From assembly GCA_017398945.1 (NCBI GenBank), contig JAFQES010000027.1, positions 67,404-131,403 on the forward strand: a stretch of 64,000 nucleotides of DNA, read 5' to 3'. This stretch comes from Bacilli bacterium. GTDB lineage: Bacteria > Bacillota_I > Bacilli_A > RF39 > UBA660. The translations under genes and the position numbers were made by a program. The notes below the pieces were generated by a model. The model searched no databases. It saw only the letters and a list, made by a program, of their open reading frames with translations, and had not been told where the DNA came from. This document shows positions 1 to 64,000 of the stretch, piece after piece. Position 1 is the stretch's first letter. Every line of letters begins with the position of its first letter.

Positions 1-693
1 ATAAAGCGACATGCAGCAAAAATTCCAAATGCAAACACAGAAAAAGAAGTTTCAGAGGAATTGCAAACTATATATGCATTACATTTTTCTTATAATGATA
101 TCAATGCTGATTACATAAACAGAGCAGATGAAGAATCTTTAAAATTAGCTAAAAAAAACATAGATTTTATTAAAAATATTTTAAATGACAAATCTGGAAC
201 CATAAATATATGTCAAGAATATTTAGAAACACCGATAACAGAATACTATGGATTTATAAGAAGTGAATTTAATAATAATTTTATGTTTGGCTCATATTTA
301 CAAAGAGATTTTTTAGGAAATCTATTATCTCTTAAAGCGAAGTTGTTTTATAATACTATAGAATTTTTACAAGAAGCATCAAAAGAATTGATAAATAACA
401 TTAATGACAATAAATATCCAATTTTATCAGAAGACAATATAAGTAAAATTTATTTACTAGCAGATTGTAGCAATAGTATAGACACTAATATAACAAAATT
501 AATTAATATAATTAGAAGTAATGAAGTAATAAACGAATCAAGTATTTATACCGCCATAAATAGTTTAATAAATAAAACTAATGCAGCCATAATTTATGTT
601 AGAGACGGTGTAAAAAATGAAGAAATGTTAAAAGATGATATGATGAGTTATCAAAGAAAATTAAAATACAGATATGAAAAGGAGAAAAATTAA
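1..693 (+). CDS. Hypothetical Asn/Lys-rich helical protein, 5' end outside the window
   Basis: The frame of track ORF 61..693 stays open back to base 1, so the TTG at 61 is probably internal. No motif recognised. Confidence 0.5.
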   Translation: MKRHAAKIPNANTEKEVSEELQTIYALHFSYNDINADYINRADEESLKLAKKNIDFIKNILNDKSGTINICQEYLETPITEYYGFIRSEFNNNFMFGSYLQRDFLGNLLSLKAKLFYNTIEFLQEASKELINNINDNKYPILSEDNISKIYLLADCSNSIDTNITKLINIIRSNEVINESSIYTAINSLINKTNAAIIYVRDGVKNEEMLKDDMMSYQRKLKYRYEKEKN

Positions 694-1712
694 TGAAAAC
701 ATTTAAGAAAATTATAGAACAAAATGAAGAATACAGCACTGATAATAATACTCTATATATAGATCAAGTAATTAAAGAAGCTTATTATAACCAAGTTAAT
801 AGTGATTTAGAAGATGCTTATTGTAAATTATTAGATGCGTTAGTTAAATATTCAAATTTATTAAATAAATTAAACAATCAAAGACAAAGAATAATTGATA
901 TAAATAATCAATTCAGTGAATTTGCCTCTAAACATCATCAAAATGTTTTATTAAAAGATAAAATAAACAAATTAAATCAAGAAATAAGTAATTTATCTAA
1001 CGAAGATAATCTATCTAAAGAAGCTTTACTTAAAATACAAAATTTGCAAAAAGAGAGAAATACATTAGAAAACAACGTGTATCGAAACTTAGCCTATATG
1101 GATGAATGTGCAACTGTACCAGTTCTTGAAAAGGCTAAGAAAGAAGAACAGATAACAGTAAAAAAAATAAATGAATTATTAAGATTCATTTCAGTTGTTA
1201 TTAACAATTATTTAGGGAAAAACAAGAAACCATTAATTTCTGAATATTCAGGGATAATACGTACTGATATAATGAATAATTTACCAAAAGAATCTTTATC
1301 CAAAAGAGCTCAATTAAGTAATTTAGTAGTTGCATATGCAGATCTTATGGAAAGTTTATGTCCTAAATTAATTAATATAGGTAATGGTGTTATAAACCAC
1401 AAAAATAGAGTTTATAATGAGTTACCTTATGAAGAAGTTACGATGCTAAATATAATTAATACTCTAAGTTACGAATATTTAAGTTATTTGCAAAGAGTTA
1501 TATTAACATTTAAAACAGATAATTTTTCTATAGATGGAGAACTTGAAAATAAGATAATGCTTTTAGAAATTGCTAAAGAATATATGAAAAATGGTCATTT
1601 TGATGAAGAAAAAGTAAAATCAACAAGTACATATTACAACAAGAGTTTTGGTATAACACCGCAAATTGCTTGTGATATCTACACATTATCAAGAGCAAAA
1701 AAAGAAAAATAA
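693..1712 (+). CDS. Hypothetical coiled-coil-like protein
   Basis: 339-aa ORF joined to the upstream ORF by a TAATG overlap. Long K/E/N/L/Q-rich helical-looking stretches. No catalytic motif recognised. Confidence 0.5.
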   Translation: MKTFKKIIEQNEEYSTDNNTLYIDQVIKEAYYNQVNSDLEDAYCKLLDALVKYSNLLNKLNNQRQRIIDINNQFSEFASKHHQNVLLKDKINKLNQEISNLSNEDNLSKEALLKIQNLQKERNTLENNVYRNLAYMDECATVPVLEKAKKEEQITVKKINELLRFISVVINNYLGKNKKPLISEYSGIIRTDIMNNLPKESLSKRAQLSNLVVAYADLMESLCPKLINIGNGVINHKNRVYNELPYEEVTMLNIINTLSYEYLSYLQRVILTFKTDNFSIDGELENKIMLLEIAKEYMKNGHFDEEKVKSTSTYYNKSFGITPQIACDIYTLSRAKKEK

Positions 1713-1741
1713 TGAAGTCAGTAAAATGATTTCATTTTTTT
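1711..1741 (+). terminator. Rho-independent terminator after the unknown two-gene unit
   Basis: About 10 bp stem, aatgaagtca/tgatttcatt (one G-U pair), 6-nt loop, followed by a T7 run. Confidence 0.6.
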
Positions 1742-1770
1742 AAATAATTCTTTAAGTTTAGTATCTAACA

Positions 1771-1779
1771 TGTTATAAT
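1771..1779 (+). promoter_or_regulatory. Extended -10 promoter element (TGtTATAAT) for the ywiB-like/argS unit
   Basis: tgttataat lies directly after the terminator and about 15 nt before the SD gaaggtg. The -35 is weak (tttaag). Confidence 0.35.
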
Positions 1780-1808
1780 GTTCTAGAAAAAAAGAAGGTG
1801 TAGTTTTT

Positions 1809-2162
1809 ATAAAAGTATTTGATTGGGATTTTTATCATGATAATGAGTTAATTGAAAGTTATAAAAATATCGAAATTACTAAAGACAATTATTATAAAGT
1901 AAATGAAGAAATAACTTTTATTAATTCTAAAGAAGAAAAATCATTAATAAAATATGGAGATGAATATATATTTAAAATAGATTTTAATAAGAATACTTCA
2001 TCTATTAAATTAAATAATTATAATTATGAAGCTGATATAAATGTTAAAAAAAGTTTTGTTAAAATTGAAAATAATATTATAATAATCGAGTATGAATTAG
2101 AAACAGATGAATGTTTAAATAAAATAGTTATTACCAGAAGGGAAGATAATAATGAAAAGTAA
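1809..2162 (+). CDS. Small protein upstream of argS, possibly DUF1934/YwiB-like; no canonical start codon
   Basis: Open frame 1779..2162 is missing from the ORF track because it contains no in-frame ATG/GTG/TTG. SD gaaggtg at 1794-1800, with an in-frame ATA at 1809. The stop overlaps the argS start. The DUF1934 call rests only on size and the argS-adjacent position as I recall it from Bacillus. Confidence 0.35.
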   Translation: MKVFDWDFYHDNELIESYKNIEITKDNYYKVNEEITFINSKEEKSLIKYGDEYIFKIDFNKNTSSIKLNNYNYEADINVKKSFVKIENNIIIIEYELETDECLNKIVITRREDNNEK

Positions 2163-3762
2163 ATTGATCGAAGCTATTAAAAAGACTTTAGAAGATCTAG
2201 ATATTACTTATAATAATGAAATAGAAATATCAGAACCAAAAGATAAAGAAAATGGCCAATTTTCAACTAATATAGCTATGAAATTAGCTAGCGTATTAAA
2301 AGAAAATCCATTAAATATTGCTAATAAAATAAAGGATAATTTAAGTTGTGAAAATATTTCTAAAATAGAAGTTAAAGCACCAGGGTTTATTAATTTCTTT
2401 GTTGATGAAGATTATTTATTTAATATGATTAATGAAATAATAAAATTAGGAAATGATTATGGACGTAGTGATATTGGAAATGGTCAAAGTTATAATATTG
2501 AATTTGTAAGTGCAAACCCAACGGGAATTTTACATTTAGGAAATGCTCGCGGTGGAGCTTATGGTGACTCTCTAGCTAGAATCTTAGACTTTGCTGGATA
2601 TGATGTTGTAAAAGAATATTATATTAATGATGCTGGTTCGCAAATAGATAATTTAGGTCTTTCTATTCAAGCTCGTTATTTTGGGCTTTGCGGCAAAGAA
2701 GAAATAATGCCTGAAAATGGTTATCATGGCCCAGAAATACTAGAAATGGCTAAAGAAATTTATAATAATCATCAAGAAGCTTGGTTAAATGAACCACTAG
2801 ATTCATTTAAAGATGTTGGTGTAAAAAAGTTATTATCAAGAATTGTTAATGATTTAGAAGAATATGGTATTAAATATGATGTCTTTACTAGTGAAAAAGA
2901 TATTTATCAAAAATATTCTTTAAAAGATATAGTTGATAATATGAATAAAAACGGCTATACTTATGAACAAGACGGAGCTATATGGTTTAAATCAACTTCG
3001 TTTTATGATAGTAAAGATCATGTTTTAATAAGAAATGACGGAAACTATACTTACTTAGTACCTGATATTGCTAATCATATTAATAAATACCAAAGAGGAT
3101 TTACGAAAATGATCGACGTATTAGGAACTGATCATCATGGGTATGTTGCTAGATTAAAAGGGGCTTTAAAAGCAAATGGATATGATGATAGCAAACTTGA
3201 TGTTAAATTATTACAATTAGTTAGATTAATGAATGGTGAAGAAATTGTTAAAATGAGCAAAAGAACCGGTAACACTATTACTTTAAAAGATCTAATCGAT
3301 GAAGTCGGTGTTAATGCAGCAAGATATTTCTTTACCATGCATAGCTTAGATACGCAAATGGATTTTGATATGGAATTAGCTAAGAAAAATAGTAGCGAAA
3401 ACCCAGTTTATTATGTATCTTATGCATATGCTAGAATATGTACTATATTAAATAGCCAAAATAATGAAGTTAATGTAACAAGTTATAATAATATTAAGGA
3501 TCAAGATACATTAGATTTGCTAGCTGTAGTTCACAAATTTCCTCAAGTTGTTGTATCTGCGGCCAAAAAAGAACTTCCTCATCTAATAACAAACTATGTT
3601 TATGAGTTAGCTAATAATTTCCATGCTTATTATTCTCGTCATCGTCTTATTACTGAGGATGAAAACAAAACAGCTGAAAATATGAATTTAATTAAAGCAG
3701 TAAAAATTACCATTAAAAACGCTTTAAATTTAATTGGTGTAGAACCACCTGAAAAAATGTAG
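2152..3762 (+). CDS. argS: Arginine--tRNA ligase
   Basis: Class I signature ANPTGILHLGNARG (HIGH-type) and KMSKRTG (KMSKS-type). 536 aa. Confidence 0.95.
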   Translation: MKSKLIEAIKKTLEDLDITYNNEIEISEPKDKENGQFSTNIAMKLASVLKENPLNIANKIKDNLSCENISKIEVKAPGFINFFVDEDYLFNMINEIIKLGNDYGRSDIGNGQSYNIEFVSANPTGILHLGNARGGAYGDSLARILDFAGYDVVKEYYINDAGSQIDNLGLSIQARYFGLCGKEEIMPENGYHGPEILEMAKEIYNNHQEAWLNEPLDSFKDVGVKKLLSRIVNDLEEYGIKYDVFTSEKDIYQKYSLKDIVDNMNKNGYTYEQDGAIWFKSTSFYDSKDHVLIRNDGNYTYLVPDIANHINKYQRGFTKMIDVLGTDHHGYVARLKGALKANGYDDSKLDVKLLQLVRLMNGEEIVKMSKRTGNTITLKDLIDEVGVNAARYFFTMHSLDTQMDFDMELAKKNSSENPVYYVSYAYARICTILNSQNNEVNVTSYNNIKDQDTLDLLAVVHKFPQVVVSAAKKELPHLITNYVYELANNFHAYYSRHRLITEDENKTAENMNLIKAVKITIKNALNLIGVEPPEKM

Positions 3763-3771
3763 GAGGATACT

Positions 3772-4206
3772 ATGAGCTTAAAAGACTATAAAAAAGAAGA
3801 ATTACAAAATATGGGTTATGATGATTTAGCAGCATTAGTTTTAGAAGATGCTGGTAAACAAATGAAAATAATGGATATTTTTGGAAAGATAAATGAAATA
3901 TTAGAATTATCACCAAGTGAATACGAAAATAGAATCGGTGATTTCTTTGAGCTTCTTTCAACTGATAAAAAGTTTATCATGGTTGATAATGGTTTTTGGG
4001 ATTTAAGAAGTAAACATGCCCCAAAAATCGTTGTTGATGAAGAAGATGATACAGAAGATTTAGTTGAAGACGATGTTTTAGACGAAGAAGAAACAGAAGA
4101 AGAAAAAGATATTTTCTATGAAATTGATGATAACGATGACGAAGCTGATGATGATTTAAAAGACTTAGTTATTGTTGATGGTGATGAAGAGGAGCAAACT
4201 TTATAG
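3772..4206 (+). CDS. rpoE: RNA polymerase delta subunit
   Basis: About 90-aa N-terminal globular region followed by a long Asp/Glu-rich tail, as is typical of Firmicute RpoE. Confidence 0.7.
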   Translation: MSLKDYKKEELQNMGYDDLAALVLEDAGKQMKIMDIFGKINEILELSPSEYENRIGDFFELLSTDKKFIMVDNGFWDLRSKHAPKIVVDEEDDTEDLVEDDVLDEEETEEEKDIFYEIDDNDDEADDDLKDLVIVDGDEEEQTL

Positions 4207-4254
4207 CTGCTTCTTTTTGCATTTTAAAAATAGAATAGACAAGGAATGATTTAA

Positions 4255-5319
4255 ATGTTTGAAAGATTAGAAAATATAAAAGCAAAATATGAAGAAGTAA
4301 GTAACTTATTAACAGATCCTGAAATAATGAGCGATTTTAATAAATTAAAAGATTTATCAAAAGAACAAAGTGATTTAAAAGAAGTTGTTGATAAGTATGC
4401 TGAATATCAAAAAATAGAAGATGAACTAGCTCAAGCTAAAGAAATGTTAAATGATAGTGAATTAAAAGAATTTGCCGAAGAAGAAATGGCTAGATTAACC
4501 GAAGAAAAAGAAAAAGTTTATGGAGAGCTTGAAATCTTACTGGTTCCTAAAGATGAAAACGATGGTAAAAACGTTATTATGGAAATAAGAGGAGCTGCCG
4601 GAGGAGACGAAGCAAATATCTTTGCGGGAGATCTATTTAGAATGTATACTTACTATGCCGAAAAAAATGGTTGGAAAATTGAAGTTATCAACACGATCGA
4701 AGGAACAAGCGGAGGTTTTTCTCAAGCAGAATTTATGATCAAAGGAGATAGTGTATACTCTAAGTTAAAATATGAAAGTGGCTCTCATCGCGTTCAAAGA
4801 GTACCTGTTACGGAAACCCAAGGACGAGTTCATACCTCAACAGCAACAGTTTTAGTAATGCCAGAAGTAGAAACGGTTAATATTGATGTTAAAGAAAGTG
4901 ATATTAAAATGGATGTTTACCATAGTAGTGGAGCAGGTGGACAATCAGTAAATACTTCAAACTCCGCTGTAAGACTTACTCACATTCCTACTGGGGTGGT
5001 TGTAACTTGCCAAACCGAAAGGAGTCAGTTAAAAAATAGAGAAAGAGCGCTTAATTTATTAAAGATTAAAATAAAAGATGAACAAGAAAGACAACAAGCG
5101 GAAGCTTTAGGAACAGAACGTAAAACTAAAATCGGATCAGGAGATAGATCTGAGAAAATTAGAACATACAATTATCCGCAAAATCGAGTTACAGATCATC
5201 GAATCAATTTCTCTATAATGAGTTTAGATAAAGTAATGGATGGAAACCTAGATCCAGTTGTGGAAGCGCTAATTACCGAGGACTTAAAACGTAAATTAGC
5301 AGGAGAATCTTTTGAATAA
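4255..5319 (+). CDS. prfA: Peptide chain release factor 1
   Basis: GGQ motif (SGAGGQSVN) and a PxT-type tripeptide (RVPVTETQGR). Confidence 0.95.
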   Translation: MFERLENIKAKYEEVSNLLTDPEIMSDFNKLKDLSKEQSDLKEVVDKYAEYQKIEDELAQAKEMLNDSELKEFAEEEMARLTEEKEKVYGELEILLVPKDENDGKNVIMEIRGAAGGDEANIFAGDLFRMYTYYAEKNGWKIEVINTIEGTSGGFSQAEFMIKGDSVYSKLKYESGSHRVQRVPVTETQGRVHTSTATVLVMPEVETVNIDVKESDIKMDVYHSSGAGGQSVNTSNSAVRLTHIPTGVVVTCQTERSQLKNRERALNLLKIKIKDEQERQQAEALGTERKTKIGSGDRSEKIRTYNYPQNRVTDHRINFSIMSLDKVMDGNLDPVVEALITEDLKRKLAGESFE

Positions 5320-6043
5320 ACCAGAACATATTAGTTATCCAGATTGGGAAATTTTAAAAGAAAAGTATTCAGAAAAAAAACTAGCTAAATTTTTAGCTCA
5401 GAATTATCCTTATCAATATTTGATTGGTAACGTTGAATTTTATGGCTATCCCATAATCGTCAATAAAAATGTCTTAATTCCAAGATGGGAAACTGAAGAT
5501 TTAGTTGATAGAGTTGTCAAAGAAATAAAAAAATCTCATTTAAAAATTAATAAAGCTATTGATATTTGTACAGGAAGTGGATGTATTGCGATTACTTTGG
5601 CTAAAGAATTAAATATTCCGCTTACAGCTGTTGATAAAAGCAATAAAGCTTTAAAAGTAGCTAAAAAGAATGCTAAATTGAATAATACAGCAATAGAATT
5701 TAAAAAGATGGATGTATTAAAAGAAGACTTTAAAGATAAATATAATCTTATTGTTTGCAACCCACCATATGTTTCATATGATGAAGAAGTAGGTAAAGAA
5801 ACTAAATATGAACCGCAAATGGCTTTGTTTGCGAAAAAAAGCGGATTAGAATTTTATGAGCATCTTTTGAAAATGCTTCCAAACTATGTAGAAGATAAAT
5901 ACTTAATAGCTTTTGAAATTGGTATGAATCAAAAACCAGAGTTACAAAAATTAGCTAAAAAGTATTTTTCAAAAGCCAAAATAACTTTTGAAAAAGATCT
6001 AAATAATCGGGAAAGATTTCTTTTTATAAAAATGTTTGAATAA
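5312..6043 (+). CDS. prmC: Release-factor glutamine N5-methyltransferase
   Basis: Overlaps the prfA stop. SAM motif DICTGSGCI and NPPY motif (VCNPPYV). Confidence 0.9.
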   Translation: MNKPEHISYPDWEILKEKYSEKKLAKFLAQNYPYQYLIGNVEFYGYPIIVNKNVLIPRWETEDLVDRVVKEIKKSHLKINKAIDICTGSGCIAITLAKELNIPLTAVDKSNKALKVAKKNAKLNNTAIEFKKMDVLKEDFKDKYNLIVCNPPYVSYDEEVGKETKYEPQMALFAKKSGLEFYEHLLKMLPNYVEDKYLIAFEIGMNQKPELQKLAKKYFSKAKITFEKDLNNRERFLFIKMFE

Positions 6044-6082
6044 AAACATTTTTTATTTGTCATTATTTATTTGGTGATAAAG

Positions 6083-6592
6083 ATGAAAAAAATAATAATT
6101 GGGTTATTTATTTTAACTATAGTTATAAACATTTTTAAAAATAAGGAAGACTTTTTAATCCCAGATGAAGCTTTAAGATTTAGAGTCATCGCAAATAGTA
6201 ATTCCTTAGAAGATCAGCTTTTAAAAAGTAAGGTAAAAAACAATGTTGAAACAGAAATTTTTAAGCTATTAAAAGACGTTGATAGCTATTCTGATGCAAA
6301 AGAAATTTTAGAAAATAATACATATTTAATTAATGAGAAAGTTTCCCAATACACAAATGATTATCAAATTAATGTTGGTAAAAATTATTTTCCAGAAAAA
6401 GAATATAAAGGAGTGACTTATGAAGCTGGCGAATATGATTCTTTAGTAATAACTTTAGGTAGTGGTGTCGGAAATAACTGGTGGTGTGTCTTATTTCCCC
6501 CTTTATGTATGATCGAGGAACAAGAAAATAGTATGGAAGATTATGATTATCAATTATATATTTCAAAGTTTTTTCAAGATATAAAGCATTAA
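6083..6592 (+). CDS. spoIIR: Stage II sporulation protein R
   Basis: N-terminal TM segment, then LRFRVIANSNS...NWWCVLFPPLC, characteristic of SpoIIR. ATG at 6083 follows the SD ggtga. Confidence 0.8.
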   Translation: MKKIIIGLFILTIVINIFKNKEDFLIPDEALRFRVIANSNSLEDQLLKSKVKNNVETEIFKLLKDVDSYSDAKEILENNTYLINEKVSQYTNDYQINVGKNYFPEKEYKGVTYEAGEYDSLVITLGSGVGNNWWCVLFPPLCMIEEQENSMEDYDYQLYISKFFQDIKH

Positions 6593-6631
6593 TCACCGAT
6601 AAAATAATATAATTTATTGGTGATTTATTTT
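6592..6631 (+). terminator. Hairpin after spoIIR whose 3' arm contains the mntP Shine-Dalgarno sequence
   Basis: 12-bp stem atcaccgataaa/tttattggtgat (one G-U pair), 9-nt loop, then TTATTTT. Confidence 0.45.
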
Positions 6632-7157
6632 GTCTTTAATAATTTCGATAGCCGTTGCTTTAAGTTTAGATGCCTTCTCCGTTTCTTTATCCTTAGGAAC
6701 ATTTGAAAAAAAATATAAAAATTATTTAAAGTTTGCTTTAACTGTAGGAATATTTCATTTTATCATGCCCTTTTTAGGATCGTTTACCAATCATTTATTG
6801 TTAAAAAATCTAGTTATAAATGGAAATAAACTAATGGGACTAATTTTATTAGTGTTAGCAATTCAAATGTTAATTGAACTAATTAAAAATAAAGAAGAGG
6901 TCTTTAAGTTGGACTTTAAAGAAATGTTGCTTCTGGCTTTAAGTGTTAGCCTAGATAGTTATTTTACTGGTATCGGCTTAAAATCCATTACTAACAACTT
7001 AGTATTATCTTTTATTATTTTTTTGATAGTCAGTAGCATTTTTACCTTTATGGGCTGCGTACTGGGAAAATTTGGTAAAAAGTACTTAGGACGTTACGCT
7101 AATGGACTGGCAATATTACTTTTATTAGTTTTAGGTGTCAAGTATCTTCTATTCTAA
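6630..7157 (+). CDS. mntP: Putative manganese efflux pump MntP (DUF204)
   Basis: Six hydrophobic segments and the duplicated motif SLDAFSVS / SVSLDSYFTG. TTG start. Confidence 0.7.
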   Translation: MSLIISIAVALSLDAFSVSLSLGTFEKKYKNYLKFALTVGIFHFIMPFLGSFTNHLLLKNLVINGNKLMGLILLVLAIQMLIELIKNKEEVFKLDFKEMLLLALSVSLDSYFTGIGLKSITNNLVLSFIIFLIVSSIFTFMGCVLGKFGKKYLGRYANGLAILLLLVLGVKYLLF

Positions 7158-7269
7158 TTGACAATTTCTTTAATTAACGATAAATTAATAGTGGATAGTT
7201 ATATTAATTAGTAACAAAAGTCTAGAATTTAACATAAATAATAGTAGAAAAACAAAAGGTAGTGATTAA

Positions 7270-8529
7270 GTGAAAAAAATCGTTATTGATGGAAACAAAG
7301 AGCTAACTGGAACAATTAATATTTGTGGTGCTAAAAATAGTGCTGTAGCATTAATTCCTGCTGCTATACTTTGTGATGAGGAAGTAAAAATATATAATGT
7401 TCCGAATATTTCAGATAGAGATGCTTTACTAAATATTTTAGAACATCTTAATTGTAAAACAGAACTTATTGATGACTATTTACGAATTAATTTAGAGGGT
7501 TTAGAAAACAAATTAATTCCAGAAGATTTAAGTAATAAATTAAGAGCATCGTATTATTTTATGGGAGCTTTATTAAGTAAATATAAATTTGTAGAAATGT
7601 ATTTTCCTGGAGGGTGTAATATTGGAGCAAGACCTATTAATCTCCACTTAAAAGGGTTTGAAATGCTTGGGGCTAAAGTTACTATTGATGGAAATAAATA
7701 TACAATCTCTGCAGATGAATTAAAGGGAGCCAGAATCTATTTAGATATCGCCAGTGTAGGTGCAACCGTTAATTTAATGTTAGCAGCAGTAAAAGCAAAA
7801 GGTATAACTATTATTAGTAACGCTGCCAGAGAACCAGAAATAACTAATGTTGCAACATTTTTAAACAATATGGGGGCAAAAATTACAGGGGTAGGAACTA
7901 GTGAAATTAAAATTGAAGGAGTAGAGTATCTTCATAAAGCCATAATTGATGTTATTCCTGATCGGATTGAAGCAGGAACCTATGCCATAATCGGGGCGGC
8001 TTTAGGACGCGATTTAGTTATTAATAATGTTATTGAAGAACATTTGGAAGCATTACTAAGTAAATTAAAAGACATGGGAGTTTCTATAAAAAGTGAAAAA
8101 GGGAAGTTAATTATTAATAAAGCCAAAAATTTAAAACCAATTAATATCAAAACTTTAGTATTTCCGGGATTTCCAACTGACTTAGGTCAACCGATTACAA
8201 CACTACTTACACAAGCCCAAGGTATGAGTCTATTTGAAGAAACAATTTACGAAAATCGCTTTGGCCATATTAAATATTTAAATAAAATGGGTGCTAATAT
8301 CAACGCTAATACGGCATCATCAACAGCTATAGTAATGGGACCGACTAAGCTAAAAGGGTGTGATGTTGTAGCTACAGATTTAAGAGCCGGTGCAGCAATG
8401 GTTATAGCAGGATTAATTGCCGAAGGAACAACTAGAATAGATGAAATAAAACATATCTTAAGAGGATATGAAAATATCATTGAAAAACTTCAATCAGTTG
8501 GTGCTAATATTAGAATTGAAGAAATATAA
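7270..8529 (+). CDS. murA: UDP-N-acetylglucosamine 1-carboxyvinyltransferase
   Basis: GAKNSAVALIPAA and PGGCNIGARPINLH (catalytic Cys loop). 419 aa, GTG start. Confidence 0.93.
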   Translation: MKKIVIDGNKELTGTINICGAKNSAVALIPAAILCDEEVKIYNVPNISDRDALLNILEHLNCKTELIDDYLRINLEGLENKLIPEDLSNKLRASYYFMGALLSKYKFVEMYFPGGCNIGARPINLHLKGFEMLGAKVTIDGNKYTISADELKGARIYLDIASVGATVNLMLAAVKAKGITIISNAAREPEITNVATFLNNMGAKITGVGTSEIKIEGVEYLHKAIIDVIPDRIEAGTYAIIGAALGRDLVINNVIEEHLEALLSKLKDMGVSIKSEKGKLIINKAKNLKPINIKTLVFPGFPTDLGQPITTLLTQAQGMSLFEETIYENRFGHIKYLNKMGANINANTASSTAIVMGPTKLKGCDVVATDLRAGAAMVIAGLIAEGTTRIDEIKHILRGYENIIEKLQSVGANIRIEEI

Positions 8530-8551
8530 TGTAGAGAAATCTACATTTTTT
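8529..8551 (+). terminator. Rho-independent terminator after murA
   Basis: Stem atgtaga/tctacat, loop gaaa, T6 run. Confidence 0.6.
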
Positions 8552-8564
8552 ATTGGGGGATTAT

Positions 8565-9215
8565 ATGAAAAAAGTAATCAGCATTTTTATAATTGCCATA
8601 ATTTTATGTATTGTAACTTATAATATAACAAAAAATCCAAAGAAAAATATTCTAGCTTTAGGAGATGGAATATGCCTAGCTAATTCCATTTACGACGTTG
8701 AGGGACACAGTTTTAACCATTACATAAAAGATTACTATCACGAAAAAAAATTATTAAATTATTTTAATGATGAGTTTTGTAAAAGTAACCTAACATTAAA
8801 AGAATTAAATACTATAATATTAGAAAATAAACAAATTAATAAGCAAAGCATTCAGTATCTTCTAGATAATGCAGATTTGTTAACTATAGCAATAGGTTTT
8901 GATGAATTAAAATCTCATTCCAAATTAACTAATCAAATAAAAAAGGATTTCTTGAATGATTATGCAATATTAATAAGCAATATTATGGATATGACTAATG
9001 CTAAAATATTAGTGATAGGATATTACCCAAATTATTTTAAAGACGCAATCGAAATAAGTAAGAAATTGCAAGCAATAGTTGAAAATAGAAACTTAGATTA
9101 TATTAATATTGAAGAAGTTTCTAAGAACAAAGAATATTTCTATGATATAAACCAAAGTAACTTAAATATAAAAGGACATAAAGAAATTTTTAATAAATTA
9201 GTACCATATTTATAA
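8565..9215 (+). CDS. Membrane-anchored SGNH/GDSL-like hydrolase (tentative)
   Basis: N-terminal TM helix and a LALGDGI block resembling the GDS(L) motif. Otherwise unrecognised. Confidence 0.35.
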   Translation: MKKVISIFIIAIILCIVTYNITKNPKKNILALGDGICLANSIYDVEGHSFNHYIKDYYHEKKLLNYFNDEFCKSNLTLKELNTIILENKQINKQSIQYLLDNADLLTIAIGFDELKSHSKLTNQIKKDFLNDYAILISNIMDMTNAKILVIGYYPNYFKDAIEISKKLQAIVENRNLDYINIEEVSKNKEYFYDINQSNLNIKGHKEIFNKLVPYL

Positions 9216-9234
9216 GGATTTAACATTGTAAACC

Positions 9235-9262
9235 TTGACTTTTTATTGTATACTATTATAAA
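9235..9262 (+). promoter_or_regulatory. Candidate sigma-A promoter of the T7SS operon
   Basis: TTGACT-N16-TATAAA, 20 nt upstream of the essC ATG. SD aaaggagg. Confidence 0.4.
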
Positions 9263-9282
9263 GAGTAAAAGGAGGTACATAT

Positions 9283-12200
9283 ATGTTAATAACAATTATT
9301 AAAAACAACAAAATACGTCCCTTCTTTTTACCAGCCAAAGTTTATGGTAATTACTGGATTACTGACGAAAACAAACAAAATTTAATAAATATAGAAGCAT
9401 CTAATGACACTTGGGTTTTACGTAGTAATGATGATGTAAAAATTGTAAACAAAGATATGTATTTAGATTCTGTGTTTTTATTAAACTATAGTTATTGCTT
9501 TTTAAAATCTTTAAAAAACAATGAAACTTTTATTATTTATTGCTCGCCAACATATGATGAAAATGTTATAAATTTAAATGTGACTAATAATACCGAGATT
9601 ACTATAGGAAAATCAATTTCATCCAGCATTGTATATGATAATCCAAGTATTGCAGATAATCATTGTAAAATATCTTATATAAATAACACTTGGGATTTTA
9701 AAATATTAGATTCTAAGTTAACGTATATCAATAATAATATAGCTAAAGATGGTAAATTATTTGTTGGAGATTGTATTTTTATTATGGGTTTAAAAGTCAT
9801 TATCGGAACTGATTACATAATAATTAATAATCCTGATAATAAAGTAAAATATAATCCGTCCCATTTACAAGAAAAACAAATTGCTAATACTATACCAGAT
9901 GAAACAAATGAATTAGATGACGAAACAATAGTTGAAATGTATCAAGAGGGAGATTATTTTTTAAGAGCGCCGCGTTTTAAATCAAAAATTGAACCAGAAA
10001 GAATTCTTATAGATCCACCACCTGGAGCAGAAAATATGCAAGAAATGCCTCTTATTTATCAAATTGGACCGATGATTACTATGGGTATGACTTCAATGGT
10101 AACTGTAGCAACCACAATAAGCAATTTAGTCATAAACAATAAACCACTTACTAGTGCAATTCCAAGTTTGCTTATTGCTGTTGCGATGTTAATGTCAATT
10201 ATATTATGGCCATCACTAACGAGACGATATAACAAAAAGCAGAAGAAAAAAAGAGAAGAAAAAAGAAAAAGTAAATATAAAGCTTATTTAGAAACTAAGA
10301 AAAAAGCTATAAGTGAAGCGATTGTTAAGCAAAGACAAATTATGATTGAAAACAATATTTCTTTAGAAGAATGTCAAAATATAATTAATGCCAAAAAAAG
10401 AAATCTATGGGAAAGAGAAATTGAAGATGAAGATTTCCTTACAGTTCGTATAGGAATAGGGTCTGCCAATCCAGACCTGGAAATAAAAGCTCCTGAAGAA
10501 CACTTTACTTTAGAAGATGATGAACTAAGTTTAATTGTCCAAAGCATTGTAAACAGTTCCAAGACAATAGACAACGTGCCAATAAACATATCTTTAACTG
10601 AAAAAAACATTATTGCAACCGTAGGAGCTGAACAAGTAAACAAAGCGTTTATTGACGGACTTATTTTACAATTAGTAACATTCCATAGTTTTGATGAACT
10701 AAAAATTGTTATATTTACTAATGAAGAAAATGTTGAAAAGTGGAGCTATCTAAAAACTTTGCCACATTGTTGGGATGATTTAAAATCTATAAGATTCTTT
10801 GCTAGCAATGCGGAAGATATGAAACAAGTTTCGGCATATTTAGAAAAAATATTTTATGATAGAAAGTATATCGATGAAAAAGAAAGTAATTTAAATTATC
10901 GTAGTTATCGACCATATTATATAGTTATTACAGACAACTTAAAAGTAGCAAGAAACATTGAAATCGTAAAAAAGATACTAAAACAAAAAGTTAATATTGG
11001 TTTTAGTTTATTAATTAAAAATGATCGTCTAACTAATTTACCGGGAGAATGTTCAACATTCTTAAATATTGATGCAAATGGTTCCGGTTTATTTGAAAAT
11101 GAGTTAGTATCAACAAAACAAAAAAGTTTTATTGCTGATATCAATTATAATTTAAACTTAAATCAAATTGCTAAAACATTAGCCAATATACCATTAGAAA
11201 TAAGAAGTCCAGATGGGGCTTTACCTGAAGTAGTATCATTTTTGCAAATGTATAATATTGGGAAAGTAGAACAGTTAAATACTTTAAATCGTTGGAAATC
11301 AAATAATCCAACAATCAGTTTACAAGTTCCAGTTGGAATTGATGAAAATGGCGAGTTATTTAATCTAGATTTACATGAAAAAGTTCATGGTCCGCACGGA
11401 CTTATTGCTGGTATGACTGGTTCAGGTAAAAGTGAATTTATTATAACTTATATTTTATCATTAGCTGTAAACTTTCACCCTGACGAAATACAATTTGTCC
11501 TAATTGACTATAAAGGTGGAGGATTAGCTGGTGCTTTTGAAAATAAAGAAACTGGTATTAAATTACCACACTTAGCAGGAACAATTACCAACTTAGATAC
11601 AATTGAAATGAATAGGTCATTAGCATCCATTCAAAGCGAGCTTCGTCGAAGACAAAGATTATTTAATGAAGCAAGAGATGCGTTAAACGAAAGTACTATA
11701 GATATTTATAAATACCAAAAATTATATCGTGACGGTATGGTAAAAAAACCAATCTCGCATTTATTCATTATATCAGACGAGTTTGCCGAACTAAAAGCTC
11801 AGCAACCAGAATTTATGAGCCAGCTAATTAGTACAGCGCGTATTGGACGTAGTTTAGGGGTACACTTAATTCTAGCAACTCAAAAACCAGCTGGGGTAGT
11901 TGACGATCAAATTTGGTCAAACTCTAAATTTCGTGTGTGTTTAAAAGTTCAAGATAAATCAGACAGTGTGGATATGATTAAGTGTCCTGACGCAGCTACA
12001 TTAAAAAGGACTGGAAGATTTTACTTACAAGTAGGTTATAATGAATTTTTTGCTCTAGGTCAATCTGCATGGTGTGGAGCTCAATATTATCCAGCTGATA
12101 AAGTTAAGAAAAAAGTTGATAATTCAATTGGTTTTATTAATGGGATAGGTCAAATATTTAAAAGTGTTGAGGATGCAAAGAAAAATGTATTAGTTGCATC

Positions 12201-13908
12201 TAAAGGTGAGGAATTACCTAATATTATGAAATATTTAGTAAATATTGCTAAAGAAGAAAATATTCAAACTTCACAATTGTGGTTAGATAGAATTCCAGAT
12301 CACATATATGTTGAAAACTTAAAGAAAAAATACAATTTTCAACCTATGCCATACATAATGCAACCTATTGTTGGGGAATATGATGATCCAAATAATCAAA
12401 AACAAGCATTATTAACAGTACCACTTACACATGATGGAAACCTTATTATTTATGGCGCAGCAGGAAGTGGAAAAGAACAAATGTTAACAACTATTATTTA
12501 TTCATTAATAGTTGATCATAGTGTTGAAGAAGTTAATATTTACGCATTAGACTTTGGAGCAGAAACTCTCAAAGTCTTTACCAAAGCTCCCCATGTTGGC
12601 GATATTTTGTATGTTGGTGATGAAGAAAAAATTGTAAACTTAATTAAGATGTTACAAGAAACTATTGAAAAACGCAAAAAATTATTTGTTGATTATAATG
12701 GTAGTTACACATCATATTGTAAACATAGTGGAAAAACTTTACCGAATATTATCGTTATTATGAATAATTATGAAGTATTCTCTGAGTCATATTATGATTA
12801 TGAGGATATGATATTACAACTAAGTCGTGACGGGTTAAAATATGGAATTATCTTCATTTTAACGACTAGTGGTACCAATACAGTTAAATATCGATTAAGA
12901 CAAAACTTTAAACAAGAGCTTGTGTTACAAATGAATGATAATAGCGATTATATATCTATTTTAGGAAATACTAATAAAGTATATCCTTCTAAGGCAAAAG
13001 GTAGAGGTTTAGTAAAATATGATGCGACTTACGAGTTTCAAACCGCTTATCCTTATAAAGAAAGTGAACAAGTTGAGTATATTAAACAAATTGTTACTAA
13101 ATTAACAGAAGCCTATCCAAACAAAGCTAAGACAGTGCCTATTTTACCAGACAAAGTAACAATAGATTTTGTTAAAGATTACTTATTAGATCTTGTAAGT
13201 ATTCCAATTGGAATTCAAAAAGGAAACCTTGAAATTGAAAGCTTTGATTTTAGAAGTAAGTATGCAACATTAATTACTGGGAACGAAATGGACTTTTACA
13301 AACCATTTGCTAATGCGTTGATTGTAGAATTCTTTAATTTAAACAAATCATCATTATACGTATTTGATACAATGGATATTGTTAAATCAGATGTTTCAAA
13401 AAAAGTTGGTGCACTTAATAGTGGTTTTGACGAGGTAACAATAAAAATTATTGATTATGTTGAAGAATGTCATAAAGTTTATATAGATAATAATTATAGT
13501 AGAGAGTCTTTAAAAGATAAACAACCAATATCTTGGATAATTTTTGGAGTTTCTGATTGGTTAAACCGTCTTGGAAGCGAAGCAAAAGATAAATTTACGA
13601 GCACTATTGAAAAAGGAAAAGACTTAGAAATCCTAAACTTAGTTTTCTATGATTCATTAAGTAATTTAAAGAAATTAGAATATGAAAGTTGGTACAAAAC
13701 TATAATTACCAACAATCGTGGCATTTGGTTAGGTAATGGTATTTCAGACCAATTTACAATTAAATTGTCACGAACTCCGAGAGAACTGCGAGAAATTGTT
13801 GATGTTAATTTTGGCTACTCAATTAAAAATGGAATAGCAACATTAATTAAAGTAGTTGAATATCAAGATACTGATTTAATGTCAGAAAAGGAGGAGCATC
13901 TTGAATAA
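9283..13908 (+). CDS. essC: Type VII secretion FtsK/SpoIIIE-family ATPase EssC/YukB
   Basis: 1541 aa. FHA-like N-terminus, two TM helices (residues about 255-315), then three ATPase-like modules. Canonical Walker A GMTGSGKS and Walker B IISDEF occur in the first module. Confidence 0.9.
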   Translation: MLITIIKNNKIRPFFLPAKVYGNYWITDENKQNLINIEASNDTWVLRSNDDVKIVNKDMYLDSVFLLNYSYCFLKSLKNNETFIIYCSPTYDENVINLNVTNNTEITIGKSISSSIVYDNPSIADNHCKISYINNTWDFKILDSKLTYINNNIAKDGKLFVGDCIFIMGLKVIIGTDYIIINNPDNKVKYNPSHLQEKQIANTIPDETNELDDETIVEMYQEGDYFLRAPRFKSKIEPERILIDPPPGAENMQEMPLIYQIGPMITMGMTSMVTVATTISNLVINNKPLTSAIPSLLIAVAMLMSIILWPSLTRRYNKKQKKKREEKRKSKYKAYLETKKKAISEAIVKQRQIMIENNISLEECQNIINAKKRNLWEREIEDEDFLTVRIGIGSANPDLEIKAPEEHFTLEDDELSLIVQSIVNSSKTIDNVPINISLTEKNIIATVGAEQVNKAFIDGLILQLVTFHSFDELKIVIFTNEENVEKWSYLKTLPHCWDDLKSIRFFASNAEDMKQVSAYLEKIFYDRKYIDEKESNLNYRSYRPYYIVITDNLKVARNIEIVKKILKQKVNIGFSLLIKNDRLTNLPGECSTFLNIDANGSGLFENELVSTKQKSFIADINYNLNLNQIAKTLANIPLEIRSPDGALPEVVSFLQMYNIGKVEQLNTLNRWKSNNPTISLQVPVGIDENGELFNLDLHEKVHGPHGLIAGMTGSGKSEFIITYILSLAVNFHPDEIQFVLIDYKGGGLAGAFENKETGIKLPHLAGTITNLDTIEMNRSLASIQSELRRRQRLFNEARDALNESTIDIYKYQKLYRDGMVKKPISHLFIISDEFAELKAQQPEFMSQLISTARIGRSLGVHLILATQKPAGVVDDQIWSNSKFRVCLKVQDKSDSVDMIKCPDAATLKRTGRFYLQVGYNEFFALGQSAWCGAQYYPADKVKKKVDNSIGFINGIGQIFKSVEDAKKNVLVASKGEELPNIMKYLVNIAKEENIQTSQLWLDRIPDHIYVENLKKKYNFQPMPYIMQPIVGEYDDPNNQKQALLTVPLTHDGNLIIYGAAGSGKEQMLTTIIYSLIVDHSVEEVNIYALDFGAETLKVFTKAPHVGDILYVGDEEKIVNLIKMLQETIEKRKKLFVDYNGSYTSYCKHSGKTLPNIIVIMNNYEVFSESYYDYEDMILQLSRDGLKYGIIFILTTSGTNTVKYRLRQNFKQELVLQMNDNSDYISILGNTNKVYPSKAKGRGLVKYDATYEFQTAYPYKESEQVEYIKQIVTKLTEAYPNKAKTVPILPDKVTIDFVKDYLLDLVSIPIGIQKGNLEIESFDFRSKYATLITGNEMDFYKPFANALIVEFFNLNKSSLYVFDTMDIVKSDVSKKVGALNSGFDEVTIKIIDYVEECHKVYIDNNYSRESLKDKQPISWIIFGVSDWLNRLGSEAKDKFTSTIEKGKDLEILNLVFYDSLSNLKKLEYESWYKTIITNNRGIWLGNGISDQFTIKLSRTPRELREIVDVNFGYSIKNGIATLIKVVEYQDTDLMSEKEEHLE

Positions 13909-14152
13909 ATTATTAGTAAAAATTTCGTATCCAAGAATTAACCAAGAATATGAAATGTTTATTCCAATAAATAAAACCGTTGCAAAGATTTTAATGCTAG
14001 TTCAAAAAGCAATAAGTGAATTAAACGTGGATTTTATTCCTATAAGAAAAGATGCGGTACTGGTAAAAAAGAGTACCGGAGAAGTACTACCTATGACTGA
14101 AATAATTAAAAACACCTCAATTGAACAAGGGGATAGCTTAATATTATTATAA
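13901..14152 (+). CDS. esaB: Ubiquitin-like EsaB/YukD-family T7SS protein
   Basis: 83 aa, overlaps the essC stop, ends ...EQGDSLILL like YukD/EsaB. T7SS context. Confidence 0.6.
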   Translation: MNKLLVKISYPRINQEYEMFIPINKTVAKILMLVQKAISELNVDFIPIRKDAVLVKKSTGEVLPMTEIIKNTSIEQGDSLILL

Positions 14153-14187
14153 TTTACACATATATTTACATTTTATTATAAAATAAT

Positions 14188-14215
14188 TTGTAAATTGTTA
14201 TTGAGGTGTTATAAT
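14188..14215 (+). promoter_or_regulatory. Candidate strong promoter for the WXG100 genes
   Basis: TTGTAA-N16-TATAAT with an extended -10 (TGtTATAAT). SD gggaggtg follows. Confidence 0.5.
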
Positions 14216-14261
14216 AAAAATATAAGGATAGATAAAGATCCAAAATAGGGAGGTGAATTAA

Positions 14262-14558
14262 TTGGCAAACGGAATTAGTGCAAATCCAGAATTAATTAAA
14301 GGTTATGGAGATAATGTAAATCAACTTGGAGCTGATTATACAACAGAAATTAATTCTATTTATTCAACAATTGATGAATTAAATAATAGTTGGAGAGGTG
14401 AAGCTGCTACTCAATTTAATACTACTGTAAAAGGGTATGAACAAGAATTAAAAAAATTAGGAACTAAAATTCAAGATTTAGGGACTGATTTAGGTACAAT
14501 AGCAGGAATCTATGCACGCTTAGAAAGCGATATTGCAGACGCAGCGTCAAAATTATAA
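14262..14558 (+). CDS. esxA: WXG100 family T7SS substrate (EsxA-like)
   Basis: 98 aa helical hairpin with the central W-x-G motif (NSWRGEAATQF). TTG start after a strong SD. Confidence 0.85.
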   Translation: MANGISANPELIKGYGDNVNQLGADYTTEINSIYSTIDELNNSWRGEAATQFNTTVKGYEQELKKLGTKIQDLGTDLGTIAGIYARLESDIADAASKL

Positions 14559-14579
14559 TTATAGAAGGGAATTAAAAAC

Positions 14580-14873
14580 ATGTCAGAATTTAGTATTACT
14601 TTTGAAGAAGTTGCAAGTATTTCAAAAAAACTTAGAACACATGCTGATAAAATGCGTAATATTTTAGAAGATGTAACTTCTAAAGTTAATTCAGTACACG
14701 CTGATGCATGGCAAAGTGCTGCTGCAACTTCACACTTGGAAGAATATAATGTATTAAAAACAAAATATCAAAGTTTTTACGGTGAAGTAATAAAATGCGC
14801 TAATTTCTTAGATGATGCAGTTGAAGCTAGTAGACAAACAGATACTAATATTCAAAATGCAACTACTAATTAA
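14580..14873 (+). CDS. WXG100-like partner protein (EsxB-like, degenerate WXG)
   Basis: 97 aa with the same helix-turn-helix length. The central motif is ADAWQSAAAT (W present, G replaced). Confidence 0.65.
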   Translation: MSEFSITFEEVASISKKLRTHADKMRNILEDVTSKVNSVHADAWQSAAATSHLEEYNVLKTKYQSFYGEVIKCANFLDDAVEASRQTDTNIQNATTN

Positions 14874-14892
14874 TTAGATTATTTTTCAAAAT

Positions 14893-14927
14893 ATAAAGAA
14901 GTCGCAATTATTTTGCGACTTCTTTAT
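14893..14927. terminator. Bidirectional terminator between the convergent esx and tetR genes
   Basis: Perfect 15-bp stem ataaagaagtcgcaa/ttgcgacttctttat, loop ttatt. A/T runs on both sides. Confidence 0.7.
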
Positions 14928-15456
14928 ATATTTTAATAATTCTTTTTATAATATCCTTACTATCTATTTTTAAATCATTGGTAGCTACCAATGTAGCTAA
15001 ACCATTAGCATACAACCATACATGCATAAATAAACTTTTAGCATCTTCAAAAGAGTAACCAAATTTATTAACTAAACTTATTATTGTTGATTGGTTCCAT
15101 TTTTCGTTCAAAACATCATCAATACTTTTCCAATGAAGATTATTCGATAAAAATAAACATTTAAATAGATTTTTATATTCGTTTGCAAATTCAACATAAG
15201 CAACACATAAAGTTACTAAAGCGTTTTTATTATATACTCTTTTGTTAATAAATTCATCATATTGTTTATAAACTTCGTTGTAAATATCTTCTTTAATTTC
15301 ATCCATACCTTTATATAAACGATATAATGGTTTAGTTGAAATTCCAATTTCCTTAGCAATACTTCTTGCGTTTAATGAATCCCAACCATTTTTTTTAACC
15401 ATCGCTACTGCACTATTGATGATAATGGTTTTATCTATCAAATTATTAATAGCCAT
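14908..15456 (-). CDS. TetR/AcrR family transcriptional regulator
   Basis: N-terminal HTH ARSIAKEIGISTKPLYRLY. The start at 15456 is preceded by the SD gaggagg; the track's longer start has no SD. Confidence 0.8.
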   Translation of the reverse strand: MAINNLIDKTIIINSAVAMVKKNGWDSLNARSIAKEIGISTKPLYRLYKGMDEIKEDIYNEVYKQYDEFINKRVYNKNALVTLCVAYVEFANEYKNLFKCLFLSNNLHWKSIDDVLNEKWNQSTIISLVNKFGYSFEDAKSLFMHVWLYANGLATLVATNDLKIDSKDIIKRIIKIYKEVAK

Positions 15457-15542
15457 AATTAATTCCTCCTCGCGGTAACTTATGTTACCAGTATACCACA
15501 AAAAACATTTGCATGTCAAAAAAAACGCCAAAATATGCCAAT

Positions 15543-16355
15543 TTATTTATTATAATTGTCTAAAAAATTATAATTTTTATCTCCTAAATGATAACCAATT
15601 ATTGTTGATAGATTAACATTAGTAACAGTATTATAAATATTAAAATCAAAATATTTGTTGTTTTTTCTTAACTCATTAATTAAATTTTTGATTTCAGCTC
15701 TCTTTCCTTCAGCAGAATTTTTTTCGGTAAATGAACAAGCGCAGTTTATAAATTTTAAGTTATTAAATGAGGCCCAAGAAATAATATCTTTTTCTTTAAC
15801 AAAATACAATGGTCGTATTAACTCCATATTCTCAAAATTATCACTATGCAATTTCGGCATCATAGTTTTAAACTCTCCGCTATAAAACATAGATAATAAA
15901 ATTGTTTCAATAACATCATCAAAATGATGCCCCAATGCAATTTTATTGCATCCTAATTTTTTAGCGTAATCATATAAATATCCTCTTCGCATTCTAGCGC
16001 ACATATAGCAAGGCTTTTCCGTATTCAACATATTAGCTACGGCAAAAACATCACTTTTAAATATCTTTAATGAAATTCCCAGTATTTCAGCGTTCTTTTT
16101 TATTTGTTTTAAATGACTTTCTTTATAACCAGGATCCATAACAATAAATTCTAAAGAAAAATTCATTTTTCCGTGTTTTTGTATTTCTTGTAAACATTTT
16201 GCCAAAATAAAAGAATCTTTACCGCCAGAAATACATACTGCTATTTTATCGTTATCTTGAATTAACTGAAATTCATTTAATGCTTTTATAAATGGAGACC
16301 ATATAGACTTACGGTAAGTTTTTATAATGCTTCTTTCAATATTTTTTAATTTCAT
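15543..16355 (-). CDS. ttcA: PP-loop ATPase, tRNA 2-thiocytidine synthase TtcA-like
   Basis: SGGKDS PP-loop plus Cys clusters (CYMCARMRR, CACSF). Confidence 0.65.
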   Translation of the reverse strand: MKLKNIERSIIKTYRKSIWSPFIKALNEFQLIQDNDKIAVCISGGKDSFILAKCLQEIQKHGKMNFSLEFIVMDPGYKESHLKQIKKNAEILGISLKIFKSDVFAVANMLNTEKPCYMCARMRRGYLYDYAKKLGCNKIALGHHFDDVIETILLSMFYSGEFKTMMPKLHSDNFENMELIRPLYFVKEKDIISWASFNNLKFINCACSFTEKNSAEGKRAEIKNLINELRKNNKYFDFNIYNTVTNVNLSTIIGYHLGDKNYNFLDNYNK

Positions 16356-16408
16356 AAAAATCACCACTAAAATTATATCACAAAAAAATTAGCTAATATT
16401 AGCTAACT

Positions 16409-16774
16409 TTAAAATGTTTTTTCTGAATATGGATAACTATAACTAATTCTTTCATCAAATTCTACATAATCAAGATATATCATCCTTATTAAATACCAAT
16501 TTCCAGTTACTGGATCACTAATTATTAAATGATCTCTACCAGCTTCTTCAATTATGCCGTTATATACTTTATTTTGCCATTCAGTTGAATCTGGATATGA
16601 AACATATGCTTTTACTTTTTTTCCCTTATTTAGTCGTAAGATGTTTTCAATAAAACTTTGCTCCATAGGTAGACTATCTTGATAAGTATTAATGTTTCCC
16701 GGTGGGGTTACTACTTTGTTCTCGTTAGTAGGAAAAGTAGGATTTTGAAAATAATTTCCATTCATTTTTTTCAC
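16409..16774 (-). CDS. gerQ: Spore coat protein GerQ-like
   Basis: SFIENILRLNKGKK...GIIEEAGRDHLIISDP...IYLDYVEFDE matches the GerQ/YwdL C-terminal domain as I recall it. Confidence 0.7.
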   Translation of the reverse strand: MKKMNGNYFQNPTFPTNENKVVTPPGNINTYQDSLPMEQSFIENILRLNKGKKVKAYVSYPDSTEWQNKVYNGIIEEAGRDHLIISDPVTGNWYLIRMIYLDYVEFDERISYSYPYSEKTF

Positions 16775-16849
16775 CTCATCATAAGTATATGTTTAAAAAA
16801 ATTGCTTATTAACACTTTTTTTATTATAATTAACATTAGGAGAATATTT

Positions 16850-17722
16850 ATGGAAGATAAAAAAAATAATACTAAAAAAATTTATAGAATAATTGGTTTA
16901 ATTGCAGGAACTTTTATTCTTGCTTTAAACTATAATTTATTTTTATTACCCAATAACTTAGTCATAGGAGGAACATCTGGCTTATCAATAATTTTTAAGA
17001 ATTTTATAGATCCAACAATATTTATATATGTTGCAACATTTATATTGTTAATTGTCAGCTTTGTATTTTTAGGTTACGATGCTACCAAAAAAACAATAGT
17101 AGGTTCTTTACTATATCCGCTTTTTGTAACATTTACGAAACCTATTGCGGCAGTAATTTTACCTAATTTAGTTTTTGAAGAGTTTATTGTTACTGCAATA
17201 TTAACAGGAGTATTTTACGGAGTTGCTAACGGAATAATTTTTAAAACTGGATTTACTACAGGTGGATCAGATGTTATTATCAAAATGCTAACAAAATATT
17301 TAAAAACACCAGAGGGTAAATCTTCAACTTATATGAATGCGGTTATTATATTAATTGCCGGATTCAGTTTTGGACTACCTAGAGTTGTTTATGCGTTTTT
17401 TGTATTATTTATAAGTACATACTTGATTGATAAAATTATGATTGGTATTTCAGATAGCAAGGTATTTTATATATATACAAAAAATAGTTCGAAAATACGA
17501 GAGGTAATTTTAGAAGAATTAAAAACAGGTTACACTATATTACCAACATTAGGTGGTTATTCTCATGATAACGGGGAACTTATTATGTGTGTAGTTAATA
17601 CAAATGATTATTATTTATTTAAAGAATTAGTTTTAAATATAGACCCAGAAGCATTTATAGTAGTTAATGATTGCTATGATGTTAATGGCGGAGTCAAGAA
17701 GAAAAATTTGCCATTTATATAG
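16850..17722 (+). CDS. YitT-family membrane protein (DUF2179 C-terminal domain)
   Basis: Five or six TM segments plus a soluble C-terminal domain. ATG at 16850 follows the SD aggaga. The track's longer start overlaps gerQ on the antisense strand. Confidence 0.65.
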   Translation: MEDKKNNTKKIYRIIGLIAGTFILALNYNLFLLPNNLVIGGTSGLSIIFKNFIDPTIFIYVATFILLIVSFVFLGYDATKKTIVGSLLYPLFVTFTKPIAAVILPNLVFEEFIVTAILTGVFYGVANGIIFKTGFTTGGSDVIIKMLTKYLKTPEGKSSTYMNAVIILIAGFSFGLPRVVYAFFVLFISTYLIDKIMIGISDSKVFYIYTKNSSKIREVILEELKTGYTILPTLGGYSHDNGELIMCVVNTNDYYLFKELVLNIDPEAFIVVNDCYDVNGGVKKKNLPFI

Positions 17723-17763
17723 AAAAAGGCAAATGGTATAATGAAAGAGTAATAGGTGGTAAT

Positions 17764-18465
17764 ATGAAGTTTATCGAGTTAAAGGATTGTTATAAAGTAT
17801 ATAAAAATGGAGTTACAGCCTTAGCAGATGTTACAGTTAAAATAGCCAAAGGAGAATTTGTCTTTGTTATTGGAGCTAGCGGTAGTGGCAAGTCTACTTT
17901 TATAAAACTTTTATATCGTGAAGAAAAACCCACTAAAGGAAATGTAAATGTTGGTGGGGTTAACGTAGCTAAATTAAGAAATGGTAAAGTATATAAATTA
18001 CGTCGTAAATTGGGGATAGTATTTCAAGATTTTAAATTGCTTCCCAAAATGACTGTTTATGAAAATGTTGCTTTTGCTTTGGAAACAATGGGAATTAAAG
18101 AAAGCGAAATTCGCCCTAGAGTAATTGAGGCCTTGGATCATGTTGGACTAAAAGATAAATTAAGAAGTTTCCCTAACCAATTATCTGGAGGAGAACAACA
18201 AAGAGTTTGTATTGCTAGAGCAATTGTAAATGAACCTAAATTGTTAATTTGCGATGAGCCTACCGGAAATTTAGACCCTGATACATCAAAAGAAATAATG
18301 AATGTATTAGAAAAAATTAACAAAGAATTGGGAACCACTATTATAATGGCTACTCATGATAAAGAGATAGTTAACAAAATGAAGAAAAGGGTTATTCTAC
18401 TTGAACAGGGTGTGTTAACAGGGGATTACTTGAAAGGAAGTTATAAAGCACATGAAGGCAATTAG
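17764..18465 (+). CDS. ftsE: Cell division ATP-binding protein FtsE
   Basis: Walker A GASGSGKST, ABC signature LSGGEQQR, Walker B LLICDEPTG. Confidence 0.9.
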   Translation: MKFIELKDCYKVYKNGVTALADVTVKIAKGEFVFVIGASGSGKSTFIKLLYREEKPTKGNVNVGGVNVAKLRNGKVYKLRRKLGIVFQDFKLLPKMTVYENVAFALETMGIKESEIRPRVIEALDHVGLKDKLRSFPNQLSGGEQQRVCIARAIVNEPKLLICDEPTGNLDPDTSKEIMNVLEKINKELGTTIIMATHDKEIVNKMKKRVILLEQGVLTGDYLKGSYKAHEGN

Positions 18466-19345
18466 AATATTAATAAGAAGTTTAAGAGATTCATTAAAAA
18501 GTATCTTTCGTAATTTTAGTTTAAGTATCGCATCTATTGCGTGTACAGCAATAACCCTAATATTGGTAGCAATATCACTAGTTGTATCATTTAATGTTAA
18601 TAAAGTAACTAAAGAGTTAGAGCAAGAATTAACAATAGTGGTTTATTTAGACAGAGAAACAACTATTGAACAAGTTGAACAAATAGAAGGCCAAATCATA
18701 AGTATAGACAATGTTAGCGACGTAGTTTATAAAAGTAAAGATGAATGGAAGGTTGAAATGCAAAACTACTCATCAACTCTAGATACAACATTATCTTATT
18801 TGGAAACTAATCCCTTACTTGATTCTTTTGTTGTAAAGGTTAATGATGCGACACATTTAAAAGAAACAAATAATCAAATAGCGGCAATTGAAAATGTTGA
18901 ATCTTCAAGTTATGGTGAAGGGATGGTTGAAAAGTTATTGTCAATTTTTGATATAGTTGAAAAAGTAACAATAATACTTGTTTTATCTCTTGTAATGGTA
19001 ACTGCATTTCTAATTAATAACACAATTAAATTAACTATATTTTCTCGAAAAAATGAAATAGAAATTATGCGATTAGTTGGAACCAGTAATACAGCTATAA
19101 AGTTACCTTTCTTATTTGAAGGATTCTTTATTGGAATAATAGGTTCTATAATTCCAATAGTTTTAACAATATATGGATACGTTATTGCCTATGATTATTT
19201 TGAAGGATATTTATTTAGTCAAATCATTACATTAATAAAACCATTTAACTTTATTTTATGGGTTTCATTGGCTCTCATTGCTATTGGTTCATTAGTAGGC
19301 ATGTTTGCAAGTATTAGAGCTGTTAGAAAGTATTTGAAAATATGA
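18452..19345 (+). CDS. ftsX: Cell division permease FtsX
   Basis: Overlaps ftsE. TM1, large extracellular loop, then three C-terminal TMs. EIEIMRLVG motif. Confidence 0.85.
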   Translation: MKAIRILIRSLRDSLKSIFRNFSLSIASIACTAITLILVAISLVVSFNVNKVTKELEQELTIVVYLDRETTIEQVEQIEGQIISIDNVSDVVYKSKDEWKVEMQNYSSTLDTTLSYLETNPLLDSFVVKVNDATHLKETNNQIAAIENVESSSYGEGMVEKLLSIFDIVEKVTIILVLSLVMVTAFLINNTIKLTIFSRKNEIEIMRLVGTSNTAIKLPFLFEGFFIGIIGSIIPIVLTIYGYVIAYDYFEGYLFSQIITLIKPFNFILWVSLALIAIGSLVGMFASIRAVRKYLKI

Positions 19346-20559
19346 TGAAATTATTATTAAAAAGTTTAAGAAAAATAGGTGCAATTTTTTTAGTCTTAAC
19401 CCTTTTGGCATATCAGCCATTAAATGCTTACGCTAAAGAAGCTGAAACATTAGCTGATTTAAGAGAGGAGTTAAAATCTCTTCAAGCGGAAAAGAAGCGT
19501 AATGAACAATCAAAAAATGAAACTCAATCGGAAATTAATTCCAAAAAAAATGCTGTAGCAAGTGCTCACAAAGAAATTGAGCAAGCTAAAAGCGATATAA
19601 CGGTTGCTGAACAGGAAATAAATGATTGTAAAGCAGAAATAGATAAATTAACTGCCGAAACAGAAGCTTTACTAGTTTTTATGCAACAAATGAATGGAGA
19701 AAATGCTTATGTTCAATATGTAACTGGATCTAGTTCAATGACTGAACTTGTCATGCGATTAGCTGCTGTTGATCAAATAACGAGTTATAATCAACAAACA
19801 CTAACGGAGCTTGAAGAATTAATAAATCAAAATGAACAATTGAAAGTGGAATTAGAACAAAAGCAAGTTGATTTAAATCAAAAAATTGAGAACTATGAAG
19901 CAAAAATTTCAAGTTTAGGAAAAAACTTGGCAGACTTAGCTGAAGTATCAGAAGATATTGATGACCAAATAAAAAACCAAAAAGCTTTAATAAAATCTTA
20001 TGAAGATATGGGGTGTGGAGAAAATCAACTATTAAGCCAATGCGTTGAAGTAGCTAATAATGCTGGGTGGAGAAAACCGTTAAAAAGAGGCGTTGTAACA
20101 TCTTTATGGGGATATCGTAAAAGTCCAATTACTGGGGCTCAACAATTTCACAATGGTATTGATTTAGCCGGTAATGGTGAAGGTACTAGTATTTATGCTG
20201 CCGCGAGTGGAACAGTAGCAGCAATTACTTGGAAATCCAGTTGTGGAGGAAATAAAGTATATATTCATTCCTATGTAAATGGTAAAAGCTATACTCACTA
20301 TTATTTTCATTTATTAAATATTAATGTCAAAGTTGGTGACAACGTAACAACTGAAACTGTTATAGGAACGGTTGGTGGAGGCAAAAAAACTAAATCATAT
20401 GATAAATGTTCAACAGGGGCCCACCTTCACTTTGGTATAGCCACAGGCTTCTATTTAGGAGCGGGTAAAGGAAGTTATTCGTCTTATAGTAAATTAGTGG
20501 CCAATAATATTCAACCTCCGGGATTTGGCAAAAAGGGTTCTTGGTTCTATTCAAGGTAA
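19342..20559 (+). CDS. Secreted coiled-coil M23 peptidase (EnvC/PcsB-like partner of FtsEX)
   Basis: ATGA overlap with ftsX. Signal peptide, about 200-aa coiled coil, and M23 motifs HNGIDLAG and GAHLHFG. Confidence 0.85.
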   Translation: MMKLLLKSLRKIGAIFLVLTLLAYQPLNAYAKEAETLADLREELKSLQAEKKRNEQSKNETQSEINSKKNAVASAHKEIEQAKSDITVAEQEINDCKAEIDKLTAETEALLVFMQQMNGENAYVQYVTGSSSMTELVMRLAAVDQITSYNQQTLTELEELINQNEQLKVELEQKQVDLNQKIENYEAKISSLGKNLADLAEVSEDIDDQIKNQKALIKSYEDMGCGENQLLSQCVEVANNAGWRKPLKRGVVTSLWGYRKSPITGAQQFHNGIDLAGNGEGTSIYAAASGTVAAITWKSSCGGNKVYIHSYVNGKSYTHYYFHLLNINVKVGDNVTTETVIGTVGGGKKTKSYDKCSTGAHLHFGIATGFYLGAGKGSYSSYSKLVANNIQPPGFGKKGSWFYSR

Positions 20560-20584
20560 AGAAATTGATTCTTTACCTTTTATT
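20554..20584 (+). terminator. Terminator after the M23 peptidase gene
   Basis: Stem aggtaaag/ctttacct, 9-nt loop, T-rich tail. Confidence 0.5.
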
Positions 20585-20616
20585 AATTTGGTGTATAATT
20601 AACTAGGGTGATTTGC

Positions 20617-21522
20617 ATGACATTCGCAACACAGATTAAAGATGAAGTTACAAAAATTCCCCAAAATTTTTTGGAAAATTTAAGCGAGCTTGCTGCTATT
20701 GTTAGATACGATGCTATAATTGAAAATAATACAATGGTAATAACTTTAGAAAATGCTAGTATTGCACGTAGAATATATCGTAGTTTTAAAGAAATATTTA
20801 GCATTAGTCCGAAAATAGTCATTCGTAGTCAAAAAAGATTCAGAATTGATACTTTATATATATTAGAAGTAAAAGAAAAGTTATTCACAATTCAAGAAAG
20901 GCTTTTTCTAAATCAAGATTTTTCTAATCTATTACAAACCGAAGAAGAAAAAATTGCCTTCTTTAGAGGGGCATTCTTAGCTTGCGGAAGTATTAGTGAT
21001 CCAAAAATGGGAAGTTATCATTTTGAAATGGTTTTTAAAAAAAGTAAGGAAGCTGACGCTTTTCTAAGAATATTAGAAACTCTAAACTTTCATCCTAAAA
21101 AAATTAAAAGAGCTAATAAATATATGATATATATAAAATCAGCCGAAGAAATAAGTGATATTTTAAAACTATTTAAAACTACAAGCTCGTTATTTTATTT
21201 TGAAGATATTAGAATATATCGTGATCATAAAAATATGGTCAATCGCTTAAATAATTGTGAAATAGCTAATCAAGAAAAATCTATTTCAACGGGCTTGAAA
21301 CAAGTAGAGCAAATAAAATATTTAAAAGAAAATAATTTATTAGATTTATTAGATGAGAAAATAATTCTCGTGGCTAAGTATCGTGAAAAATATCCGGATG
21401 TATCTTACCAAGAGCTTGCTGAAATAATTTCTTTAGAAACAGACTATACTATTGGAAAATCAGGAATAAATCATCATTTTATTAAAATTAAAAAATTAGT
21501 CGAAAAACATCAAAATAAATAA
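20617..21522 (+). CDS. whiA: Sporulation/cell-division regulator WhiA
   Basis: N-terminus MTFATQIKDEV resembles the WhiA start. Degenerate LAGLIDADG-like core and a C-terminal HTH (GKSGINHHFIKIKKL). Confidence 0.8.
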   Translation: MTFATQIKDEVTKIPQNFLENLSELAAIVRYDAIIENNTMVITLENASIARRIYRSFKEIFSISPKIVIRSQKRFRIDTLYILEVKEKLFTIQERLFLNQDFSNLLQTEEEKIAFFRGAFLACGSISDPKMGSYHFEMVFKKSKEADAFLRILETLNFHPKKIKRANKYMIYIKSAEEISDILKLFKTTSSLFYFEDIRIYRDHKNMVNRLNNCEIANQEKSISTGLKQVEQIKYLKENNLLDLLDEKIILVAKYREKYPDVSYQELAEIISLETDYTIGKSGINHHFIKIKKLVEKHQNK

Positions 21523-21593
21523 ACATTTGTCGATATTGTCGTCAAATGCTTATTTGGGTGTTATTATTGTCTTCAGGAAATGGAGAGTAAAAG

Positions 21594-22361
21594 ATGACAA
21601 AAATAACAATTAGTAGTTTAATTAATATAATGAATGAAACTTGTAGTGAATCAGTAGCAGTTTTAGAAGGTTTACGAAAATCGTTATTTATAAAAAGTAA
21701 AGGGGAATTAATAAATCCAGATAAAGTAGAATTTAGAATAGCCGAAACAGAACTTAATAAAGACCAGACTATGGTGGAATTTATCCCGTCTTATATTATT
21801 TGCGTAAGTGGGATTGAAAAAAAGTTTAATAATGGAACTGATATAAATTGTAAAATGATATCTAATGGAAAAATAATTTCGTCTAATATTATCGGTAAAG
21901 ATTTAGGATCTATAAATATTGAGGAACATGAAGAGTTTATAGAAGAAAATTTTGAGGTGCTTTCGAAAGCGTTAGAAGAAGCAAATATAAATAAAAAGTA
22001 TGTTTCATTGAATTCATGTAACATGTGGCAATCTACATTAAGTAGGTTCTATAAAAGACCTCGTACATTGCAAGTTAAAGGCTTTGATGTGAACGATATT
22101 TACCAATTAGATATTATAGGCTCACAAATTATTTTAAAAAATCATTTATTTTGTTTTTATTATGATGTTTATAAGCGTATATTGAGTAAATCTAATTCAT
22201 CTGTTTATGAATTTATAGAAAAAGAAGTAAGCGAAGACGAATTAGAAACAATGAAAAATAACCTATTTGATAATCTATACCTTGAAGTAAATGATTTGCC
22301 TCAATTTTGGAAAACGTTAGTGCAAAAGTCCCAATTCCAATTAAAAAGAAAAAAACAATAA
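21594..22361 (+). CDS. Hypothetical protein
   Basis: 255-aa ORF with SD ggagag. No motif recognised. Confidence 0.5.
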   Translation: MTKITISSLINIMNETCSESVAVLEGLRKSLFIKSKGELINPDKVEFRIAETELNKDQTMVEFIPSYIICVSGIEKKFNNGTDINCKMISNGKIISSNIIGKDLGSINIEEHEEFIEENFEVLSKALEEANINKKYVSLNSCNMWQSTLSRFYKRPRTLQVKGFDVNDIYQLDIIGSQIILKNHLFCFYYDVYKRILSKSNSSVYEFIEKEVSEDELETMKNNLFDNLYLEVNDLPQFWKTLVQKSQFQLKRKKQ

Positions 22362-22371
22362 AAAAGTATGG

Positions 22372-22941
22372 TTAAATAATTTTATCTATTAAACCATACT
22401 TTTTTGCATCCTCGGGATCCATATAATAGTCTCTCTCTGTGTCAATAGTTATTTTTTCTAATGGTTGATTAGTGTTTTTAGCTAGTAATTTATTTAATTT
22501 ATCTTTAAGTTTTAAAATTCTTTCTGCTGCTATTTTAATGTCACTAGCTTGTCCTTGAGCTCCACCTAAAGGTTGGTGAATCATAATTTCTGCATTAGGA
22601 AGTGCATAGCGTTTTCCGCTTTCACCGCTAGATAGTAAAAATGCAGCCATGCTAGCAGCCATACCAATACAAATAGTGCTTACATTACTTTGGATAAAGT
22701 TCATTGTATCAAAAATTGCCATACCACTTGTAACACTCCCACCAGGACTATTAATATAAAGCGATATATCTTCATGGCTTAAACTATCTAAATATAACAT
22801 TTGGCTTATTATGATGTTAGCGTTGGTATCATCTATTTCCCCGGTACAAAAAATAATTCTATCTTTTAATAGTCTTGAATATAAATCATACGCATATTCT
22901 TTTTGATTATTTCTTTCAATAATAGTCGGAATAATATTCAT
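22372..22941 (-). CDS. clpP: ATP-dependent Clp protease proteolytic subunit
   Basis: [11 protein letters not shown] (active-site Ser) and IMIHQPLGG (His). The start at MNIIPTIIE is preferred over the track's longer start. Confidence 0.95.
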
Positions 22942-23048
22942 ATAATCACCTATAATTATAATATCTAAAAATAACAAAAGTATACAAAAAACTATATGAC
23001 AAAATAAACATATGTGTTATAATTTTGTAAGAATAGAGAGGGTACATT

Positions 23049-24692
23049 ATGAAACAAATAAAACTTAATGTAGAAAACTATGGATTTTACGAATATCCTT
23101 TTGGAATTTCTCTATATGAAGTATGTGAAGATCTAAAAATAAACTACGAGGTTGTGGGGGCTAAAATAAATAATGAATTGACTCCACTAACAACAAGAAT
23201 GGTACAAGATACTTCCATAAAATTTATTGATAGCGTTGATTTAGCTGGATATAAAATGTATAAAGCGGGATTGCAGTTTATATTTGAAGTAGCATTAAAA
23301 GAAACCTTTCCTGAATTTGAAGTTTTATATGAACATAGTGTACCTAAAGGGTTGTTAGCTGAAATCGTGGGTAATCGAATACTTACTCAAAAAGAAATTG
23401 GTATTATTAAAGGTAATATGGCCAAAATGATTGCTGAAGATTTAAAATTTGAAAAGTATAACATTTCAAAAAGAGATGCAATAGAATACTATGAAAAAAA
23501 CAATCAATTAGAAAAAGCGCGCAATATTGAAAACTGTGGAGAAGATATTGTAACTCTTTATAAATTAAAAGAAAATCTAAATTATTATTATACTGAAATG
23601 CCATATACTACAAAATCAATATCTAAGTTTGATTTAGTCTATTTAGGTAATAATCGTTTGGTGTTTTTATGGCCAAGTGCTAGAAGTGAAGGAAAAGTAC
23701 CAGAATATGTTCATTATGGCAATATTATTAAGTCGTTTTTAAATGGTAAAAACTGGTTGGAAAAAATGGAAGTTCCTTATTTAGCCGACCTAAATGAATT
23801 AGTTAGTTTATCAAAAATCAAAAATTTAATTGAAGCTAATGAATTGCTATTTAATCAATCAATAGCAGCATGTGCGGAAGCAATCGCTAATAATAACGAA
23901 AAGAAGGTGGTTTTAATAGCGGGCCCTTCATCTGCCGGAAAAACTACTACAACAAAGAGATTATCTGCATATTTAAGAGTAAAAGGTCTAAATCCTATTT
24001 CTATTTCCGTTGATGATTATTTCGTTGATAGAGAAAAAACACCTAAAGATGAAAACGGTAACTATGATTTCGAGTGTTTAATGGCAATAGATGTTGAAAG
24101 ATTTAATAGAGATTTAATGGATTTATTAAATGGTAAATCAGTCGATTTACCAGTATATGATTTTGTGGCAGGCACTCATACAAACAGTGGAAAAGTAGTA
24201 TCTTTAGCTGAAGACGGAATTATCCTTATCGAAGGTCTGCATGCATTAAATGATGATCTAACCCCACATATAAGTAATTTACTAAAATACAAGATATATT
24301 TAAGCCCTTTTATTCCACTTAACATTGATAAACATAATTATATTTCGACATTAGATTTAAGATTACTAAGAAGAATCATCAGAGATAATCGTACTAGAGG
24401 ATTGGATGTAAGTGGAACTATTAAAATTTGGCAAAGTGTGCGTAATGGTGAAGAAAGATATATTTTCCCATATATTCATCAAGCAGATACTATTATTAAT
24501 ACAGCCTTATCTTATGAGTTAGGAGTAGTGAGAGTTTATGCTGAGCCTTTACTATATTCAGTAGGCATAGATTCACCATATTATGAAGAAGCAAGAAGAT
24601 TAATAAACTTTTTAAAAAGATTTTATCTCATCCCAACAGAGTACGTTCCTAAAGACTCAATATTAAGAGAATTTATAGGTTATGGGGAATAA
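23049..24692 (+). CDS. TGS-domain / uridine-kinase-like P-loop protein
   Basis: N-terminal TGS-like beta-grasp region. P-loop GPSSAGKTTT with a downstream kinase-like core. Confidence 0.55.
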   Translation: MKQIKLNVENYGFYEYPFGISLYEVCEDLKINYEVVGAKINNELTPLTTRMVQDTSIKFIDSVDLAGYKMYKAGLQFIFEVALKETFPEFEVLYEHSVPKGLLAEIVGNRILTQKEIGIIKGNMAKMIAEDLKFEKYNISKRDAIEYYEKNNQLEKARNIENCGEDIVTLYKLKENLNYYYTEMPYTTKSISKFDLVYLGNNRLVFLWPSARSEGKVPEYVHYGNIIKSFLNGKNWLEKMEVPYLADLNELVSLSKIKNLIEANELLFNQSIAACAEAIANNNEKKVVLIAGPSSAGKTTTTKRLSAYLRVKGLNPISISVDDYFVDREKTPKDENGNYDFECLMAIDVERFNRDLMDLLNGKSVDLPVYDFVAGTHTNSGKVVSLAEDGIILIEGLHALNDDLTPHISNLLKYKIYLSPFIPLNIDKHNYISTLDLRLLRRIIRDNRTRGLDVSGTIKIWQSVRNGEERYIFPYIHQADTIINTALSYELGVVRVYAEPLLYSVGIDSPYYEEARRLINFLKRFYLIPTEYVPKDSILREFIGYGE

Positions 24693-24709
24693 AGAAAGGA
24701 AAAAAGGAA

Positions 24710-25714
24710 ATGATAAAAGTAGCAATTAATGGATTTGGAAGAATAGGAAGACTTGCATTTAGGCAAATGATTACAACAACTGATTTTGATATCGTTGCTA
24801 TAAATGATTTAACTAATGCGGAAGATTTAGCATATTTACTAAAATATGATACAGATCATGGTTCTTTTCATGAAGATGAAATATCATACGATAATGATGA
24901 ATTAATCATTGCTGGAAGTAAAAGAATAAAGGTCTACAGTGAAACTGACCCAGCAAATCTTCCGTGGGGTGAATTAGATATCGATTTGGTTTTAGAGTGT
25001 ACTGGTAAATTTACTGATGCTGAAAAAGCTAAAGCTCATATAACAGCTGGTGCAAAAAAAGTTTTAATTTCTGCTCCTGCGAAAGGAGATTTAAAAACGA
25101 TTGTTTATAGCGTTAATGATTCTACTTTAGATGGAACAGAAAACATTATTTCAGCAGCTAGTTGTACAACTAATTGCTTGGCACCAGTATTAAAAGTAAT
25201 TGATAATAATAATAAGATTATTAGAGGTTATATGACAACGGTTCATGCTTATACTAATGATCAAGCAACCTTAGATATAGCTCATAAAAAAGGAATTTAT
25301 GCCAGAAGAGGTAGAGCTTGCGCCCAAAACATTGTTCCAGCTTCAACGGGGGCTGCCAGTGCAATTGGTGAGGTTATTCCAAGTTTAAAAGGGAAATTGG
25401 ATGGACATGCGTTTAGAGTACCAGTATCTGATGGTTCCGTAATTGATGTAACTTTAGAATTAGAAAGAAATACAACAGTAGATGAAATAAATAATTTATT
25501 TAAAGCTAATGTTAGTGAAGTATTAATGGCGACTAATAATCCTATCGTTTCAAGTGACGTTCTAAATAAAAAATGTGGAGCATTAGTAGACATGTTATCA
25601 ACAAAAATATTAGAAGTGGATGGTAAACAATTAGTTAAAGTAATAGCCTGGTATGATAATGAATTTGGTTACACAGCTCAAATGTTAAGAACGGCTAAAG
25701 CGATGTTTAGATAA
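24710..25714 (+). CDS. gap: Glyceraldehyde-3-phosphate dehydrogenase
   Basis: NGFGRIGR, ASCTTNCLAP (catalytic Cys), WYDNEFGY. Confidence 0.96.
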   Translation: MIKVAINGFGRIGRLAFRQMITTTDFDIVAINDLTNAEDLAYLLKYDTDHGSFHEDEISYDNDELIIAGSKRIKVYSETDPANLPWGELDIDLVLECTGKFTDAEKAKAHITAGAKKVLISAPAKGDLKTIVYSVNDSTLDGTENIISAASCTTNCLAPVLKVIDNNNKIIRGYMTTVHAYTNDQATLDIAHKKGIYARRGRACAQNIVPASTGAASAIGEVIPSLKGKLDGHAFRVPVSDGSVIDVTLELERNTTVDEINNLFKANVSEVLMATNNPIVSSDVLNKKCGALVDMLSTKILEVDGKQLVKVIAWYDNEFGYTAQMLRTAKAMFR

Positions 25715-25738
25715 ATCAACAGAAATGTTGATTTTTTT
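25715..25738 (+). terminator. Rho-independent terminator after gap
   Basis: Stem atcaaca/tgttgat, loop gaaa, T7 run. Confidence 0.65.
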
Positions 25739-25756
25739 ATGTATTTAATTTAAAAT
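25728..25756 (+). promoter_or_regulatory. Candidate promoter (cassette copy 1) for the leader ORF and array copies 1-2
   Basis: TTGATT-N17-TAAAAT. The -35 is formed by the 3' arm of the gap terminator. Same architecture as at 28000 and 38216. Confidence 0.4.
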
Positions 25757-25777
25757 AACAACCCATAGGTGATATCT

Positions 25778-26054
25778 ATGGATAAAATACAATTACAAAA
25801 AGATATAAATGAGGTTATCAACAGTTTTAAACTATTCTTCGGAAATTTTAGAAATGAAAAAAAGAGAAGCTGTGGCTTTAATTGAAAAATTCTATTGTAA
25901 CAATTTAAATTATTTAGGTGAGATGGTTTATGGGTATAAATGTTCATATTCAGATGAAATAGATGCTATTTGTAAAAATATTAGCTTTGGTAGAAAATTA
26001 ACAAGAAAAGTTGATGATGGTACAGCTACGTGCATAGTAAAAGGGTGTGATTAA
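25778..26054 (+). pseudogene. Small Cys-containing leader ORF split by an A7 tract
   Basis: ATG at 25778 with SD aggtga gives only 35 codons (stop at 25885). The remaining 66 codons (MKKREAVALIEKFYCNN...CIVKGCD) are in the +1 frame across A7 at 25857-25863 and have no SD of their own. Confidence 0.35.
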
Positions 26055-26056
26055 AA

Positions 26057-27007
26057 ATGGGATTGTTTGATGATAAAATTGATGAGCAAGAAGAGAAATT
26101 AATTCAAAAAATTGGCAAAGACTTAAATGCTGCAATGGCTATATTTTGTCACAGATTAGTAGACAAACATACAGCAGAGGACTATAGAGAATATTCACGT
26201 CCTCATCAAAGTACGAATGAATATTTAATGGGAGTATATAGTCAAGTTGATTTATCTAGAAGTAATAATGCCTTGACCGTATTATCAAGTGGAGACCATG
26301 TTTTTAATTTGTTATATCATGATGTTTTAAATATAGATACCTTTGATTGCAACAGGTTAACAGAATATTATGCTTTAGGCTTTAAATTAACAGCCATAAA
26401 AGTTCTTACATTTAAGCAATTTGAAGATTTATTTGCTGACCGTGATGATTATGAGCGTAGTATCGAGAAATATGTAATAAGCAAAATGCCCTTTCATTAT
26501 CAATTATTTTGGCAACATCTTTTAGAAAAACGTCAAGAGATTGGTTTTGAAAGACCTACAGTGTTTGATTTTTGCCGAGATGTTGGATACGATCGTTCTC
26601 ACCATTTTGATTATTCAGAAGCGAGAACAAGATATAACACTTTAAATGCCTATCGAAATCCTGATGGTTTTGAAAAAGTAAAAGAAAATTTAAAAAAAGC
26701 TAATATAACTTTTAAAGTATCTGATATTAGAGAAATACCCCAAAAGTTTGGCGCTTATGATTTCATTGAATTATCTAATATTATTGGTGTTTTAATGAAC
26801 TGGATTGAACCAGAACTCTTAATATCTATAATAAAAAATATATATGATAACAATCTAAATGATAATGGCGAAATGATATTTGCATATAGATATAATAGTC
26901 CTACAATAGAGCGAGATGAAGTTTATAATGGTGTTAACTTTGGACGCAAACGAGCACTAAGCATATGGCCGGATTCTGCTGGCTGCTTATCCAAAAAAGG
27001 AAAATAA
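26057..27007 (+). CDS. Array paralog 1/18, DUF3419/BtaA-like SAM-binding-fold protein (family call tentative)
   Basis: HQSTNEYL; LTVLSSGDHVFNL; IDTFDCNRLTEYYALGFKLTAIKVL; YDFIELSNII; NLNDNGEMIF. Confidence 0.8.
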   Translation: MGLFDDKIDEQEEKLIQKIGKDLNAAMAIFCHRLVDKHTAEDYREYSRPHQSTNEYLMGVYSQVDLSRSNNALTVLSSGDHVFNLLYHDVLNIDTFDCNRLTEYYALGFKLTAIKVLTFKQFEDLFADRDDYERSIEKYVISKMPFHYQLFWQHLLEKRQEIGFERPTVFDFCRDVGYDRSHHFDYSEARTRYNTLNAYRNPDGFEKVKENLKKANITFKVSDIREIPQKFGAYDFIELSNIIGVLMNWIEPELLISIIKNIYDNNLNDNGEMIFAYRYNSPTIERDEVYNGVNFGRKRALSIWPDSAGCLSKKGK

Positions 27008-27009
27008 CA

Positions 27010-27888
27010 ATGATAGAAGTGACGCAAAGAGAAAAAGATATTGAAGAAGTTATAAAAAAATACTGTAGTTCAAGAAGTTTAAAAGCAATAGGTTATGATT
27101 ATAGCGAATATGGTAGGTCTTATCATTTCACCAATGAACATTTAATTGAATTATACAACCAAATAGATTTTACAAATTATCATACCGCATTAAGTGTTTT
27201 ATCTAGTGGCGATCACGTTTTTAACATGATTTATAACGGAATGGAACAAGTTGATACGTTTGATAGTAGTAGGTTAACTGAATACTATGCACTAGGTATT
27301 AAAAAAACTGCTATAGAGCAACTAAATTATCAAGAGTTTTTAACATTATTTTCTAATTCTTTATTACGTAATGATAATGAGTTGGCTTTAGAAAAATATG
27401 TATTATCTTGTACACCAAAAGAATATAAATTTTTTTGGGGATCATTTCTCGAAGCTCAAAGAAATTTGGGAGAAGAAAATCCTACAATATTTACACTTTG
27501 TCGTGATGTCGGGATAATTAGAGGAAATAATTTATATATACAAAGAGAAAAAGATTATAATAAGCTTAAAGAAAACTTAAAGCACGCAGAAATAACATAT
27601 ACGAATGCTGACATTAGAGATTTGCCTGAATTATTTAGTAGTTATGACATTATAGCATTATCAAACATAATAAGCGTTTTAGATAGTTACGTTGAGCCAG
27701 GCATTATCCACAATATGATAAAAAGTATTTATGAGTCTAATTTGAATAAATACGGACAAATGATATATGATTACAAATTTAAAGAAGATGTAATAATTGA
27801 TGATGAATATTTTAATGCAATTAATTATGCTCCAAAGCTTATAAGGAAACTAAATGGTGATGAGGCTGCTATTTTAAGAAAAAGATGA
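27010..27888 (+). CDS. Array paralog 2/18
   Basis: YHFTNEHL; LSVLSSGDHVFNM; VDTFDSSRLTEYYALGIKKTAIEQL; YDIIALSNII. ATG at 27010 is chosen because the N-terminus MIEVTQREKDIE aligns with the other copies. Confidence 0.8.
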   Translation: MIEVTQREKDIEEVIKKYCSSRSLKAIGYDYSEYGRSYHFTNEHLIELYNQIDFTNYHTALSVLSSGDHVFNMIYNGMEQVDTFDSSRLTEYYALGIKKTAIEQLNYQEFLTLFSNSLLRNDNELALEKYVLSCTPKEYKFFWGSFLEAQRNLGEENPTIFTLCRDVGIIRGNNLYIQREKDYNKLKENLKHAEITYTNADIRDLPELFSSYDIIALSNIISVLDSYVEPGIIHNMIKSIYESNLNKYGQMIYDYKFKEDVIIDDEYFNAINYAPKLIRKLNGDEAAILRKR

Positions 27889-27986
27889 TAACCTTAATAG
27901 GTTGTCAAAAATAAAAAGCTTGGGTATAGTGAATTTTTAGATTGCTGTAATTCCCATATAAAGTTAGCTAGACTACATCAGAAAAG

Positions 27987-28010
27987 AGTAACTAACAGGT
28001 TGCTTTTTTT
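27987..28010 (+). terminator. Weak terminator after copy 2 (cassette copy 2)
   Basis: 6-bp stem agtaac/gttgct (one G-U pair), loop taacag, T7 run. Confidence 0.35.
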
Positions 28011-28028
28011 ACTTTATTAAGTTAAAAT
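28000..28028 (+). promoter_or_regulatory. Candidate promoter for copies 3 onward (cassette copy 2)
   Basis: TTGCTT-N17-TAAAAT, 26 nt upstream of the copy 3 ATG. SD aagggg. Confidence 0.35.
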
Positions 28029-28054
28029 AATTAACTTAGTTAAGGGGTATTATT

Positions 28055-28924
28055 ATGATTGAAAGAAATAAAGATTTATTAGCCGCTATAAACTTGTATA
28101 ATGAAATGCAAAAATTTAGCTATAATGGATATAAATTTTATGGCTATGGAGCGTGTTATCAACAAACAAATGAAAAATTGTTGGCATTATTAAGCAAAAT
28201 TGATTTATCTAAAACAAATAAGGCTTTGACAGTAACAGCCAGCGGCGATCATATCTTAAATTTGCTTACAAAAGGTATTACCAACATTGATACTTTTGAT
28301 AGTAATCGTTTAACTGAATATTATGCATTAGGATTTAAATTGGTTGCGGCAAAGTGTTTGGATAAGGAACAATTTTTTAAACTATTCACAGAAACTCCCC
28401 ATTCCAAAGAAAATATTGCATTGCAAAAATTTGTAATTTCTTGTGCCCCTGAACAATATCGGTGGTTTTGGCAAAATTATTTTATTTTTTTAGATAATGA
28501 AAAAAATGAGCATCAGGGTATTTTTGAAATATGTCGTAAGAAAGTAGAAAATCATATAGATAATAATATATATCTACAATCTTCTCAAAATTATCTTGCA
28601 ATGCAACAAGCTTTAAATAAATCTAATATAACTTTCAATCATTTGAACGTAACACAGATTCCAGAAAATTTAGGTACTTATGATTTTATTTATTTATCAA
28701 ATATTTTTGAATATCGTCAAAAAATATTTGGTACAAACGATTCGGTAACAGATGTTGCTGAATTGGTAGAGTCAATATATAAAAACAATTTAAATATGAA
28801 TGGTGAATTATTTTATTTATATGTAATATTTAGAAATTATCAAGAAATTATGAATAGTATTAAAATTGCGGAAACGAAAATATATAGAGATAAAAATTTA
28901 AGAGTTTTAAGTTTAAAAAAATAG
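28055..28924 (+). CDS. Array paralog 3/18
   Basis: YQQTNEKL; LTVTASGDHILNL; IDTFDSNRLTEYYALGFKLVAAKCL; YDFIYLSNIF; NLNMNGELFY. Confidence 0.8.
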   Translation: MIERNKDLLAAINLYNEMQKFSYNGYKFYGYGACYQQTNEKLLALLSKIDLSKTNKALTVTASGDHILNLLTKGITNIDTFDSNRLTEYYALGFKLVAAKCLDKEQFFKLFTETPHSKENIALQKFVISCAPEQYRWFWQNYFIFLDNEKNEHQGIFEICRKKVENHIDNNIYLQSSQNYLAMQQALNKSNITFNHLNVTQIPENLGTYDFIYLSNIFEYRQKIFGTNDSVTDVAELVESIYKNNLNMNGELFYLYVIFRNYQEIMNSIKIAETKIYRDKNLRVLSLKK

Positions 28925-28937
28925 AGGTGGTGAAACA

Positions 28938-29816
28938 ATGCGACGAATTTCTGGTTGGGAAAAAGATTTAGCTGGCGTAATAGCTAGAGGTAAAGATATA
29001 GCAATTGATTATCAAAAATATTCTAAGTGTTATCCTTTTACTAACGAAAAATTGAAAGACCTAACATCTTTTATTGATAAAGCTAATGTTAATAAGGCGC
29101 TTTGTGTTTTATCAAGTGGCGATCATGCTTTTAATCTAATTTATCATGGGATAAATAATATAGATACTTTTGATTGTAACCGAATTACCGAGTATTACGC
29201 TTTAGGATTTAAAAGGTATGCAATAGAATGCCTTAGCTATCAACAATTCTGCGATTTCTTTTTTAATGATTCTTCTGAAAACCAATCAATCGAAAAGTAT
29301 ATAATTAGTTGTCTTCCAGAAAAATATAAAAATTTCTGGCAAAGTTATTTTGAGTATCTATTAGAAAATTACAATCCTTTATTATCAAGTAGAAGAAGTG
29401 CAAATATTTTTCGGATATTATGTTATATTGAAGAAAGTATGACTGAAAATAATAACTATCTTTCGAGTGAAGAAGACTACAAAAAGTTACAAAGAAATCT
29501 TTTAAATGCTCAAATTAATTTTAAAGAACTTGATGTAAATGCCCTAAGTCATCAAAAAGAGAAATATGATTTAATAATGTTATCGAATATATTACAAGCT
29601 ATGAAAAAACCATTAATTGGAAAAACAATTGATATTGCTGAAAAAATATTTAAACAAAATTTAAAAGAAAATGGGGAAATAATTTATTTGTATGAATTTT
29701 TTGATAAAGAATTATTAGGAAAAAAAGAAATGGTGTTGGAAAGAACACCTGGTTCACAAAATATAAAATATATTTTAGATGGTAGTTATGCTACTAGTAA
29801 GAAAAAAATAATTTAA
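28938..29816 (+). CDS. Array paralog 4/18
   Basis: YPFTNEKL; LCVLSSGDHAFNL; IDTFDCNRITEYYALGFKRYAIECL; YDLIMLSNIL; NLKENGEIIY. Confidence 0.8.
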   Translation: MRRISGWEKDLAGVIARGKDIAIDYQKYSKCYPFTNEKLKDLTSFIDKANVNKALCVLSSGDHAFNLIYHGINNIDTFDCNRITEYYALGFKRYAIECLSYQQFCDFFFNDSSENQSIEKYIISCLPEKYKNFWQSYFEYLLENYNPLLSSRRSANIFRILCYIEESMTENNNYLSSEEDYKKLQRNLLNAQINFKELDVNALSHQKEKYDLIMLSNILQAMKKPLIGKTIDIAEKIFKQNLKENGEIIYLYEFFDKELLGKKEMVLERTPGSQNIKYILDGSYATSKKKII

Positions 29817-29824
29817 GTGGTGCA

Positions 29825-30703
29825 ATGATAGCTAATATTAATAATGAACAACGTCAAAAAGACTTAGAACAAATACCAAAATTTATAAATGATAGTGATT
29901 TTGAATATAAATTTCAAGAATATTCAGCTATTTACTATCTTACTAATGAAAAGTTATCAAATTTATATAATGAAATTAATTTTACAAAGTACAAGACAGC
30001 TTTAACTGTGTTATCAAGTGGCGATCAAGCTTTTAATTTAGTATTAGAAGGATTAGAAAAAATAGACACTTTTGATTGTAATCGCTTAGCAGAGTATTAT
30101 GCTTTAGGATTTAAAAAAACCGCCATTCAATGTTTAGATTATAAAGATTTTACCAATTTATTTTATCTTCGCCAGAAAAAGCTATATGACTTAGAAAGTG
30201 AAGTAATAAAACATATGCCAGAAGAATATAAACTTTTTTGGAAAGAGTATCGAGAAGAATATAGACAATATTATCCTTATCCTAGTGTATTGGGGTTGGC
30301 TAAAGAACATAATTTTCCTAATGGAAATAATATTTATTTTAGTAAAGAGAGTTATAAATATTTGCAAAAAAGATAAAATGAGGTATTAATTACGTTTACT
30401 TATGCAGAAGTTAAACAATTACCTGAGGTGTTTGGTCAATATGATTTTATATATTTATCTAATATTTTATCATATGATCACTGGGTATTTAATAGTGATG
30501 ATAGAGAATATTTAGCAGAGCAATATGCTAAGTTAGTATCAGATATATACACAAAAAATTTAAATCAAAATGGACTATTAATATATAATTATGGATTTAA
30601 TGGTTTACTAGATAAATATTGTAGTAAAGAAATTGTAGAAAGAAAAGTCACTTATGATTTAGGTAAGTTAAATAGAGCACACGGGTTAAGAAAAATCAAA
30701 TAG
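29825..30703 (+). pseudogene. Array paralog 5/18, interrupted by one in-frame TAA
   Basis: Track ORFs 29825..30376 and 30428..30703 are in the same frame. TAA at 30374-30376 replaces the conserved Leu of LQKR-L. The motifs are intact on both sides (LTVLSSGDQAFNL; YDFIYLSNIL). Confidence 0.75.
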
Positions 30704-30717
30704 AAAGGGAAATATCA

Positions 30718-31614
30718 ATGTTAAGTTTAGGAGAACAAAGAAAAATAGACATTCAAAAAATTTTAGAAATATATGGAAAAGCAGATATTTCTTTAACTGG
30801 TAACTTTTTTGATGAATACTCACGTTTCTATGATTTTACTAATGAAAAACTATTTGGTTTATTTGAATTGTTAAAATTACAGGAAAAAGAATTCGCTTTA
30901 ACAGTTTTATCGAGTGGAGATCATGTTTTTAATTTAATATTACAAGGAATTAATAAAATTATGACCTTTGATTGTAATCGCCTAACAGAATATTATGCTC
31001 TAGGTTTTAAAAAAACTGCTATTGAAATACTAAATTATGAACAGTTTATTGAATTATTTTGTCCGTATGGATATTCAGCGGTATCATCTAAATTAATTGA
31101 ATTAGAAAAAGAAGTTATCAAAAATATGCCACTTATTTATCGCAAATTTTGGGAGAACTTTTTAAATATGCGTAGAGAATATGAATATAATCCGAGTATT
31201 TTTCATTTGACTTATTCAACAAGTAATTTTGCAAAAGCCATCAGTAATAATAAATATCTTTTAAATGCAGAAATGTATAACGCTTTAAAAAGGAAAATAT
31301 CAACTGCTAAAATTGAATTTGTTGCTGCTAATATAACTGATGTCCCCCAATTATTCGGAAGATATGATTATATCGATTTTTCAAATGTATTATATTATTA
31401 TCAAAGGATATTTCCTGAAGAAAGTGCAATGAAAGCTATTAATTTTGTTAAATCGGTTTATGAAAACAACCTCAATGAAGGAGGGCTGTTTAAATATTAT
31501 TATGACTTTGATGGATTAAGACATTTACCAAAGGTTGGTGGACAGATAGAAAAAGAATATGTTTTAGGTTCAGATACAACTTCAATTTTAAAAAGAACAA
31601 TAAATATGAATTAA
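30718..31614 (+). CDS. Array paralog 6/18
   Basis: YDFTNEKL; LTVLSSGDHVFNL; IMTFDCNRLTEYYALGFKKTAIEIL; YDYIDFSNVL; NLNEGGLFKY. Confidence 0.8.
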   Translation: MLSLGEQRKIDIQKILEIYGKADISLTGNFFDEYSRFYDFTNEKLFGLFELLKLQEKEFALTVLSSGDHVFNLILQGINKIMTFDCNRLTEYYALGFKKTAIEILNYEQFIELFCPYGYSAVSSKLIELEKEVIKNMPLIYRKFWENFLNMRREYEYNPSIFHLTYSTSNFAKAISNNKYLLNAEMYNALKRKISTAKIEFVAANITDVPQLFGRYDYIDFSNVLYYYQRIFPEESAMKAINFVKSVYENNLNEGGLFKYYYDFDGLRHLPKVGGQIEKEYVLGSDTTSILKRTINMN

Positions 31615-31622
31615 AAAATAAC

Positions 31623-31651
31623 TTGTAGATTTTAATAACATGCTTTATTAT
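31623..31651 (+). promoter_or_regulatory. Candidate internal promoter upstream of copy 7
   Basis: TTGTAG-N17-TATTAT in the 109-nt spacer. SD agggggag precedes the ATG at 31724. Confidence 0.35.
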
Positions 31652-31723
31652 ATAATGCAACTAGTAATAACAAAGATTAATTTATTTGAAGACCTACAGT
31701 TTTATTTTAGGGGGAGTAAAGTT

Positions 31724-32647
31724 ATGGTAATATCACAACAGCGTAAATTTGACTTGGAAAATATGATTAAAATATATTTAGAAGGTTATCAAGATGGATA
31801 TTTTGGAGTTAATGATGATTTTATAGAATATGCTAGTTTCTATCATTTGACTAATGAGCCTGTTAATAAAATATTTAGTGAAATCGGTTTGAATGAGGTT
31901 CAAAAAGCTTTAAGCGTTCTAGCTAGCGGGGATCAAGTATTTCATATGATTAGTGGCGGGGTTCAAAATATTGATACCTTTGATATAAATCGCTTAACAG
32001 AATATTATGCCCTAGGATTTAAGAAAAGAGCAATAGAATGTTTAAATTATTATGAATTTATGAAGTTATTTGAGTATTATAAAGACTGGGATCTTGAACG
32101 ACATTTTGGCGAAAATAAAGACATAGAAAAGTATGTAATTGAAAATATGGAAGAAGAATACAAATGTTTTTGGAATGAATTCCTTTATGCCGTAAAAGAA
32201 AAAGGATTTGAAGCAAGTATATTTCATTTATCTTGTGAAGCTGATCTTATTGATAGGCAAAATACAAAAAACAATTTATATATGAAAGATGAAAGTGAGT
32301 ATATTAAACTACAAAGAAGACTGAAGGAAGTTAATATATCATATAAGTATTGCTCAATAATGGATGTTCCAACTACATTTGCTAAATATGATTTAATATA
32401 TCTTTCTAATATTATGGATTATTATCGTTCTTTTTATGGAAATAATAATAGACCAATGGATGATGCTAGAAATTTAATTAAAGCCATTTACACTCAAAAT
32501 TTAAATCCAAATGGCGAAATAATATTAACGGAAATGCAAAGAAAATTTTCCCCCAATGAATTTTTAAAAGAAATGATTAATCATCCGATCATTAATAATT
32601 GTCTATTTACAGCTTATGGAATAAAAAAGAAGCGAAAATTAAAGTAA
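31724..32647 (+). CDS. Array paralog 7/18
   Basis: MVISQQRKFDL; YHLTNEPV; LSVLASGDQVFHM; IDTFDINRLTEYYALGFKKRAIECL; YDLIYLSNIM. ATG at 31724 has a strong SD; the track's longer start has none. Confidence 0.8.
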   Translation: MVISQQRKFDLENMIKIYLEGYQDGYFGVNDDFIEYASFYHLTNEPVNKIFSEIGLNEVQKALSVLASGDQVFHMISGGVQNIDTFDINRLTEYYALGFKKRAIECLNYYEFMKLFEYYKDWDLERHFGENKDIEKYVIENMEEEYKCFWNEFLYAVKEKGFEASIFHLSCEADLIDRQNTKNNLYMKDESEYIKLQRRLKEVNISYKYCSIMDVPTTFAKYDLIYLSNIMDYYRSFYGNNNRPMDDARNLIKAIYTQNLNPNGEIILTEMQRKFSPNEFLKEMINHPIINNCLFTAYGIKKKRKLK

Positions 32648-32667
32648 ATAAATAGGGGGCAATACAA

Positions 32668-33561
32668 ATGGCAATATCAGAACAAAGAAAACAAGATTTA
32701 TATAAAACTATTGAGTTATATTTAAATATATATCAAGAAGGAAGACTTGAATTAAAAAGCGAATTTTCGAAATATGCCGGATATTATTATATAACTAATG
32801 AGCCTATATGCGAAATATTTAATATAAGAACAAAATATGAAAACAAAAAAATTCTAAGTGTATTAGCTGGCGGAGATCATATATTTGAAATGATATTTAA
32901 AGGAGCTAGTAATGTAGATACATTTGATATTAATGCTTTATTAGAATATTACACAATTGGATTTAAAAAAAGAGCAATAGAGTGTTTAGCTTATCAAGAA
33001 TTTCTTGATTTATTTGATTTTTCATATGATGGACTAGAAAATAAGTATTATAATATAAAAACTGAAATAGAAGACTATGTTGTTAAAAATATGGATGAAG
33101 AATATAATTGGTTTTGGCAAGAAATAAAACGCATTCTAAAAGATTACGGATATCAAGCAAGCGTATTTCACTTTGCTTTAAATATTAAACAAAAAGAATT
33201 TAATAAACCAAGTTTCTTGAAAAATGAAGATAACTATATAATTCTTCAAAATAAATTAAAATCTACAATTATAAATTTTCAACAAGCAAATATAATAGAC
33301 CTACCAATAAATTTTTCTAAATATGATTTAATATATTTATCAAATATCTTAGATTATAGGGAACAAGAATTTGCTAAAATACTATTAACTGATATATATA
33401 ATAATAACTTACATAGAAATGGCCAAATAATATTTACAGATTTATGTAGCTATTTTAATGAAGAAATATATGAATGTGTTCCAGGGGCAGAAAAAATAAA
33501 AAAATGCTTTGATAGCGCGGGGCTACTTAGTTATTCATTAAAGAAGAGGAAGATTAAATGA
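32668..33561 (+). CDS. Array paralog 8/18
   Basis: MAISEQRKQDL; LSVLAGGDHIFEM; VDTFDINALLEYYTIGFKKRAIECL; YDLIYLSNIL; NLHRNGQIIF. Confidence 0.8.
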   Translation: MAISEQRKQDLYKTIELYLNIYQEGRLELKSEFSKYAGYYYITNEPICEIFNIRTKYENKKILSVLAGGDHIFEMIFKGASNVDTFDINALLEYYTIGFKKRAIECLAYQEFLDLFDFSYDGLENKYYNIKTEIEDYVVKNMDEEYNWFWQEIKRILKDYGYQASVFHFALNIKQKEFNKPSFLKNEDNYIILQNKLKSTIINFQQANIIDLPINFSKYDLIYLSNILDYREQEFAKILLTDIYNNNLHRNGQIIFTDLCSYFNEEIYECVPGAEKIKKCFDSAGLLSYSLKKRKIK

Positions 33562-34493
33562 TTAGAACTGAACAACGTGAAATAGATTTAGAAAATGCAA
33601 TTAATTTGTACGTAAATAAATTTGAAAAAAGTAGTCCATCTAATTTTGATGAATATTCGCCTTATTATGTATTTACAAATGAACCATTACAACAACTGAT
33701 CGATTTAGTTGACCTATCTACATATAAAAAATGTTTATCAGTTTTAGCAGGAGGAGACATCGCATTTTCCTTAATTAATAAGGGTTTTAAGCAAGTGGAC
33801 ACGTTTGATATAAATAGACTAACAGAGTATTTTGCTCTAGGATTTAAAAAAAGAGCAATAGAACTTTTGTCATATGAGCAATTTTTAGAACTATTTAATT
33901 ACGACTTTCATGCCCTTTTTAATAACCAACTTGGCACAAACCAAGCATTAGAAAATTATGTAATATCCAACATGGATAAAGAATACAAAAATTTTTGGAT
34001 GGGATATAAATATGGATTAAAAGAAAAAGGATATAATCCCAGTGTATTTCATATGGGAGTAAATTATATTTTAAAAGATATTAAATACCGTAAACAATTA
34101 TCTTATCTAAACTGCGCAGAAGACTATAAAACATTTCAAAAAAAATTAATTAATTCAACAATAAATTTTAAACCATTAGATATAAAAGATATTCCACAAA
34201 AACTTAATAGTTATGATTTTATACATCTTTCTAATATTTTAGATTATTCCTATTTGCTCTATCCTGATAGTAGAAAAGCTGTTAATGAAGGAATTAAACT
34301 ATTAACTGAAATTTATAATAAAAATTTAACAAGTGAAGGCTTGATAATTATTACAGCCATATTACCACGTTTTATTAGTTCATTAGTATGGAATCGTAAT
34401 TATGCAGATCTACTAAAAAAATATCCAATAGAGAATTTTTACGAAATAGAAACTCATGGAATTAAGAAAAAAAGGAACATAGTTTTAAAGTAA
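33558..34493 (+). CDS. Array paralog 9/18
   Basis: ATGA overlap with copy 8. LSVLAGGDIAFSL; VDTFDINRLTEYFALGFKKRAIELL; YDFIHLSNIL. Confidence 0.8.
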   Translation: MIRTEQREIDLENAINLYVNKFEKSSPSNFDEYSPYYVFTNEPLQQLIDLVDLSTYKKCLSVLAGGDIAFSLINKGFKQVDTFDINRLTEYFALGFKKRAIELLSYEQFLELFNYDFHALFNNQLGTNQALENYVISNMDKEYKNFWMGYKYGLKEKGYNPSVFHMGVNYILKDIKYRKQLSYLNCAEDYKTFQKKLINSTINFKPLDIKDIPQKLNSYDFIHLSNILDYSYLLYPDSRKAVNEGIKLLTEIYNKNLTSEGLIIITAILPRFISSLVWNRNYADLLKKYPIENFYEIETHGIKKKRNIVLK

Positions 34494-34499
34494 AATGTC

Positions 34500-34528
34500 T
34501 TGTTATTTAATCAAAATCAATATATAAT
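34500..34528 (+). promoter_or_regulatory. Candidate internal promoter upstream of copy 10
   Basis: TTGTTA-N17-TATAAT. SD aaggggg before the ATG at 34557. Confidence 0.45.
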
Positions 34529-34556
34529 ATGAAATTAATCAAAAAGGGGGATTTAG

Positions 34557-35471
34557 ATGGTCATATCAACGCAAAGAGAAAATGACTTGCAAAACACTAT
34601 AGATTTATATTTAAGTATTTATAAAGATAAGAAAAAAGGTCGTTTAGATGATTTTGTTGAGTATGCTGGTTTTTATCATATTACAAATGAAAAAGCTAGT
34701 GAAATAATTGAAAAAACAACAGTTACCGATAATATGAAAGCTTTATGTGTTTTAGCTGGAGGAGATCAAGCTTTTAATTTTATTAATGCTGGTGTAAAAA
34801 ATATAGACACTTTTGATATAAACAGATTAACAGAGTATTATGCGCTAGGATTTAAAAAAAGAGCAGTAGAATGTTTAAGTTATGCTGAGTTTATTAAACT
34901 TTTTAGTTATAATCAGGGATTATATATTAGATCACATAATCATTTGCAACCAGAAATAGAAAAATATGTTATTGAAAATATGGAAGAAGAATATAAATGG
35001 TTTTGGCAAGAATTGTTCTATGCATTAATTCAAGAAGAATTCGATCCTAGTATCTTTCATTTATCAATCTTTACCGGTCCTAAAGATATAACTAAAAACA
35101 ATTATGCGAAAGACGAAGAAACATATAAAAACTTTCAAAAGTTATTAAGAGAAGCTAAGATAACATTCAATCAATCTTCCATAACTGAGCTTCCAGAAAA
35201 ATTTGGTATATATGATTTAGTTTATTTATCAAATATTCTGGATTATCCAAGAGATTTTTATGGTGACAAAGAAAACCCTTTATATTCTGCATTAGAGTTA
35301 TTAAATAGAATTTATGAACAGAATTTAAATGTTTCGGGCGAAATAATAATGACCTACTTAACTGGTTCATTTATCCCTTCACTTTATAAAAATCAGTACT
35401 ATAAAAATAATTTTGAAGAAATTATTCTTAATACCGAAAGAGAACATGCTTACAGATTATTAAAAAAATAA
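34557..35471 (+). CDS. Array paralog 10/18
   Basis: MVISTQRENDL; LCVLAGGDQAFNF; IDTFDINRLTEYYALGFKKRAVECL; YVIENMEEEYKWFWQEL; YDLVYLSNIL. Confidence 0.8.
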   Translation: MVISTQRENDLQNTIDLYLSIYKDKKKGRLDDFVEYAGFYHITNEKASEIIEKTTVTDNMKALCVLAGGDQAFNFINAGVKNIDTFDINRLTEYYALGFKKRAVECLSYAEFIKLFSYNQGLYIRSHNHLQPEIEKYVIENMEEEYKWFWQELFYALIQEEFDPSIFHLSIFTGPKDITKNNYAKDEETYKNFQKLLREAKITFNQSSITELPEKFGIYDLVYLSNILDYPRDFYGDKENPLYSALELLNRIYEQNLNVSGEIIMTYLTGSFIPSLYKNQYYKNNFEEIILNTEREHAYRLLKK

Positions 35472-35483
35472 TGGGGTGTTAGA

Positions 35484-36407
35484 ATGATAACAGAACAACG
35501 TAAAAAAATCATAATCAATGATTTAAATGAAGCAATAAAATTGTTTCAAAGAATAAAAAATGATGACGGGCCTGGAAGTGCCGAATATTGTGATTATCAT
35601 CCGTTTTATGAAAATACAAATGAACATTTAGCTCATTTACTAAGACCTATTACAATTCCTTCAGATAGTAAGATATTAACTGTATTAGCAAGTGGAGATC
35701 AACCTTTTAATTTTATTAACAATGGAGCTACTTATGTTGATACATTTGATATAAATAAACTAACAGAGTATTATGCTTTAGGATTTAAAAGGACAGCGTT
35801 ACTTTCGTTATCTTATGAACAATATTTAAGTTTATTTTTTTCCAATGATAACGAGGAAGCAGAGCAACTAGAAAATTATGTAATTGAAAGTATGCCAGAG
35901 GACTACAAATGTTTTTGGAAAGAATATAAATATGTTATAAAAAACTTAGGGTATAAAGCAAGTGCTTTTGATTTGTCGATAGATGATATAAGAGATGATT
36001 ATTATATTAAAAATAATTATTTATTAAATGAAAAAGTTTACAAAGAATTTCAACAAAAACTACTCAATGCTAAAATAAATTTTACTCATGCTAATGTAAC
36101 AGATCTATCAACAAAATTTTCTCAATATAATTTAGTATATTTATCTAATGTTATGGACTATTATAAAACGGTATTATATACTGACGTATCACCACAAGAA
36201 GCGTTATTAAAAGCAGTTGAGTTAACAAAAGAAATATATGCCAAAAATGTATTAAATCCCGGAGAATTAATGTTTAGTTTCTTTGGTACAGGGTATGCCA
36301 ACGAAGTTTTTATTGACCCAACTGTTGAAGGTGAAAAACGAATGTACTATGCGCCATATACTTACCCAAGTCATAGAGGGTTGAAAAAGGGGAAGGGCTT
36401 ATGGTAA
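35484..36407 (+). CDS. Array paralog 11/18
   Basis: LTVLASGDQPFNF; VDTFDINKLTEYYALGFKRTALLSL; YNLVYLSNVM. Confidence 0.8.
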   Translation: MITEQRKKIIINDLNEAIKLFQRIKNDDGPGSAEYCDYHPFYENTNEHLAHLLRPITIPSDSKILTVLASGDQPFNFINNGATYVDTFDINKLTEYYALGFKRTALLSLSYEQYLSLFFSNDNEEAEQLENYVIESMPEDYKCFWKEYKYVIKNLGYKASAFDLSIDDIRDDYYIKNNYLLNEKVYKEFQQKLLNAKINFTHANVTDLSTKFSQYNLVYLSNVMDYYKTVLYTDVSPQEALLKAVELTKEIYAKNVLNPGELMFSFFGTGYANEVFIDPTVEGEKRMYYAPYTYPSHRGLKKGKGLW

Positions 36408-37318
36408 AAACAATATCTGAACAAAGAAGAAAAGATTTAGACGAGGCTATAGAGCTTTATTTATCTGCTTATCAAAAGAAAGATTTTGTAAACGATGATT
36501 TTGTTGAATATGCCGGTTATTATCGAATTACTAATGAACCATTTAGTAAATTTTTAGCCAAAGCCAATTTTTCTGATACAACAAAAACGCTCAGTGTCTT
36601 ATCTAGTGGAGATCAAGTGTTTGAAATGGTACGAAAAGGAATTAAAAAAATAGATACCTTTGATATAAATAGAATGACTGAGTACTTTGCATTAGGTTTT
36701 AAAAAACGTGCTATAGAATGCTTGACATATGAACAATTTTTAAGCCTTAACAAATACGATAGGATCGTTACTAAGCATAATAATGAAAATCTTGAAATAG
36801 AAAAATATGTAATTGAAAATATGGAAGAAGAATATAAGTGGTTTTGGCAAGAATTAATAGCTAGCTTAAAAGGTGAAGGTTTTAATGTTAGTGTATTTCA
36901 TTTTGTTATAGATTATCTCTATTTAACAAAATTCCATTATAGTAGAAATCCTTATATGGCAGATAAAGAAAAATATAAAGAATTACAACAAAAATTGTTA
37001 AAGGCCAAGATAACTTTTCAGCAAGCTGATATAAAAGAACTTCCTAAAAAATTTCAACAATATGACTTGATATATTTATCTAATATCTTAGAATATCATG
37101 AAGATATTTTTGAAAAATCTGGTTTCCCACCTGAAGAAGCAATTAAGTTATTAAAAAAAATTTATAATAAAATGTTAAATAATTACGGTGAAATCATTTT
37201 AACTGATTTAATGAATTGGTTTTATCCAGAATTTTGCGGAGAAAAGTTATTTAAAGAAAATCATGAGTTAATAATCGATGGATCAGATAGAGGATATATA
37301 TTAAAAAAGAAAAAATAA
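36401..37318 (+). CDS. Array paralog 12/18
   Basis: 7-nt overlap with copy 11. LSVLSSGDQVFEM; IDTFDINRMTEYFALGFKKRAIECL; YVIENMEEEYKWFWQEL; YDLIYLSNIL. Confidence 0.8.
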   Translation: MVKTISEQRRKDLDEAIELYLSAYQKKDFVNDDFVEYAGYYRITNEPFSKFLAKANFSDTTKTLSVLSSGDQVFEMVRKGIKKIDTFDINRMTEYFALGFKKRAIECLTYEQFLSLNKYDRIVTKHNNENLEIEKYVIENMEEEYKWFWQELIASLKGEGFNVSVFHFVIDYLYLTKFHYSRNPYMADKEKYKELQQKLLKAKITFQQADIKELPKKFQQYDLIYLSNILEYHEDIFEKSGFPPEEAIKLLKKIYNKMLNNYGEIILTDLMNWFYPEFCGEKLFKENHELIIDGSDRGYILKKKK

Positions 37319-37330
37319 CTAGGAGGAATT

Positions 37331-38199
37331 ATGAATAAACAGCAAAAAAAGATATTGAAATGACTAAAGACTTCTATCGTAAATTAATTCTTAATTGTAA
37401 TATAGGAAATAGCTTTGAAACATATTCTAAAGTTTATTCCTTCACTAATGAAAATCTTGCTGATCTTTATCCTTTGATACATTTTGAAAAATATAATAGC
37501 GCTCTTACAGTTTTATCAAGTGGAGACCATGCCTTTAATCTAATTTATATGGGAATTGATAAAGTAGATACATTTGATACAAATCGCTTAACTGAATACT
37601 ATGCATTAGGTTTAAAAAAGACAGCTATCCAATGCTTAAATTATAATGAATTTATGAAATTATTTTCTGGAAAAATAGAACGAAAACAAATTGACCTGCT
37701 TAATTATGTGATTCAAAATATGGAACCAGAATATCGTAATTATTTTGAAACATTAATTGCATACTTTAAAAAATATTCTTTTGACTATGTAATTCATTTA
37801 TTTAGGAGCGATACTGATATAAGTCAAAAAGATATAAAAAACATCTATCTTCGTTCCGGTGTTAATTATCACAAAAAGCAAAAAAGATTAGCTAATACTA
37901 CTATTAGTTTTAAACATTGTGATGTGTTAAATATCCCAAAAGAATTTGGAAAGTATGATTTAGTAGAGCTATCTAATATTTTAGGAGTAAGTGTGAACAG
38001 AAACTGGCTACAGAAAAAAAGAGTTTATGATTTGCTTCGTCAAATTTATGATAATAACTTAAAACATGGAGAACTTCTGTTTGATTATTCTTGGGGAAAT
38101 GATTTTAGGACAGTAGGGGAATGTAGTGATATTTTTGATAATGTTAGTTATGCAAACAAAAAAGAATATGCTCACATGAACGATCTTATACGAAGTTAA
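37331..38199 (+). CDS. Array paralog 13/18, 5' end out of frame across an A7 tract
   Basis: SD aggagg serves the ATG at 37331, which stops after 10 codons. The body (ATG at 37360, no SD) is in the -1 frame. A7 at 37344-37350; an A8 would give MNKQQKKDIEMTKDF... The body motifs are intact (LTVLSSGDHAFNL; VDTFDTNRLTEYYALGLKKTAIQCL; YDLVELSNIL). Confidence 0.7.
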
Positions 38200-38226
38200 A
38201 AAAAACAACAATAGGTTGTTTTTTTT
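38198..38226 (+). terminator. Terminator after copy 13 (cassette copy 3)
   Basis: Stem acaac/gttgt extended by A-run/T-run pairing, loop aatag, T8 run. Confidence 0.55.
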
Positions 38227-38244
38227 GCTCTTTTATTATAAAAT
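38216..38244 (+). promoter_or_regulatory. Candidate promoter for copies 14-18 (cassette copy 3)
   Basis: TTGTTT-N17-TAAAAT. The -35 lies in the terminator 3' arm. SD aagggg before the ATG at 38273. Confidence 0.35.
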
Positions 38245-38272
38245 ACAAACTTAACTGGTAAGGGGCATTTTT

Positions 38273-39172
38273 ATGGGAAACTTAGAAGAACAAAGATTAG
38301 AAGATTTAAGGCAAATTAGAGATAGAATTAAGAATTGTAATTTATCACGTGATTTTGAAGAATATGCTGTGTTTTATTATTTTTCAAACGAACAAATAAA
38401 CAGGAAATATGCTCAAATAGATTTTACAAATTATCATACCGCCTTAACTGTGTTATCAAGCGGAGATCATGCGTTTAATATAATATACAAAGGCATTGAC
38501 CTTGTGGATACTTTTGATATAAATCGTATGACGGAATATTATGCCCTAGGATTTAAAAAGCGTGCCATAGAATGTTTAAGTTTTGAACAGTTTTACTCTT
38601 TATATGATTTTGGAAATATTCAAAGATTACTTGAATTAGAAGATGAAGTTATTAAGTGCATGGATAGAGAATACAAGAAATTTTGGGAATCTTTTAAATA
38701 TGAATTAAATTGTTTAGGAGAAAGAATTCCAACTGTTATACGTTGGACTAAGGAAATTGCCAAACCTCACGGGAATTACTATAATAGTTATTTAGAAAAT
38801 GAAGAATCATATAAACGTTTACAAAAAAGATTAGAAACTGCTAAAATTACTTTTACCCAAGGAAATATAACAGAAATACCAACTAGATTTGGAACATATG
38901 ATTTTATTGAATTATCAAACATATTAACTTATCAACGTCATATATTTCCCCATAGTTTGGCAAAATATAATACAACAAAATTAGTAAGAAAAATTTATGA
39001 GCATAATTTAAAAGGTTTAGGGACAATGCTTTACCAAACCGGAGGAACAATAGTAGGTAATAACCCATTAAGTTGTTTTGCGCCTAAACTTCTAAAAAGA
39101 GCAAAAAATAACTTTGATAAAAACAATACTGAATCATGGGTTTATGGACTTCAAAAAGGGGACAGGAAATGA
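38273..39172 (+). CDS. Array paralog 14/18
   Basis: YYFSNEQI; LTVLSSGDHAFNI; VDTFDINRMTEYYALGFKKRAIECL; YDFIELSNIL. Confidence 0.8.
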   Translation: MGNLEEQRLEDLRQIRDRIKNCNLSRDFEEYAVFYYFSNEQINRKYAQIDFTNYHTALTVLSSGDHAFNIIYKGIDLVDTFDINRMTEYYALGFKKRAIECLSFEQFYSLYDFGNIQRLLELEDEVIKCMDREYKKFWESFKYELNCLGERIPTVIRWTKEIAKPHGNYYNSYLENEESYKRLQKRLETAKITFTQGNITEIPTRFGTYDFIELSNILTYQRHIFPHSLAKYNTTKLVRKIYEHNLKGLGTMLYQTGGTIVGNNPLSCFAPKLLKRAKNNFDKNNTESWVYGLQKGDRK

Positions 39173-40043
39173 ATTTGGTAGAACAAAGATTAGAAGATTT
39201 AAAACAATTAAAAAAATTATTAAAACGAATAGTCTGCCATATGACTTTAAAGAGTATGCTGCCTTTTATTAATTTTCTAATGAACGAATAAACCAAAAAT
39301 ATTCTGAAATTGATTTTACAAATTACCAAACAGCATTGTGCGTTTTATCAAGAGGGGATCATGCTTTTAATGCAATATGTCACGGTATAGATAAAGTAGA
39401 TACTTTTGATGTGAATCGCTTAACAGAGTATTATGCAATAGGCTTTAAAAAAAGAGCAATAGAGTGTTTGAATTTTGAACAATTTTGTTCTTTGTATATT
39501 CTTCATGAGAAAAAATTAATGGATTTAGAAGATGAAGTAACTAAAAACATGGATTAAGTATATAAAAAGTTTTGGGAAACTTATATTTACGAAACGAAAT
39601 GTTTAGGTGAGTCTTTTCTGAGTGTATTATGGTGGAGGAAAGAGTATAAATATCCTGAAGGTAACATCTACAATGCTTATTTAGAAAATGAAGAATCATA
39701 TAAATATTTACAAAAACGATTAGAGGTTGCAAAAACAACTTTCACTTAAGCGAATATAACTGAATTGCCATCAAAATTTAAAGACTATGATTTTATTGAA
39801 TTATCAAATATATTATCTTATGGAGAATATATTTTTGGGAATTATATTAAATATCGATCAAGTAATTTAATAAGCGAGATTTATGACTGTAATTTAAAAA
39901 ACAAAGGAACAATGATATATCAAACAAGAGGATGTGATCCCTTAAATCCTTTGCTTACTCCAATGCGTCTTAAAAGGGCAAGGAAAACCTTTGCCGAAAG
40001 TGATGGCTGGTGTGTGTATATGGTCTTCAGAAAGGTGGGATAA
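39169..40043 (+). pseudogene. Array paralog 15/18, decayed duplicate of copy 14
   Basis: ATGA overlap with copy 14. One frameshift near 39215-39235 plus three in-frame TAA codons (FY*FSNE, NMD*VYKKFW, TFT*ANITE). Still aligns with copy 14 along its full length. Confidence 0.8.
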
Positions 40044-40044
40044 A

Positions 40045-40983
40045 ATGACAATATCAGATCAAAGAAAAATAGATTTACAAAAGGCTATAGAAGTTTATAT
40101 GCGTAAGTTAAAAAGAAACAATCCGAACATAAATGGTGGGGAGTATGGCTTGTATTATCGATTTACTAATGAACCCTTTGTTAACTTTGTTAACAGGGTA
40201 AATGTTTCTGCAAATATTGATGTGCTTACTGTGCTTGCTAGCGGAGACCAAGCTTTTAATTTTATTCAATCCGGAGCTAATCATATTGATACATTTGACA
40301 TTAATCGCTTAACGGAATATTTTGCCCTTGGTTTTAAAAAGACTGCTATTCAAGTATTAAATTATGAGAATTTTTTAAAATTATTTAATTATAATAGCTT
40401 AAAACCACAAAATACTCCAGACCTAGAATTAGAAAAAAGTATAATAGAATCATGTCCAGAAGAATACAAATGGTTTTGGCAAGAATTCACGCATATTTTA
40501 AAAGATAATAACTTGAATCCCAGTGTATTTGAAATATCCGAGGGATTTCATTCCAATATAGTGAAAAAACATCGTTGTAATAATTATATGAATAATGAAG
40601 AAAATTATAAATTGTTACAAAAGAGATTATTAGAAACGACAATAACATTTCAGCCTTTAGACTTAGCCGATGTATCTAAAGCAATCAAGCAAAAATATGA
40701 CTATGTATTTATATCCAATATTTTAGATGCTTTTGCTACCCATACTACTAATAATATTCCTAATTCTTTAAAAGTAGCGTTAAAAATGTTTTTAGATATT
40801 TATCGCCATAATGTAAAAAGAAATGGAGAATTAACATTTTCAACATTTGATTTTGGAGGACTTGGTGATGAGTTTATCGATATGTATAATTTGTTAGATA
40901 ATAAAAATGGTGAAAAAGTTATGTATCCGGGTGAAGTACCTCTAATATTTGGTTTGCGAAAAAGTAAAAAAAAAATAAAATAA
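40045..40983 (+). CDS. Array paralog 16/18
   Basis: MTISDQRKIDL after the SD aaaggtggg; LTVLASGDQAFNF; IDTFDINRLTEYFALGFKKTAIQVL; YDYVFISNIL. Confidence 0.8.
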   Translation: MTISDQRKIDLQKAIEVYMRKLKRNNPNINGGEYGLYYRFTNEPFVNFVNRVNVSANIDVLTVLASGDQAFNFIQSGANHIDTFDINRLTEYFALGFKKTAIQVLNYENFLKLFNYNSLKPQNTPDLELEKSIIESCPEEYKWFWQEFTHILKDNNLNPSVFEISEGFHSNIVKKHRCNNYMNNEENYKLLQKRLLETTITFQPLDLADVSKAIKQKYDYVFISNILDAFATHTTNNIPNSLKVALKMFLDIYRHNVKRNGELTFSTFDFGGLGDEFIDMYNLLDNKNGEKVMYPGEVPLIFGLRKSKKKIK

Positions 40984-41029
40984 GAAATTATATACTAACT
41001 ACAATGTTCATATAATGAAAGGAAACTAA

Positions 41030-41947
41030 ATGATGAAAATATCAGAACAAAGAAGAATAGATTTAGATAAAGCTATTAACACCTACCTTGAAAGATTTGA
41101 AAAATCAAATATTGATATTCAAAGAAAGTTTTTAGAGTACTCTGGATATTATAAATTTACTAACGAGTATTTAGGTAGATTAATATTAAAAAAGAATTAT
41201 TCCGCCGAATTTTTAAGCGAGAAAAGACTTTTAACTGTATTATCAAGTGGCGATCAAGCGTTTAACTTTATTAATCAAGGAGTAATGACGGTTGATACTT
41301 TTGATATAAATCGTTTAACTGAATATTTTGCCCTAGGATTTAAAAAAGTTGCATTAGAAACTTTAACATATGATCAATTTGAAAATTTATTTAAAAACTT
41401 TCTTGTTGATAGCGCTCGCGATTTGGAAAAGGGGGTAATTGAAAACGCGCCAGAAGAATACAAGTGGTTTTGGACTGAGTTTAAATATGCCTTAAAACAA
41501 AATGGGTTTCCAAATCCAAGTGTCTTTGACTTAGCTAAAAGAATGGATTATTACAGAGTAAAATCGTCAAATGTTAATCCCTATTTGTGCAGTGTAGATG
41601 ATTACAAAAATTTTCAACAGCAACTATCCAAAGCAAAAATAACTTTTCAACAATGTGATATTAAAGAGTTGCCTACAAAACTTGCTAAGTACGATTTAGT
41701 GTTGTTATCTAATATTGTTGAATATTATGGAAAAACAAACAAACCAATATCTGAACAATTATTAGAAGCTCAAACGGTTACACAAGATATATTTAATAAC
41801 AATTTAAACCTTGGCGGAGAAATGGTGCTTTTCGCATTTTATCAATCATTTATTGGAAAAGTGTGTCGCAACTTAAATATTAATTGCGCTAAGGATATCT
41901 TTTATTTGCTTGAAGATAAGGTATATAGTCTAAAAAGGAGCTTGTAA
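41030..41947 (+). CDS. Array paralog 17/18
   Basis: MMKISEQRRIDL; LTVLSSGDQAFNF; VDTFDINRLTEYFALGFKKVALETL; YDLVLLSNIV. Confidence 0.8.
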   Translation: MMKISEQRRIDLDKAINTYLERFEKSNIDIQRKFLEYSGYYKFTNEYLGRLILKKNYSAEFLSEKRLLTVLSSGDQAFNFINQGVMTVDTFDINRLTEYFALGFKKVALETLTYDQFENLFKNFLVDSARDLEKGVIENAPEEYKWFWTEFKYALKQNGFPNPSVFDLAKRMDYYRVKSSNVNPYLCSVDDYKNFQQQLSKAKITFQQCDIKELPTKLAKYDLVLLSNIVEYYGKTNKPISEQLLEAQTVTQDIFNNNLNLGGEMVLFAFYQSFIGKVCRNLNINCAKDIFYLLEDKVYSLKRSL

Positions 41948-42842
41948 TGGAATCGTTAGAAAAAGCTCAATTATTAAAAGATATCGAAAAAAGTGTTAGC
42001 GTTATTAAAACATCTGCTAAATTTAGTGAATATAGTAAAGTATATCCATATACTAATGAAAATCTTATTAAAAAATATAGTTTAATAAATGAGGGTGATT
42101 ATCAAACGGCGTTAACTGTCTTATCAAGTGGAGATCATCTTCTTAATTTAGTTATGAATGGTACGTCCCATATAGATACTTTTGATGTAATAAAATGACA
42201 GAATATTATGTGATGGATATTAAAATACCGGCCATTTTAAATATGACGTATGAACAATATATGCAGTTTTACAAAACATTGCTTACGCCTGGAATTAATG
42301 AAGATAAAATATTTGCTGTTGTAAAAGGCGCAGAAGAAAAATATAAATACTTTTGGGAAGAGTTCTATCGCATATATTATGACCAAAATAATTTGAGATT
42401 TGATTTTGAAAATTTATTTATTTCTGAATTTGATAGGTTGCATTTTAATAAATATCTTCGAAGTTCTAGTGATTATCAAAAAATGCAATCTTGTTTAAAA
42501 GATGCTACAATAACGTTTAAACATGCAGATGTTACAACAATCCCATTAGAATTTAAAACATATGATTTAATAGACGTCTCAAATATACTAAATTATTATG
42601 AAACAATTTTTAAAGCATATAATTATCCGCGAGAAGAAAGAAAAAAATTAGTTGCTGAAATTGTTTCTAAAAATTTAATCCAAGACGGAGTCATATTCTA
42701 TGATTACTTTTTAGGGACAGGTTTTTATGAAGCGATAAGACAAACGCGTGCAGTGATGCTAGAAAATACTTCTCATTTTAGTGTTGAGTGCACAAATGAG
42801 CTTGCTTTAGGTTTAACTAAAAAGAAAAATAGCAACTTGTAA
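41947..42842 (+). pseudogene. Array paralog 18/18, single-base frameshift
   Basis: Track ORFs 41947..42198 and 42195..42842 are the two halves. The frame breaks inside the DTFDV-N-KMTEYY motif (gatgtaataaaatgaca where gatgtaAataaaatgaca is expected). Confidence 0.75.
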
Positions 42843-42864
42843 ATAACTTTAATTAAGGTATAAT
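42837..42864 (+). promoter_or_regulatory. Candidate promoter for pgk-tpiA
   Basis: TTGTAA-N16-TATAAT spanning the end of copy 18. Confidence 0.4.
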
Positions 42865-42881
42865 TATAATAGGTGATAATA

Positions 42882-44018
42882 ATGAAGTTTATTGAAGATA
42901 TGCATCTAAATAACAAAAGAGTTATCGTGAGATGTGATTTTAATGTTCCAATAATTGATGGAAAAATAACTGATGATAGTAAAATAGTTAAGAGTTTAAA
43001 AACTATTAATTACTTACTAGAAAAAAATTGTCGAGTTGTTTTATTAAGCCATTTAGGAAGAGTAAAGTCAAATGAAGATAAAAATAAAAATACATTGTTG
43101 CCAGTTAAGGAGTCTTTAGAAAGTTTACTTGGTACGGAAGTAACGTTTGTTACCGATTATCCAAATGAAGATATTCCTAAAGATAGGAAACTAATTCTTT
43201 TAGAAAACACTAGGTATTTTGACTATCCAGAAAAATTAGAAAGCGGTAATGATTTAGAACTAGCTAAAATGTGGTCTAAACTTGGAGATGTTTTTGTTTA
43301 TGATGCATTTGCTAGTGCGCATCGTCGTCATGCGTCAACATCAGGACTTGCTAGTTTACTTCCAACCTGTATTGGTTATCTAGTAAAACAAGAATTAGAA
43401 AATTTAAATCATGTTAAAGAACCAAACGAACCATTTATGGTTATAATGGGTGGCGCTAAAGTAGATGATAAACTTCCCCTTATCAAAAACCTACTACCTC
43501 GCTGTGAAAATCTATTGCTTGGCGGAGGTATAGCTAATTCGTTTTTAAAGGCCAAAGATATAAATGTAGGTAGTAGCTTAGCTACGACAGACGAAAATAT
43601 TTTATTAGATTTAAAATGTCTAATTGAATTATATAAAGATAAAATAGTTTTACCTATAGATTTCAAAGATAAAAATACTGGGGAAATAAAAACGTTAGAA
43701 GAGCTAGTTAATGATGACATTATTTATGATATAGGTCCTAAAACAGCAACTAAATATGGAAATATCTTAAAAAATGCTGGGACAGTATTCATGAATGGAA
43801 CTCTTGGGATGAGCGAAGAAGCTGGGTTTGAAAACGGTACTAAAAAAGTTTTCGAATATTTAACTAATGTGCCAACTGTTGTAATTGGTGGTGGAGATAC
43901 TGTTGCAGCTGTTAATAACCTAGGATTTACAGATAAATTTATATTATCAAGTGGAGGAGGAGCTTCTTTAGAGTATATTGCTTATCAAACTCTGCCTGTT
44001 TTGGAGGATATAAAATAA
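42882..44018 (+). CDS. pgk: Phosphoglycerate kinase
   Basis: RVIVRCDFNVP, GGAKVDDKLPLI, GGGDTVAAV. ATG at 42882 lies 5 nt after the SD aggtga. Confidence 0.93.
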   Translation: MKFIEDMHLNNKRVIVRCDFNVPIIDGKITDDSKIVKSLKTINYLLEKNCRVVLLSHLGRVKSNEDKNKNTLLPVKESLESLLGTEVTFVTDYPNEDIPKDRKLILLENTRYFDYPEKLESGNDLELAKMWSKLGDVFVYDAFASAHRRHASTSGLASLLPTCIGYLVKQELENLNHVKEPNEPFMVIMGGAKVDDKLPLIKNLLPRCENLLLGGGIANSFLKAKDINVGSSLATTDENILLDLKCLIELYKDKIVLPIDFKDKNTGEIKTLEELVNDDIIYDIGPKTATKYGNILKNAGTVFMNGTLGMSEEAGFENGTKKVFEYLTNVPTVVIGGGDTVAAVNNLGFTDKFILSSGGGASLEYIAYQTLPVLEDIK

Positions 44019-44732
44019 ATGAAAGTAGTATGTAATTTAAAATCGCATAAGACTTGGAAAGAATATCGTGAGTATATCGTTGATTTAAGTAAGTTAGATA
44101 CTAATCATGAACTCATAATAGCTCCAAGTTTTCCTTATTTAGCATATTATCCTAAAAATATAGCACTTTGCTCTCAAGATGTTTCTTTTAGCAACCACGA
44201 AAATATTGTTGGTAATGTTACTGCTAAACAGTTAAAATCATTAGATGTTAGATATTGCCTAGTTGGACATAGTAGCAGAAGAATTCATTATGATGAAAAT
44301 GAAAAACAATTTAAACAAAAAATTGCTAATTGTTTAGAAAATAATATTAAAGTTATTTATTGTGTAGGAGAATCTCGTGAAGAAAAACAACGCGAAAAAA
44401 CTTATCAAGTTCTTGAAAAGCAAATTGCCAGAATATTTAATAACTTTGAAGGAGATTTAAATAATATAATTATCGCTTACGAACCAATCTGGGCTATTAG
44501 TGAAAATAAAAAAGATAGCGATAGTATTGATTTAGCAAAAATAAAAGATATTGTTATCTTTATTAAAAAAATTATTTTAGATTATTATGATATAAACATA
44601 AATGTCTTATATGGCGGAAGTATTGATGAAGACATTGTTGGGGATTATTTAGACTTAGAAATTGATGGCTTTTTAATTGGGAATGCTAGTTTAGATATTG
44701 AACAAGTGAAAAAAATCCTAAATAAAATATAA
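44019..44732 (+). CDS. tpiA: Triosephosphate isomerase (divergent)
   Basis: CNLKSH (Asn/Lys), VGHSSRR (His), AYEPIWAI (Glu), YGGSI. Directly abuts pgk. Confidence 0.8.
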   Translation: MKVVCNLKSHKTWKEYREYIVDLSKLDTNHELIIAPSFPYLAYYPKNIALCSQDVSFSNHENIVGNVTAKQLKSLDVRYCLVGHSSRRIHYDENEKQFKQKIANCLENNIKVIYCVGESREEKQREKTYQVLEKQIARIFNNFEGDLNNIIIAYEPIWAISENKKDSDSIDLAKIKDIVIFIKKIILDYYDININVLYGGSIDEDIVGDYLDLEIDGFLIGNASLDIEQVKKILNKI

Positions 44733-44739
44733 TTCGACA
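44733..44739 (-). promoter_or_regulatory. Possible Spo0A box (TGTCGAA on the minus strand)
   Basis: Exact TTCGACA heptamer 112 nt upstream of the spo0A ATG. About 6 chance hits are expected in a window of this composition, so only the position is suggestive. Confidence 0.25.
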
Positions 44740-44761
44740 TAAATAGACATATCTTTACATA

Positions 44762-44799
44762 AGTAGACAAAACATTTCCTAGTATTTTGTCTACTTTTT
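44762..44799 (+). terminator. Rho-independent terminator after tpiA
   Basis: Perfect 11-bp stem agtagacaaaa/ttttgtctact, 12-nt loop, T5 run. Confidence 0.7.
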
Positions 44800-44850
44800 A
44801 TATATAATGAATTTGCGTGTGGTAAATATAAATAGAAAAAAGGATGGATT

Positions 44851-45615
44851 ATGGAAAAGAAAGTTAATTTGTTGATAGTGGATGACAATGAAACTGTTAT
44901 CGACAATATTAAGAAGTATTTTAGTAGTCACGCAGTAATTAATGTATCTTGTGTATGTAATAATGGAGCTAATGCTTTAGATATTATATTAAATAAACAA
45001 GATAATTATGATTTAATCGTTATGGATTTATTAATGCCAGAAGTTGATGGTATTGAAATCTTACAACAAATGCAAAAGCATAATATTGACAAGAAAGTAA
45101 TTGTTTTAACTAGCTATAAAAAGGATTATACAGTTAAACAAACAGCAATGTATGGTGTAAATTACTATATGATGAAACCATTTAGTTTACCATCATTAGA
45201 AAAAAGAATTTTAGAAGTATTAAATGACAACTTAGAATTAGTTAGTGATTTATCTGATAATGTCTTACTAGCTATAAGTAAGTTGTTACATAGTTTAGGT
45301 ATGCCTTCTCATATAAAGGGATACCAATATATTAGAGAAAGTATCATGATGATGTATCAAAATCCGGATATGTTAGGTGGTATAACAAAAGAAATATACC
45401 CCGAAATAGCCGATAAGTTTGATACGACATCATCAAGAGTTGAAAGAGCTATAAGACATGCTATTGAAGTAAGTTGGAATAGAGGAGACTATGACTTAAT
45501 GGAAGAAATATTTGGTCATAGTGTTGATTACGATCGTGCTAAACCAACTAATTCAGAGTTTATAGCTACGTTAGCAGATAAACTTCGCATGGATAAAACT
45601 TTATTAGCGGTATAG
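44851..45615 (+). CDS. spo0A: Sporulation master regulator Spo0A
   Basis: Receiver domain (LLIVDDN...DLIVMDLLMPEVDG) plus the Spo0A-specific DNA-binding signature SRVERAIRHAIEVSWNRGD. Confidence 0.92.
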   Translation: MEKKVNLLIVDDNETVIDNIKKYFSSHAVINVSCVCNNGANALDIILNKQDNYDLIVMDLLMPEVDGIEILQQMQKHNIDKKVIVLTSYKKDYTVKQTAMYGVNYYMMKPFSLPSLEKRILEVLNDNLELVSDLSDNVLLAISKLLHSLGMPSHIKGYQYIRESIMMMYQNPDMLGGITKEIYPEIADKFDTTSSRVERAIRHAIEVSWNRGDYDLMEEIFGHSVDYDRAKPTNSEFIATLADKLRMDKTLLAV

Positions 45616-45639
45616 AAATGAGGTAACACTCATTTTTTT
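45616..45639 (+). terminator. Terminator after spo0A
   Basis: Stem aaatgag/ctcattt, 6-nt loop, T7 run. Confidence 0.6.
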
Positions 45640-45688
45640 GCTTTATTAAAATGTTTGTGTTATATTTAATTAACGGAAGGTGTAAATA

Positions 45689-47188
45689 ATGAAAAAAATT
45701 ATGCTAGTTGTTTTAGATGGTTTTGGTTATCGTGAAGAAAAAAATGGTAATGCAATATTAAATGCTAACATAAGTAATTTTAATTCCTTGTGGGAAAATT
45801 ATCCACATACAACGCTTTATGCATCCGAAGAACATGTTGGGTTAGAACCAGGAGTGTTTGGTAATAGTGAAACTGGACATATGACTATTGGAGCAGGTCG
45901 AAAAATAAAAAGTAATAGAGAAATAGTTAATGACTTTTTTGCGGGGATAAGAATCAATGGAGAGTTTGAAACTTTTATTAATAGTGTTAATGAAAGCGCT
46001 AGACCATTACATATAATGGGCTTACTCAGTGAAGGAAATGTTCATAGTTCATTTGAACATTGGACTAAGCTTATAGATGTAATTAAAGGAAGAATAACTA
46101 ATAATATTTATGTTCATGTTATAACTGATGGAAGAGATACTGATCCAAAAAGTTCATATAGTTATATTGAAAAATTGCAAGAAAAACTTGTTGATATGAA
46201 AAATGTTAAAATAGCTAGCATTTGTGGAAGGCATTATGCCATGGATCGTGATAAAAAATGGGATAGGACCAAATTATATTATGATCTAATTACTAAAGGA
46301 CTAGCTATTAGTTGCAAAGACATCAAAGCGGGAATCGAAAAAAGTTATGATAGTGGTATAACAGATGAATTTGTTAAACCGCTAATTGTGGATAAAGAAG
46401 GAGTTATCAACAATGGCGATAATATTTTTTGGATGAATTATCGTGAAGATAGGTCTAATCAAATTCTAAACGCCATAACAAACCAAGAATTTTCAGACTT
46501 TGCTAAAAAAGATATTTCGGATTGTCAAGTCTATACTTTTTTTCCGTTCGATAAACCAATCCTAACTAATAGTTTTGTTCAATACAATAAAGTAAATGAC
46601 CCAATTGGAGTATATTTATCTAAATTAGGGCTTACGCAAGCCAGAATTGCTGAAACAGAAAAGTTTGCGCATGTGACATATTTCTTTGACGGACAATATG
46701 ATGGAAAAATAGAAAAGTGTGATAAATTTTTACTACCTTCACCACAAGTTACTACCTATGATATGCAACCAGAAATGAGTGCGGTCGACGTTACTAAAAA
46801 AGCTATGGTTTGTTTAGAAAAAGATTATGATTTTGTTGTAGTAAATTATGCTAACCCGGATATGGTAGGGCATACAGGCAACTTTGAGGCAACAGTAAAA
46901 GCTTGCTCGGCGGTAGATATATGTTTAGGGAAACTTGTTGAAACTGCCTTTGATAATTTTTATAAAGTAATTGTTATGGCTGATCATGGTAATGCTGATA
47001 TTATGTTTGATGAAGAAGGGAAAATTTGTACAACTCATACTCTATCAAAAGTACCATTTATAATAACTGATAATGGATTAGAATTAAAAAATACTGGTGA
47101 TATTACTATGGTAGCTCCAACAATTCTAGATTATATGGACATTGCTCGACCTGCGGATATGCAAAATACTGATAGTTTAATAAAATAA
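45689..47188 (+). CDS. gpmI: 2,3-bisphosphoglycerate-independent phosphoglycerate mutase
   Basis: LVVLDGFGYREE, GNSETGHMTIGAGR (catalytic Ser), MADHGNAD. Confidence 0.92.
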   Translation: MKKIMLVVLDGFGYREEKNGNAILNANISNFNSLWENYPHTTLYASEEHVGLEPGVFGNSETGHMTIGAGRKIKSNREIVNDFFAGIRINGEFETFINSVNESARPLHIMGLLSEGNVHSSFEHWTKLIDVIKGRITNNIYVHVITDGRDTDPKSSYSYIEKLQEKLVDMKNVKIASICGRHYAMDRDKKWDRTKLYYDLITKGLAISCKDIKAGIEKSYDSGITDEFVKPLIVDKEGVINNGDNIFWMNYREDRSNQILNAITNQEFSDFAKKDISDCQVYTFFPFDKPILTNSFVQYNKVNDPIGVYLSKLGLTQARIAETEKFAHVTYFFDGQYDGKIEKCDKFLLPSPQVTTYDMQPEMSAVDVTKKAMVCLEKDYDFVVVNYANPDMVGHTGNFEATVKACSAVDICLGKLVETAFDNFYKVIVMADHGNADIMFDEEGKICTTHTLSKVPFIITDNGLELKNTGDITMVAPTILDYMDIARPADMQNTDSLIK

Positions 47189-47190
47189 TT

Positions 47191-47219
47191 AAGAAGGTTT
47201 ACAAAAACCTTCTTTTTTA
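47191..47219 (+). terminator. Terminator after gpmI
   Basis: Perfect 10-bp stem aagaaggttt/aaaccttctt, loop acaa, T6 run. Confidence 0.7.
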
Positions 47220-47326
47220 TAACAAAAAATTATTCATGAGTATAAAAGTGATATATATATTTTTTTTATATAACTATTATGATAAAATTGTTTTAATAAA
47301 TAATGTTTATGCAAAGGTGGTTTTAT

Positions 47327-47869
47327 ATGAATTTGTTTGTGGGGTGTTCATCTTCAGAAAATATTTCTAAAAGTTATTTAGAACAAGCTCAGGAATGTTT
47401 GGATAAAGTATTTAAAATGGATTATGATTTAGTATTTGGGGCATCCAATAATGGACTTATGGGCATTTCCTACAGAGCTGCTAAGAAATACAATAAGGAG
47501 ATTAAAGCGATTGTTCCAGAGGTTTATTGTGAAAACCTGAAGCAAATAGATTGTCCTTTTGAACAAGTTGTTAATAAAATTAACGAAAGTACAGATGTGT
47601 TATTTGATAATTCAGATATTTTATTGTTTTTGCCAGGAGGAATTGGTAGTTTAAATGAAATATTTTATGCAATAGAATTGAAAAGAAATGGCAAATTAAA
47701 TAAACCGATTATAATATATAATCTAAATGGATTTTACGATAAATTACTAAGTTTTTTAGAAAACTTATATAATCAAAACTTTATTGATCTACGTGTAAAA
47801 GAATATTATGAAGTTGTCGAAACTTGTAGTGAGCTTATTGAAAAATTAAAAGTTCAGTTATATGACTAA
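47327..47869 (+). CDS. LOG-family (TIGR00730-like) Rossmann protein
   Basis: PGGIGSLNEIF matches the PGGxGTxxE-type LOG motif. ATG at 47327 follows the SD aaaggtgg. Confidence 0.65.
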   Translation: MNLFVGCSSSENISKSYLEQAQECLDKVFKMDYDLVFGASNNGLMGISYRAAKKYNKEIKAIVPEVYCENLKQIDCPFEQVVNKINESTDVLFDNSDILLFLPGGIGSLNEIFYAIELKRNGKLNKPIIIYNLNGFYDKLLSFLENLYNQNFIDLRVKEYYEVVETCSELIEKLKVQLYD

Positions 47870-47886
47870 TTTAAATAGAAAATATA

Positions 47887-47916
47887 TTGTTATTTAAATG
47901 TAATGAGGTATATAAT
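47887..47916 (+). promoter_or_regulatory. Candidate promoter for the HEAT/methyltransferase gene
   Basis: TTGTTA-N18-TATAAT. SD gggagg follows. Confidence 0.3.
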
Positions 47917-47939
47917 ATATATTAATTAGGGAGGTTAAA

Positions 47940-49736
47940 ATGGAAGATAAAGAAATATTAACTATAGTTAATGGATTAAAAAATGGTAATCATAAAAGCA
48001 TATCGAAATCAAAAATATCTGAAACAAATTTGTTGAAAATCGCCGACAAACTTAAAGAAGATAATTTTGACATAAGTATTTTAATTAATATTATTCTTCA
48101 TAATAATATTAACGAAAATTGTGATTGGAATATTGGTAGTATTTTACAACATTTTGATTATAATGAAATCATTGGGGCTTTGCAAAATGTTTCTCAAAAT
48201 AGAAGAGGGTATTTGTATGATTCAATAGGATTTTGCTGGGCATTAGGAGAGTGTCCATATAAAAATGAGCAAGTTATTGAATTTTTATATGAGGTTATAA
48301 ATAATGGTAGAAATTCAGAATCGTGGTGGAGAGCGGCATTTGCTCTTGAAAAGATAACTGGAAAAAATGCCATAAATAATTTAAAAAGAAGTTTGAAAAA
48401 TTATGGGGCGATTTCTTTAGAAGATAGCTTAGAAGATTTATCAGACAAGAAAAATGTAATTAATGTATTATTGCATGCCAATAGTAATGTAATTAGAGAG
48501 GTTATTTATCCTCGATTAAAAGAAAGGTTTAATTCATCTAATAGCGAAAAAGAATTGGTTAATATTATATGGTTATCTGGTAGATTACGTTTGTATGATG
48601 AAAGTATGTTAAGTAAATCTTTAGAAATATTAGAAACAACTAGTAGTTATGAAACAAAATATTATATTTTACAAGCAATGATTGACGATCCAAAAACTAT
48701 TTATCTAAAATATTTTAGAGAGTTTTTAGATTCGGATGATAAGTTAATAAAAAAGATGGCAATTGCCGGATTAGCAGAACTAGGTGCTAAAGTTGACGTG
48801 ACTGAACTTGAACGCCTGCTTCAAAATGAAAAAAGTCCTAATGTAATATCATCTTTGTCAAAAGCTATATATATGGTTAAAAACAATTATTTTGCAGAAG
48901 AACGTAATTATATAAGAAAATATATGGTAAACGAAAATGGATTAATTGGCGATGATTCAGATAAATGGTATGCTGATGCCTCAATATATAATTTATTTTC
49001 AGAAGCAGAAGATCCAGAAAATGTTTGTTTTAATATAATTTTCAATAGATTATTATCAGAAAAAATAAGAGTAATGAATCCTGTTGATTTAGCTACCGGT
49101 ACAGGAAGAGCTGCTAAATTTATATTAAATAATATTTCGTATGATGGAACTTTATATGCAGTAGATTATAGTAAGCAAATGTTAGAGTATTTTGAAAGAA
49201 CAATAAATAGACAAAAATATTATGTTAAGGATATACATTTACAACATTCAAAAATAGAAGATTTTAAAATACCAAATGGTGAGAAGTCATCCTTCATTAT
49301 AAGTTCATTTGGTTTTCCTAGTAAAATATCTGATAAAGATAGATGTAGAAATGAATTAGAAAACGTATTTGATTTATTGACTGATGATGGTGTTTTTGTA
49401 ACATTAGGTTGGGACGAAACCTTTAATGACGACTTAAATAATATGTGGTACAAGTATATCCCGGATAATATACGCGCGGCTAATTTTGAAGAGTGGAGAA
49501 AAATGAGAGAAGCTAGCATTGAAAGTGCAAGAAATTGTATGCTGACTTGGTATAAAAAAAATATCAAAGTTCCATTGCTATATGATACATTAGAAGAAAC
49601 AATAAATGTAATGGGGCATTTATTTGGAAGAGATGCTGCATTAGAAATATTAAAAAACAAAAGAACAATGTGGTGGATGTCTTTAGGCATAACTTGGGAT
49701 AATAAAGAAAGTTTAGCGAGAATATTAAAGAAATAA
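47940..49736 (+). CDS. HEAT-repeat protein fused to a class I SAM-dependent methyltransferase domain
   Basis: N-terminal 330 aa with HEAT/PBS-lyase-like repeats (WWRAAFALEKITGKNAINNL; KKMAIAGLAELG). C-terminal motif I VDLATGTGRAAKF and LLTDDGVFV. Confidence 0.55.
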   Translation: MEDKEILTIVNGLKNGNHKSISKSKISETNLLKIADKLKEDNFDISILINIILHNNINENCDWNIGSILQHFDYNEIIGALQNVSQNRRGYLYDSIGFCWALGECPYKNEQVIEFLYEVINNGRNSESWWRAAFALEKITGKNAINNLKRSLKNYGAISLEDSLEDLSDKKNVINVLLHANSNVIREVIYPRLKERFNSSNSEKELVNIIWLSGRLRLYDESMLSKSLEILETTSSYETKYYILQAMIDDPKTIYLKYFREFLDSDDKLIKKMAIAGLAELGAKVDVTELERLLQNEKSPNVISSLSKAIYMVKNNYFAEERNYIRKYMVNENGLIGDDSDKWYADASIYNLFSEAEDPENVCFNIIFNRLLSEKIRVMNPVDLATGTGRAAKFILNNISYDGTLYAVDYSKQMLEYFERTINRQKYYVKDIHLQHSKIEDFKIPNGEKSSFIISSFGFPSKISDKDRCRNELENVFDLLTDDGVFVTLGWDETFNDDLNNMWYKYIPDNIRAANFEEWRKMREASIESARNCMLTWYKKNIKVPLLYDTLEETINVMGHLFGRDAALEILKNKRTMWWMSLGITWDNKESLARILKK

Positions 49737-49745
49737 GAGGTAATA

Positions 49746-50312
49746 ATGAAAGAAATAGAAGTATTGGTTGAAGTGTATAATAAATTTGATGAACTGAAAA
49801 AAAAGTTGGCAGATTTTGAATATAAGGGATTAAAAAGAACCCTAGATGAATATTATTACGATCCTCAAAGAGATGATTTGAAACCAGATAAAAATGGAGG
49901 ACTTAATCATTGCTTGCGTCTTCGAACTAAAGATAACGAATGTTTTATTACATATAAAGACGATGTATTTGAAAATGGTAAATGGTTATATTCTGATGAA
50001 TATGAAACAAAAATCGAAAATATAAGTATGTTGCGAGAAATATTTAAAAGACTTGGTTTAATTAAATTTATTGAAATTGACAACTGCAAAGATACTTATG
50101 TATTTAATGACTATGAAATAGTAATTGAAAATGTAAAAGATTTAGGGATATTTATGGAAGTTGAATACTGTACTGAAGATGATGTAGATGTTAAAAAAGT
50201 TAAAGACGAAATTCAAAGTTTTATAAATAGTTTGGGATTAAATGTGTCGGAAGAATTAAATGTGGGGAAACCTGAATTATATATGAAAAAACATAATATT
50301 AAAATAGACTAA
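49746..50312 (+). CDS. CYTH-domain protein (class IV adenylate cyclase / triphosphatase-like)
   Basis: 188 aa. The N-terminal strand EIEVLVEV resembles the CYTH ExExK strand, followed by alternating charged beta-strand patterns. Confidence 0.55.
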   Translation: MKEIEVLVEVYNKFDELKKKLADFEYKGLKRTLDEYYYDPQRDDLKPDKNGGLNHCLRLRTKDNECFITYKDDVFENGKWLYSDEYETKIENISMLREIFKRLGLIKFIEIDNCKDTYVFNDYEIVIENVKDLGIFMEVEYCTEDDVDVKKVKDEIQSFINSLGLNVSEELNVGKPELYMKKHNIKID

Positions 50313-50322
50313 CAATAAAATG

Positions 50323-50349
50323 GATATTATTTATAATATCTATTTTTTT
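50323..50349 (+). terminator. Weak AU-rich terminator after the CYTH gene
   Basis: 7-bp stem gatatta/taatatc, 4-nt loop, then tattttttt. Confidence 0.35.
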
Positions 50350-50373
50350 ATTTAAATTCAGTAAAATTTAGGC

Positions 50374-50402
50374 TTGCATTTCATATAATATGTTGTTATA
50401 AT
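50374..50402 (+). promoter_or_regulatory. Candidate promoter of the S10 ribosomal operon
   Basis: TTGCAT-N17-TATAAT with an extended -10 TGt. Confidence 0.5.
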
Positions 50403-50408
50403 TGAATC

Positions 50409-50536
50409 TGTATGGCTGCTTAGATGTGCGAGGTTGCTGATACACTAGGTGACGTTGATTAAACAATATCTAGAAATCAGGTAATTCGGGCGGAGCGAGT
50501 CTATACTAGATATAGGCGAAAGGAGGACATATAATT
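50409..50536 (+). promoter_or_regulatory. Structured 5' leader of the rpsJ operon (possible autoregulatory element)
   Basis: About 125 nt, visibly more GC-rich than its surroundings. Inverted repeat atatctag...ctagatat just upstream of the SD aaggagg. Confidence 0.35.
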
Positions 50537-50845
50537 ATGTCAAAAAACAAAGTTCGTATTAACTTAGCTGCATATGACCATAGAATGTTAGATGTAGCTT
50601 GCGGAAAGATCGTAGAAACAGTTAAAAGAACTGGGGGAGTTGTTTCTGGACCTGTACCACTACCAACTGAAATTCAAAAATTTACAGTATTAAAAGCGGT
50701 ACACAAATATAAAGATTCAAGAGAACAATTTGAAATGCGTACGCATAAAAGATTGATCGATATAAAAGATCCATCTAAAGAAACAATTGATGCTTTAACT
50801 CACTTAGACATTCCAAGTGGTGTTGACATCGACATTAAATTATAA
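50537..50845 (+). CDS. rpsJ: 30S ribosomal protein S10
   Basis: [13 protein letters not shown]...GPVPLPT, operon position. Confidence 0.96.
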
Positions 50846-50867
50846 TTAAAAGGAAGGAAAAAGAAAA

Positions 50868-51626
50868 ATGAAAGGAATCTTAGGACGCAAAGCTGGAATG
50901 ACTCAAGTTTTTACTAAAGAAGGTAAATTAATTCCTGTAACTGTAGTTGAAGTACAACCAAATACAGTTATGCAAGTAAAAACTATTGAAACTGACGGAT
51001 ATAACGCAGTACAGTTAGGCGTATTTGACAAAAAAGAAAAAAATAGCAGCAAGCCAAGTATTGGGCATGCAAAAAAAGCAAACACAACACCTAAGCGCTT
51101 CTTAAAAGAAATAAGAAATTTAGAAGGGTCTTACAATTTAGGGGATACTATTGACGCTGGTGTGTTCGAAGTTGGAGAAGTTGTAGACGTAACAGGAACT
51201 TCAAAAGGAAAAGGTTTTGAAGGAACTATCAAAAGACATAACCAACATCGTGGGCCAATGACTCATGGATCTCGTTATCACAGAGGACCAGGTTCTCTAG
51301 GAACAATGTTACCTAAAAGAGTATTAAAAGGTAAAAATCTTCCTGGACACATGGGACATGAAACAATCACTATTCAAAATCTAGAAATTATCGAAGCAAA
51401 TGCTGCTGAAGGATACATTTTAGTAAGCGGAAATATTCCAGGACCAAAGAAATCATTAGTGTTAATCAAAAGTGCAGTGAAAAATTCTCGTAAAGCTGAT
51501 GCAAAAGAAATAATCTCTTATGAAGAAGAAACTGTTGTTGATGAAGTAGTAGAAGAAGCAGTTGAAACTACAGAAGTAGAGGCTGCTGAAGTTACTAGTG
51601 AAACTACTGAAGGAGAAAACGCATAG
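50868..51626 (+). CDS. rplC: 50S ribosomal protein L3 (with acidic C-terminal extension)
   Basis: [15 protein letters not shown]...[12 protein letters not shown]. Confidence 0.95.
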
Positions 51627-51650
51627 TCGTCTTCTAGAAAGGTAAGTATT

Positions 51651-52274
51651 ATGACAAAGATAAGTGTTAAAAACATTAAAAATGAAAAAGTTCAAGATTT
51701 AACATTAACTGATAGTGTTTGGAATATTGAAGTAAATAATGATTGTTTAAAGAAAATGATTAAATTACAATTAGCTGCTCAAAGACAAGGGACAGCTAAG
51801 ACAAAAACTAGAGCAGAAGTATCTGGTGGCGGTAAAAAGCCTTGGAAACAAAAAGGAACTGGTAGAGCTAGAGCTGGTTCTAACAGAAGTCCAATTTGGC
51901 GTGGAGGCGGAGTTGTATTCGGAGTTACTCCAAGAGACTATGCTTTCAAAATAAATAAGAAAGAAAGAGAATTAGCTTTAAAAAGTGCTTTATCACTTAA
52001 AGCTCAAAATAAAGAATTAATAGTTTTAGATACTATTAAAATGGCTGATTTAAAAACTAAAGAATTAAAATCAATGATTGAATCATTAGATTTAAACGGA
52101 AAAGTATTATTCGTGACTGCTGAAGATAATGAAAACTTATATATGGCTAGTCGTAACTTAGGATATGCTTATGTAGTATTAGCTAATGAAATCAATTGCT
52201 ATGATTTAGTAAATGCTGATTACCTAGTATGTGATCTAGAAGCAGTAAAATATATTGAGGAGGTGCTTAAATAA
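51651..52274 (+). CDS. rplD: 50S ribosomal protein L4
   Basis: GGGKKPWKQKGTGRARAGSNRSPIWRGGG. Confidence 0.95.
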   Translation: MTKISVKNIKNEKVQDLTLTDSVWNIEVNNDCLKKMIKLQLAAQRQGTAKTKTRAEVSGGGKKPWKQKGTGRARAGSNRSPIWRGGGVVFGVTPRDYAFKINKKERELALKSALSLKAQNKELIVLDTIKMADLKTKELKSMIESLDLNGKVLFVTAEDNENLYMASRNLGYAYVVLANEINCYDLVNADYLVCDLEAVKYIEEVLK

Positions 52275-52549
52275 TGAAAGATTATACTGATATTATTATT
52301 GCACCAGTTATTACTGAAAAATCTGCAACAAATGCTCAAAACAACGTTTATACATTCAAAGTGGCAAAAAGTGCAGCAAAAAATGAAATTAAATGGGCTG
52401 TTGAAAAAGCATTCAACGTTCATGTTGTTAAAGTTAATACTTTAAACACAAAAGCAAAAGATAAAAGAGTTGGCAGATATACTGGCCAAACAAAAACTTA
52501 TAAGAAAGCAATCGTTACTCTAAAAGATGGCGAAACGATTGAAATATAG
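52274..52549 (+). CDS. rplW: 50S ribosomal protein L23
   Basis: IIIAPVITEKS...YTFKV, operon position. Confidence 0.93.
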   Translation: MKDYTDIIIAPVITEKSATNAQNNVYTFKVAKSAAKNEIKWAVEKAFNVHVVKVNTLNTKAKDKRVGRYTGQTKTYKKAIVTLKDGETIEI

Positions 52550-52564
52550 ACAGGAGTTAATGGT

Positions 52565-53395
52565 ATGGCAATAAAGAAATACAAATCTACGACAAATGGT
52601 CGTAGGGGAATGTCTACTTTAGTAAATGAAGAAATTACTACAAGCACTCCAACTAAATCACTTTTAAAGAGTACTTCAAAAAGTGGGGGAAGAAATAACC
52701 AAGGTAAAATGACTGTTAGACATATCGGTGGAGGAGCAAAAAGAAAATACCGTGTTATTGATTATAAAAGAAATAAATTTGGTGTTACTGGAAAAGTTGC
52801 TACAATCGAATATGATCCAAACAGAACTTCTAATATCGCTTTAATCAACTATAGAGATGGTGAAAAAAGATATATCATCGCTCCTAAAGGGTTAAAAGTA
52901 GGAATGATTATTGAAGCTGGAGAAAAAGTAGATATTAAAGTTGGTAATGCATTACCACTTGCTAATATTCCAGTTGGTACAGTTGTTCACTGTATAGAAT
53001 TAAAACCTGGAAAAGGTGCTGAAATTTGCCGTAGTGCTGGATCTAGCGCTCAAATACTAGGACGTGAAGGCAAATATGTAATGTTAAGATTACAATCAGG
53101 CGAAACAAGAAAAGTATTAGGAACTTGTATGGCTACAATCGGATCAGTTGGAAATGAAGATTACTCTTTAGTAAATCTTGGTAAAGCTGGACGTAAACGT
53201 CATATGGGTATTCGCCCAACAAACCGCGGATCTGTAATGAACCCTAATGACCATCCACATGGTGGTGGAGAAGGACGTGCGCCTATCGGACGCAAAGGAC
53301 CTCTTACTCCTTGGGGTAAACCTGCACTTGGATTTAAAACTAGAAAAAATAAGAAAGCTTCTGACAAGTTAATTGTTAGTAAGAAGAAAAAATAG
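52565..53395 (+). CDS. rplB: 50S ribosomal protein L2
   Basis: [15 protein letters not shown]...[14 protein letters not shown]. Confidence 0.97.
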
Positions 53396-53404
53396 GAGGT
53401 TATT

Positions 53405-53668
53405 ATGGCAAGAAGTTTAAAAAAAGGACCTTACGTATTTGATAGATTATTAAAAAAGGTTCAAACTTTAAATGAAAATAATAAAAAAGAAGTTGTAAAA
53501 ACTTGGTCAAGACGTTCAACAATTTATCCTGATTTCGTTGGACATACAATCGCAGTTCATAATGGAAAAGAATTCATACCTGTTTATGTTACTGAAGATA
53601 TGGTAGGACATAAACTTGGAGAATTCGCGCCAACTCGTAAATTTGGCGGACATGCGGGACAAAAGTAG
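53405..53668 (+). CDS. rpsS: 30S ribosomal protein S19
   Basis: [11 protein letters not shown]...[13 protein letters not shown]. Confidence 0.96.
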
Positions 53669-53678
53669 GAGGTAAAAT

Positions 53679-54035
53679 ATGGAAAGTTATGCAATACATA
53701 AAACCGCTATTATAGCACCTCGTAAAGCTCGTATGACTTTAGATCTTATTAGAGGAAAAAAAGCTTCTGTAGCTATGGGTATTTTAGAAAATACTAATAC
53801 AAAAGCTAGTCGCCTAATCCAAAAAGTATTAAAGTCTGCAATTGCTAACGCTGTTAATAACCAAAATGCAAAAGAAGATGAACTATTTGTATCAGAATGT
53901 TTTATAAATCCAGGACCAACATTAAAAAGAATTAAATTCGCTAGCCGCGGAAATGTTGATAGAAGAGACAAAAGAACTAGTCACATTACTGTAAAAGTAA
54001 GTGATGGAAAAGTAAATAAGAAAGGAGCAGAATAA
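53679..54035 (+). CDS. rplV: 50S ribosomal protein L22
   Basis: [15 protein letters not shown]...[17 protein letters not shown]. Confidence 0.95.
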
Positions 54036-54712
54036 TGGGACAAAAGGTCAATCCAATAGGTTATAGAATTGGAGTTAATAAAGACTGGGAATCTAAATGG
54101 TATGCTAAAAAAGATTATGCTGACAATTTAAACAAAGATTTAAAAATCAGAGATTATTTAAGCAAAAATCTTAAAGAAGCAAGCATTGCATCCGTTCTTA
54201 TTGAAAGAAAAAAAGGTAGAGTTGATATTACTATCCACACTGCTAAACCAGGAGTAATCATTGGTCGCGGCGGAGAAGATATCGAAAAATTACGTAACTC
54301 TATCCGTAAATTAGTAAACGAAGACGTATATGTAAATATCGTTGAAGTTAAAAATCCTGATTTGAATGCTCAATTAGTAGCAGATCAAATTGCTGCTCAA
54401 ATCGCAGCACGTGCTCCATTCAGAAGTGCTCAAAAAAGAGCAATCAGAAACACAATGAAAGCTGGAGCTAAAGGAATTAAAACAAGCGTATCTGGAAGAT
54501 TAGGTGGAGCTGAAATGGCTCGTACAGAAGGATACACAGAAGGAACTGTGCCTCTACACACAATTAGAGCTGATGTTGATTATGCTACATCTGAAGCAGA
54601 TACAACATACGGAAAAATTGGTGTTAAAGTATGGATTTACAAAGATGAAATTCTTCCTGTAAGAGGTAACAAGAAGGGAGACGATAAACATGTTAATGCC
54701 AAAAAAGACTAA
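54035..54712 (+). CDS. rpsC: 30S ribosomal protein S3
   Basis: [13 protein letters not shown]...KH domain [14 protein letters not shown]. Confidence 0.97.
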
Positions 54713-55115
54713 ATATCGTAAACCTCATCGTGTAAGCTATGACGGACACGCTAAAGGTAATACTGAATTACACTTCGGTGAATTCGGACTTCAAGCTAAA
54801 GAAGGAGCTTGGGTTAGTGCAAGACAAATTGAAGCTGCACGTATTGCTATGACACGTTATATGAAACGTGGAGGAAAAGTATTTATTAATATCTTCCCTC
54901 ACTTAGCTTTAACTAAAAAACCTTTAGAAACTCGTCAAGGTAAAGGTAAAGGTAACGTAGAACAATGGGTTGCTGTAGTTAAAAAAGGTAAAATCATGTT
55001 CGAAGTAAGTGGTGTAACCGAAGAAATAGCTCGTGAAGCATTAAGACTTGCTTCTCATAAGTTACCAATCAAATGTAAATTTGTAAAAAAGGATGGTGTT
55101 TCTAATGAAAATTAA
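54690..55115 (+). CDS. rplP: 50S ribosomal protein L16
   Basis: [14 protein letters not shown]...[13 protein letters not shown]. Confidence 0.96.
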
Positions 55116-55320
55116 TGAACTAAGAAAATTATCCGACAAAGAATTAAATGACAAAATCATTGAAACAAAAAGAACTTTATTTGATTTAAGATTAAAACAA
55201 TCAACTGGAAATTTAGAAAAAGCATCTGATTTAAGAGAACTTAGAAAAGATGTTGCTAAAATGAAAACAATTCTTCGCGAAAGAGAATTAACTGCTGGAG
55301 GTAACGATGACAGAAAGTAA
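55105..55320 (+). CDS. rpmC: 50S ribosomal protein L29
   Basis: [18 protein letters not shown]...[11 protein letters not shown] at 55105 is preferred to the track start at 55093. Confidence 0.9.
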
Positions 55321-55567
55321 AAGAGCTGAACTTGTAGGTAAAGTTGTAAGTGCTAAAAATGATAAAACTATAACCGTATTAGTTGGAACTTATAAAAAAC
55401 ATCCTTTATACGGAAAAAGAGTTAAGTATTCTAAAAAGTATACTGCTCATGATGAAAAGAATGTTGCTAAAGTAGGAGATACAGTTAAAATTAGAGCTAC
55501 AAGACCATTATCTAAAACAAAAAGATATGAACTTGTAAACGTTTTAGTTGAAGCTGTAATTCTATAA
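55307..55567 (+). CDS. rpsQ: 30S ribosomal protein S17
   Basis: [16 protein letters not shown]...HPLYGKRVK. Confidence 0.95.
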
Positions 55568-55580
55568 GGAGGTATTTTTT

Positions 55581-55949
55581 ATGGTAATGCAAGAATCAAG
55601 ACTTAAAGTTGCTGATAATACTGGAGCTCGTGAGCTATTAGTAATCAGATGTTTAGGTGGAAGTCATAGAAAATATGCTAATATCGGTGATGTTGTTATT
55701 GGTACAGTAAAAAAAGCTATTCCTAATGGAAACATTAAAAAAGGAAAAGTTGTTAAAGCAGTAATCGTAAGAAGTGTTGAAGGTGTTAGAAGAAAAGATG
55801 GTTCTTATATCAAATTTTCTGACAACGCATGTGTTTTAATCAAAGATGATAAATCACCTATCGGAACAAGAGTTCTAGGGCCTGTTGCTCGTGAATTAAG
55901 AGAAAAAGATTATATGAAAATCGTTTCACTAGCACCAGAAGTATTATAG
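55581..55949 (+). CDS. rplN: 50S ribosomal protein L14
   Basis: [20 protein letters not shown]. Confidence 0.96.
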
Positions 55950-55960
55950 GAGGTACACAA

Positions 55961-56287
55961 GTGAAAATTAAAGTTGGAGACAATGTAAAAGTACTTGCTG
56001 GAAAAGACAGAGGAAAAGAAGGTAAAGTACTTAGAACATTAAAAACTAAAAATAAAGTTGTTGTAGAAGGAATCAATATTGTAAAAAAACATTCTAAACC
56101 AAACAATCAAAATGATAAAGGTGGAATATTTGATATTGAAGCTCCTATTCATGTTTCAAATGTTAAAAAAATAGAAGAAGCAAAAAAAGAAACTAAAAAA
56201 GTTGCTAAAAAAGAAGTAAAAGAAGAAGTTGCTACTGAAAAGAAAGCTACTACTTCAAAAAAGACGACTAAGAAAGCTAGTAAGTAG
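55961..56287 (+). CDS. rplX: 50S ribosomal protein L24 (Lys-rich C-terminal tail)
   Basis: [20 protein letters not shown] (KOW motif). GTG start. Confidence 0.93.
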
Positions 56288-56295
56288 GTGAACGT

Positions 56296-56835
56296 ATGAG
56301 TAATTTTAAGAAATTATATAATGAAGAAATAACTAAAAAATTAGCTGATGAATTTAAATATTCTTCTTCAATGGAAATTCCTAGACTTGAAAAAATAGTT
56401 GTTAATATGGGAGTTGGAGAAGGATCTAAAGATTCTAAGTTTATCGAAGCAGCTGTTAAAGATCTAGAACAAATCGTAGGTCAAAAACCGGTTGTAACAA
56501 AAGCTCGTAAATCAATCGCTAGCTTCAAACTTCGTGAAGGTCAACCAGTTGGAGTTAAAGTAACTTTAAGAAATGAAAATATGTATGTATTTTTAGAAAA
56601 ATTAATTAAAGTAGCTTTACCAAGAGTTAGAGACTTCCGTGGTGTATCAAAAACTGCTTTTGATGGCAAAGGAAATTATACTTTAGGTATTAAAGAACAA
56701 TTAATATTCCCAGAAATCGAATATGATAACGTTGTTAAAGTTCGCGGAATGGATATTGTATTTGTTACTTCTGCTAAAACAAATGAAGAAGCAGAAAGTT
56801 TATTAAGAGCATTTGGTATGCCTTTTAGAAATTAA
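56296..56835 (+). CDS. rplE: 50S ribosomal protein L5
   Basis: [14 protein letters not shown]...[16 protein letters not shown]. Confidence 0.96.
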
Positions 56836-56847
56836 GGAGGAAAACTT

Positions 56848-57033
56848 ATGGCAAAGAAAAGTATGGTTGTAAAAAACAAAAGAACTGCAAAGTTTAGCTC
56901 TAGAGAGTATACACGTTGTGAAAGATGTGGAAGACCTCATGGTGTATTAAGAAAATTTAAATTATGTCGTATTTGCTTTAGAGAATTAGCAAATAAAGGA
57001 CAAATCCCAGGCGTTAAGAAGTCTAGTTGGTAG
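56848..57033 (+). CDS. rpsN: 30S ribosomal protein S14, zinc-binding type Z
   Basis: 61 aa with CERCGRPHG...CRICFRE. Confidence 0.95.
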
Positions 57034-57049
57034 AAAGGAGGAATTTTAA

Positions 57050-57448
57050 ATGTTTGTACAAGATAAAATAGCCGATATGTTAACTCGTATTCGTAATGCA
57101 AATCAAATGAGATATGCTACTGTTGAAGTAATTGGTACTAAAATGACTTTAGGGATTGCAGAAATCTTAAAAGAAGAAGGATATATCAGTGACTTTACTT
57201 ATGAAAAAAGCCTAAAAGGAGATAAATTAACTTTAAATCTTAAATATGGCGACAAAAAAGAAAGAGTTATTACTGGTCTTAAAAGAATTAGTAAATCTGG
57301 TTTAAGAGTTTATGTTAAAAGTGATGAAATTCCTCGTGTACTAAATGGACTAGGAATTGCAATAATTTCAACTTCTAAAGGTTTAATGACTGGTAAAAAA
57401 GCAAAAGAAGCTGGATTAGGAGGCGAAGTACTTGCCTATGTTTGGTAA
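57050..57448 (+). CDS. rpsH: 30S ribosomal protein S8
   Basis: [13 protein letters not shown]...GGEVLAYVW. Confidence 0.96.
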
Positions 57449-57457
57449 GGAAAGACT

Positions 57458-57997
57458 ATGAGTAGAATAGGAAATAGAAAATTAAGTATTCCTACTGGTG
57501 TAACTGCTTCTTTAAACGGAAACGTTTTAACAGTTAAAGGTGCCAAAGGAGAACTTACATTAACAGTTGATGAATTAATCGATGTTCAAATTTCAGAAAA
57601 CGAAATTGAAACAATCAGAAAAAATTCAAGTAAAAGAGCAAACGTTGTTCAAGGAACAACAAACTCTTTAATCAATAACATGCTAATTGGTGTATCTAAT
57701 GGATACGAAAAAGGATTAGAAGCTGTAGGTGTTGGATATCGTTTCAATGTAGCGGGAAACAAATTAACTATTAATGCTGGATATTCACATCCAGTAGTAA
57801 TGGAAGCACCTGCTGGAATCACTATCACAGGAGTTAGTAATACAGAAATTACAATTGCTGGTATTGATAAACAAAAAGTAACTGAATTTGCGGCTAAAGT
57901 TCGTGAAGTAAGAGAACCAGAACCATATAAAGGTAAAGGTATTCGTTACAAAGGTGAACATGTTCGTCGTAAAGAAGGTAAGAAAGCAGCTAAATAA
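57458..57997 (+). CDS. rplF: 50S ribosomal protein L6
   Basis: MSRIGNRKLSIP...PEPYKGKGIRYKGE. Confidence 0.96.
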   Translation: MSRIGNRKLSIPTGVTASLNGNVLTVKGAKGELTLTVDELIDVQISENEIETIRKNSSKRANVVQGTTNSLINNMLIGVSNGYEKGLEAVGVGYRFNVAGNKLTINAGYSHPVVMEAPAGITITGVSNTEITIAGIDKQKVTEFAAKVREVREPEPYKGKGIRYKGEHVRRKEGKKAAK

Positions 57998-58014
57998 GGT
58001 AAAGGAGAGTAAGT

Positions 58015-58371
58015 ATGATAAAGAAAGAATCAAGTAATGTTTCTCGTAAAAGAAGACATGTACGTGTACGTAATAAAATTTCTGGAACAAAAGAATGTCC
58101 AAGATTAAATGTATTTAGATCTAATAATGGAATCTTTGTTCAAGTTATCGATGATGAAGCTCAAAAAACCTTAGTTAGCTCTTCATCATTAGAATTAAAA
58201 ATTAAAAATGGTGGTAATATCGAAGGTGCTACATTAGTAGGAAAAGATATTGCTGAAAAATGTAAAAAAGCAAAAATAACAAAAGTTGTTTTTGATAGAG
58301 GTGGTTACCTTTACCATGGACGCGTTAAAGCTTTAGCTGAAGCGGCTCGCGAAAATGGATTGGAATTCTAG
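58015..58371 (+). CDS. rplR: 50S ribosomal protein L18
   Basis: [15 protein letters not shown]...[21 protein letters not shown]. Confidence 0.95.
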
Positions 58372-58382
58372 GAGGTCAAAAT

Positions 58383-58886
58383 ATGCCAAAACATAATGTA
58401 GATGCAAAGAAAAACTTATTAGAAGAAAAAGTTATCTCTATTGGTAGAGTAACAAAAGTTACTGCTGGTGGAAGACATTTCAGATTCTCTGCTACAGTTG
58501 CAGTTGGTAACCGCAAAGGTTTAGTAGGTATTGGAACTGGAAAAGCTAATGAAGTTCCAGAAGCTATTAAAAAAGCAATTCAAGCAGCAAATAAAAATAT
58601 TACAAAAGTTGCTTTAATTGACAATAGAACAATACCACATGAAGCTACTGGAAAAGTTGGTAGAGCACAAGTTTTAGTTAAACCAGCTAAAGAAGGTCGT
58701 GGAGTTATTGCTGGTGGAGCTGCCAGAGCAGTTATCGAATTAGCGGGTATTAAAGATATCGTTGCTAAATCACTAGGATCAAATACAAAAGTAAACGTTG
58801 CTAAGGCAACATTAGAAGCTTTAAAAGTTCAAAAAACTCAAGCTAAAGTTGCTGCTTTACGTGGTAAGAAAGTTGAGGAATTATAA
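58383..58886 (+). CDS. rpsE: 30S ribosomal protein S5
   Basis: [21 protein letters not shown]...[13 protein letters not shown]. Confidence 0.96.
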
Positions 58887-58888
58887 TT

Positions 58889-59332
58889 ATGAAGTTAGAA
58901 CAGTTACCAGCTTCTAAAGAAGCAAAAGCAAGAAAAAGAGTTGGTCGTGGACCAGGAAGTGGAATGGGTAAAACTTCAACTCGTGGAGAAAAAGGACAAC
59001 TTGCTAGAAGTGGCGGAGGAGTTCCTGCATGGTTCCAAGGTGGTCAATCTCCTTTATATAGAAGATTACCAAAAAGAGGTTTTAACAATAAGCGCTTCGA
59101 AACAAAATACGCAACAATTAATGTTGGTGAATTAAACAAATTATTTAATGACGGAGATGTTGTTACTCCTGAAGTTTTAAAAGAAAGAGGGATAGTTAAG
59201 AAACAACTAAGTGGTATTAAAGTTTTATCTACTGGTGTTATTGATAAAAAACTTACTATTAAAGCGCAAAGATTCTCATCTGCAGCTGTTAGTAAGATTG
59301 AAAATGCTGGTGGCAAAGCTGAGGTGATTTAG
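58889..59332 (+). CDS. rplO: 50S ribosomal protein L15
   Basis: [21 protein letters not shown]...[11 protein letters not shown]. Starts 2 nt after rpsE. Confidence 0.95.
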
Positions 59333-60598
59333 ATGTTTAAGGGAATTTCCCAACTATTCAATAAAAATAATAAAGATTTAAGACAAAGAATATATTTTAC
59401 CTTATTCTGTTTAGGAATATTCTGCCTAGGAACAACAATAACAATTCCTTGGGCATCAAGAGTATATGAAGAATTAGGTTTCTTAGAAATATTTAACCTA
59501 ATGAGTGGTGGAGGACTTCGAAGCTTTTCAATATTTGCTTTAGGAGTTTCCCCTTACATCACTGCTTCAATTATTACTCAAATATTACAAATGGATATAA
59601 TTCCATATTTCAAAGAATTAAAAGATCAAGGATATGTAGGTAGACAAAAGATTAATAAGATTAATAGATATCTAGGAATCATAATTGCTTTTTTCCAAGC
59701 TTACATGCTAACTGTCTTTTATATGCAAAACGCAGATACAATGACAATGCTAAAAACTACATTAGTAATGACGGCTGGTACTGCATTCCTACTTTGGATG
59801 GGTGATCAGATCACTCAAAAAGGAATTGGTAATGGTCAATCATTATTAATAATGGCTGGTATCTTACAAAGTATGCCAACCATCTTCACGGGGGCCTATA
59901 CTACATTTATATCAGGAAGTGCCTTTAATGATATATTAGGTATTATCTTATTTGCAATCTTTATCTTAGTTTATATTTTAATTATTGTTGGAATAATCTG
60001 GATAACACTTGCTGAAAGAAGAATACCTATTCAATATGCTAATAGAACAACAAGCGCTTATGGTGGTACTCAAAATTACCTACCAATTAAAATAAACGCT
60101 GCTGGAGTTATGCCAGTAATCTTTGCTTCAATCATTACTTCTGTACCAGCAACAATTGTTGCCGCCATCGGAAATGATAAAGCAATAGATTTTGTTAATA
60201 AATACATTATATCAACATCAAATACTGGTTTTGTTCTATACTTAGTATTAATTATTTTATTTGGTTACTTATACACATTTATAAGTATGAATCCTGATGA
60301 AATGAGTAAAAACTTAAACGAACGCGGAGGATATATTCCTGGTGTAAGACCTGGAGTAGAAACTTCAAAATATATAAGCGATTCATTAGGAAAACTAACA
60401 ATCGTAGGATCAATATTCTTAGTAATATTAGCCGGACTTCCAATTTTAGTTTCAAAAGTTACTAACTTACCAAATTCAGTAACAATTGGAGGAACAGGAA
60501 TCCTAATCGTTGTTGGAGTTGCTATTGAAACTTATAAACAAATCGAAAGTGGTTTAATAAGTAGAAGCTATGCTTCAAAAAGAAAGAGGCTAAGATGA
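59333..60598 (+). CDS. secY: Preprotein translocase subunit SecY
   Basis: 10 TM segments. SIFALGVSPYITASII and QKGIGNGQSLLI. Confidence 0.96.
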   Translation: MFKGISQLFNKNNKDLRQRIYFTLFCLGIFCLGTTITIPWASRVYEELGFLEIFNLMSGGGLRSFSIFALGVSPYITASIITQILQMDIIPYFKELKDQGYVGRQKINKINRYLGIIIAFFQAYMLTVFYMQNADTMTMLKTTLVMTAGTAFLLWMGDQITQKGIGNGQSLLIMAGILQSMPTIFTGAYTTFISGSAFNDILGIILFAIFILVYILIIVGIIWITLAERRIPIQYANRTTSAYGGTQNYLPIKINAAGVMPVIFASIITSVPATIVAAIGNDKAIDFVNKYIISTSNTGFVLYLVLIILFGYLYTFISMNPDEMSKNLNERGGYIPGVRPGVETSKYISDSLGKLTIVGSIFLVILAGLPILVSKVTNLPNSVTIGGTGILIVVGVAIETYKQIESGLISRSYASKRKRLR

Positions 60599-61251
60599 CA
60601 AATTTAATATTTTTAGCACCGCCTGCTGCGGGGAAAGGAACTCAAAGTAAAAGATTAGTTGAAAAATATGGTTATGTTCATATCTCAACTGGTGATTTAC
60701 TAAGAGCTGGTCGTAACGACGGAACCGAAAGAGCTAAAAGAATAATTGATGCTCAAGATTCTGGCGGATTAGTACCAGATGATATAGTTGATGAACTATT
60801 AAAAGAAAGATTACAACAAGATGATTGTCAAAAAGGATTTATTCTAGATGGTTATCCAAGAAACGCAAAACAATTTGAGACATTAAAAGGAATTTTTAAT
60901 GAATTAAATATAACAGATTACTTAGCAATTTATTTTGATATTTCAATGCAAGAAGCAATGGAAAGAACTTTAGGTAGACAAAATTGTCCAAAGTGTAAAA
61001 GAGATTACAACAAATTCTATGGCCCAATGATGCCTAAAGAAGATGGAATTTGTGATGATTGTAATGAAGCGTTAGTAACTAGAAGTGATGATAACGAAGA
61101 AACATTTAAAGTACGTTTTCAAACTTACTTAAATAATATCGAACCATTATTAAAAGGTTACGAAGCAGAAAATCATTTAGTAAAAGTAGATGCTAATAGA
61201 GAATCTATCTTAGTATTCGAAGATATTGATAAAATAATAAACGAGGGATAA
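60595..61251 (+). CDS. adk: Adenylate kinase (zinc-lid type)
   Basis: P-loop APPAAGKGTQ and lid Cys pairs CPKC...CDDC. Confidence 0.95.
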   Translation: MTNLIFLAPPAAGKGTQSKRLVEKYGYVHISTGDLLRAGRNDGTERAKRIIDAQDSGGLVPDDIVDELLKERLQQDDCQKGFILDGYPRNAKQFETLKGIFNELNITDYLAIYFDISMQEAMERTLGRQNCPKCKRDYNKFYGPMMPKEDGICDDCNEALVTRSDDNEETFKVRFQTYLNNIEPLLKGYEAENHLVKVDANRESILVFEDIDKIINEG

Positions 61252-61252
61252 A

Positions 61253-62002
61253 ATGATAAGCATTAAAAGTGAACGTGAAATTGACTTAATGAGACATGCC
61301 GGTCACATAAATTATTTAACTCATGAAGAGATAAAAAAGCATGTTAAAGCTGGAATAACTACGAAAGAGTTAGATAAGATTGCTTATGATTTTATAACTA
61401 AAAACGATTGTGTTCCATCATTTTTAAATTATGAAGGGTATCCCGCTTCTATTTGTACATCAATTAATGATGAAGTAGTTCACGGGATTCCCGGTAACAC
61501 AAAACTTAAAAATGGTGATATAATATCTATAGATGTTGGTGTAGCTTATAAGAATTATCATTCGGATGCTGCAAGAACATACATTATTGGGGAAGTCGAT
61601 AATAAAATAAAAAAACTAGTGGAAAAAACTGAAGAATCTTTATATGAAGGCTTGAAAGTTATAAAAGCTGGTGCTAAAATAGGCGATATTGGAGCTGCTA
61701 TTAGCGAAGTTGCTCATCAAAATGGTCTAAGTGTTGTAAGAGAATTGGTCGGTCATGGTGTTGGAATAAGTATTCATGAGGATCCTGATGTTCCAAACTT
61801 TGGCAAGAAAAATACTGGACTAGTTTTGAAAGCAGGAATGACAATTGCGGTTGAACCAATGCTTAATTTAGGCGAAAGATATGTTTATATGGAAGATGAT
61901 GATTGGACAATAAAAACCGATGATGGTAGTCCATCCGCTCACTTCGAACACACTGTACTGGTTACAGATACCGGATACGAAATTTTAACAGGAGAAAAAT
62001 AA
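61253..62002 (+). CDS. map: Methionine aminopeptidase type I
   Basis: VHGIPG, ISIDVGV, HSDAART, VGHGVG, AVEPM, FEHTV metal-ligand blocks. Confidence 0.95.
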
Positions 62003-62003
62003 A

Positions 62004-62249
62004 ATGGCGAAAAAAAATGATATGAATAAGAAATCTAAGGAAGAGAAAATTGAATTAGAAGGAAAGGTAGTCGAAGTTCTAAAAGGCAGCGATTATCTAG
62101 TTAAGCTATCAAATGGATTTACTGTAACAGCCTACGTTTCTGGTAAAATGCGAGTTAACATGATTCGTATTCTACCAGGTGATACAGTTACTGTAGAATT
62201 ATCGCCTTATGACTTAACACGTGGGCGCATAACATGGAATAAAAGATAA
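62004..62249 (+). CDS. infA: Translation initiation factor IF-1
   Basis: S1-like OB fold [20 protein letters not shown]...[14 protein letters not shown]. Confidence 0.93.
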
Positions 62250-62264
62250 TGGAGGAATTAATTT

Positions 62265-62378
62265 ATGAAAGTTAGACCATCTGTAAAAAAAATATGCAAA
62301 AAATGCAAAATTATAAGAAGAAAAGGAAAAGTAATGGTTATTTGTGAAAATCCAAAACACAAACAAACCCAAGGTTAA
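62265..62378 (+). CDS. rpmJ: 50S ribosomal protein L36
   Basis: Not in the ORF track (37 aa). My own translation is [39 protein letters not shown] ggagg lies 6 nt upstream. Confidence 0.93.
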
Positions 62379-62390
62379 TAGGAGGTAAAA

Positions 62391-62765
62391 ATGGCACGTA
62401 TTAAAAATATCGAATTACCAGGTGAAAAACATACTGTTATTGGATTAACAGCTATTTATGGAATTGGTAGAAATTTAGCTAAAACTATCTGTGAAAGAGC
62501 AGGAGTTGAAACTACTAAGAAAATTAAAGATTTAACTGATGAAGAAATAGCAAAATTAAGAAAAGAAATTGATAACGAAACTACTGAAGGGGATTTACGT
62601 CGTGAAATCCAAATGAATATCAAAAATAAAATGGAAATCAATTGTTATCAAGGTGTTAGACACAAAAAAGGTTTACCAGTAAGGGGACAAAGAACTAATC
62701 GTAATGCCCATACACGTAAAGGTAGAGGTAAAGTTGTAGCTAACAAGAAAAAAGTAGGAAAGTAG
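62391..62765 (+). CDS. rpsM: 30S ribosomal protein S13
   Basis: [26 protein letters not shown]. Confidence 0.96.
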
Positions 62766-62773
62766 GTTAAATT

Positions 62774-63157
62774 ATGGCTTATAATAGAAGAAAAAGAAAA
62801 ATTAAAAAGAATATTCCTGAAGCACAAGCTCATATTCATTCTACTTATAATAATACTATTGTTACCATAACTGATAAACAAGGTAATGTTATTGCTTGGG
62901 CATCTTCTGGAACTATTGGTTATAAAGGAAGTAAGAAAAAAACACCATTTGCTGCTGGTATAAGTGCAGAAGCTGCTGCTAAAGCTGCTATGGAACAAGG
63001 TGTTGTAAAAGTAGACGTTTTTGTTAGAGGATTAGGAGCAGGAAGAGAAACTGCTATCAGATCTTTACAAACTGCTGGATTAGAAATCACAAGTATTGTT
63101 GATGAAACTCCAGTACCACACAATGGATGCCGTCCACCAAAACGTCCAAGAAATTAA
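62774..63157 (+). CDS. rpsK: 30S ribosomal protein S11
   Basis: [16 protein letters not shown]...[15 protein letters not shown]. Confidence 0.96.
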
Positions 63158-63174
63158 TTGAAAGAGGGTTAAAT

Positions 63175-64000
63175 ATGATAAGCTTTGAAAAACCAGAATA
63201 TAAAATTACAGAAAGCAATGAAAGTACACATTATGGTCAATTTGAATTAGAACCACTAGAAAGAGGATTTGGTACAACTATCGGAAATGCTCTAAGAAGA
63301 GTAATGTTATCAAGCTTACCAGGTTCAGCTGTAGTTTCTATTAAAATTGATGGTGTATTACATGAATTCCAAAAAATTGATGGAGTAAAAGAAGACGTTA
63401 CTAGTATCGTTTTAGCTGTTAAAGGATTAGTTTTTAAAAATCATTCTGATGAAGTTAAAACTTTACGTTTAACTGCATCAACTGAAGGTGTTGTTACTGC
63501 TGCTGATATCGAAAAAGATGCTGATATCGAAGTTATTAATCCTGATCATGTAATTTGTACACTAGTTAAAGGTGGAAAAATTGATATGGAACTTACTATA
63601 TCTAATGGTCGTGGATATGTAGACGCTAAAACTAACCAAAAATTATTTGCTGAAAATAAAGTTGGTGTTATTGCAGTTGATTCGTCTTATTCTCCAATTG
63701 AATTGGTTAAATACGATGTAGAAGATACACGTGTTGGACAAGATGAAAGTTATGATAAATTAATCATGCAAATTCATACAAATGGAAGTATAACTCCACA
63801 AGAAGCTATGGCTTTATCAGCTAAAATTTTAATTGAACATTTCAATATAGTTGCTGATTTAAATGCTATTAGTAATCTATCTGGATTAATGGCTGAAAAG
63901 AAAGTAGATACAATTACTAAAACCCTTGAAACTTCAATTGAAGAAATCGAATTTTCAGTTAGAGCTTACAATTGCTTAAAAAGAGCTGGTATTCATACAG
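63175..64000 (+). CDS. rpoA: DNA-directed RNA polymerase alpha subunit, 3' end outside the window
   Basis: Not in the track because there is no stop inside the window. My own translation is MISFEKPEYKI...LERGFGTTIGNALRRVMLSSLPG...FSVRAYNCLKRAGIHT. Confidence 0.93.
   Translation, partial: MISFEKPEYKITESNESTHYGQFELEPLERGFGTTIGNALRRVMLSSLPGSAVVSIKIDGVLHEFQKIDGVKEDVTSIVLAVKGLVFKNHSDEVKTLRLTASTEGVVTAADIEKDADIEVINPDHVICTLVKGGKIDMELTISNGRGYVDAKTNQKLFAENKVGVIAVDSSYSPIELVKYDVEDTRVGQDESYDKLIMQIHTNGSITPQEAMALSAKILIEHFNIVADLNAISNLSGLMAEKKVDTITKTLETSIEEIEFSVRAYNCLKRAGIHT

Follow-up and report, generated by a model that had tools for sequence, protein, structure and literature searches.

A tandem array of SAM-dependent transferase-like genes in the gap-pgk spacer of an uncultured ruminant-gut bacterium

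The locus was found in a window of 64,000 nucleotides, the whole stretch of DNA analysed, from an uncultured ruminant-gut bacterium. Between gap and pgk-tpiA lies an array of paralogous genes of about 17 kb, all on the same strand. The features of the array and its flanks are given below, with positions counted from the first nucleotide of the window; folding energies and promoters are predictions.

24710-25714, + strand: gap, type I glyceraldehyde-3-phosphate dehydrogenase, left flank (Pfam Gp_dh_N, E 1e-37; Gp_dh_C, E 4e-51)
25713-25738, + strand: terminator- or attenuator-like hairpin of gap with T-run (-8.2 kcal/mol, z = -3.2 against shuffles)
25778-26054, + strand: copy 0, pseudogene (RBS and ATG with about 10 codons, internal deletion of about 590 bp, out-of-frame 3' remnant)
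26057-27007, + strand: c01, intact (PF11899, 28.1 bits)
27010-27888, + strand: c02, intact
27981-28010, + strand: internal terminator-like hairpin with T-run in the 166-nt c02/c03 spacer (-12.1 kcal/mol, z = -4.4)
28055-34493, + strand: c03, c04, c05, c06, c07, c08 and c09 (c05 a pseudogene; c07 starting at 31724)
34500-34528, + strand: candidate internal promoter TTGTTA-N17-TATAAT in the c09/c10 spacer (10 of 12 consensus positions)
34557-38199, + strand: c10, c11, c12 and c13, all intact
38197-38227, + strand: internal terminator-like hairpin with T-run past c13 (-10.6 kcal/mol, z = -5.5)
38273-42842, + strand: c14, c15, c16, c17 and c18 (c15 and c18 pseudogenes; c16 starting at 40045)
42837-42876, + strand: candidate pgk promoter and RBS (-35 TTGTAA, 42837-42842; -10 TATAAT, 42859-42864; RBS AGGTGA, 42871-42876)
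42882-44018, + strand: pgk, right flank (Pfam PGK PF00162, E 1e-110)
44019-44732, + strand: tpiA, right flank (Pfam TIM, E 3e-52)
44851-45615, + strand: spo0A, between tpiA and gpmI (Pfam Spo0A_C, E 4e-43)
45689-47188, + strand: gpmI, 3' of spo0A

The first-pass annotation had described gap, 18 paralog units, pgk and tpiA in this order, and all were found where it had placed them. The start of pgk was set at the ATG at 42882, behind AGGTGA, and the GTG at 42873 given by the ORF lister was set aside; counted from this ATG, pgk begins 39 nt past c18, as had been reported. The Gap protein is 95% identical to that of the relative RGIG3081. Since spo0A sits between tpiA and gpmI, a position shared with the relatives L007, L039, L040 and L043, the glycolytic ‘operon’ is non-contiguous here regardless of the array. 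A uridine-kinase-like gene is located 5' of gap, where cggR is absent, and a gene for a T7SS EssC-like ATPase was seen 12 kb upstream.

Together with copy 0, the 18 units (26057-42842) make up 19 units, of which 15 are intact. The 81-aa ORF at 25809-26054 had been taken for a leader ORF preceding the paralogs. The ORF exists, but its product matches the paralog C-terminus (blastp against c01, E 4e-8), and alignment with an intact 288-aa gene of RGIG3081 (L035, 11069-11935) revealed the deletion that left it as the remnant of a nineteenth paralog. Copy c05 is disrupted by a TAA at 30374, c15 by three TAA codons (39270, 39555 and 39747) and c18 by a frameshift near 42195. RGIG3081 has c15 and c18 in intact form; all 24 of its units were called as full-length genes, compared to four defective units out of 19 in the window. 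In further assemblies from other samples, the c15 lesion, a region without gene call, was seen again in two of four and the c18 lesion, called as 83 and 215 aa, in all four. Spacers between the array genes are short (-7 to 166 nt), and each intact copy whose upstream region was read has its own Shine-Dalgarno sequence, that of c13 being weak. The array proteins measure 279-316 aa and nearly all have a conserved basic tail at the C-terminus; judged by eye, they carry no evident signal peptide.

The only Pfam family matched by the copies was PF11899 (DUF3419/BtaA), with up to 47 bits. Among the six copies scored against the gathering threshold of 28.2 bits, c03 (47.2) and c12 (31.8) passed and c01 (28.1), c08 (26.6) and c17 (24.5) stayed just below it; the copy-0 remnant gave no PF11899 match. 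The match is not full-length, spanning model positions 9-123 of 385. A precomputed match to this family is carried by many database homologs, and in a neighbour-joining tree without support values all array copies grouped in a single clade of the wider family. Copy c12, modelled with AF2 (pLDDT 90.4, pTM 0.91), adopts the class I methyltransferase fold. A Foldseek search with this model retrieved 204 PDB chains at E ≤ 1e-3, of which the best 50 were class I methyltransferases except for the uncharacterised Leptospira protein 6ulo; the best matches comprised OvoA/OvoM, NNMT and Dam besides 6ulo. These matches are generic, with TM scores of at most 0.47 and DNA methyltransferases among them. Across 64 sequences, the residues G70, D71, D88, S227, N228, N45 and E46 were invariant. 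Motif I, with G70-D71 (L-S/A-S/G-G-D), and D88 (D-T-F-D) are located at the ends of the modelled strands 62-66 and 83-88, so that the model has the alternating beta/alpha Rossmann core, motif I and acidic end of beta2 of class I SAM-dependent transferases. Judged by this model, the copies belong to the class I SAM-dependent transferases and are DUF3419/BtaA-like in their N-terminal third through a partial match. PHROG models gave no matches among the copies, and PADLOC only a marginal one at chance level (c01 N-terminus to a DRT model, E 1.3e-4).

After gap comes an AT-rich hairpin of 9 bp (25713-25734) with a T-run, which a consensus terminator scan misses, as the hairpin is too GC-poor for the scanner. 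It is conserved in RGIG3081 and in the array-less L039. This structure, earlier described as a clean terminator, is weak, at a predicted -8.2 kcal/mol in very AT-rich DNA. Its 3' arm TTGATT (25728-25733) can also serve as a -35 box: in L039, TTGATT-N16-TATAAT stands before pgk as its candidate promoter, and in the window the promoter scan returned TTGATT-N17-TAAAAT at 25728-25756. At the other end of the array, the candidate pgk promoter TTGTAA-N16-TATAAT (42837-42864), proposed in the first-pass annotation, is present, its -35 box overlapping the c18 stop codon. Promoter-like matches were not enriched overall (128 found, 139.6 expected from shuffles); the proposal is backed by conservation of the promoter/RBS region in RGIG3081, L043 and L007. 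A 23-nt block of it, TATAATTATAATAGGTGATAATA, is identical in L007, though Pgk is only 67% identical there and the upstream cargo is different. As relatives have kept both the gap hairpin and the promoter/RBS of pgk, the array occupies a predicted terminator/promoter seam. The same two elements suggest that gap and pgk may not be co-transcribed.

Within the array, none of 200 shuffles folded as well as the hairpin past c13. Transcription coming from gap would face three hairpin/T-run structures up to pgk, so that the strong constitutive read-through proposed earlier is not supported. No terminator was found between c18 and pgk. The c09/c10 spacer with its candidate promoter is conserved in RGIG3081 and L040, which is weak evidence because these are close relatives.

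In the array-less L039, gap and pgk are separated by 57 nt within the same flanking synteny. In L008, L009, L010, L024, L026, L012 and L013 as well, gap is directly upstream of pgk; the genomes with this order include distant Firmicutes, one Coriobacteriaceae and one Omnitrophota. The array therefore occupies a place where the two genes were ancestrally adjacent, and synteny favours an insertion, in agreement with the first-pass annotation. Its further statement that the insertion hit one of the most conserved loci of the cell is not supported, since the spacer has been hit repeatedly. L007 carries other cargo of 2.1 kb at the same spot, a PP2C phosphatase gene and a 95-aa ORF, and in the L037/L043 genome gap is followed by htpG on one contig while a four-copy array with pgk is on another. 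A close relative in which the two genes are not linked was to speak for a coincidental juxtaposition, and formally L037 is such a case, but its small array remains attached to pgk, pointing to a secondary rearrangement. An eight-copy colinear array was found in L028 in a context unrelated to gap/pgk; all comparison genomes are metagenome assemblies, and this context as well as the L037/L043 split could include binning or assembly artefacts. The linkage of array and pgk is retained in four lineages, with 19, 24, at least 15 and four units. From these sequence comparisons, the gap/pgk spacer is a putative terminator/promoter seam hit repeatedly within this clade.

The paralogs are 27-57% identical to one another, with a conserved core and a variable helical insert and C-terminus; between orthologs, in contrast, conservation of these two regions is about 80%. 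The copies stand in colinear order in the different lineages. Orthologs of c03-c09 in RGIG3081 are 52-96% identical, and in the tree c01 and c02 have R_k01 and R_k02 of that genome as partners; as far as it is covered, R_k02 shares 71% identity with c02. Between window and RGIG3081 orthologs, dN/dS was 0.14-0.25, indicating purifying selection in each pair tested; dS ranged from 0.08 to 1.47 inside the array, compared to 0.29-0.51 in the flanks. Although L040 and the window share 98% identity in Pgk, many array copies of L040 match their RGIG3081 counterparts at 95-98% identity; the content is mosaic, and the array as a whole highly unstable. Codon usage does not set the array apart: the same codons are used in array and flanks (RSCU correlation r = 0.99), and GC3 is 0.176 and 0.178 respectively.

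The 17-kb block would best be explained by an old tandem expansion, specific to this lineage, in which one subfamily of class I SAM-dependent transferases multiplied. Ancestrally, gap and pgk would have been about 57 nt apart, and the array would lie in the non-coding seam that separates the hairpin from the pgk-tpiA unit with its separate promoter. DNA inserted past the hairpin and ahead of the -35 box of pgk leaves both neighbours undisturbed, which is probably why the seam accepted varied cargo; the location would be a tolerated ‘safe harbour’ rather than a device for expression or protection. Each copy appears to keep the SAM-binding core and to be held by purifying selection as a distinct enzyme, differing from the others chiefly in the helical insert and C-terminal region. 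Individual copies would be dispensable, and homologous recombination, deletions and pseudogene formation would reshuffle the repertoire from strain to strain. Transcription probably proceeds in modules, started at a promoter that overlaps with the gap hairpin and at candidate promoters within the array, and stopped at the two internal hairpins with T-runs; c14-c18, the last module, would be alone in reaching pgk with no terminator in between, and pgk would have its own promoter besides. Taken as a whole, this account of old expansion in a tolerated seam, distinct selected enzymes, reshuffling and modular transcription is considered somewhat more probable than not.

It is unlikely that the array was placed or retained in the glycolytic operon for expression by read-through from the gap promoter and shielding by essential neighbours. 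The common strand, the short spacers, the free passage from c18 into pgk and the array-pgk linkage kept in four lineages would all suit such a model, and the weakness of the gap hairpin makes partial read-through plausible. Against it stand the conserved hairpin and T-run past gap, the two stronger ones inside the array and the conserved promoter of pgk itself; gap linkage was moreover lost in L037, and the L028 array lies elsewhere. As to the protection from deletion claimed earlier, a copy number of 4-24 with internal deletions, nonsense mutations and frameshifts is the opposite of what shielding predicts, and the mosaic content gives it no support either. That the array arrived recently, as a genomic island or mobile element inserted between gap and pgk, is very improbable. 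The array is absent from L039 and L007, and an array lies in a different context in L028, but no integrase, transposase or tRNA was found, flanking direct repeats were not significant (the junctions share only a 10-nt RBS sequence, equalled in 23% of shuffles), codon usage and GC3 match the flanks, and no homologs were present among 72,556 plasmid and 50,697 phage records. The divergence of the paralogs is also ancient and their order colinear across lineages. None of the hallmarks of integrative elements (recombinase, tRNA or att repeats, deviant composition) was seen.

Just as little probability is given to a decaying relic of a past amplification, now without function. Four of the 19 units are defective and one lineage is down to four copies, but purifying selection in all ortholog pairs tested, the 24 full-length calls in RGIG3081 and the invariant SAM-binding residues oppose it; at 27-57% identity with preserved order, the array is far too old for a neutral remnant. 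A repertoire that varies from strain to strain and is kept so by diversifying or balancing selection, for example one of enzymes decorating a cell-envelope lipid or polymer in combinations peculiar to each strain, or of orphan ‘immunity’ enzymes against polymorphic toxins or phage, is doubtful. The value of the array would then lie in the variability of its content, consistent with mosaic content despite nearly identical flanks, with the gain and loss of copies, and with the heterogeneous dS, which suggests allelic replacement. The EssC-like ATPase gene upstream would fit as well, and the basic C-terminal tail might attach to an anionic membrane or to nucleic acid. However, the pairwise dN/dS values give no sign of positive selection at whole-gene level, matches to PADLOC and PHROG are absent bar the one at chance level, and no toxin or T7SS substrate gene adjoins the array. 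The retained enzymatic core and the lack of an evident signal peptide are unlike typical immunity proteins.

Within the favoured account of a tandem expansion, our best guess is that the copies have specialised on different substrates, as the conservation pattern suggests, and that they transfer an alkyl group of SAM (methyl or 3-amino-3-carboxypropyl) to small molecules or to the head groups of lipids. In a reduced uncultured gut bacterium, about 20 separately maintained enzyme versions on 17-22 kb presumably each have a distinct role. A more speculative and improbable extension is a combinatorial, strain-specific ‘modification repertoire’, in which all paralogs act on a shared envelope lipid, polymer or RNA, each at its own position or on its own variant. 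Methyl or aminocarboxypropyl groups may be installed, and the set may be reshuffled between strains under pressure from phage, competitors or host. If true, the array would represent a hypervariable locus of a new kind, made up of SAM-dependent enzymes and not of surface proteins or specificity subunits. Arrays of orphan immunity genes adjoin polymorphic toxin loci, for example esaG/DUF600 at staphylococcal T7SS loci. Such arrays likewise consist of many diverged same-strand paralogs, strain-variable in number and content and shaped by recombination; the genes described here differ in encoding 300-aa enzymes with a conserved SAM site and in lying between housekeeping genes with no toxin neighbour.

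The order gap, pgk, tpiA, gpmI is that of the B. subtilis cggR-gapA-pgk-tpi-pgm-eno operon. In that species an internal promoter before pgk, with separate control from pgk onward, was reportedly described by Ludwig et al. in 2001, and an alternative terminator is located past gapA (PMC5013986). The terminator-like structure past gap and the separate, here candidate, promoter of pgk are thus shared features. Unlike in B. subtilis, cggR is missing, 17 kb of paralogs split gap from pgk, spo0A stands between tpiA and gpmI, and gpmI is not followed by eno in the window. The locus illustrates how the terminator/promoter seam in a ‘conserved operon’ can be a recurrent landing site for accessory DNA, and cautions against reading such operon positions as adaptive for expression.

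BtaA, an enzyme of about 400 aa, transfers the 3-amino-3-carboxypropyl group of SAM to diacylglycerol. To our knowledge, DUF3419-type enzymes are almost unstudied beyond betaine-lipid synthesis, and the array, as a natural collection of specificity variants, lends itself to studying what the short bacterial DUF3419 branch does. The copies share with BtaA, whose role in betaine-lipid synthesis is documented (PMC10685587, PMC10491745, PMC11869996), the SAM-dependent class I fold and the N-terminal motif region. They differ in length (about 300 aa, with a partial alignment to the 385-position model), in number (19-24 tandem copies instead of one) and in host, a Gram-positive gut anaerobe without pointer to betaine-lipid synthesis. 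OvoM, the OvoA C-terminal domain and NNMT come next to 6ulo in structural similarity (Foldseek E about 1e-6), but at TM scores of 0.35-0.47 and 10-15% identity they have another helical insert and N-terminal helix, and the copies lack family-level sequence membership with them. Weak sequence similarity to TIGR04345 and 9bxl was observed around motif IV and the next helix.

The gap and pgk genes of the window are separated by a 17-kb block of paralogs on the same strand, in low-GC DNA (about 28%) that is 100% identical to a ruminant-gut contig from ENA (L002) across 20.9 kb. The coordinates and gene identities given in the first-pass annotation for gap, the array and pgk were found to be correct.

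Layout of the locus in the window
Left of the array: ftsE, ftsX, an M23 peptidase gene and whiA on the forward strand, clpP on the reverse strand, then a uridine-kinase-like gene at 23049-24692
24710-25714, forward strand: gap
25778-42842, forward strand: paralog block, 17 kb
42882-44018, forward strand: pgk
44019-44732, forward strand: tpiA
44851-45615, forward strand: spo0A, full-length (Response_reg plus Spo0A_C, E 4e-43)
45689-47188, forward strand: gpmI, with the S10 ribosomal protein operon further downstream

The real start of pgk is the ATG at 42882, after AGGTGA (42871-42876), and not the GTG at 42873 given by the ORF lister, so that the spacer between the last unit and pgk measures 39 nt, as annotated before. 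The location of spo0A between tpiA and gpmI is shared by the related contigs L007, L039, L040 and L043, which places the master sporulation regulator within the glycolytic gene string in this clade. The gene directly upstream of gap (23049-24692) encodes a 547-aa protein of the uridine-kinase/PRK family with a long N-terminal extension and is conserved in all relatives. It occupies the slot of cggR in Bacillus; no CggR-type regulator is present at the locus.

Between 26057 and 42842, 18 units of about 300 aa were found (c01 to c18 in order), 15 of them intact. Neighbouring units are separated by -7 to 166 nt. Where the upstream region of an intact copy was read, a Shine-Dalgarno sequence of its own was present, though only a weak one for c13. 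There are no family members elsewhere in the window. The defective units are the following.

c05: one in-frame TAA at 30374
c15: three in-frame TAA codons at 39270, 39555 and 39747
c18: a frameshift near 42195

The lesions of c15 and c18 were seen again in other samples' assemblies (in two and in all four, respectively) and are therefore not read errors. Ahead of c01, the first-pass annotation had placed a leader ORF of 81 aa (25809-26054). This ORF aligns with the last 60-80 residues of the paralogs (with c01, E 4e-8), and at its position the close relative RGIG3081 carries an intact paralog of 288 aa (L035 11069-11935). Of that gene, the window retains the RBS, the ATG (25778) and some 10 codons; after a deletion of about 590 bp the sequence continues out of frame. 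The ORF is thus no leader peptide or regulator but what is left, out of frame, of the 3' end of a deleted paralog, which brings the array to 19 units, 4/19 defective. In L041, one of the L040-lineage assemblies, the gene calls split spo0A into pieces of 204 and 88 aa and one array copy into pieces of 140 and 152 aa (11892-12762), owing either to strain-level pseudogenisation or to assembly error.

The gap-pgk interval was compared across metagenome assemblies.

Gap-pgk interval in relatives (protein identity to the window)
RGIG3081 (L001, L006, L035), Gap 95%, Pgk 93%: gap, 24 units (all called full-length), pgk, tpiA, spo0A, gpmI
L040 and L042, Gap not determined, Pgk 98%: at least 15 units, pgk, tpiA, spo0A, gpmI
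L037 and L043 (same samples), Gap 84%, Pgk 81%: gap, then htpG after three small ORFs; pgk missing from the adjoining 10 kb and located on another contig behind a 4-copy array
L039, Gap 81%, Pgk 68%: gap, 57 nt, pgk, spo0A, then gpmI and the S10 operon; array absent
L007, Gap 75%, Pgk 67%: gap, a PP2C phosphatase gene and a 95-aa ORF, pgk, tpiA, spo0A, then gpmI; array absent
More distant Firmicutes, one Coriobacteriaceae and one Omnitrophota genome, lower identity: pgk directly downstream of gap

The array is attached to pgk in every examined genome with a Pgk at least 81% identical to that of the window, and is missing in both genomes with a Pgk of 68% or less that share the flanking synteny (L039 and L007). 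The most parsimonious reading is that gap and pgk were ancestrally adjacent and that the array either formed or was acquired at the base of this small clade, probably as an insertion between the two genes, as first proposed; the 57-nt spacer of L039 and the gap-pgk order in distant genomes support this. L037, considered as an array-less close relative with unlinked gap and pgk, was revised, the pgk of the same samples being located behind the 4-copy array. The position is not obligatory, since L028 (GCA_045650425.1) has an array of 8 copies flanked by a Mur ligase gene on one side and by unrelated genes on the other; these copies follow the order of part of the RGIG3081 array, at 77-87% identity. 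The gap|pgk seam of L007 is filled (8035-9927) by the gene of a 533-aa coiled-coil plus PP2C phosphatase and by the 95-aa ORF, a cargo that comes with a strong terminator (-14.3 kcal/mol) and a TTGACA-N17-TATTAT promoter of its own.

At the left junction, gap is followed by a terminator-like hairpin, AAATCAACA-GAAA-TGTTGATTT plus a T-run (-8.2 kcal/mol, z = -3.2), which is conserved in RGIG3081 and also in the array-less L039. In the L039 spacer, the 3' arm of the hairpin, TTGATT, is the -35 box of a candidate TTGATT-N16-TATAAT promoter immediately before pgk. The right junction reads CTTGTAAA...TATAATTATA(A/G)TAGGTGATAATA, 0-4 nt, ATG in the window, RGIG3081, L043 and L007, and a 23-nt block is identical in the window and L007 despite unrelated upstream DNA and Pgk proteins of 67% identity. 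This conservation is good comparative evidence that the pgk promoter proposed at 42837-42864 is real. With the conserved gap hairpin, it points to an ancestral spacer that was a terminator|promoter seam, and the cargo would lie exactly between these two predicted elements. In B. subtilis an internal promoter precedes pgk, and the seam of the window is analogous to this promoter combined with the gapA terminator of that species. The latter is an alternative terminator (PMC5013986).

Further signals of this kind were located in the block.

27981-28010: internal hairpin with T-run, -12.1 kcal/mol, z = -4.4
38197-38227: internal hairpin with T-run, -10.6 kcal/mol, z = -5.5
25728-25756: promoter-like TTGATT-N17-TAAAAT, overlapping the gap hairpin
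c09|c10 spacer: conserved promoter-like TTGTTA-N17-TATAAT

Both internal hairpins are stronger than that of gap. Promoter-like matches occur at chance level in this AT-rich window (128 found, 139.6 expected), and the two promoter-like sites are put forward as hypotheses only.

Acquisition as a recent island was weighed against an older presence of the array, the first-pass annotation having described accessory DNA acquired or expanded in situ. Neither integrase nor transposase was found at the locus, nor tRNA genes as integration site in the window, and plasmid and phage collections held no homologs. As target-site duplication, the two junctions share only a 10-nt RBS, and 23% of shuffles score equally well. 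GC and codon usage show no deviation (GC3 0.176 for the array, 0.178 for the flanks; RSCU r = 0.99), and composition thus gives no hint of a recent foreign origin. On these combined grounds a recent island was rejected. Paralog identity is low (27-57%, mean 36%), and in a neighbour-joining tree calculated, without support values, from these copies and 125 further representatives of the family, the array copies of four lineages form one clade, which fits expansion from one founder. Since copies pair as orthologs between lineages in unchanged order, this expansion predates the lineage split.

For window-RGIG3081 ortholog pairs, dN/dS is 0.14-0.25 (pgk, tpiA, spo0A and gpmI: 0.05-0.16); each copy is a maintained gene. 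Variability among paralogs is concentrated in the N-terminal helix, a helical insert (residues 111-200) and the C-terminal 45 residues, yet these regions are about 80% conserved between orthologs, a pattern expected of distinct specificities.

Residence in the glycolytic operon had been proposed to give the array strong read-through expression and protection from deletion. There is no sequence sign of strong read-through from gap, given the gap hairpin and the two stronger internal ones. The array is also far from protected: it counts 19, 24, at least 15 or 4 units depending on the lineage, five RGIG3081 copies are absent from the window, and c17 is absent from RGIG3081. The dS between array 'orthologs' is uneven (0.08-1.47; flanks 0.29-0.51), and in L040 the Pgk is 98% identical to that of the window, but many copies share 95-98% identity with their RGIG3081 counterparts, against only 55-86% with those of the window. 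Together with the defective units, this mosaic bears the signature of recombinational exchange and turnover. The adaptive reading is not supported.

The most interesting point of the locus is the array itself. DUF3419 (PF11899) is the sole Pfam family matched, at best with 47.2 bits (cut-off 28.2) and for other copies just over or under the cut-off, always limited to model positions 9-123 of 385; sub-threshold matches to generic methyltransferase domains lie near residues 190-260. NCBIfam, PADLOC and PHROGs searches of the paralogs gave nothing meaningful. A confident AlphaFold model of c12 from a 64-sequence alignment (pLDDT 90.4, pTM 0.91) had as Foldseek neighbours class I SAM-dependent methyltransferases (OvoA methyltransferase domain, OvoM, NNMT, Dam) and the uncharacterised Leptospira protein 6ulo, at TM-scores of only 0.35-0.47. 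A BFVD fold search returned generic methyltransferases only, and among PDB sequences the family profile matched nothing beyond OvoM, and that marginally (E 0.13). Invariant residues comprise G70-D71 after strand 1, D88 ending strand 2 and S227-N228 after strand 4, which are those expected for SAM binding, and an N-terminal T-N-E motif. DUF3419 is the BtaA-type domain, and BtaA moves the 3-amino-3-carboxypropyl group of SAM onto diacylglycerol (PMC10685587, PMC10491745, PMC11869996). Based on the partial PF11899 match, the fold, the SAM-type residues and this relation, the paralogs were filed as putative class I SAM-dependent transferases, BtaA-like in the N-terminal third, and not as demonstrated BtaA orthologs. 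Nearly all (26057-42842) end in a short basic tail after the last beta-strand (e.g. GIKKKRKLK, SLKKRKIK, ILKKKK), which could bind membrane or nucleic acid.

The array, so far confined to a few ruminant-gut Bacilli MAGs, is old and colinear and varies between strains; it comprises 19-24 distinct predicted SAM-dependent transferases, whose biochemical role we infer. In the literature searched, no description of such arrays was found and DUF3419 occurs in only 6 papers; the proteins form an essentially unstudied branch of its superfamily. At E <= 1e-30, the wider family, with proteins of about 300-330 aa, numbers 547 representatives, most of which appear single-copy, in varied contexts. A scan of JGI metagenomes with the family profile yielded distant single-copy relatives only and no further arrays. 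The contexts of distant single-copy homologs (mreCD-X-M23-M50, GGDEF-X, a radical-SAM/ATP-grasp cluster) were inconsistent and gave no functional lead. In L033 (6001-6720), a very distant member (E 2.4e-4) is clustered with three radical-SAM genes, one ATP-grasp gene and a second methyltransferase gene, and the cluster resembles those for the biosynthesis of peptides or natural products. In L029 (8932-12361), a single-copy member, 34% identical, is located between mreC-mreD and an M23/M50 peptidase pair (SpoIVFA/FB-like position). This contig comes from the same sample as the array-less L039; assuming one genome for both, it may represent the ancestral single-copy state.

A 1541-aa FHA plus double FtsK/SpoIIIE protein, similar to EssC of type VII secretion, is encoded 12 kb upstream of the array (9283-13908), with two ORFs without Pfam match further upstream at the window start (61-1712); a WXG100 gene lies near the RGIG3081 locus (L035 1-185). 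On the 3' side of gpmI, a LOG/lysine-decarboxylase-like gene, a 598-aa HEAT-repeat plus class I methyltransferase fusion and a CYTH gene (47303-50312) have no ortholog found in RGIG3081 (L006) and are replaced by an AAA protein in L040. This block is a second variable spot, ahead of the S10 operon.

Follow-up and report, generated by a model that had tools for sequence, protein, structure and literature searches.

The 64,000-nucleotide stretch of DNA analyzed here (the window) carries, at positions 25780 to 42842, a tandem array of 19 head-to-tail units of a single gene family, all on the + strand, of which 15 are intact and four are decayed. The account of this array that we favor, with some reserve, is a birth-and-death expansion of a stand-alone cytosolic transferase, predicted from its sequence and structure models to depend on S-adenosylmethionine (SAM), with copies that would differ in acceptor specificity. 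The first-pass annotation had described 18 copies, 14 of them intact, as soluble enzyme-like paralogues held in many versions by selection. The array is real and that description of it stands, but the counts were off: the 18 consecutive + strand units at 26057 to 42842 were recovered by both the ORF listing and a family hidden Markov model (HMM) (E values of 1e-96 to 1e-120 for intact copies), and a remnant at 25780 to 26054, which had been overlooked, is the 19th unit.

The array lies between two glycolysis genes, gapA (encoding GAPDH; 24710 to 25714, + strand) upstream and pgk (42873 to 44018, + strand) downstream, with no flanking transposase or integrase, as had been reported. The gapA product shares 95% amino acid identity with its orthologue in RGIG3081, a related goat-gut metagenome-assembled genome (MAG), in which Gp_dh_N/C domains were found. 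Directly 3′ of the gapA stop codon is a possible weak intrinsic terminator (25717 to 25742, + strand), a hairpin followed by a run of seven T residues (ATCAACA-GAAA-TGTTGAT, then TTTTTTT; ΔG of −7.8 kcal/mol), which is identical in RGIG3081 and which a consensus terminator scan did not pick up because it has too few G-C pairs. Such a terminator could possibly make the array its own transcription unit. A promoter-like site (TTGTAA-16-TATAAT) lies at 42837 to 42864, 5′ of pgk. The host is an uncultured spore-forming gut bacterium.

The intact units, given here with their protein length, their orthologue in RGIG3081, and the identity to it, are c01 (26057 to 27007; 316 amino acids [aa]; r02, 90% aa), c02 (27010 to 27888; 292 aa; r03, 77%), c03 (28055 to 28924; 289 aa; r04, 68%), c04 (28938 to 29816; 292 aa; r05, 54%), c06 (30718 to 31614; 298 aa; r07, 88%), c07 (31724 to 32647; 307 aa from the conserved start; r08, 96%), c08 (32668 to 33561; 297 aa; r09, 86%), c09 (33558 to 34493; 311 aa; r10, 94%), c10 (34557 to 35471; 304 aa; r11, 84%), c11 (35484 to 36407; 307 aa; r13, 80%), c12 (36401 to 37318; 305 aa; r14, 96%; the copy used for structure models), c13 (37360 to 38199; 279 aa; r19, 84%), c14 (38273 to 39172; 299 aa; r20, 74%), c16 (40045 to 40983; 312 aa; r23, 88 to 89%), and c17 (41030 to 41947; 305 aa), which has no orthologue in RGIG3081. 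The remnant c00, an orthologue of r01, matches the family HMM at positions 220 to 290 (E = 2.7e-9); it retains a start codon and ∼10 N-terminal codons (MDKIQLQKDI, matching the N terminus of r01), followed by a C-terminal fragment in another frame (25809 to 26054), and positions 10029 to 10627 of RGIG3081 have no counterpart in the window. Three further units are broken: c05 (29825 to 30703; r06, 90%) is a pseudogene with one in-frame TAA at 30374; c15 (39169 to 40043; closest to r21, 67%) is a pseudogene with in-frame TAA codons at 39270, 39555, and 39747 and an N-terminal frameshift; and c18 (41947 to 42842; r24, 93% when read through) is frameshifted by a 1-nt deletion near 42188, which is covered by one assembly only and could be a sequencing error.

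The junctions between units are those listed in the first-pass annotation, with ATGA overlaps at 33558 (c08 with c09) and 39169, TAATG at 41947, a 7-nt overlap at 36401, and gaps of 1 to 2 nt at 27008 and 40044. Each copy has its own start codon, and a Shine-Dalgarno sequence is present in 14 of the 15 intact copies, c13 being the only one without a clear one. This tight same-strand packing, together with the individual ribosome-binding sites, points to coexpression as one or a few long transcripts.

The family had been considered unnamed, but profile matches place it in Pfam DUF3419 (PF11899), which is matched by 93 of 95 diverse members at E values below 1e-3 (best, 1.4e-19). Against a gathering score of 28.2 bits, five of seven copies score 28.9 to 47.2 bits, while c01 (28.1) and c17 (24.5) fall just under it. 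The alignment is limited to the first third of the model (positions ∼9 to 145 of 385) rather than its full length, and the C-terminal half gives weak matches to Methyltransf_31/25/11 and CheR instead of DUF3419. Judged by these profile matches, the array family is a short (∼300-aa), divergent subclade of DUF3419; NCBI labels its relatives “DUF3419 family protein” or “class I SAM-dependent methyltransferase.”

The class I fold is recognized by a Rossmann-like sheet, a glycine loop after strand 1, and an acidic residue ending strand 2. AlphaFold2 models (pLDDT of 81 and 90.6; pTM of 0.86 and 0.91) have a seven-strand topology, with strands in c12 at residues 62 to 66, 83 to 88, 203 to 208, 221 to 226, 259 to 268, 288 to 293, and 296 to 302, and the predicted structures show the sheet, the glycine loop, the strand 2 acidic residue, and a post-strand 4 motif expected of a class I SAM-dependent transferase. 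Models and alignments together give each copy a seven-stranded SAM-binding-type core, an N-terminal cap carrying a Y-x3-Y-x2-TNE motif, a helical lid of ∼80 to 95 aa inserted between helix B and strand 3, and a conserved basic C-terminal tail. The motifs noted earlier agree with the alignment consensus, and E46, G70, D71, D88, K101, S227, and N228 (c12 numbering) are invariant in the 95 diverse members. The earlier statement that the proteins lack transmembrane stretches and signal peptides also held, with a maximum 19-residue Kyte-Doolittle mean below 1.6 in every copy.

A Foldseek search with the models returned the class I SAM methyltransferase fold at a probability of 1.0, with modest TM-scores to solved methyltransferases (0.36 to 0.46). 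The top matches were small-molecule N-methyltransferases and an uncharacterized Leptospira interrogans protein, 6ULO. The latter is the best structural match of the high-confidence model (E = 4e-6, TM-score of 0.45), at 12 to 14% identity and with no sequence-level match to the family profile. The closest solved folds of described function, of the NNMT/PNMT type and OvoM/OvoA C-terminal domain (E of about 1e-5), share the class I core and an N-terminal Tyr-rich cap over the cofactor, but they are only 9 to 15% identical (TM-scores of 0.35 to 0.46) and lack the helical insert; the OvoA C-terminal domain also shows a weak sequence match to strands 3 and 4 of the family. We conclude that the family probably uses SAM.

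Pairwise amino acid identity among intact copies is 28 to 50% (median, 35%), and the copies appear to be individually maintained. For the 14 pairs of intact copies with a positional orthologue in RGIG3081, dN/dS is 0.12 to 0.25, compared with 0.03 to 0.06 in the flanking genes, and the paralogue lineages persist across three genomes, with 80 to 87% identity in the third. RGIG3081 holds 24 copies at the same site versus 19 in the window, the two differing by gains and losses of whole units. The family is confined to uncultured gut Bacilli, most genomes having one to four copies. Copies from the window, RGIG3081, and L002 (47 sequences), from the RUG genomes (41), and from L003 (7) form exclusive clades, and the arrays of other genomes lie in unrelated housekeeping contexts; on this comparison, the family is judged to have expanded independently at least three times. 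No conserved partner gene pointing to a pathway was found in the neighborhoods across lineages.

In the mechanism that we propose, old tandem duplications would have given rise to the copies, purifying selection would keep each of them, and copies would be lost through deletion, nonsense mutation, or frameshift, with gains differing between strains. Each intact copy would bind SAM via the invariant E46, G70-D71, D88, K101, and S227-N228 and transfer its methyl or 3-amino-3-carboxypropyl group to a small-molecule or lipid acceptor. Residues 21 to 30, 121 to 130, 171 to 180, 231 to 250, and 271 to 300 show the highest sequence entropy and the surroundings of the motifs the lowest, and the copies seem to differ mainly in the lid loops, the stretch that follows strand 4, and the C-terminal part. 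These variable segments may help to form the acceptor pocket, in which case the copies together would offer a range of acceptor specificities. Region-level dN/dS, with no region above 0.3, does not point to diversifying selection in either the lid or the C terminus, so that the argument for different specificities is drawn solely from the divergence and retention of the copies. A battery of specificity variants, one of the roles suggested from the start, is what we infer as the best reading.

Large bacterial tandem arrays typically encode surface antigens or immunity proteins or consist of mobile DNA; here, a core metabolic locus of bacteria represented only by gut metagenomes harbors 15 to 24 diverged copies, each of them conserved, of what is predicted to be a cytosolic enzyme. 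Their repeated expansion would mark a function under recurrent ecological demand in never-cultured lineages, and as soluble 300-aa proteins they offer an experimentally tractable entry point. Their study could give a Pfam DUF a function, reveal whether nonmethyl SAM chemistry is common among gut bacteria, and shed light on how these bacteria deal with dietary or host compounds or build their membranes. More speculatively, the short DUF3419 clade might represent a previously undescribed class of tailoring enzymes dependent on SAM, perhaps transferring aminocarboxypropyl groups, that uncultured gut Bacilli have repeatedly amplified to 10- to 24-member batteries. Their acceptors would be chemically diverse compounds from the diet, the host, or the cell envelope, plant phenolics and scavenged lipids being examples. 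We give this extension a rather low probability; if true, the array would be the bacterial equivalent of the detoxification or tailoring clusters of eukaryotes and a major adaptive feature of the lineages that carry it.

To our knowledge, BtaA is the only characterized member of DUF3419, and a search of the DUF3419 literature surfaced no other. The copies could accordingly be true BtaA-type enzymes, with diacylglycerol or another glycerolipid receiving the 3-amino-3-carboxypropyl group of SAM. Membrane lipids would then be remodeled into phosphorus-free lipids of the homoserine or betaine type, and individual paralogues would be adapted to different species of scavenged lipid. The two share the Pfam family by HMM, the N-terminal block from the cap through strand 1 and strand 2 to helix B, the predicted class I SAM-binding fold, and a stand-alone soluble organization. 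Several neighborhoods are consistent with a lipid role. The L003 array is followed directly by Zn-dependent phospholipase C-like genes, whose products could supply diacylglycerol, and such genes also occur ∼5 kb from the RUG arrays. Envelope and lipid loci adjoin some arrays, namely uppS-cdsA in the RUG genomes and, in another lineage, genes read from sequence and synteny as mreC-mreD. The basic C-terminal tail would suit binding at a membrane interface. However, BtaA has ∼400 aa, the DUF3419 model is ∼100 aa longer than the copies and is matched by them over its N-terminal third only, and BtaA is encoded by one gene with a btaB partner in a proteobacterium or alga, whereas the array family has 15 to 24 diverged tandem copies in an anaerobic gut Firmicute. 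Within the window, neither a btaB-like gene nor any other methyltransferase gene adjoins the array and no phospholipase C-like gene was found; moreover, neighborhoods differ between lineages, the closest solved folds are small-molecule N-methyltransferases, and one lipid head-group reaction would hardly call for 15 to 24 versions. We therefore consider this explanation unlikely. A HEAT-methyltransferase fusion is encoded at 47940 to 49736, 5 kb downstream of the array.

It is also improbable, in our estimate a shade more so, that the copies are protein, rRNA/tRNA, or DNA methyltransferases, for example, a modification set protecting against toxins, antibiotics, or phages. Foldseek does return Dam-type DNA methyltransferases, the rRNA methyltransferase AviRa, fibrillarin, DOT1L, and METTL18 at similar E values, and both the weak similarity to CheR, a protein methyltransferase, around strands 3 and 4 and the basic tail would fit such substrates. 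These fold matches are nevertheless all at the generic class I level (TM-scores below 0.5), and the post-strand 4 motif is S-N-I-L rather than (D/N/S)PP(Y/F/W), the catalytic motif of amino-methyltransferases. Restriction or specificity partner genes are absent, and scans with PADLOC and PHROGs were negative (two short chance-level PADLOC matches, no PHROG), with no copy found on viral contigs. Overall, no link of the array to toxins, phages, mobile elements, or known defense systems was found.

The first-pass annotation had further raised the idea of an immunity role, in which the paralogues would act as antidotes to polymorphic toxins that a nearby type VII secretion system (T7SS) exports; we found no support for it and regard it as very unlikely. 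The T7SS itself is real, a small locus 11 kb upstream with an EssC-like ATPase (9283 to 13908), a weak YukD-like ORF, and two WXG100 genes (14262 to 14873, where the locus ends). Same-family immunity arrays are known beside T7SS toxins, such as the EsaG/DUF600 array downstream of EsaD in Staphylococcus aureus, which resembles ours in its tandem, diverged, operon-tight cytoplasmic paralogues and strain-variable copy number. Here, however, the proteins are twice as large, with conserved enzyme motifs and invariant cofactor residues, and positional orthologues are under purifying rather than arms-race selection. Between the two loci lie about 10 housekeeping genes, carried on both strands, and a Pfam scan of the larger ORFs around the array, of which three gave no match, identified no LXG, nuclease, or other toxin domain. 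The single-copy ancestors and the arrays of other genomes likewise have housekeeping neighbors and no recurrent T7SS-type neighbor. The array is flanked by gapA and pgk, lies outside the T7SS locus, and has no identified toxin gene directly beside it.

It is hardly credible that the assembler created the array or that it is amplified DNA without function: although the window, judging by its close relatives, all of them metagenome or MAG contigs, seems to come from a metagenome-assembled contig, four units are decayed, and the c18 frameshift has no second assembly behind it, the same array occupies the same site in a related genome, dN/dS is far below 1, and the copies share only 60 to 77% DNA identity, making collapse or expansion by the assembler unlikely. 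An independent metagenome assembly (L049) is collinear with window positions 26401 to 37663 (11.3 kb) at 99.93% identity without gaps and contains the c05 nonsense codon at 30374; the collapse on long-read reassembly that had been a concern is not expected. Surface-variation lipoproteins or silent cassettes were also considered and rejected, given the absence of a hydrophobic N terminus, the presence of start codons and Shine-Dalgarno sequences, and the lack of inverted repeats as needed for an invertible or shufflon-type switch. Adjacent copies are slightly more alike than others.

The interval between gapA (24710-25714) and pgk (42873-44018, followed by tpiA) is occupied exactly by the array, and same-strand ORFs run unbroken through 25.8-42.8 kb of the window. 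From the ORF listing together with a family hidden Markov model (HMM), 15 units (c01-c04, c06-c14, c16, and c17) are intact; the HMM, built from these 15 units, matches every one of them with E values of 1e-96 to 1e-120 and also detects all of the broken pieces. Four decayed units bring the total to 19. One TAA stop interrupts c05 at 30374, three TAA codons and a frameshift at the N terminus disrupt c15, and c18 has lost 1 nt near 42188; c00 (25780-26054) is a remnant in which the start codon and ∼10 N-terminal codons are followed, across an internal deletion, by a C-terminal fragment in another frame. The first-pass annotation had recognized a run of 18 units with 14 intact; the units themselves and the predominance of intact copies hold, but c00 had been overlooked and the intact count is 15. 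Its description of the junctions proved correct in all details on rechecking of the sequence, and the copies have their own translation signals. The divergence of the copies, described there as mostly well under 50 percent identity outside the motifs, corresponds to 28 to 50% amino acid identity between intact copies (median, 35%) and 60 to 77% identity at the DNA level. An alternative genetic code was rejected as the origin of the broken copies, since their in-frame stops are TAA, with which ordinary genes also mostly end; the genetic code of the organism is standard. Neither Rfam nor a tRNA scan returned a match in the window, and no convincing inverted repeats or shufflon-like structure were found.

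The family, previously regarded as unnamed, is already present in Pfam as DUF3419; of 95 diverse members, 93 match this model (best E value, 1.4e-19). Close relatives are labeled by NCBI as "DUF3419 family protein" or "class I SAM-dependent methyltransferase," generic SAM-methyltransferase models of Pfam match the C-terminal half of the copies weakly, and NCBIfam gave only chance-level matches plus a weak one to the OvoA C-terminal domain. The enzyme described in the literature as the canonical DUF3419 member is BtaA, which moves the 3-amino-3-carboxypropyl group of SAM onto diacylglycerol. Compared with the BtaA-type DUF3419 model, the window copies are ∼100 amino acids shorter and align to its first third only. 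The family forms a short, divergent branch within a known Pfam domain of unknown function, and its fold is ordinary. Confident AlphaFold models of c12 (pLDDT of 81 with 15 sequences; pLDDT of 90.6 and pTM of 0.91 with 95 sequences) show a class I fold with seven strands, an N-terminal helix, a cap bearing a Y-x3-Y-x2-TNE motif, and, between helix B and strand 3, a helical insert of ∼80 to 95 residues. To our knowledge, no DUF3419 member other than BtaA has been characterized, and a literature search surfaced none.

Seven residues (E46, G70, D71, D88, K101, S227, and N228 in c12 numbering) are invariant in the 95 diverse members, and they map to the cap, the loop following strand 1, the point where strand 2 ends, helix B, and the motif following strand 4. 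In class I enzymes, SAM is held and the acceptor is positioned at these same sites. Sequence variation is concentrated in the lid loops, the post-strand-4 segment, and the C-terminal region (variable segments include residues 121-130, 171-180, 231-250, and 271-300), while the cofactor motifs are fixed. As had been noted at first pass, no copy has a hydrophobic N terminus or a transmembrane segment, and the proteins are soluble. We propose that the copies are active SAM-dependent transferases which would share a common chemistry and differ in their acceptor; the group moved from SAM could be methyl or aminocarboxypropyl, and the acceptor could be a soluble metabolite or a lipid. With the c12 models, Foldseek returned only generic class I relatives (E values of ∼1e-5 to 1e-6; TM scores of 0.36 to 0.46), headed by an uncharacterized Leptospira protein (6ULO) and the small-molecule N-methyltransferases NNMT and OvoM/OvoA. 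A role of the copies as macromolecule methyltransferases is disfavored. Two family profiles searched against PDB sequences revealed no relative with a solved structure (best matches, OvoM with an E value of 0.56 and CheR with 0.11). One protein of 611 amino acids (P0222) is a natural fusion of two family modules in a single polypeptide, a hint at possible dimeric function of these enzymes or at interaction between neighboring paralogues.

The host is a spore-forming Firmicute of low GC content (∼28%) and carries spoIIR, gerQ, and spo0A. The gap-pgk-tpiA-gpmI cluster is interrupted twice, since both the array and spo0A, the master sporulation regulator (44851-45615; Response_reg and Spo0A_C domains), are inserted, the latter between tpiA and gpmI. 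An AT-rich hairpin with a T7 run 3' of gapA (25717-25742) is conserved in the window and in RGIG3081, a related goat gut metagenome-assembled genome (MAG), and a good promoter-like site precedes pgk, so that the array may be its own transcription unit. A consensus scan for promoters and terminators was uninformative in this AT-rich DNA, with counts no different from those of shuffled sequences. Directly upstream of gapA, a 547-amino-acid protein (23049-24692) combines a C-terminal PRK/uridine kinase domain with a long N-terminal half that has no assignment; a protein with 92% amino acid identity occupies the same position in RGIG3081. Five kilobases downstream of the array, a 598-amino-acid protein (47940-49736) is a fusion of HEAT repeats and a class I methyltransferase domain; by Pfam, this protein has no relationship to the array family.

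No transposase or integrase adjoins the array, as stated at first pass, and neither does any phage gene. The type VII secretion system (T7SS) reported upstream is a real but small locus (9283-14873). It comprises an EssC-like ATPase of 1,541 amino acids (9283-13908) in which FHA and FtsK/SpoIIIE domains are recognized, an ORF of 83 amino acids with weak similarity to YukD, and a pair of WXG100 genes. Among the ORFs scanned, none was recognized as an EssB/EsaA-type membrane gene or an LXG toxin. Between this locus and gapA, both strands encode, according to Pfam and the RGIG3081 annotation, a TetR family regulator, a tilS-like PP-loop ATPase, gerQ, yitT, an ABC ATPase and FtsX pair, an M23 peptidase, whiA, clpP, and a PRK family kinase. 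The view that the array is a set of T7SS immunity genes is disfavored. PADLOC, PHROGs, a viral fold library, and viral contigs revealed no specific defense or phage link for the family, and the viral contigs searched contained no copy of it.

The array is not an assembly artifact, since L049, a contig from an independent metagenome assembly, aligns collinearly with window positions 26401-37663 at 99.93% identity, gapless and including the c05 stop, and RGIG3081, from goat rectum, holds 24 copies at the same position between flanking proteins that are 92 to 95% identical. The two arrays are collinear and differ by whole units: r12, r15-r18, and r22 of RGIG3081 are missing from the window, r01 is a remnant there, and c17 is found in the window only. 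Positional orthologues are 54 to 96% identical versus 92 to 95% for prk, gap, and pgk, and their dN/dS is 0.12 to 0.25 versus 0.03 to 0.06 for the flanking genes. Region-wise dN/dS found no diversifying selection in the lid or C terminus, with no protein region above 0.3. In a third genome (L002), the eight copies match particular RGIG3081 paralogues at 80 to 87% identity. Together with the positional orthologues and their dN/dS, this indicates that the duplications are old and that each paralogue lineage is kept by purifying selection, relaxed relative to core genes, in line with the earlier proposal of selection to keep many versions. The array evolves by birth and death, with units gained and lost between strains and without an arms-race signature. 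The dS of positional orthologues varies ∼19-fold along the array, from 0.08 (c07) to 1.46 (c04), with flanks at 0.4 to 1.4, suggesting that array segments have recombined or been exchanged between strains.

An exhaustive profile search retrieved 223 cluster representatives with E values of <1e-30 and ∼2,000 with E values of <1e-10. In scans of genomes and metagenomes, the short clade appeared exclusively in uncultured gut Bacilli, with record titles such as "Mycoplasma sp. CAG:776," "Acholeplasma sp. CAG:878," Candidatus Caccenecus, and rumen "Erysipelotrichaceae," from goat, rabbit, chicken, mouse, and human hosts. Most loci have 1 to 4 copies and a few have arrays of 6 to 16; in the rumen MAG RUG10970, two arrays of 16 and 12 account for at least 28 copies, and a third contig adds one more. 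A neighbor-joining tree of 151 members contains three exclusive clades, namely, window-RGIG3081-L002 (47 copies), rumen (41), and the 7-copy array L003 (7), so that the family has expanded independently three times or more. The organization is unusual, in that as many as 24 tandem copies of a predicted cytosolic enzyme, diverged and each conserved individually, lie within a glycolytic gene cluster; the convergent expansions in related uncultured lineages are likewise unusual. We found no description of such an organization in the searchable literature and no paper on DUF3419 arrays or 6ULO. Although it offers a solid, experimentally tractable lead, the array does not amount to a new kind of system.

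Neighbor-gene clustering over ∼40 loci gave no conserved partner gene, only lineage-specific housekeeping synteny, which is gap/pgk in the window lineage (context gene names without Pfam confirmation are read from sequence and synteny). In the single-copy context, a gltX-like gene and the family gene are followed by NUDIX hydrolase, RNHCP zinc ribbon, and homoserine O-acyltransferase (HTS/MetA-like) genes, the last three Pfam confirmed. This block is conserved around single-copy members (L004, L012, L015, L017, L023, L024, L027, L028, L030, L031, L034, L035, and others), and the NUDIX gene sometimes overlaps the family stop codon. The HTS/MetA-like neighbor attracts attention because aminocarboxypropyl transfer would give homoserine derivatives. 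Another context has mreC/mreD-like genes, an M23 peptidase, and a site-2-protease-like gene. The independently expanded rumen "Erysipelotrichaceae" arrays have Pfam-confirmed cotE, for outer spore coat morphogenesis, immediately upstream (L039, 5129-5674; L045, 8517-9062) and S16-, uppS-, cdsA-, and rseP-like genes downstream. Zn-dependent phospholipase-C-like genes lie ∼5 kb upstream of these arrays (L039, 13-708; L045, 3116-3826) and directly downstream of the 7-copy array (L003, 11985-14078); none was found in the window, and they were seen in these two other lineages only. Given these genes and the envelope and lipid genes nearby, a link of the family to lipid (diacylglycerol) may be considered a weak lead.

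Follow-up and report, generated by a model that had tools for sequence, protein, structure and literature searches.

An array of short DUF3419-like proteins with a predicted class I methyltransferase fold, located between gap and pgk in an uncultured Bacilli bacterium

The window analysed here, i.e. a stretch of 64,000 nucleotides of contig JAFQES010000027.1 from the Bacilli bacterium assembly GCA_017398945.1, carries between gap and pgk a head-to-tail array of 18 related genes, of which 15 are intact and 3 disrupted (tblastn of all copies against the window). The intact copies probably encode (with a likelihood of roughly 70%) soluble class I SAM-using enzymes of about 300 residues, belonging to a short branch of DUF3419 and diversified into transferases with different acceptors. 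SAM binding, catalysis and the diversity of acceptors are presumed here from the features described below. The number of 18 copies proposed by a first, sequence-only reading of this DNA is confirmed by tblastn, but not the notion of 18 transferase variants, since only 15 of the 18 are intact. One extra C-terminal remnant of 57 residues lies beside the 18 copies. The features, all on the forward (+) strand, are as follows.

24710..25714, +, gap (glyceraldehyde-3-phosphate dehydrogenase), bounding the array upstream; the identical gene in locus L001 matches Pfam Gp_dh_N and Gp_dh_C; orthologue in RGIG3081 95% identical
25872..26042, +, C-terminal remnant of a further copy, inside a 66-aa ORF; tblastn to residues 256-313 of copy 1, E 1e-5
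26057..27007, +, copy 1, intact ORF, 316 aa; loop VLSSGDH; first motif HQSTNE; PF11899 28.1 bits; AF2 pLDDT 90.7, predicted class I methyltransferase fold
27010..27888, +, copy 2, intact, 292 aa; PF11899 28.7 bits; gene call; motifs
28055..28924, +, copy 3, intact, 289 aa; loop VTASGDH; top DUF3419 score (PF11899 E 2.4e-12, 47.2 bits)
28938..29816, +, copy 4, intact, 292 aa; PF11899 34.3 bits; motifs
29825..30700, +, copy 5, disrupted: codon 184 (30374-30376) is an in-frame nonsense codon, the only one; N-terminal part PF11899 38.9 bits
30718..31614, +, copy 6, intact, 298 aa; PF11899 36.1 bits; motifs
31724..32647, +, copy 7, intact, 307 aa; loop VLASGDQ; PF11899 32.3 bits
32668..33561, +, copy 8, intact, 297 aa; loop VLAGGDH; PF11899 26.6 bits
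33558..34493, +, copy 9, intact, 311 aa; loop VLAGGDI; PF11899 34.3 bits
34557..35471, +, copy 10, intact, 304 aa; loop VLAGGDQ; PF11899 28.9 bits; second structure model, pLDDT 91.2, matching class I methyltransferases only
35484..36407, +, copy 11, intact, 307 aa; PF11899 38.2 bits; motifs
36401..37318, +, copy 12, intact, 305 aa; PF11899 31.8 bits; weak Methyltransf_31/25/11 matches at residues 183-258
37360..38199, +, copy 13, intact, 279 aa; PF11899 40.5 bits; motifs
38273..39172, +, copy 14, intact, 299 aa; PF11899 31.1 bits; motifs
39186..40004, +, copy 15, pseudogene in a decayed state, three in-frame stops; loop SRGDH; 58% identical to copy 14 (tblastn, E 3e-97)
40045..40983, +, copy 16, intact, 312 aa; PF11899 34.0 bits; motifs
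41030..41947, +, copy 17, intact, 305 aa; PF11899 24.5 bits; motifs
41947..42842, +, copy 18, with a frameshift near 42190 that splits it into an N-terminal part (41947-42189) and a C-terminal ORF (42195-42842)
42873..44018, +, pgk (phosphoglycerate kinase), bounding the array downstream; identified from its translation; in RGIG3081 the array is directly followed by a 93% identical orthologue

In the sister genome RGIG3081, a full intact copy (RG_9124_9999) stands at the position of the remnant, and the orthologues of copy 5 and of copy 18 (95% identity across the C-terminal part) are intact; the intact relative RG_27749_28666 is likely the orthologue of pseudogene copy 15. The stop codon of copy 5 was also found in independent metagenome contigs. 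Shine-Dalgarno-like purine runs precede most copies. Tandem Repeats Finder detected no repeats in the array, because the copies are too diverged at the DNA level, and an Rfam scan of the whole window returned nothing. Promoter and terminator signals were no more frequent than in shuffled sequence, so internal transcription units in the array cannot be argued from them.

As judged from their sequences, the copies are a short, divergent branch of the DUF3419 superfamily. Indeed, PF11899 (DUF3419) is the top Pfam family in 15/15 intact copies (E 2e-12 to 2e-5, 24.5-47.2 bits), and its curated gathering cut-off of 28.2 bits is reached by 12 of them (28.7-47.2 bits), copies 1 (28.1), 8 (26.6) and 17 (24.5) lying just under it; the DUF3419 assignment first made from the motif order is thereby borne out. 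Coverage of the profile is partial: matches start at positions 5-30 and end at about 86-129 of 385 in most copies (145 in copy 6; 164 in copy 9), and the C-terminal two thirds of the profile are matched by no copy. This partial coverage is common to all copies of the window and to nine distant relatives, a tenth relative (P0087) being devoid of any PF11899 match. Comparison of the family profile with 40 canonical DUF3419/BtaA N-termini by hhalign gave a probability of 96.6% (E 6e-10, 108 columns), which makes the N-terminal ~110 residues homologous (Pfam E down to 2e-12). The canonical comparison set consisted of real proteins, all of which carry PF11899 and go by the name BtaA or DUF3419 at their sources; the consensus probe through which they were retrieved does not count as evidence. 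The canonical N-terminal signature used was Y.q.WED ... [IV].S[AG]G[CD]N ... AVDLNP.Q..L.ELK.AA ... L.y..F..fFG ... yW. In this alignment, Y..TNE is paired with Y.q.WED, SSGD[HQ] with S[AG]G[CD]N, TFDxN with AVDLN, ALGFK with LLELK, and FW with yW. In brief, the features shared with canonical BtaA include the Y....E before strand b1, the S-x-G-[CD] loop, the D-x-N ending b2, a lid helix with a conserved K and A, and the L.y..F and ..W positions (Y..F and W in the pairing), all on a Rossmann core into which a helical lid is inserted after b2; the W and D of WED are replaced (TNE in the copies), as is the loop-final N (H/Q).

The proposed correspondence with the BtaA motif layout held for its first three pairings, but the fourth, C-terminal pairing is collinear only. 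Indeed, against 64 full-length canonical BtaA proteins (hhalign, local mode), the C-terminal N.YL..Y...ITF...YDxIxLSNIxxY...G.I falls in line with the canonical PPYL..NF ... sLDRYVLLDAQDWMDD ... RPGARViFRT at a probability of 0.09 (E 0.59), and a single canonical C-terminal half gave no significant match to the family profile. A search from the longest distant match (P0096) toward canonical DUF3419 recovered only further members of the short subfamily. The DUF3419 label is already public, as NCBI names such proteins 'DUF3419 family protein' or 'class I SAM-dependent methyltransferase', and the family assignment itself only confirms this existing automated annotation. Among PDB sequences, the canonical DUF3419 N-terminal profile matched nothing significantly and the profile of the copies matched only OvoM (E 0.54, on the b3-b4 motif); DUF3419 thus has no solved structure detectable by sequence. 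BtaA is the only characterised DUF3419 protein (PMC6642084, PMC10491745).

A regular-expression scan found five motifs in the same order and at constant spacing in all 15 intact copies: Y..[TS]NE, V[LT][SA][SG]GD[HQI], [DM]TFD.., EY[YF][AT][LI]G[FIL]K and Y[DN].[IV].[LFI]SN[IV]. The third reads DTFD in every intact copy except copy 6 (MTFD). The three disrupted copies retain the motifs in decayed form, with a stop codon within the first motif and the loop SRGDH in copy 15, and with EYYVMDIK and VSNI in copy 18. Outside the array (46.8 kb), none of these patterns turned up in any of the six translated frames. The motif set described earlier as common to every copy is therefore present in order in 18/18 (decayed in 3), except that the Y of the first motif is missing in copy 1 (HQSTNE) and present elsewhere. 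Over the 18 copies, the loop reads SSGDH (seven), SSGDQ (three), ASGDQ (three), and ASGDH, AGGDH, AGGDQ, AGGDI and SRGDH (one each, the last in the pseudogene). It had been called unusual, which does not apply within DUF3419, since SSGD[HQ] is that family's regular loop, S-[AG]-G-[CD]-N, and many canonical members read TSAGDN. The classical glycine-rich motif I (E/DxGxGxG) is absent after b1; the loop [SA]-[SG]-G-D-[HQI] has one invariant glycine and no leading acid, and appears from its sequence to be the DUF3419 variant of methyltransferase motif I.

In an alignment of 77 family sequences (copy 1 numbering), G79, D80, F96, D97, Y234 and S240 are invariant, and N54, E55, S78, D94, N99, T102, E103, Y104, G108, K110, W152, D235 and N241 are conserved in at least 90%. 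Column entropy has its minima at the b1-loop, at b2, in the first lid helix and at b4; its maxima lie at 31-40, 61-70, 171-180 and 281-310. Paralogues vary mainly at residues 31-40 and 61-70 (before b1), in the lid part 171-180 and over the last ~35 residues.

AlphaFold (AF2) models of copy 1 (pLDDT 90.7, pTM 0.90) and copy 10 (pLDDT 91.2, pTM 0.91) were compared with the PDB by Foldseek, and for both models every significant match was a class I SAM methyltransferase (probability 1.0, E 6e-6 to 1e-3), including RedM, Dam/DpnM, OvoM, NNMT, AviRa and TehB. According to these models, the copies have a class I (Rossmann) fold of the SAM methyltransferase type, as had been suggested from the motifs; profile and structure matches were thus found alike, to DUF3419 and to the SAM-binding Rossmann fold. 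Seven strands are predicted (71-75, 92-97, 216-221, 234-238, 267-278, 297-303 and 306-312) in the class I order. TM-scores are low (0.35-0.43) because of the lid insertion, and the chemistry is therefore not defined by any close structural homologue. Small-molecule methyltransferases of class I (OvoM/OvoA C-terminal domain, NNMT/PNMT, RedM, TehB, UbiG) are the top structural matches, and weak profile matches to Methyltransf_11/25/31, CheR and OvoA-C fall exactly on the b3-b4 region of the copies (ITF..D....P..F..YDxIxLSN), no Pfam methyltransferase family reaching its cut-off in the copies. Unlike these enzymes, the copies lack GxGxG, and a 115-residue lid takes the place of the short helix B.

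The putative cofactor site can be described from class I topology rather than from a docked cofactor (copy 1 numbering). Strand b1 (71-75) would lead into the S-S-G-D loop, acting as motif I. D97 of DTFD, which ends the predicted b2, is invariant in the 77 sequences and aligns with the invariant D of canonical AVDLN, could be the acidic residue that binds the SAM ribose hydroxyls, as in class I enzymes. A predicted helical lid of about 115 residues (101-214), whose first element is the near-invariant TEYYALGFK helix, would separate b2 from b3. Strands b3 (ITF..D/N) and b4 (YDxIxLSN) may complete the cofactor site, and the invariant S240-N241 loop would lie where class I enzymes put acceptor-binding or catalytic residues.

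The array is old, and its copies are anciently diverged and under purifying selection. Indeed, RGIG3081 has 24 collinear intact copies, and paralogues are just 23-50% identical to each other, yet each has a collinear orthologue; dN/dS is 0.12-0.38 over 16 orthologue pairs. These values are 3-5 times those of gap (0.03) or pgk (0.06) and 3/18 copies are decaying, so individual copies are dispensable. Lineage-specific tandem expansions of enzymes are known in gut anaerobes, e.g. the MttB-superfamily methyltransferase paralogues of acetogens. Those expansions likewise comprise many anciently diverged paralogues with a conserved catalytic core, variable substrate-facing parts and purifying selection, whereas here all copies form one uninterrupted head-to-tail array inside the gap-pgk operon.

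Since the paralogues keep the core and differ in peripheral segments, it is most likely that all 15 intact enzymes (24 in RGIG3081) take one and the same group from SAM and pass it on to differing acceptors. The median pI of the copies is about 6, which argues against nucleic-acid substrates. DNA or RNA methyltransferases, either Dam-like with a target-recognition insertion or modifying rRNA or tRNA, are indeed suggested by the high Foldseek ranks of Dam, DpnM, T4 Dam and the rRNA methyltransferase AviRa, which share the insertion after b2 (in Dam/DpnM, a large insertion between the cofactor and catalytic halves of the Rossmann fold), and by one single-copy relative that follows rsmE-x-mtaB. 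However, this reading is quite improbable: LSN replaces the (D/N)PPY motif after b4, sequence similarity to Dam/DpnM, a restriction partner and any restriction-modification context are lacking, PADLOC and PHROGs gave no meaningful matches, TM-scores stay near 0.4, the proteins have a mildly acidic pI, and 15-24 paralogues for such marks would be unprecedented in a small genome. A basic C-terminal tail, considered as a nucleic-acid or membrane anchor, was rejected as weak, since the final strand simply terminates there and the proteins taken whole are acidic. Immunity genes, too, typically form tandem arrays of diverged paralogues, and the copies could be non-catalytic, i.e. SAM-sensing or SAM-binding proteins or an immunity-type array against secreted toxins, in keeping with the peripheral position of the variable regions, the decay of some copies and a gene for an EssC-like type VII secretion ATPase (9283-13908) 12 kb upstream of the array. 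This seems improbable, given that the invariant residues are predicted cofactor-site residues and form no surface patch, that housekeeping genes separate the array from essC, that relatives in other genomes are single genes in housekeeping operons, and that the orthologues are collinear and stably inherited (dN/dS < 0.4).

As to chemistry, it is extremely unlikely that the copies are true BtaA orthologues, transferring the 3-amino-3-carboxypropyl group of SAM to diacylglycerol at the start of betaine-lipid (DGTS) synthesis, although BtaA is the sole functional precedent in DUF3419 and the N-terminal motifs align with BtaA-type sequences. The BtaA of R. sphaeroides has a PF11899 match of P = 2e-106 (PMC6642084), and one canonical btaA scores 148 and 152 bits in its two halves (profile 7-117 and 186-383), versus 24-47 bits over the N-terminal third only in the copies. 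Moreover, the copies (~300 aa) are some 100 residues shorter than the canonical proteins (360-480 aa, with BtaA at about 400-430 aa) and occur as 1-24 copies in gut anaerobic Bacilli rather than as one phosphate-regulated gene; a single lipid needs no 15-24 diverged paralogues. No btaB-type partner (a Methyltransf_23-type N-methyltransferase) adjoins the array or any of 21 low-copy loci of relatives, whereas the canonical locus L038 is organised as regulator-btaA-btaB. Aminocarboxypropyl (ACP) transfer of the BtaA type to other acceptors (small molecules, lipids or proteins), with the array as a radiation of such enzymes, is possible but rather doubtful. It would agree with the DUF3419 descent, the family-specific S-x-G-[CD] loop, the retention of the E of Y..WED as E55, and the fact that ACP transferases are rare, resemble methyltransferases and cannot be recognised from sequence (PMC11869996). 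The presence of metA (homoserine O-acyltransferase, Pfam HTS) three genes downstream in 5/21 low-copy loci is a weak lead, because those genomes are related. On the other hand, the W and D of canonical WED are lost (TNE, then a variable residue), the top structural matches are ordinary N-, O- and C-methyltransferases, and the present data do not separate methyl from ACP transfer. That the 15-24 enzymes are all homoserine-ether- or amine-forming aminocarboxypropyl transferases, each with its own acceptor, is unlikely. Diversified SAM-dependent transferases of a short DUF3419 branch thus remain the preferred reading.

The present analysis defines a short, ~300-residue DUF3419-like subfamily that has expanded, in one lineage, to an array of 18-24 genes within the glycolytic gap-pgk operon. 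Provided that the copies are active and differ in their acceptors, they would offer a compact natural panel for the determinants of acceptor choice and of methyl versus ACP transfer in this fold, and a possible route to unknown modifications made by abundant uncultured ruminant gut bacteria. Were the ACP radiation true, no other organism would come close to this gut Bacillus, with its small genome, in the number of enzymes for this rare SAM chemistry, and their products would be modified lipids, metabolites or proteins new to the ruminant gut.

No conserved partner gene was found across the five genomic contexts seen, from which we infer that the copies are single-component enzymes. Relatives elsewhere are single genes within housekeeping operons, and their neighbours reflect housekeeping synteny only (gltX...NUDIX-RNHCP-metA/GT2; mreCD...spoIVFA/B-rplU). 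The array is not cargo of the mobile elements in the PLSDB plasmid and GenBank phage collections, in which tblastn of copy 3 came back empty at thresholds as permissive as E 10 and E 1, respectively. When 1.84 billion representative proteins were searched with the family profile, 653 clusters fell within the short subfamily at E <= 1e-30. Among the species-representative genomes scanned, all loci found come from uncultured Bacilli-type MAGs, with 1-24 copies in the relatives.

A head-to-tail series of about 300-codon ORFs occupies positions 26057-42842 of the window (G+C of about 28%, with almost all genes on the forward strand), with gap (24710-25714) on one side and pgk (42873-44018) on the other, and pgk is followed downstream by tpiA, a gene coding for a Spo0A-like regulator and gpmI. 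A tblastn search of all copies against the window recovered the 18 copies counted in the sequence-only reading, of which 15 are intact and three are disrupted.

Copies individually cited, and a remnant
25872-26042, forward strand: C-terminal remnant (57 residues) of a nineteenth copy, inside a 66-aa ORF upstream of copy 1
26057-27007, forward strand: copy 1, an intact 316-codon ORF, first of the series
29825-30700, forward strand: copy 5, disrupted by one nonsense codon
39186-40004, forward strand: copy 15, disrupted by three in-frame stops, with the loop SRGDH
41947-42842, forward strand: copy 18, disrupted by a frameshift

Protein identity among the paralogues is only 23-50% (median 35%), which explains why no DNA-level tandem repeats were detected over the array. 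GGGG- or GGAGG-like ribosome-binding sites precede most copies, the intergenic spacers are short or the genes overlap, and in a scan of the array promoter-like and terminator-like sites were no commoner than in shuffled sequence; a long polycistronic transcript is plausible. The glycolytic operon (24710-47188) has two interruptions: the 17-kb array, which separates gap from pgk, and the Spo0A-like response regulator (44851-45615), which separates tpiA from gpmI. The order is identical in the sister genome RGIG3081.

An alignment of the array ORFs and a regex scan showed that the ordered motifs noticed in the sequence-only reading are present in all 15 intact copies, in the same order and with the same spacing, namely Y..[TS]NE, V-L-[SA]-[SG]-G-D-[HQI], [DM]-T-F-D (M in copy 6 only), EY[YF][AT][LI]G[FIL]K, F-W and Y-[DN]-x-[IV]-x-[LFI]-S-N-[IV]. 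The leading Y of the first motif, attributed to every copy, is found in all of them except copy 1, which reads HQSTNE. The motifs survive in decayed form in the three disrupted copies, and the specific patterns are absent from the six-frame translation of the remaining 46.8 kb of the window.

The resemblance to DUF3419/BtaA proteins is borne out by hmmscan against Pfam-A, in which PF11899 (DUF3419) is the best family for 15/15 intact copies (E 2.4e-12 to 1.9e-5; 24.5-47.2 bits), 12 of them above the gathering cut-off of 28.2 bits and copies 1, 8 and 17 narrowly below it. The matches begin at profile positions 5-30 and in most copies stop by about 125 of 385 (two copies reach 145 and 164). In the C-terminal halves only generic class I methyltransferase models match (Methyltransf_11/25/31, CheR and the C-terminal domain of OvoA), below threshold and around the segment ITF..D....P..F..YDxIxLSN. 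N-terminal homology to DUF3419 is established by a profile-profile comparison (probability 96.6%, E 6e-10, 108 columns) of a 77-sequence family alignment with 40 canonical DUF3419/BtaA N-termini, which were reached with a consensus-like probe used as bait only. In this comparison, (i) Y..TNE pairs with Y.q.WED, (ii) ALtVLSSGDH with vl.IaSaG.N, (iii) IDTFD.N with I.AVDLN, (iv) ALGfK..aI with LK.AA, (v) sY..F with L.y..f and (vi) FW with yW, so that three of the four proposed correspondences are confirmed. The SSGD[HQ] loop had been regarded as unusual; the canonical loop is S-[AG]-G-[CD]-N, with TSAGDN in many members, and SSGD[HQ] is therefore the normal DUF3419 variant of methyltransferase motif I. 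The fourth motif (YDxIxLSNIxxY) was compared with 64 full-length canonical BtaA genes from metagenome loci and with a recovered canonical btaA-btaB locus:

L038, 2245-4956: canonical btaA, frameshift-split into two ORFs (PF11899 7-117 and 186-383), with btaB after it and an OmpR/PhoB-type response regulator before it

The family pattern N.YL..Y..L...ITF...YDxIxLSNIxxY...G.I is collinear with the canonical PPYL..NF..vr..Rv.v...sLDRYVLLDAQDWMDD...RPGARViF in an hhalign comparison that falls short of significance (probability only 0.09, E 0.59), and a correspondence of the fourth motif to the sLDRYVLLDAQDWMDD region is no more than plausible. The family assignment is not new, since the NCBI pipeline already gives the labels 'DUF3419 family protein' and 'class I SAM-dependent methyltransferase'.

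AlphaFold2, run with the family alignment, gave confident models of copy 1 (pLDDT 90.7, pTM 0.90) and of copy 10, which has an AGGDQ loop (pLDDT 91.2, pTM 0.91). Both models start with an N-terminal helix, followed by b1 (71-75 in copy 1), the SSGD loop, b2 (92-97) terminating in D97, an all-helical insertion or lid of about 115 residues (101-214), b3 (216-221), b4 (234-238) with the LSN loop next, and three more strands. The anticipated SAM-type Rossmann fold is supported by these models, for which the significant Foldseek matches in the PDB are class I SAM-dependent methyltransferases only (probability 1.0), including RedM, DpnM/Dam/T4 Dam, OvoM/OvoA, NNMT/PNMT, AviRa, TehB, UbiG and plant O-methyltransferases; TM-scores reach only 0.35-0.43, which would be expected if superposition is limited to the Rossmann core. 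Sequence searches of the PDB detected no solved structure for the short subfamily or for canonical DUF3419. For the copy 10 model (34557-35471) the top PDB fold match is an uncharacterised protein of Leptospira interrogans, 6ulo (E 6e-6, TM 0.39-0.43). The canonical DUF3419 N-terminal profile did not find this protein by sequence, and among solved structures it may be the one closest to the short subfamily.

In the 77-sequence alignment, G79, D80, F96, D97, Y234 and S240 are invariant (copy 1 numbering), and N54, E55, S78, D94, N99, T102-Y104, G108, K110, W152, D235 and N241 are nearly so. These residues fall in the b1-loop, at the end of b2, in the first helix of the lid and in the b4-loop, which in the class I fold together make up the cofactor site with its rim. 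Column entropy among 47 array paralogues is lowest at this conserved core and highest in a variable periphery (31-40, 61-70, 171-180 and the last ~35 residues). By the anatomy of class I methyltransferases, the S-S-G-D loop and D97 would hold SAM, D/N223 after b3 would contact adenine, the S240-N241 loop and the lid would form the acceptor pocket, and the paralogues would differ in acceptor. The array proteins descend from the DUF3419 lineage and are predicted to work like it, and we infer, with a probability of roughly 0.7, that the copies are active SAM-dependent transferases with diversified acceptors.

If they are active transferases, methyl transfer is somewhat more likely than transfer of a 3-amino-3-carboxypropyl (ACP) group. 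The latter is the group transferred by BtaA, the sole characterised DUF3419 protein (PMC6642084, PMC10491745), and ACP transferases resemble methyltransferases to the point that sequence cannot separate the two (PMC11869996). The array would gain markedly in interest should the copies turn out to be ACP transferases or should their products be identified. Orthology to BtaA itself is strongly disfavoured: the array copies match one third of PF11899 at 24-47 bits, whereas the canonical halves score 148 and 152 bits and BtaA of R. sphaeroides matches at P = 2e-106 (PMC6642084), and the array proteins are about 100 residues shorter than BtaA, multi-copy and without btaB. Action on nucleic acids is argued against by the mildly acidic pI (median ~6) and by the absence of (D/N)PPY, and searches of PLSDB plasmids, GenBank phages, PADLOC and PHROGs gave no support for a mobile-element, phage or defence role.

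What is new is descriptive, namely a distinct short subfamily, of which every recovered genome locus is from an uncultured Bacilli-type MAG, and its ancient expansion to 18-24 tandem genes within the gap-pgk operon. An identical copy 1 is present on several ruminant-gut metagenome contigs with the layout unchanged, and RGIG3081 (a MAG from goat rectum) encodes 24 intact copies, likewise between gap and pgk. The best matches in the latter array are collinear for 16 window copies (54-96% identity), copy 17 being the sole window copy without a clear orthologue there (best match 44%), and a full intact gene stands at the position of the 25872-26042 remnant. The copies are under purifying selection, with Nei-Gojobori dN/dS of 0.12-0.38 across the 16 orthologue pairs (0.03 for gap and 0.06 for pgk, recalculated from that output). 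In a third genome (JAZRRD010000092) there are eight copies, which are collinear with some of those in the RGIG3081 array. In a neighbour-joining tree the array copies form one clade of deep paralogue lineages, each represented by orthologues in two or three genomes. The expansion is therefore older than these species and has persisted since; three pseudogenes and one remnant record occasional loss in the window genome. Between the window array (26057-42842) and RGIG3081, dS is very uneven (0.05-0.16 for copies 7, 9, 12 and 18; 0.97-1.47 for copies 2, 3, 4 and 14; 0.29 for tpiA up to 1.37 for a PRK-family gene in the flanks), which suggests a recombination mosaic between lineages. The eight-copy array (L013 4578-11846, JAZRRD010000092.1) has different flanks, with an AMP-dependent ligase and a Mur ligase upstream and a TMEM164-like gene downstream; either the array itself or its surroundings relocated.

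Among 1.84 billion representative proteins, a profile search matched 3273 clusters at E <= 1e-3, of which 653 reached E <= 1e-30; the 150 best clusters are all 195-339 aa long. Other uncultured gut Bacilli from rabbit, sheep, chicken and human, labelled for example 'Mycoplasma sp. CAG:776', Candidatus Caccenecus or Erysipelotrichaceae MAGs, encode distant relatives (~25-30% identical, 300-340 aa, 1-4 copies). Besides gap-pgk, relatives occupy at least four other housekeeping contexts, and no partner gene is common to all recovered contexts.

Other contexts of family genes (FAM)
sigma factor-gltX-x-FAM-NUDIX-RNHCP-metA or GT2 (nine loci)
mreC-mreD-FAM...spoIVFA-spoIVFB-FAM-rplU (five loci)
gyrA-FAM-ylbD
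rsmE-x-mtaB-FAM

The order gltX, small ORF, family gene(s), NUDIX, RNHCP and metA (homoserine O-acyltransferase) or GT2 recurs in loci L017, L019, L024, L028, L029, L032, L035, L016 and L015; the homoserine link of metA could hint at ACP chemistry, or the neighbourhood may be plain synteny of related genomes.

Elsewhere in the window, ORFs 61-693 and 693-1712 have no Pfam match, and three further genes deserve mention.

Other window features
6071-6592, forward strand: 173-aa ORF containing NWWCVLFPPLC
9283-13908, forward strand: EssC-like type VII secretion ATPase (1541 aa), with an N-terminal FHA domain and FtsK/SpoIIIE ATPase domains
47940-49736, forward strand: HEAT repeats fused to an ordinary class I methyltransferase domain (Methyltransf_25/31; 598 aa), unrelated to the array

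The 173-aa product resembles the sporulation protein SpoIIR; this likeness, taken with the presence of Spo0A and, in related loci, of GerQ, YlbD and CotZ, points to a spore-forming lineage.
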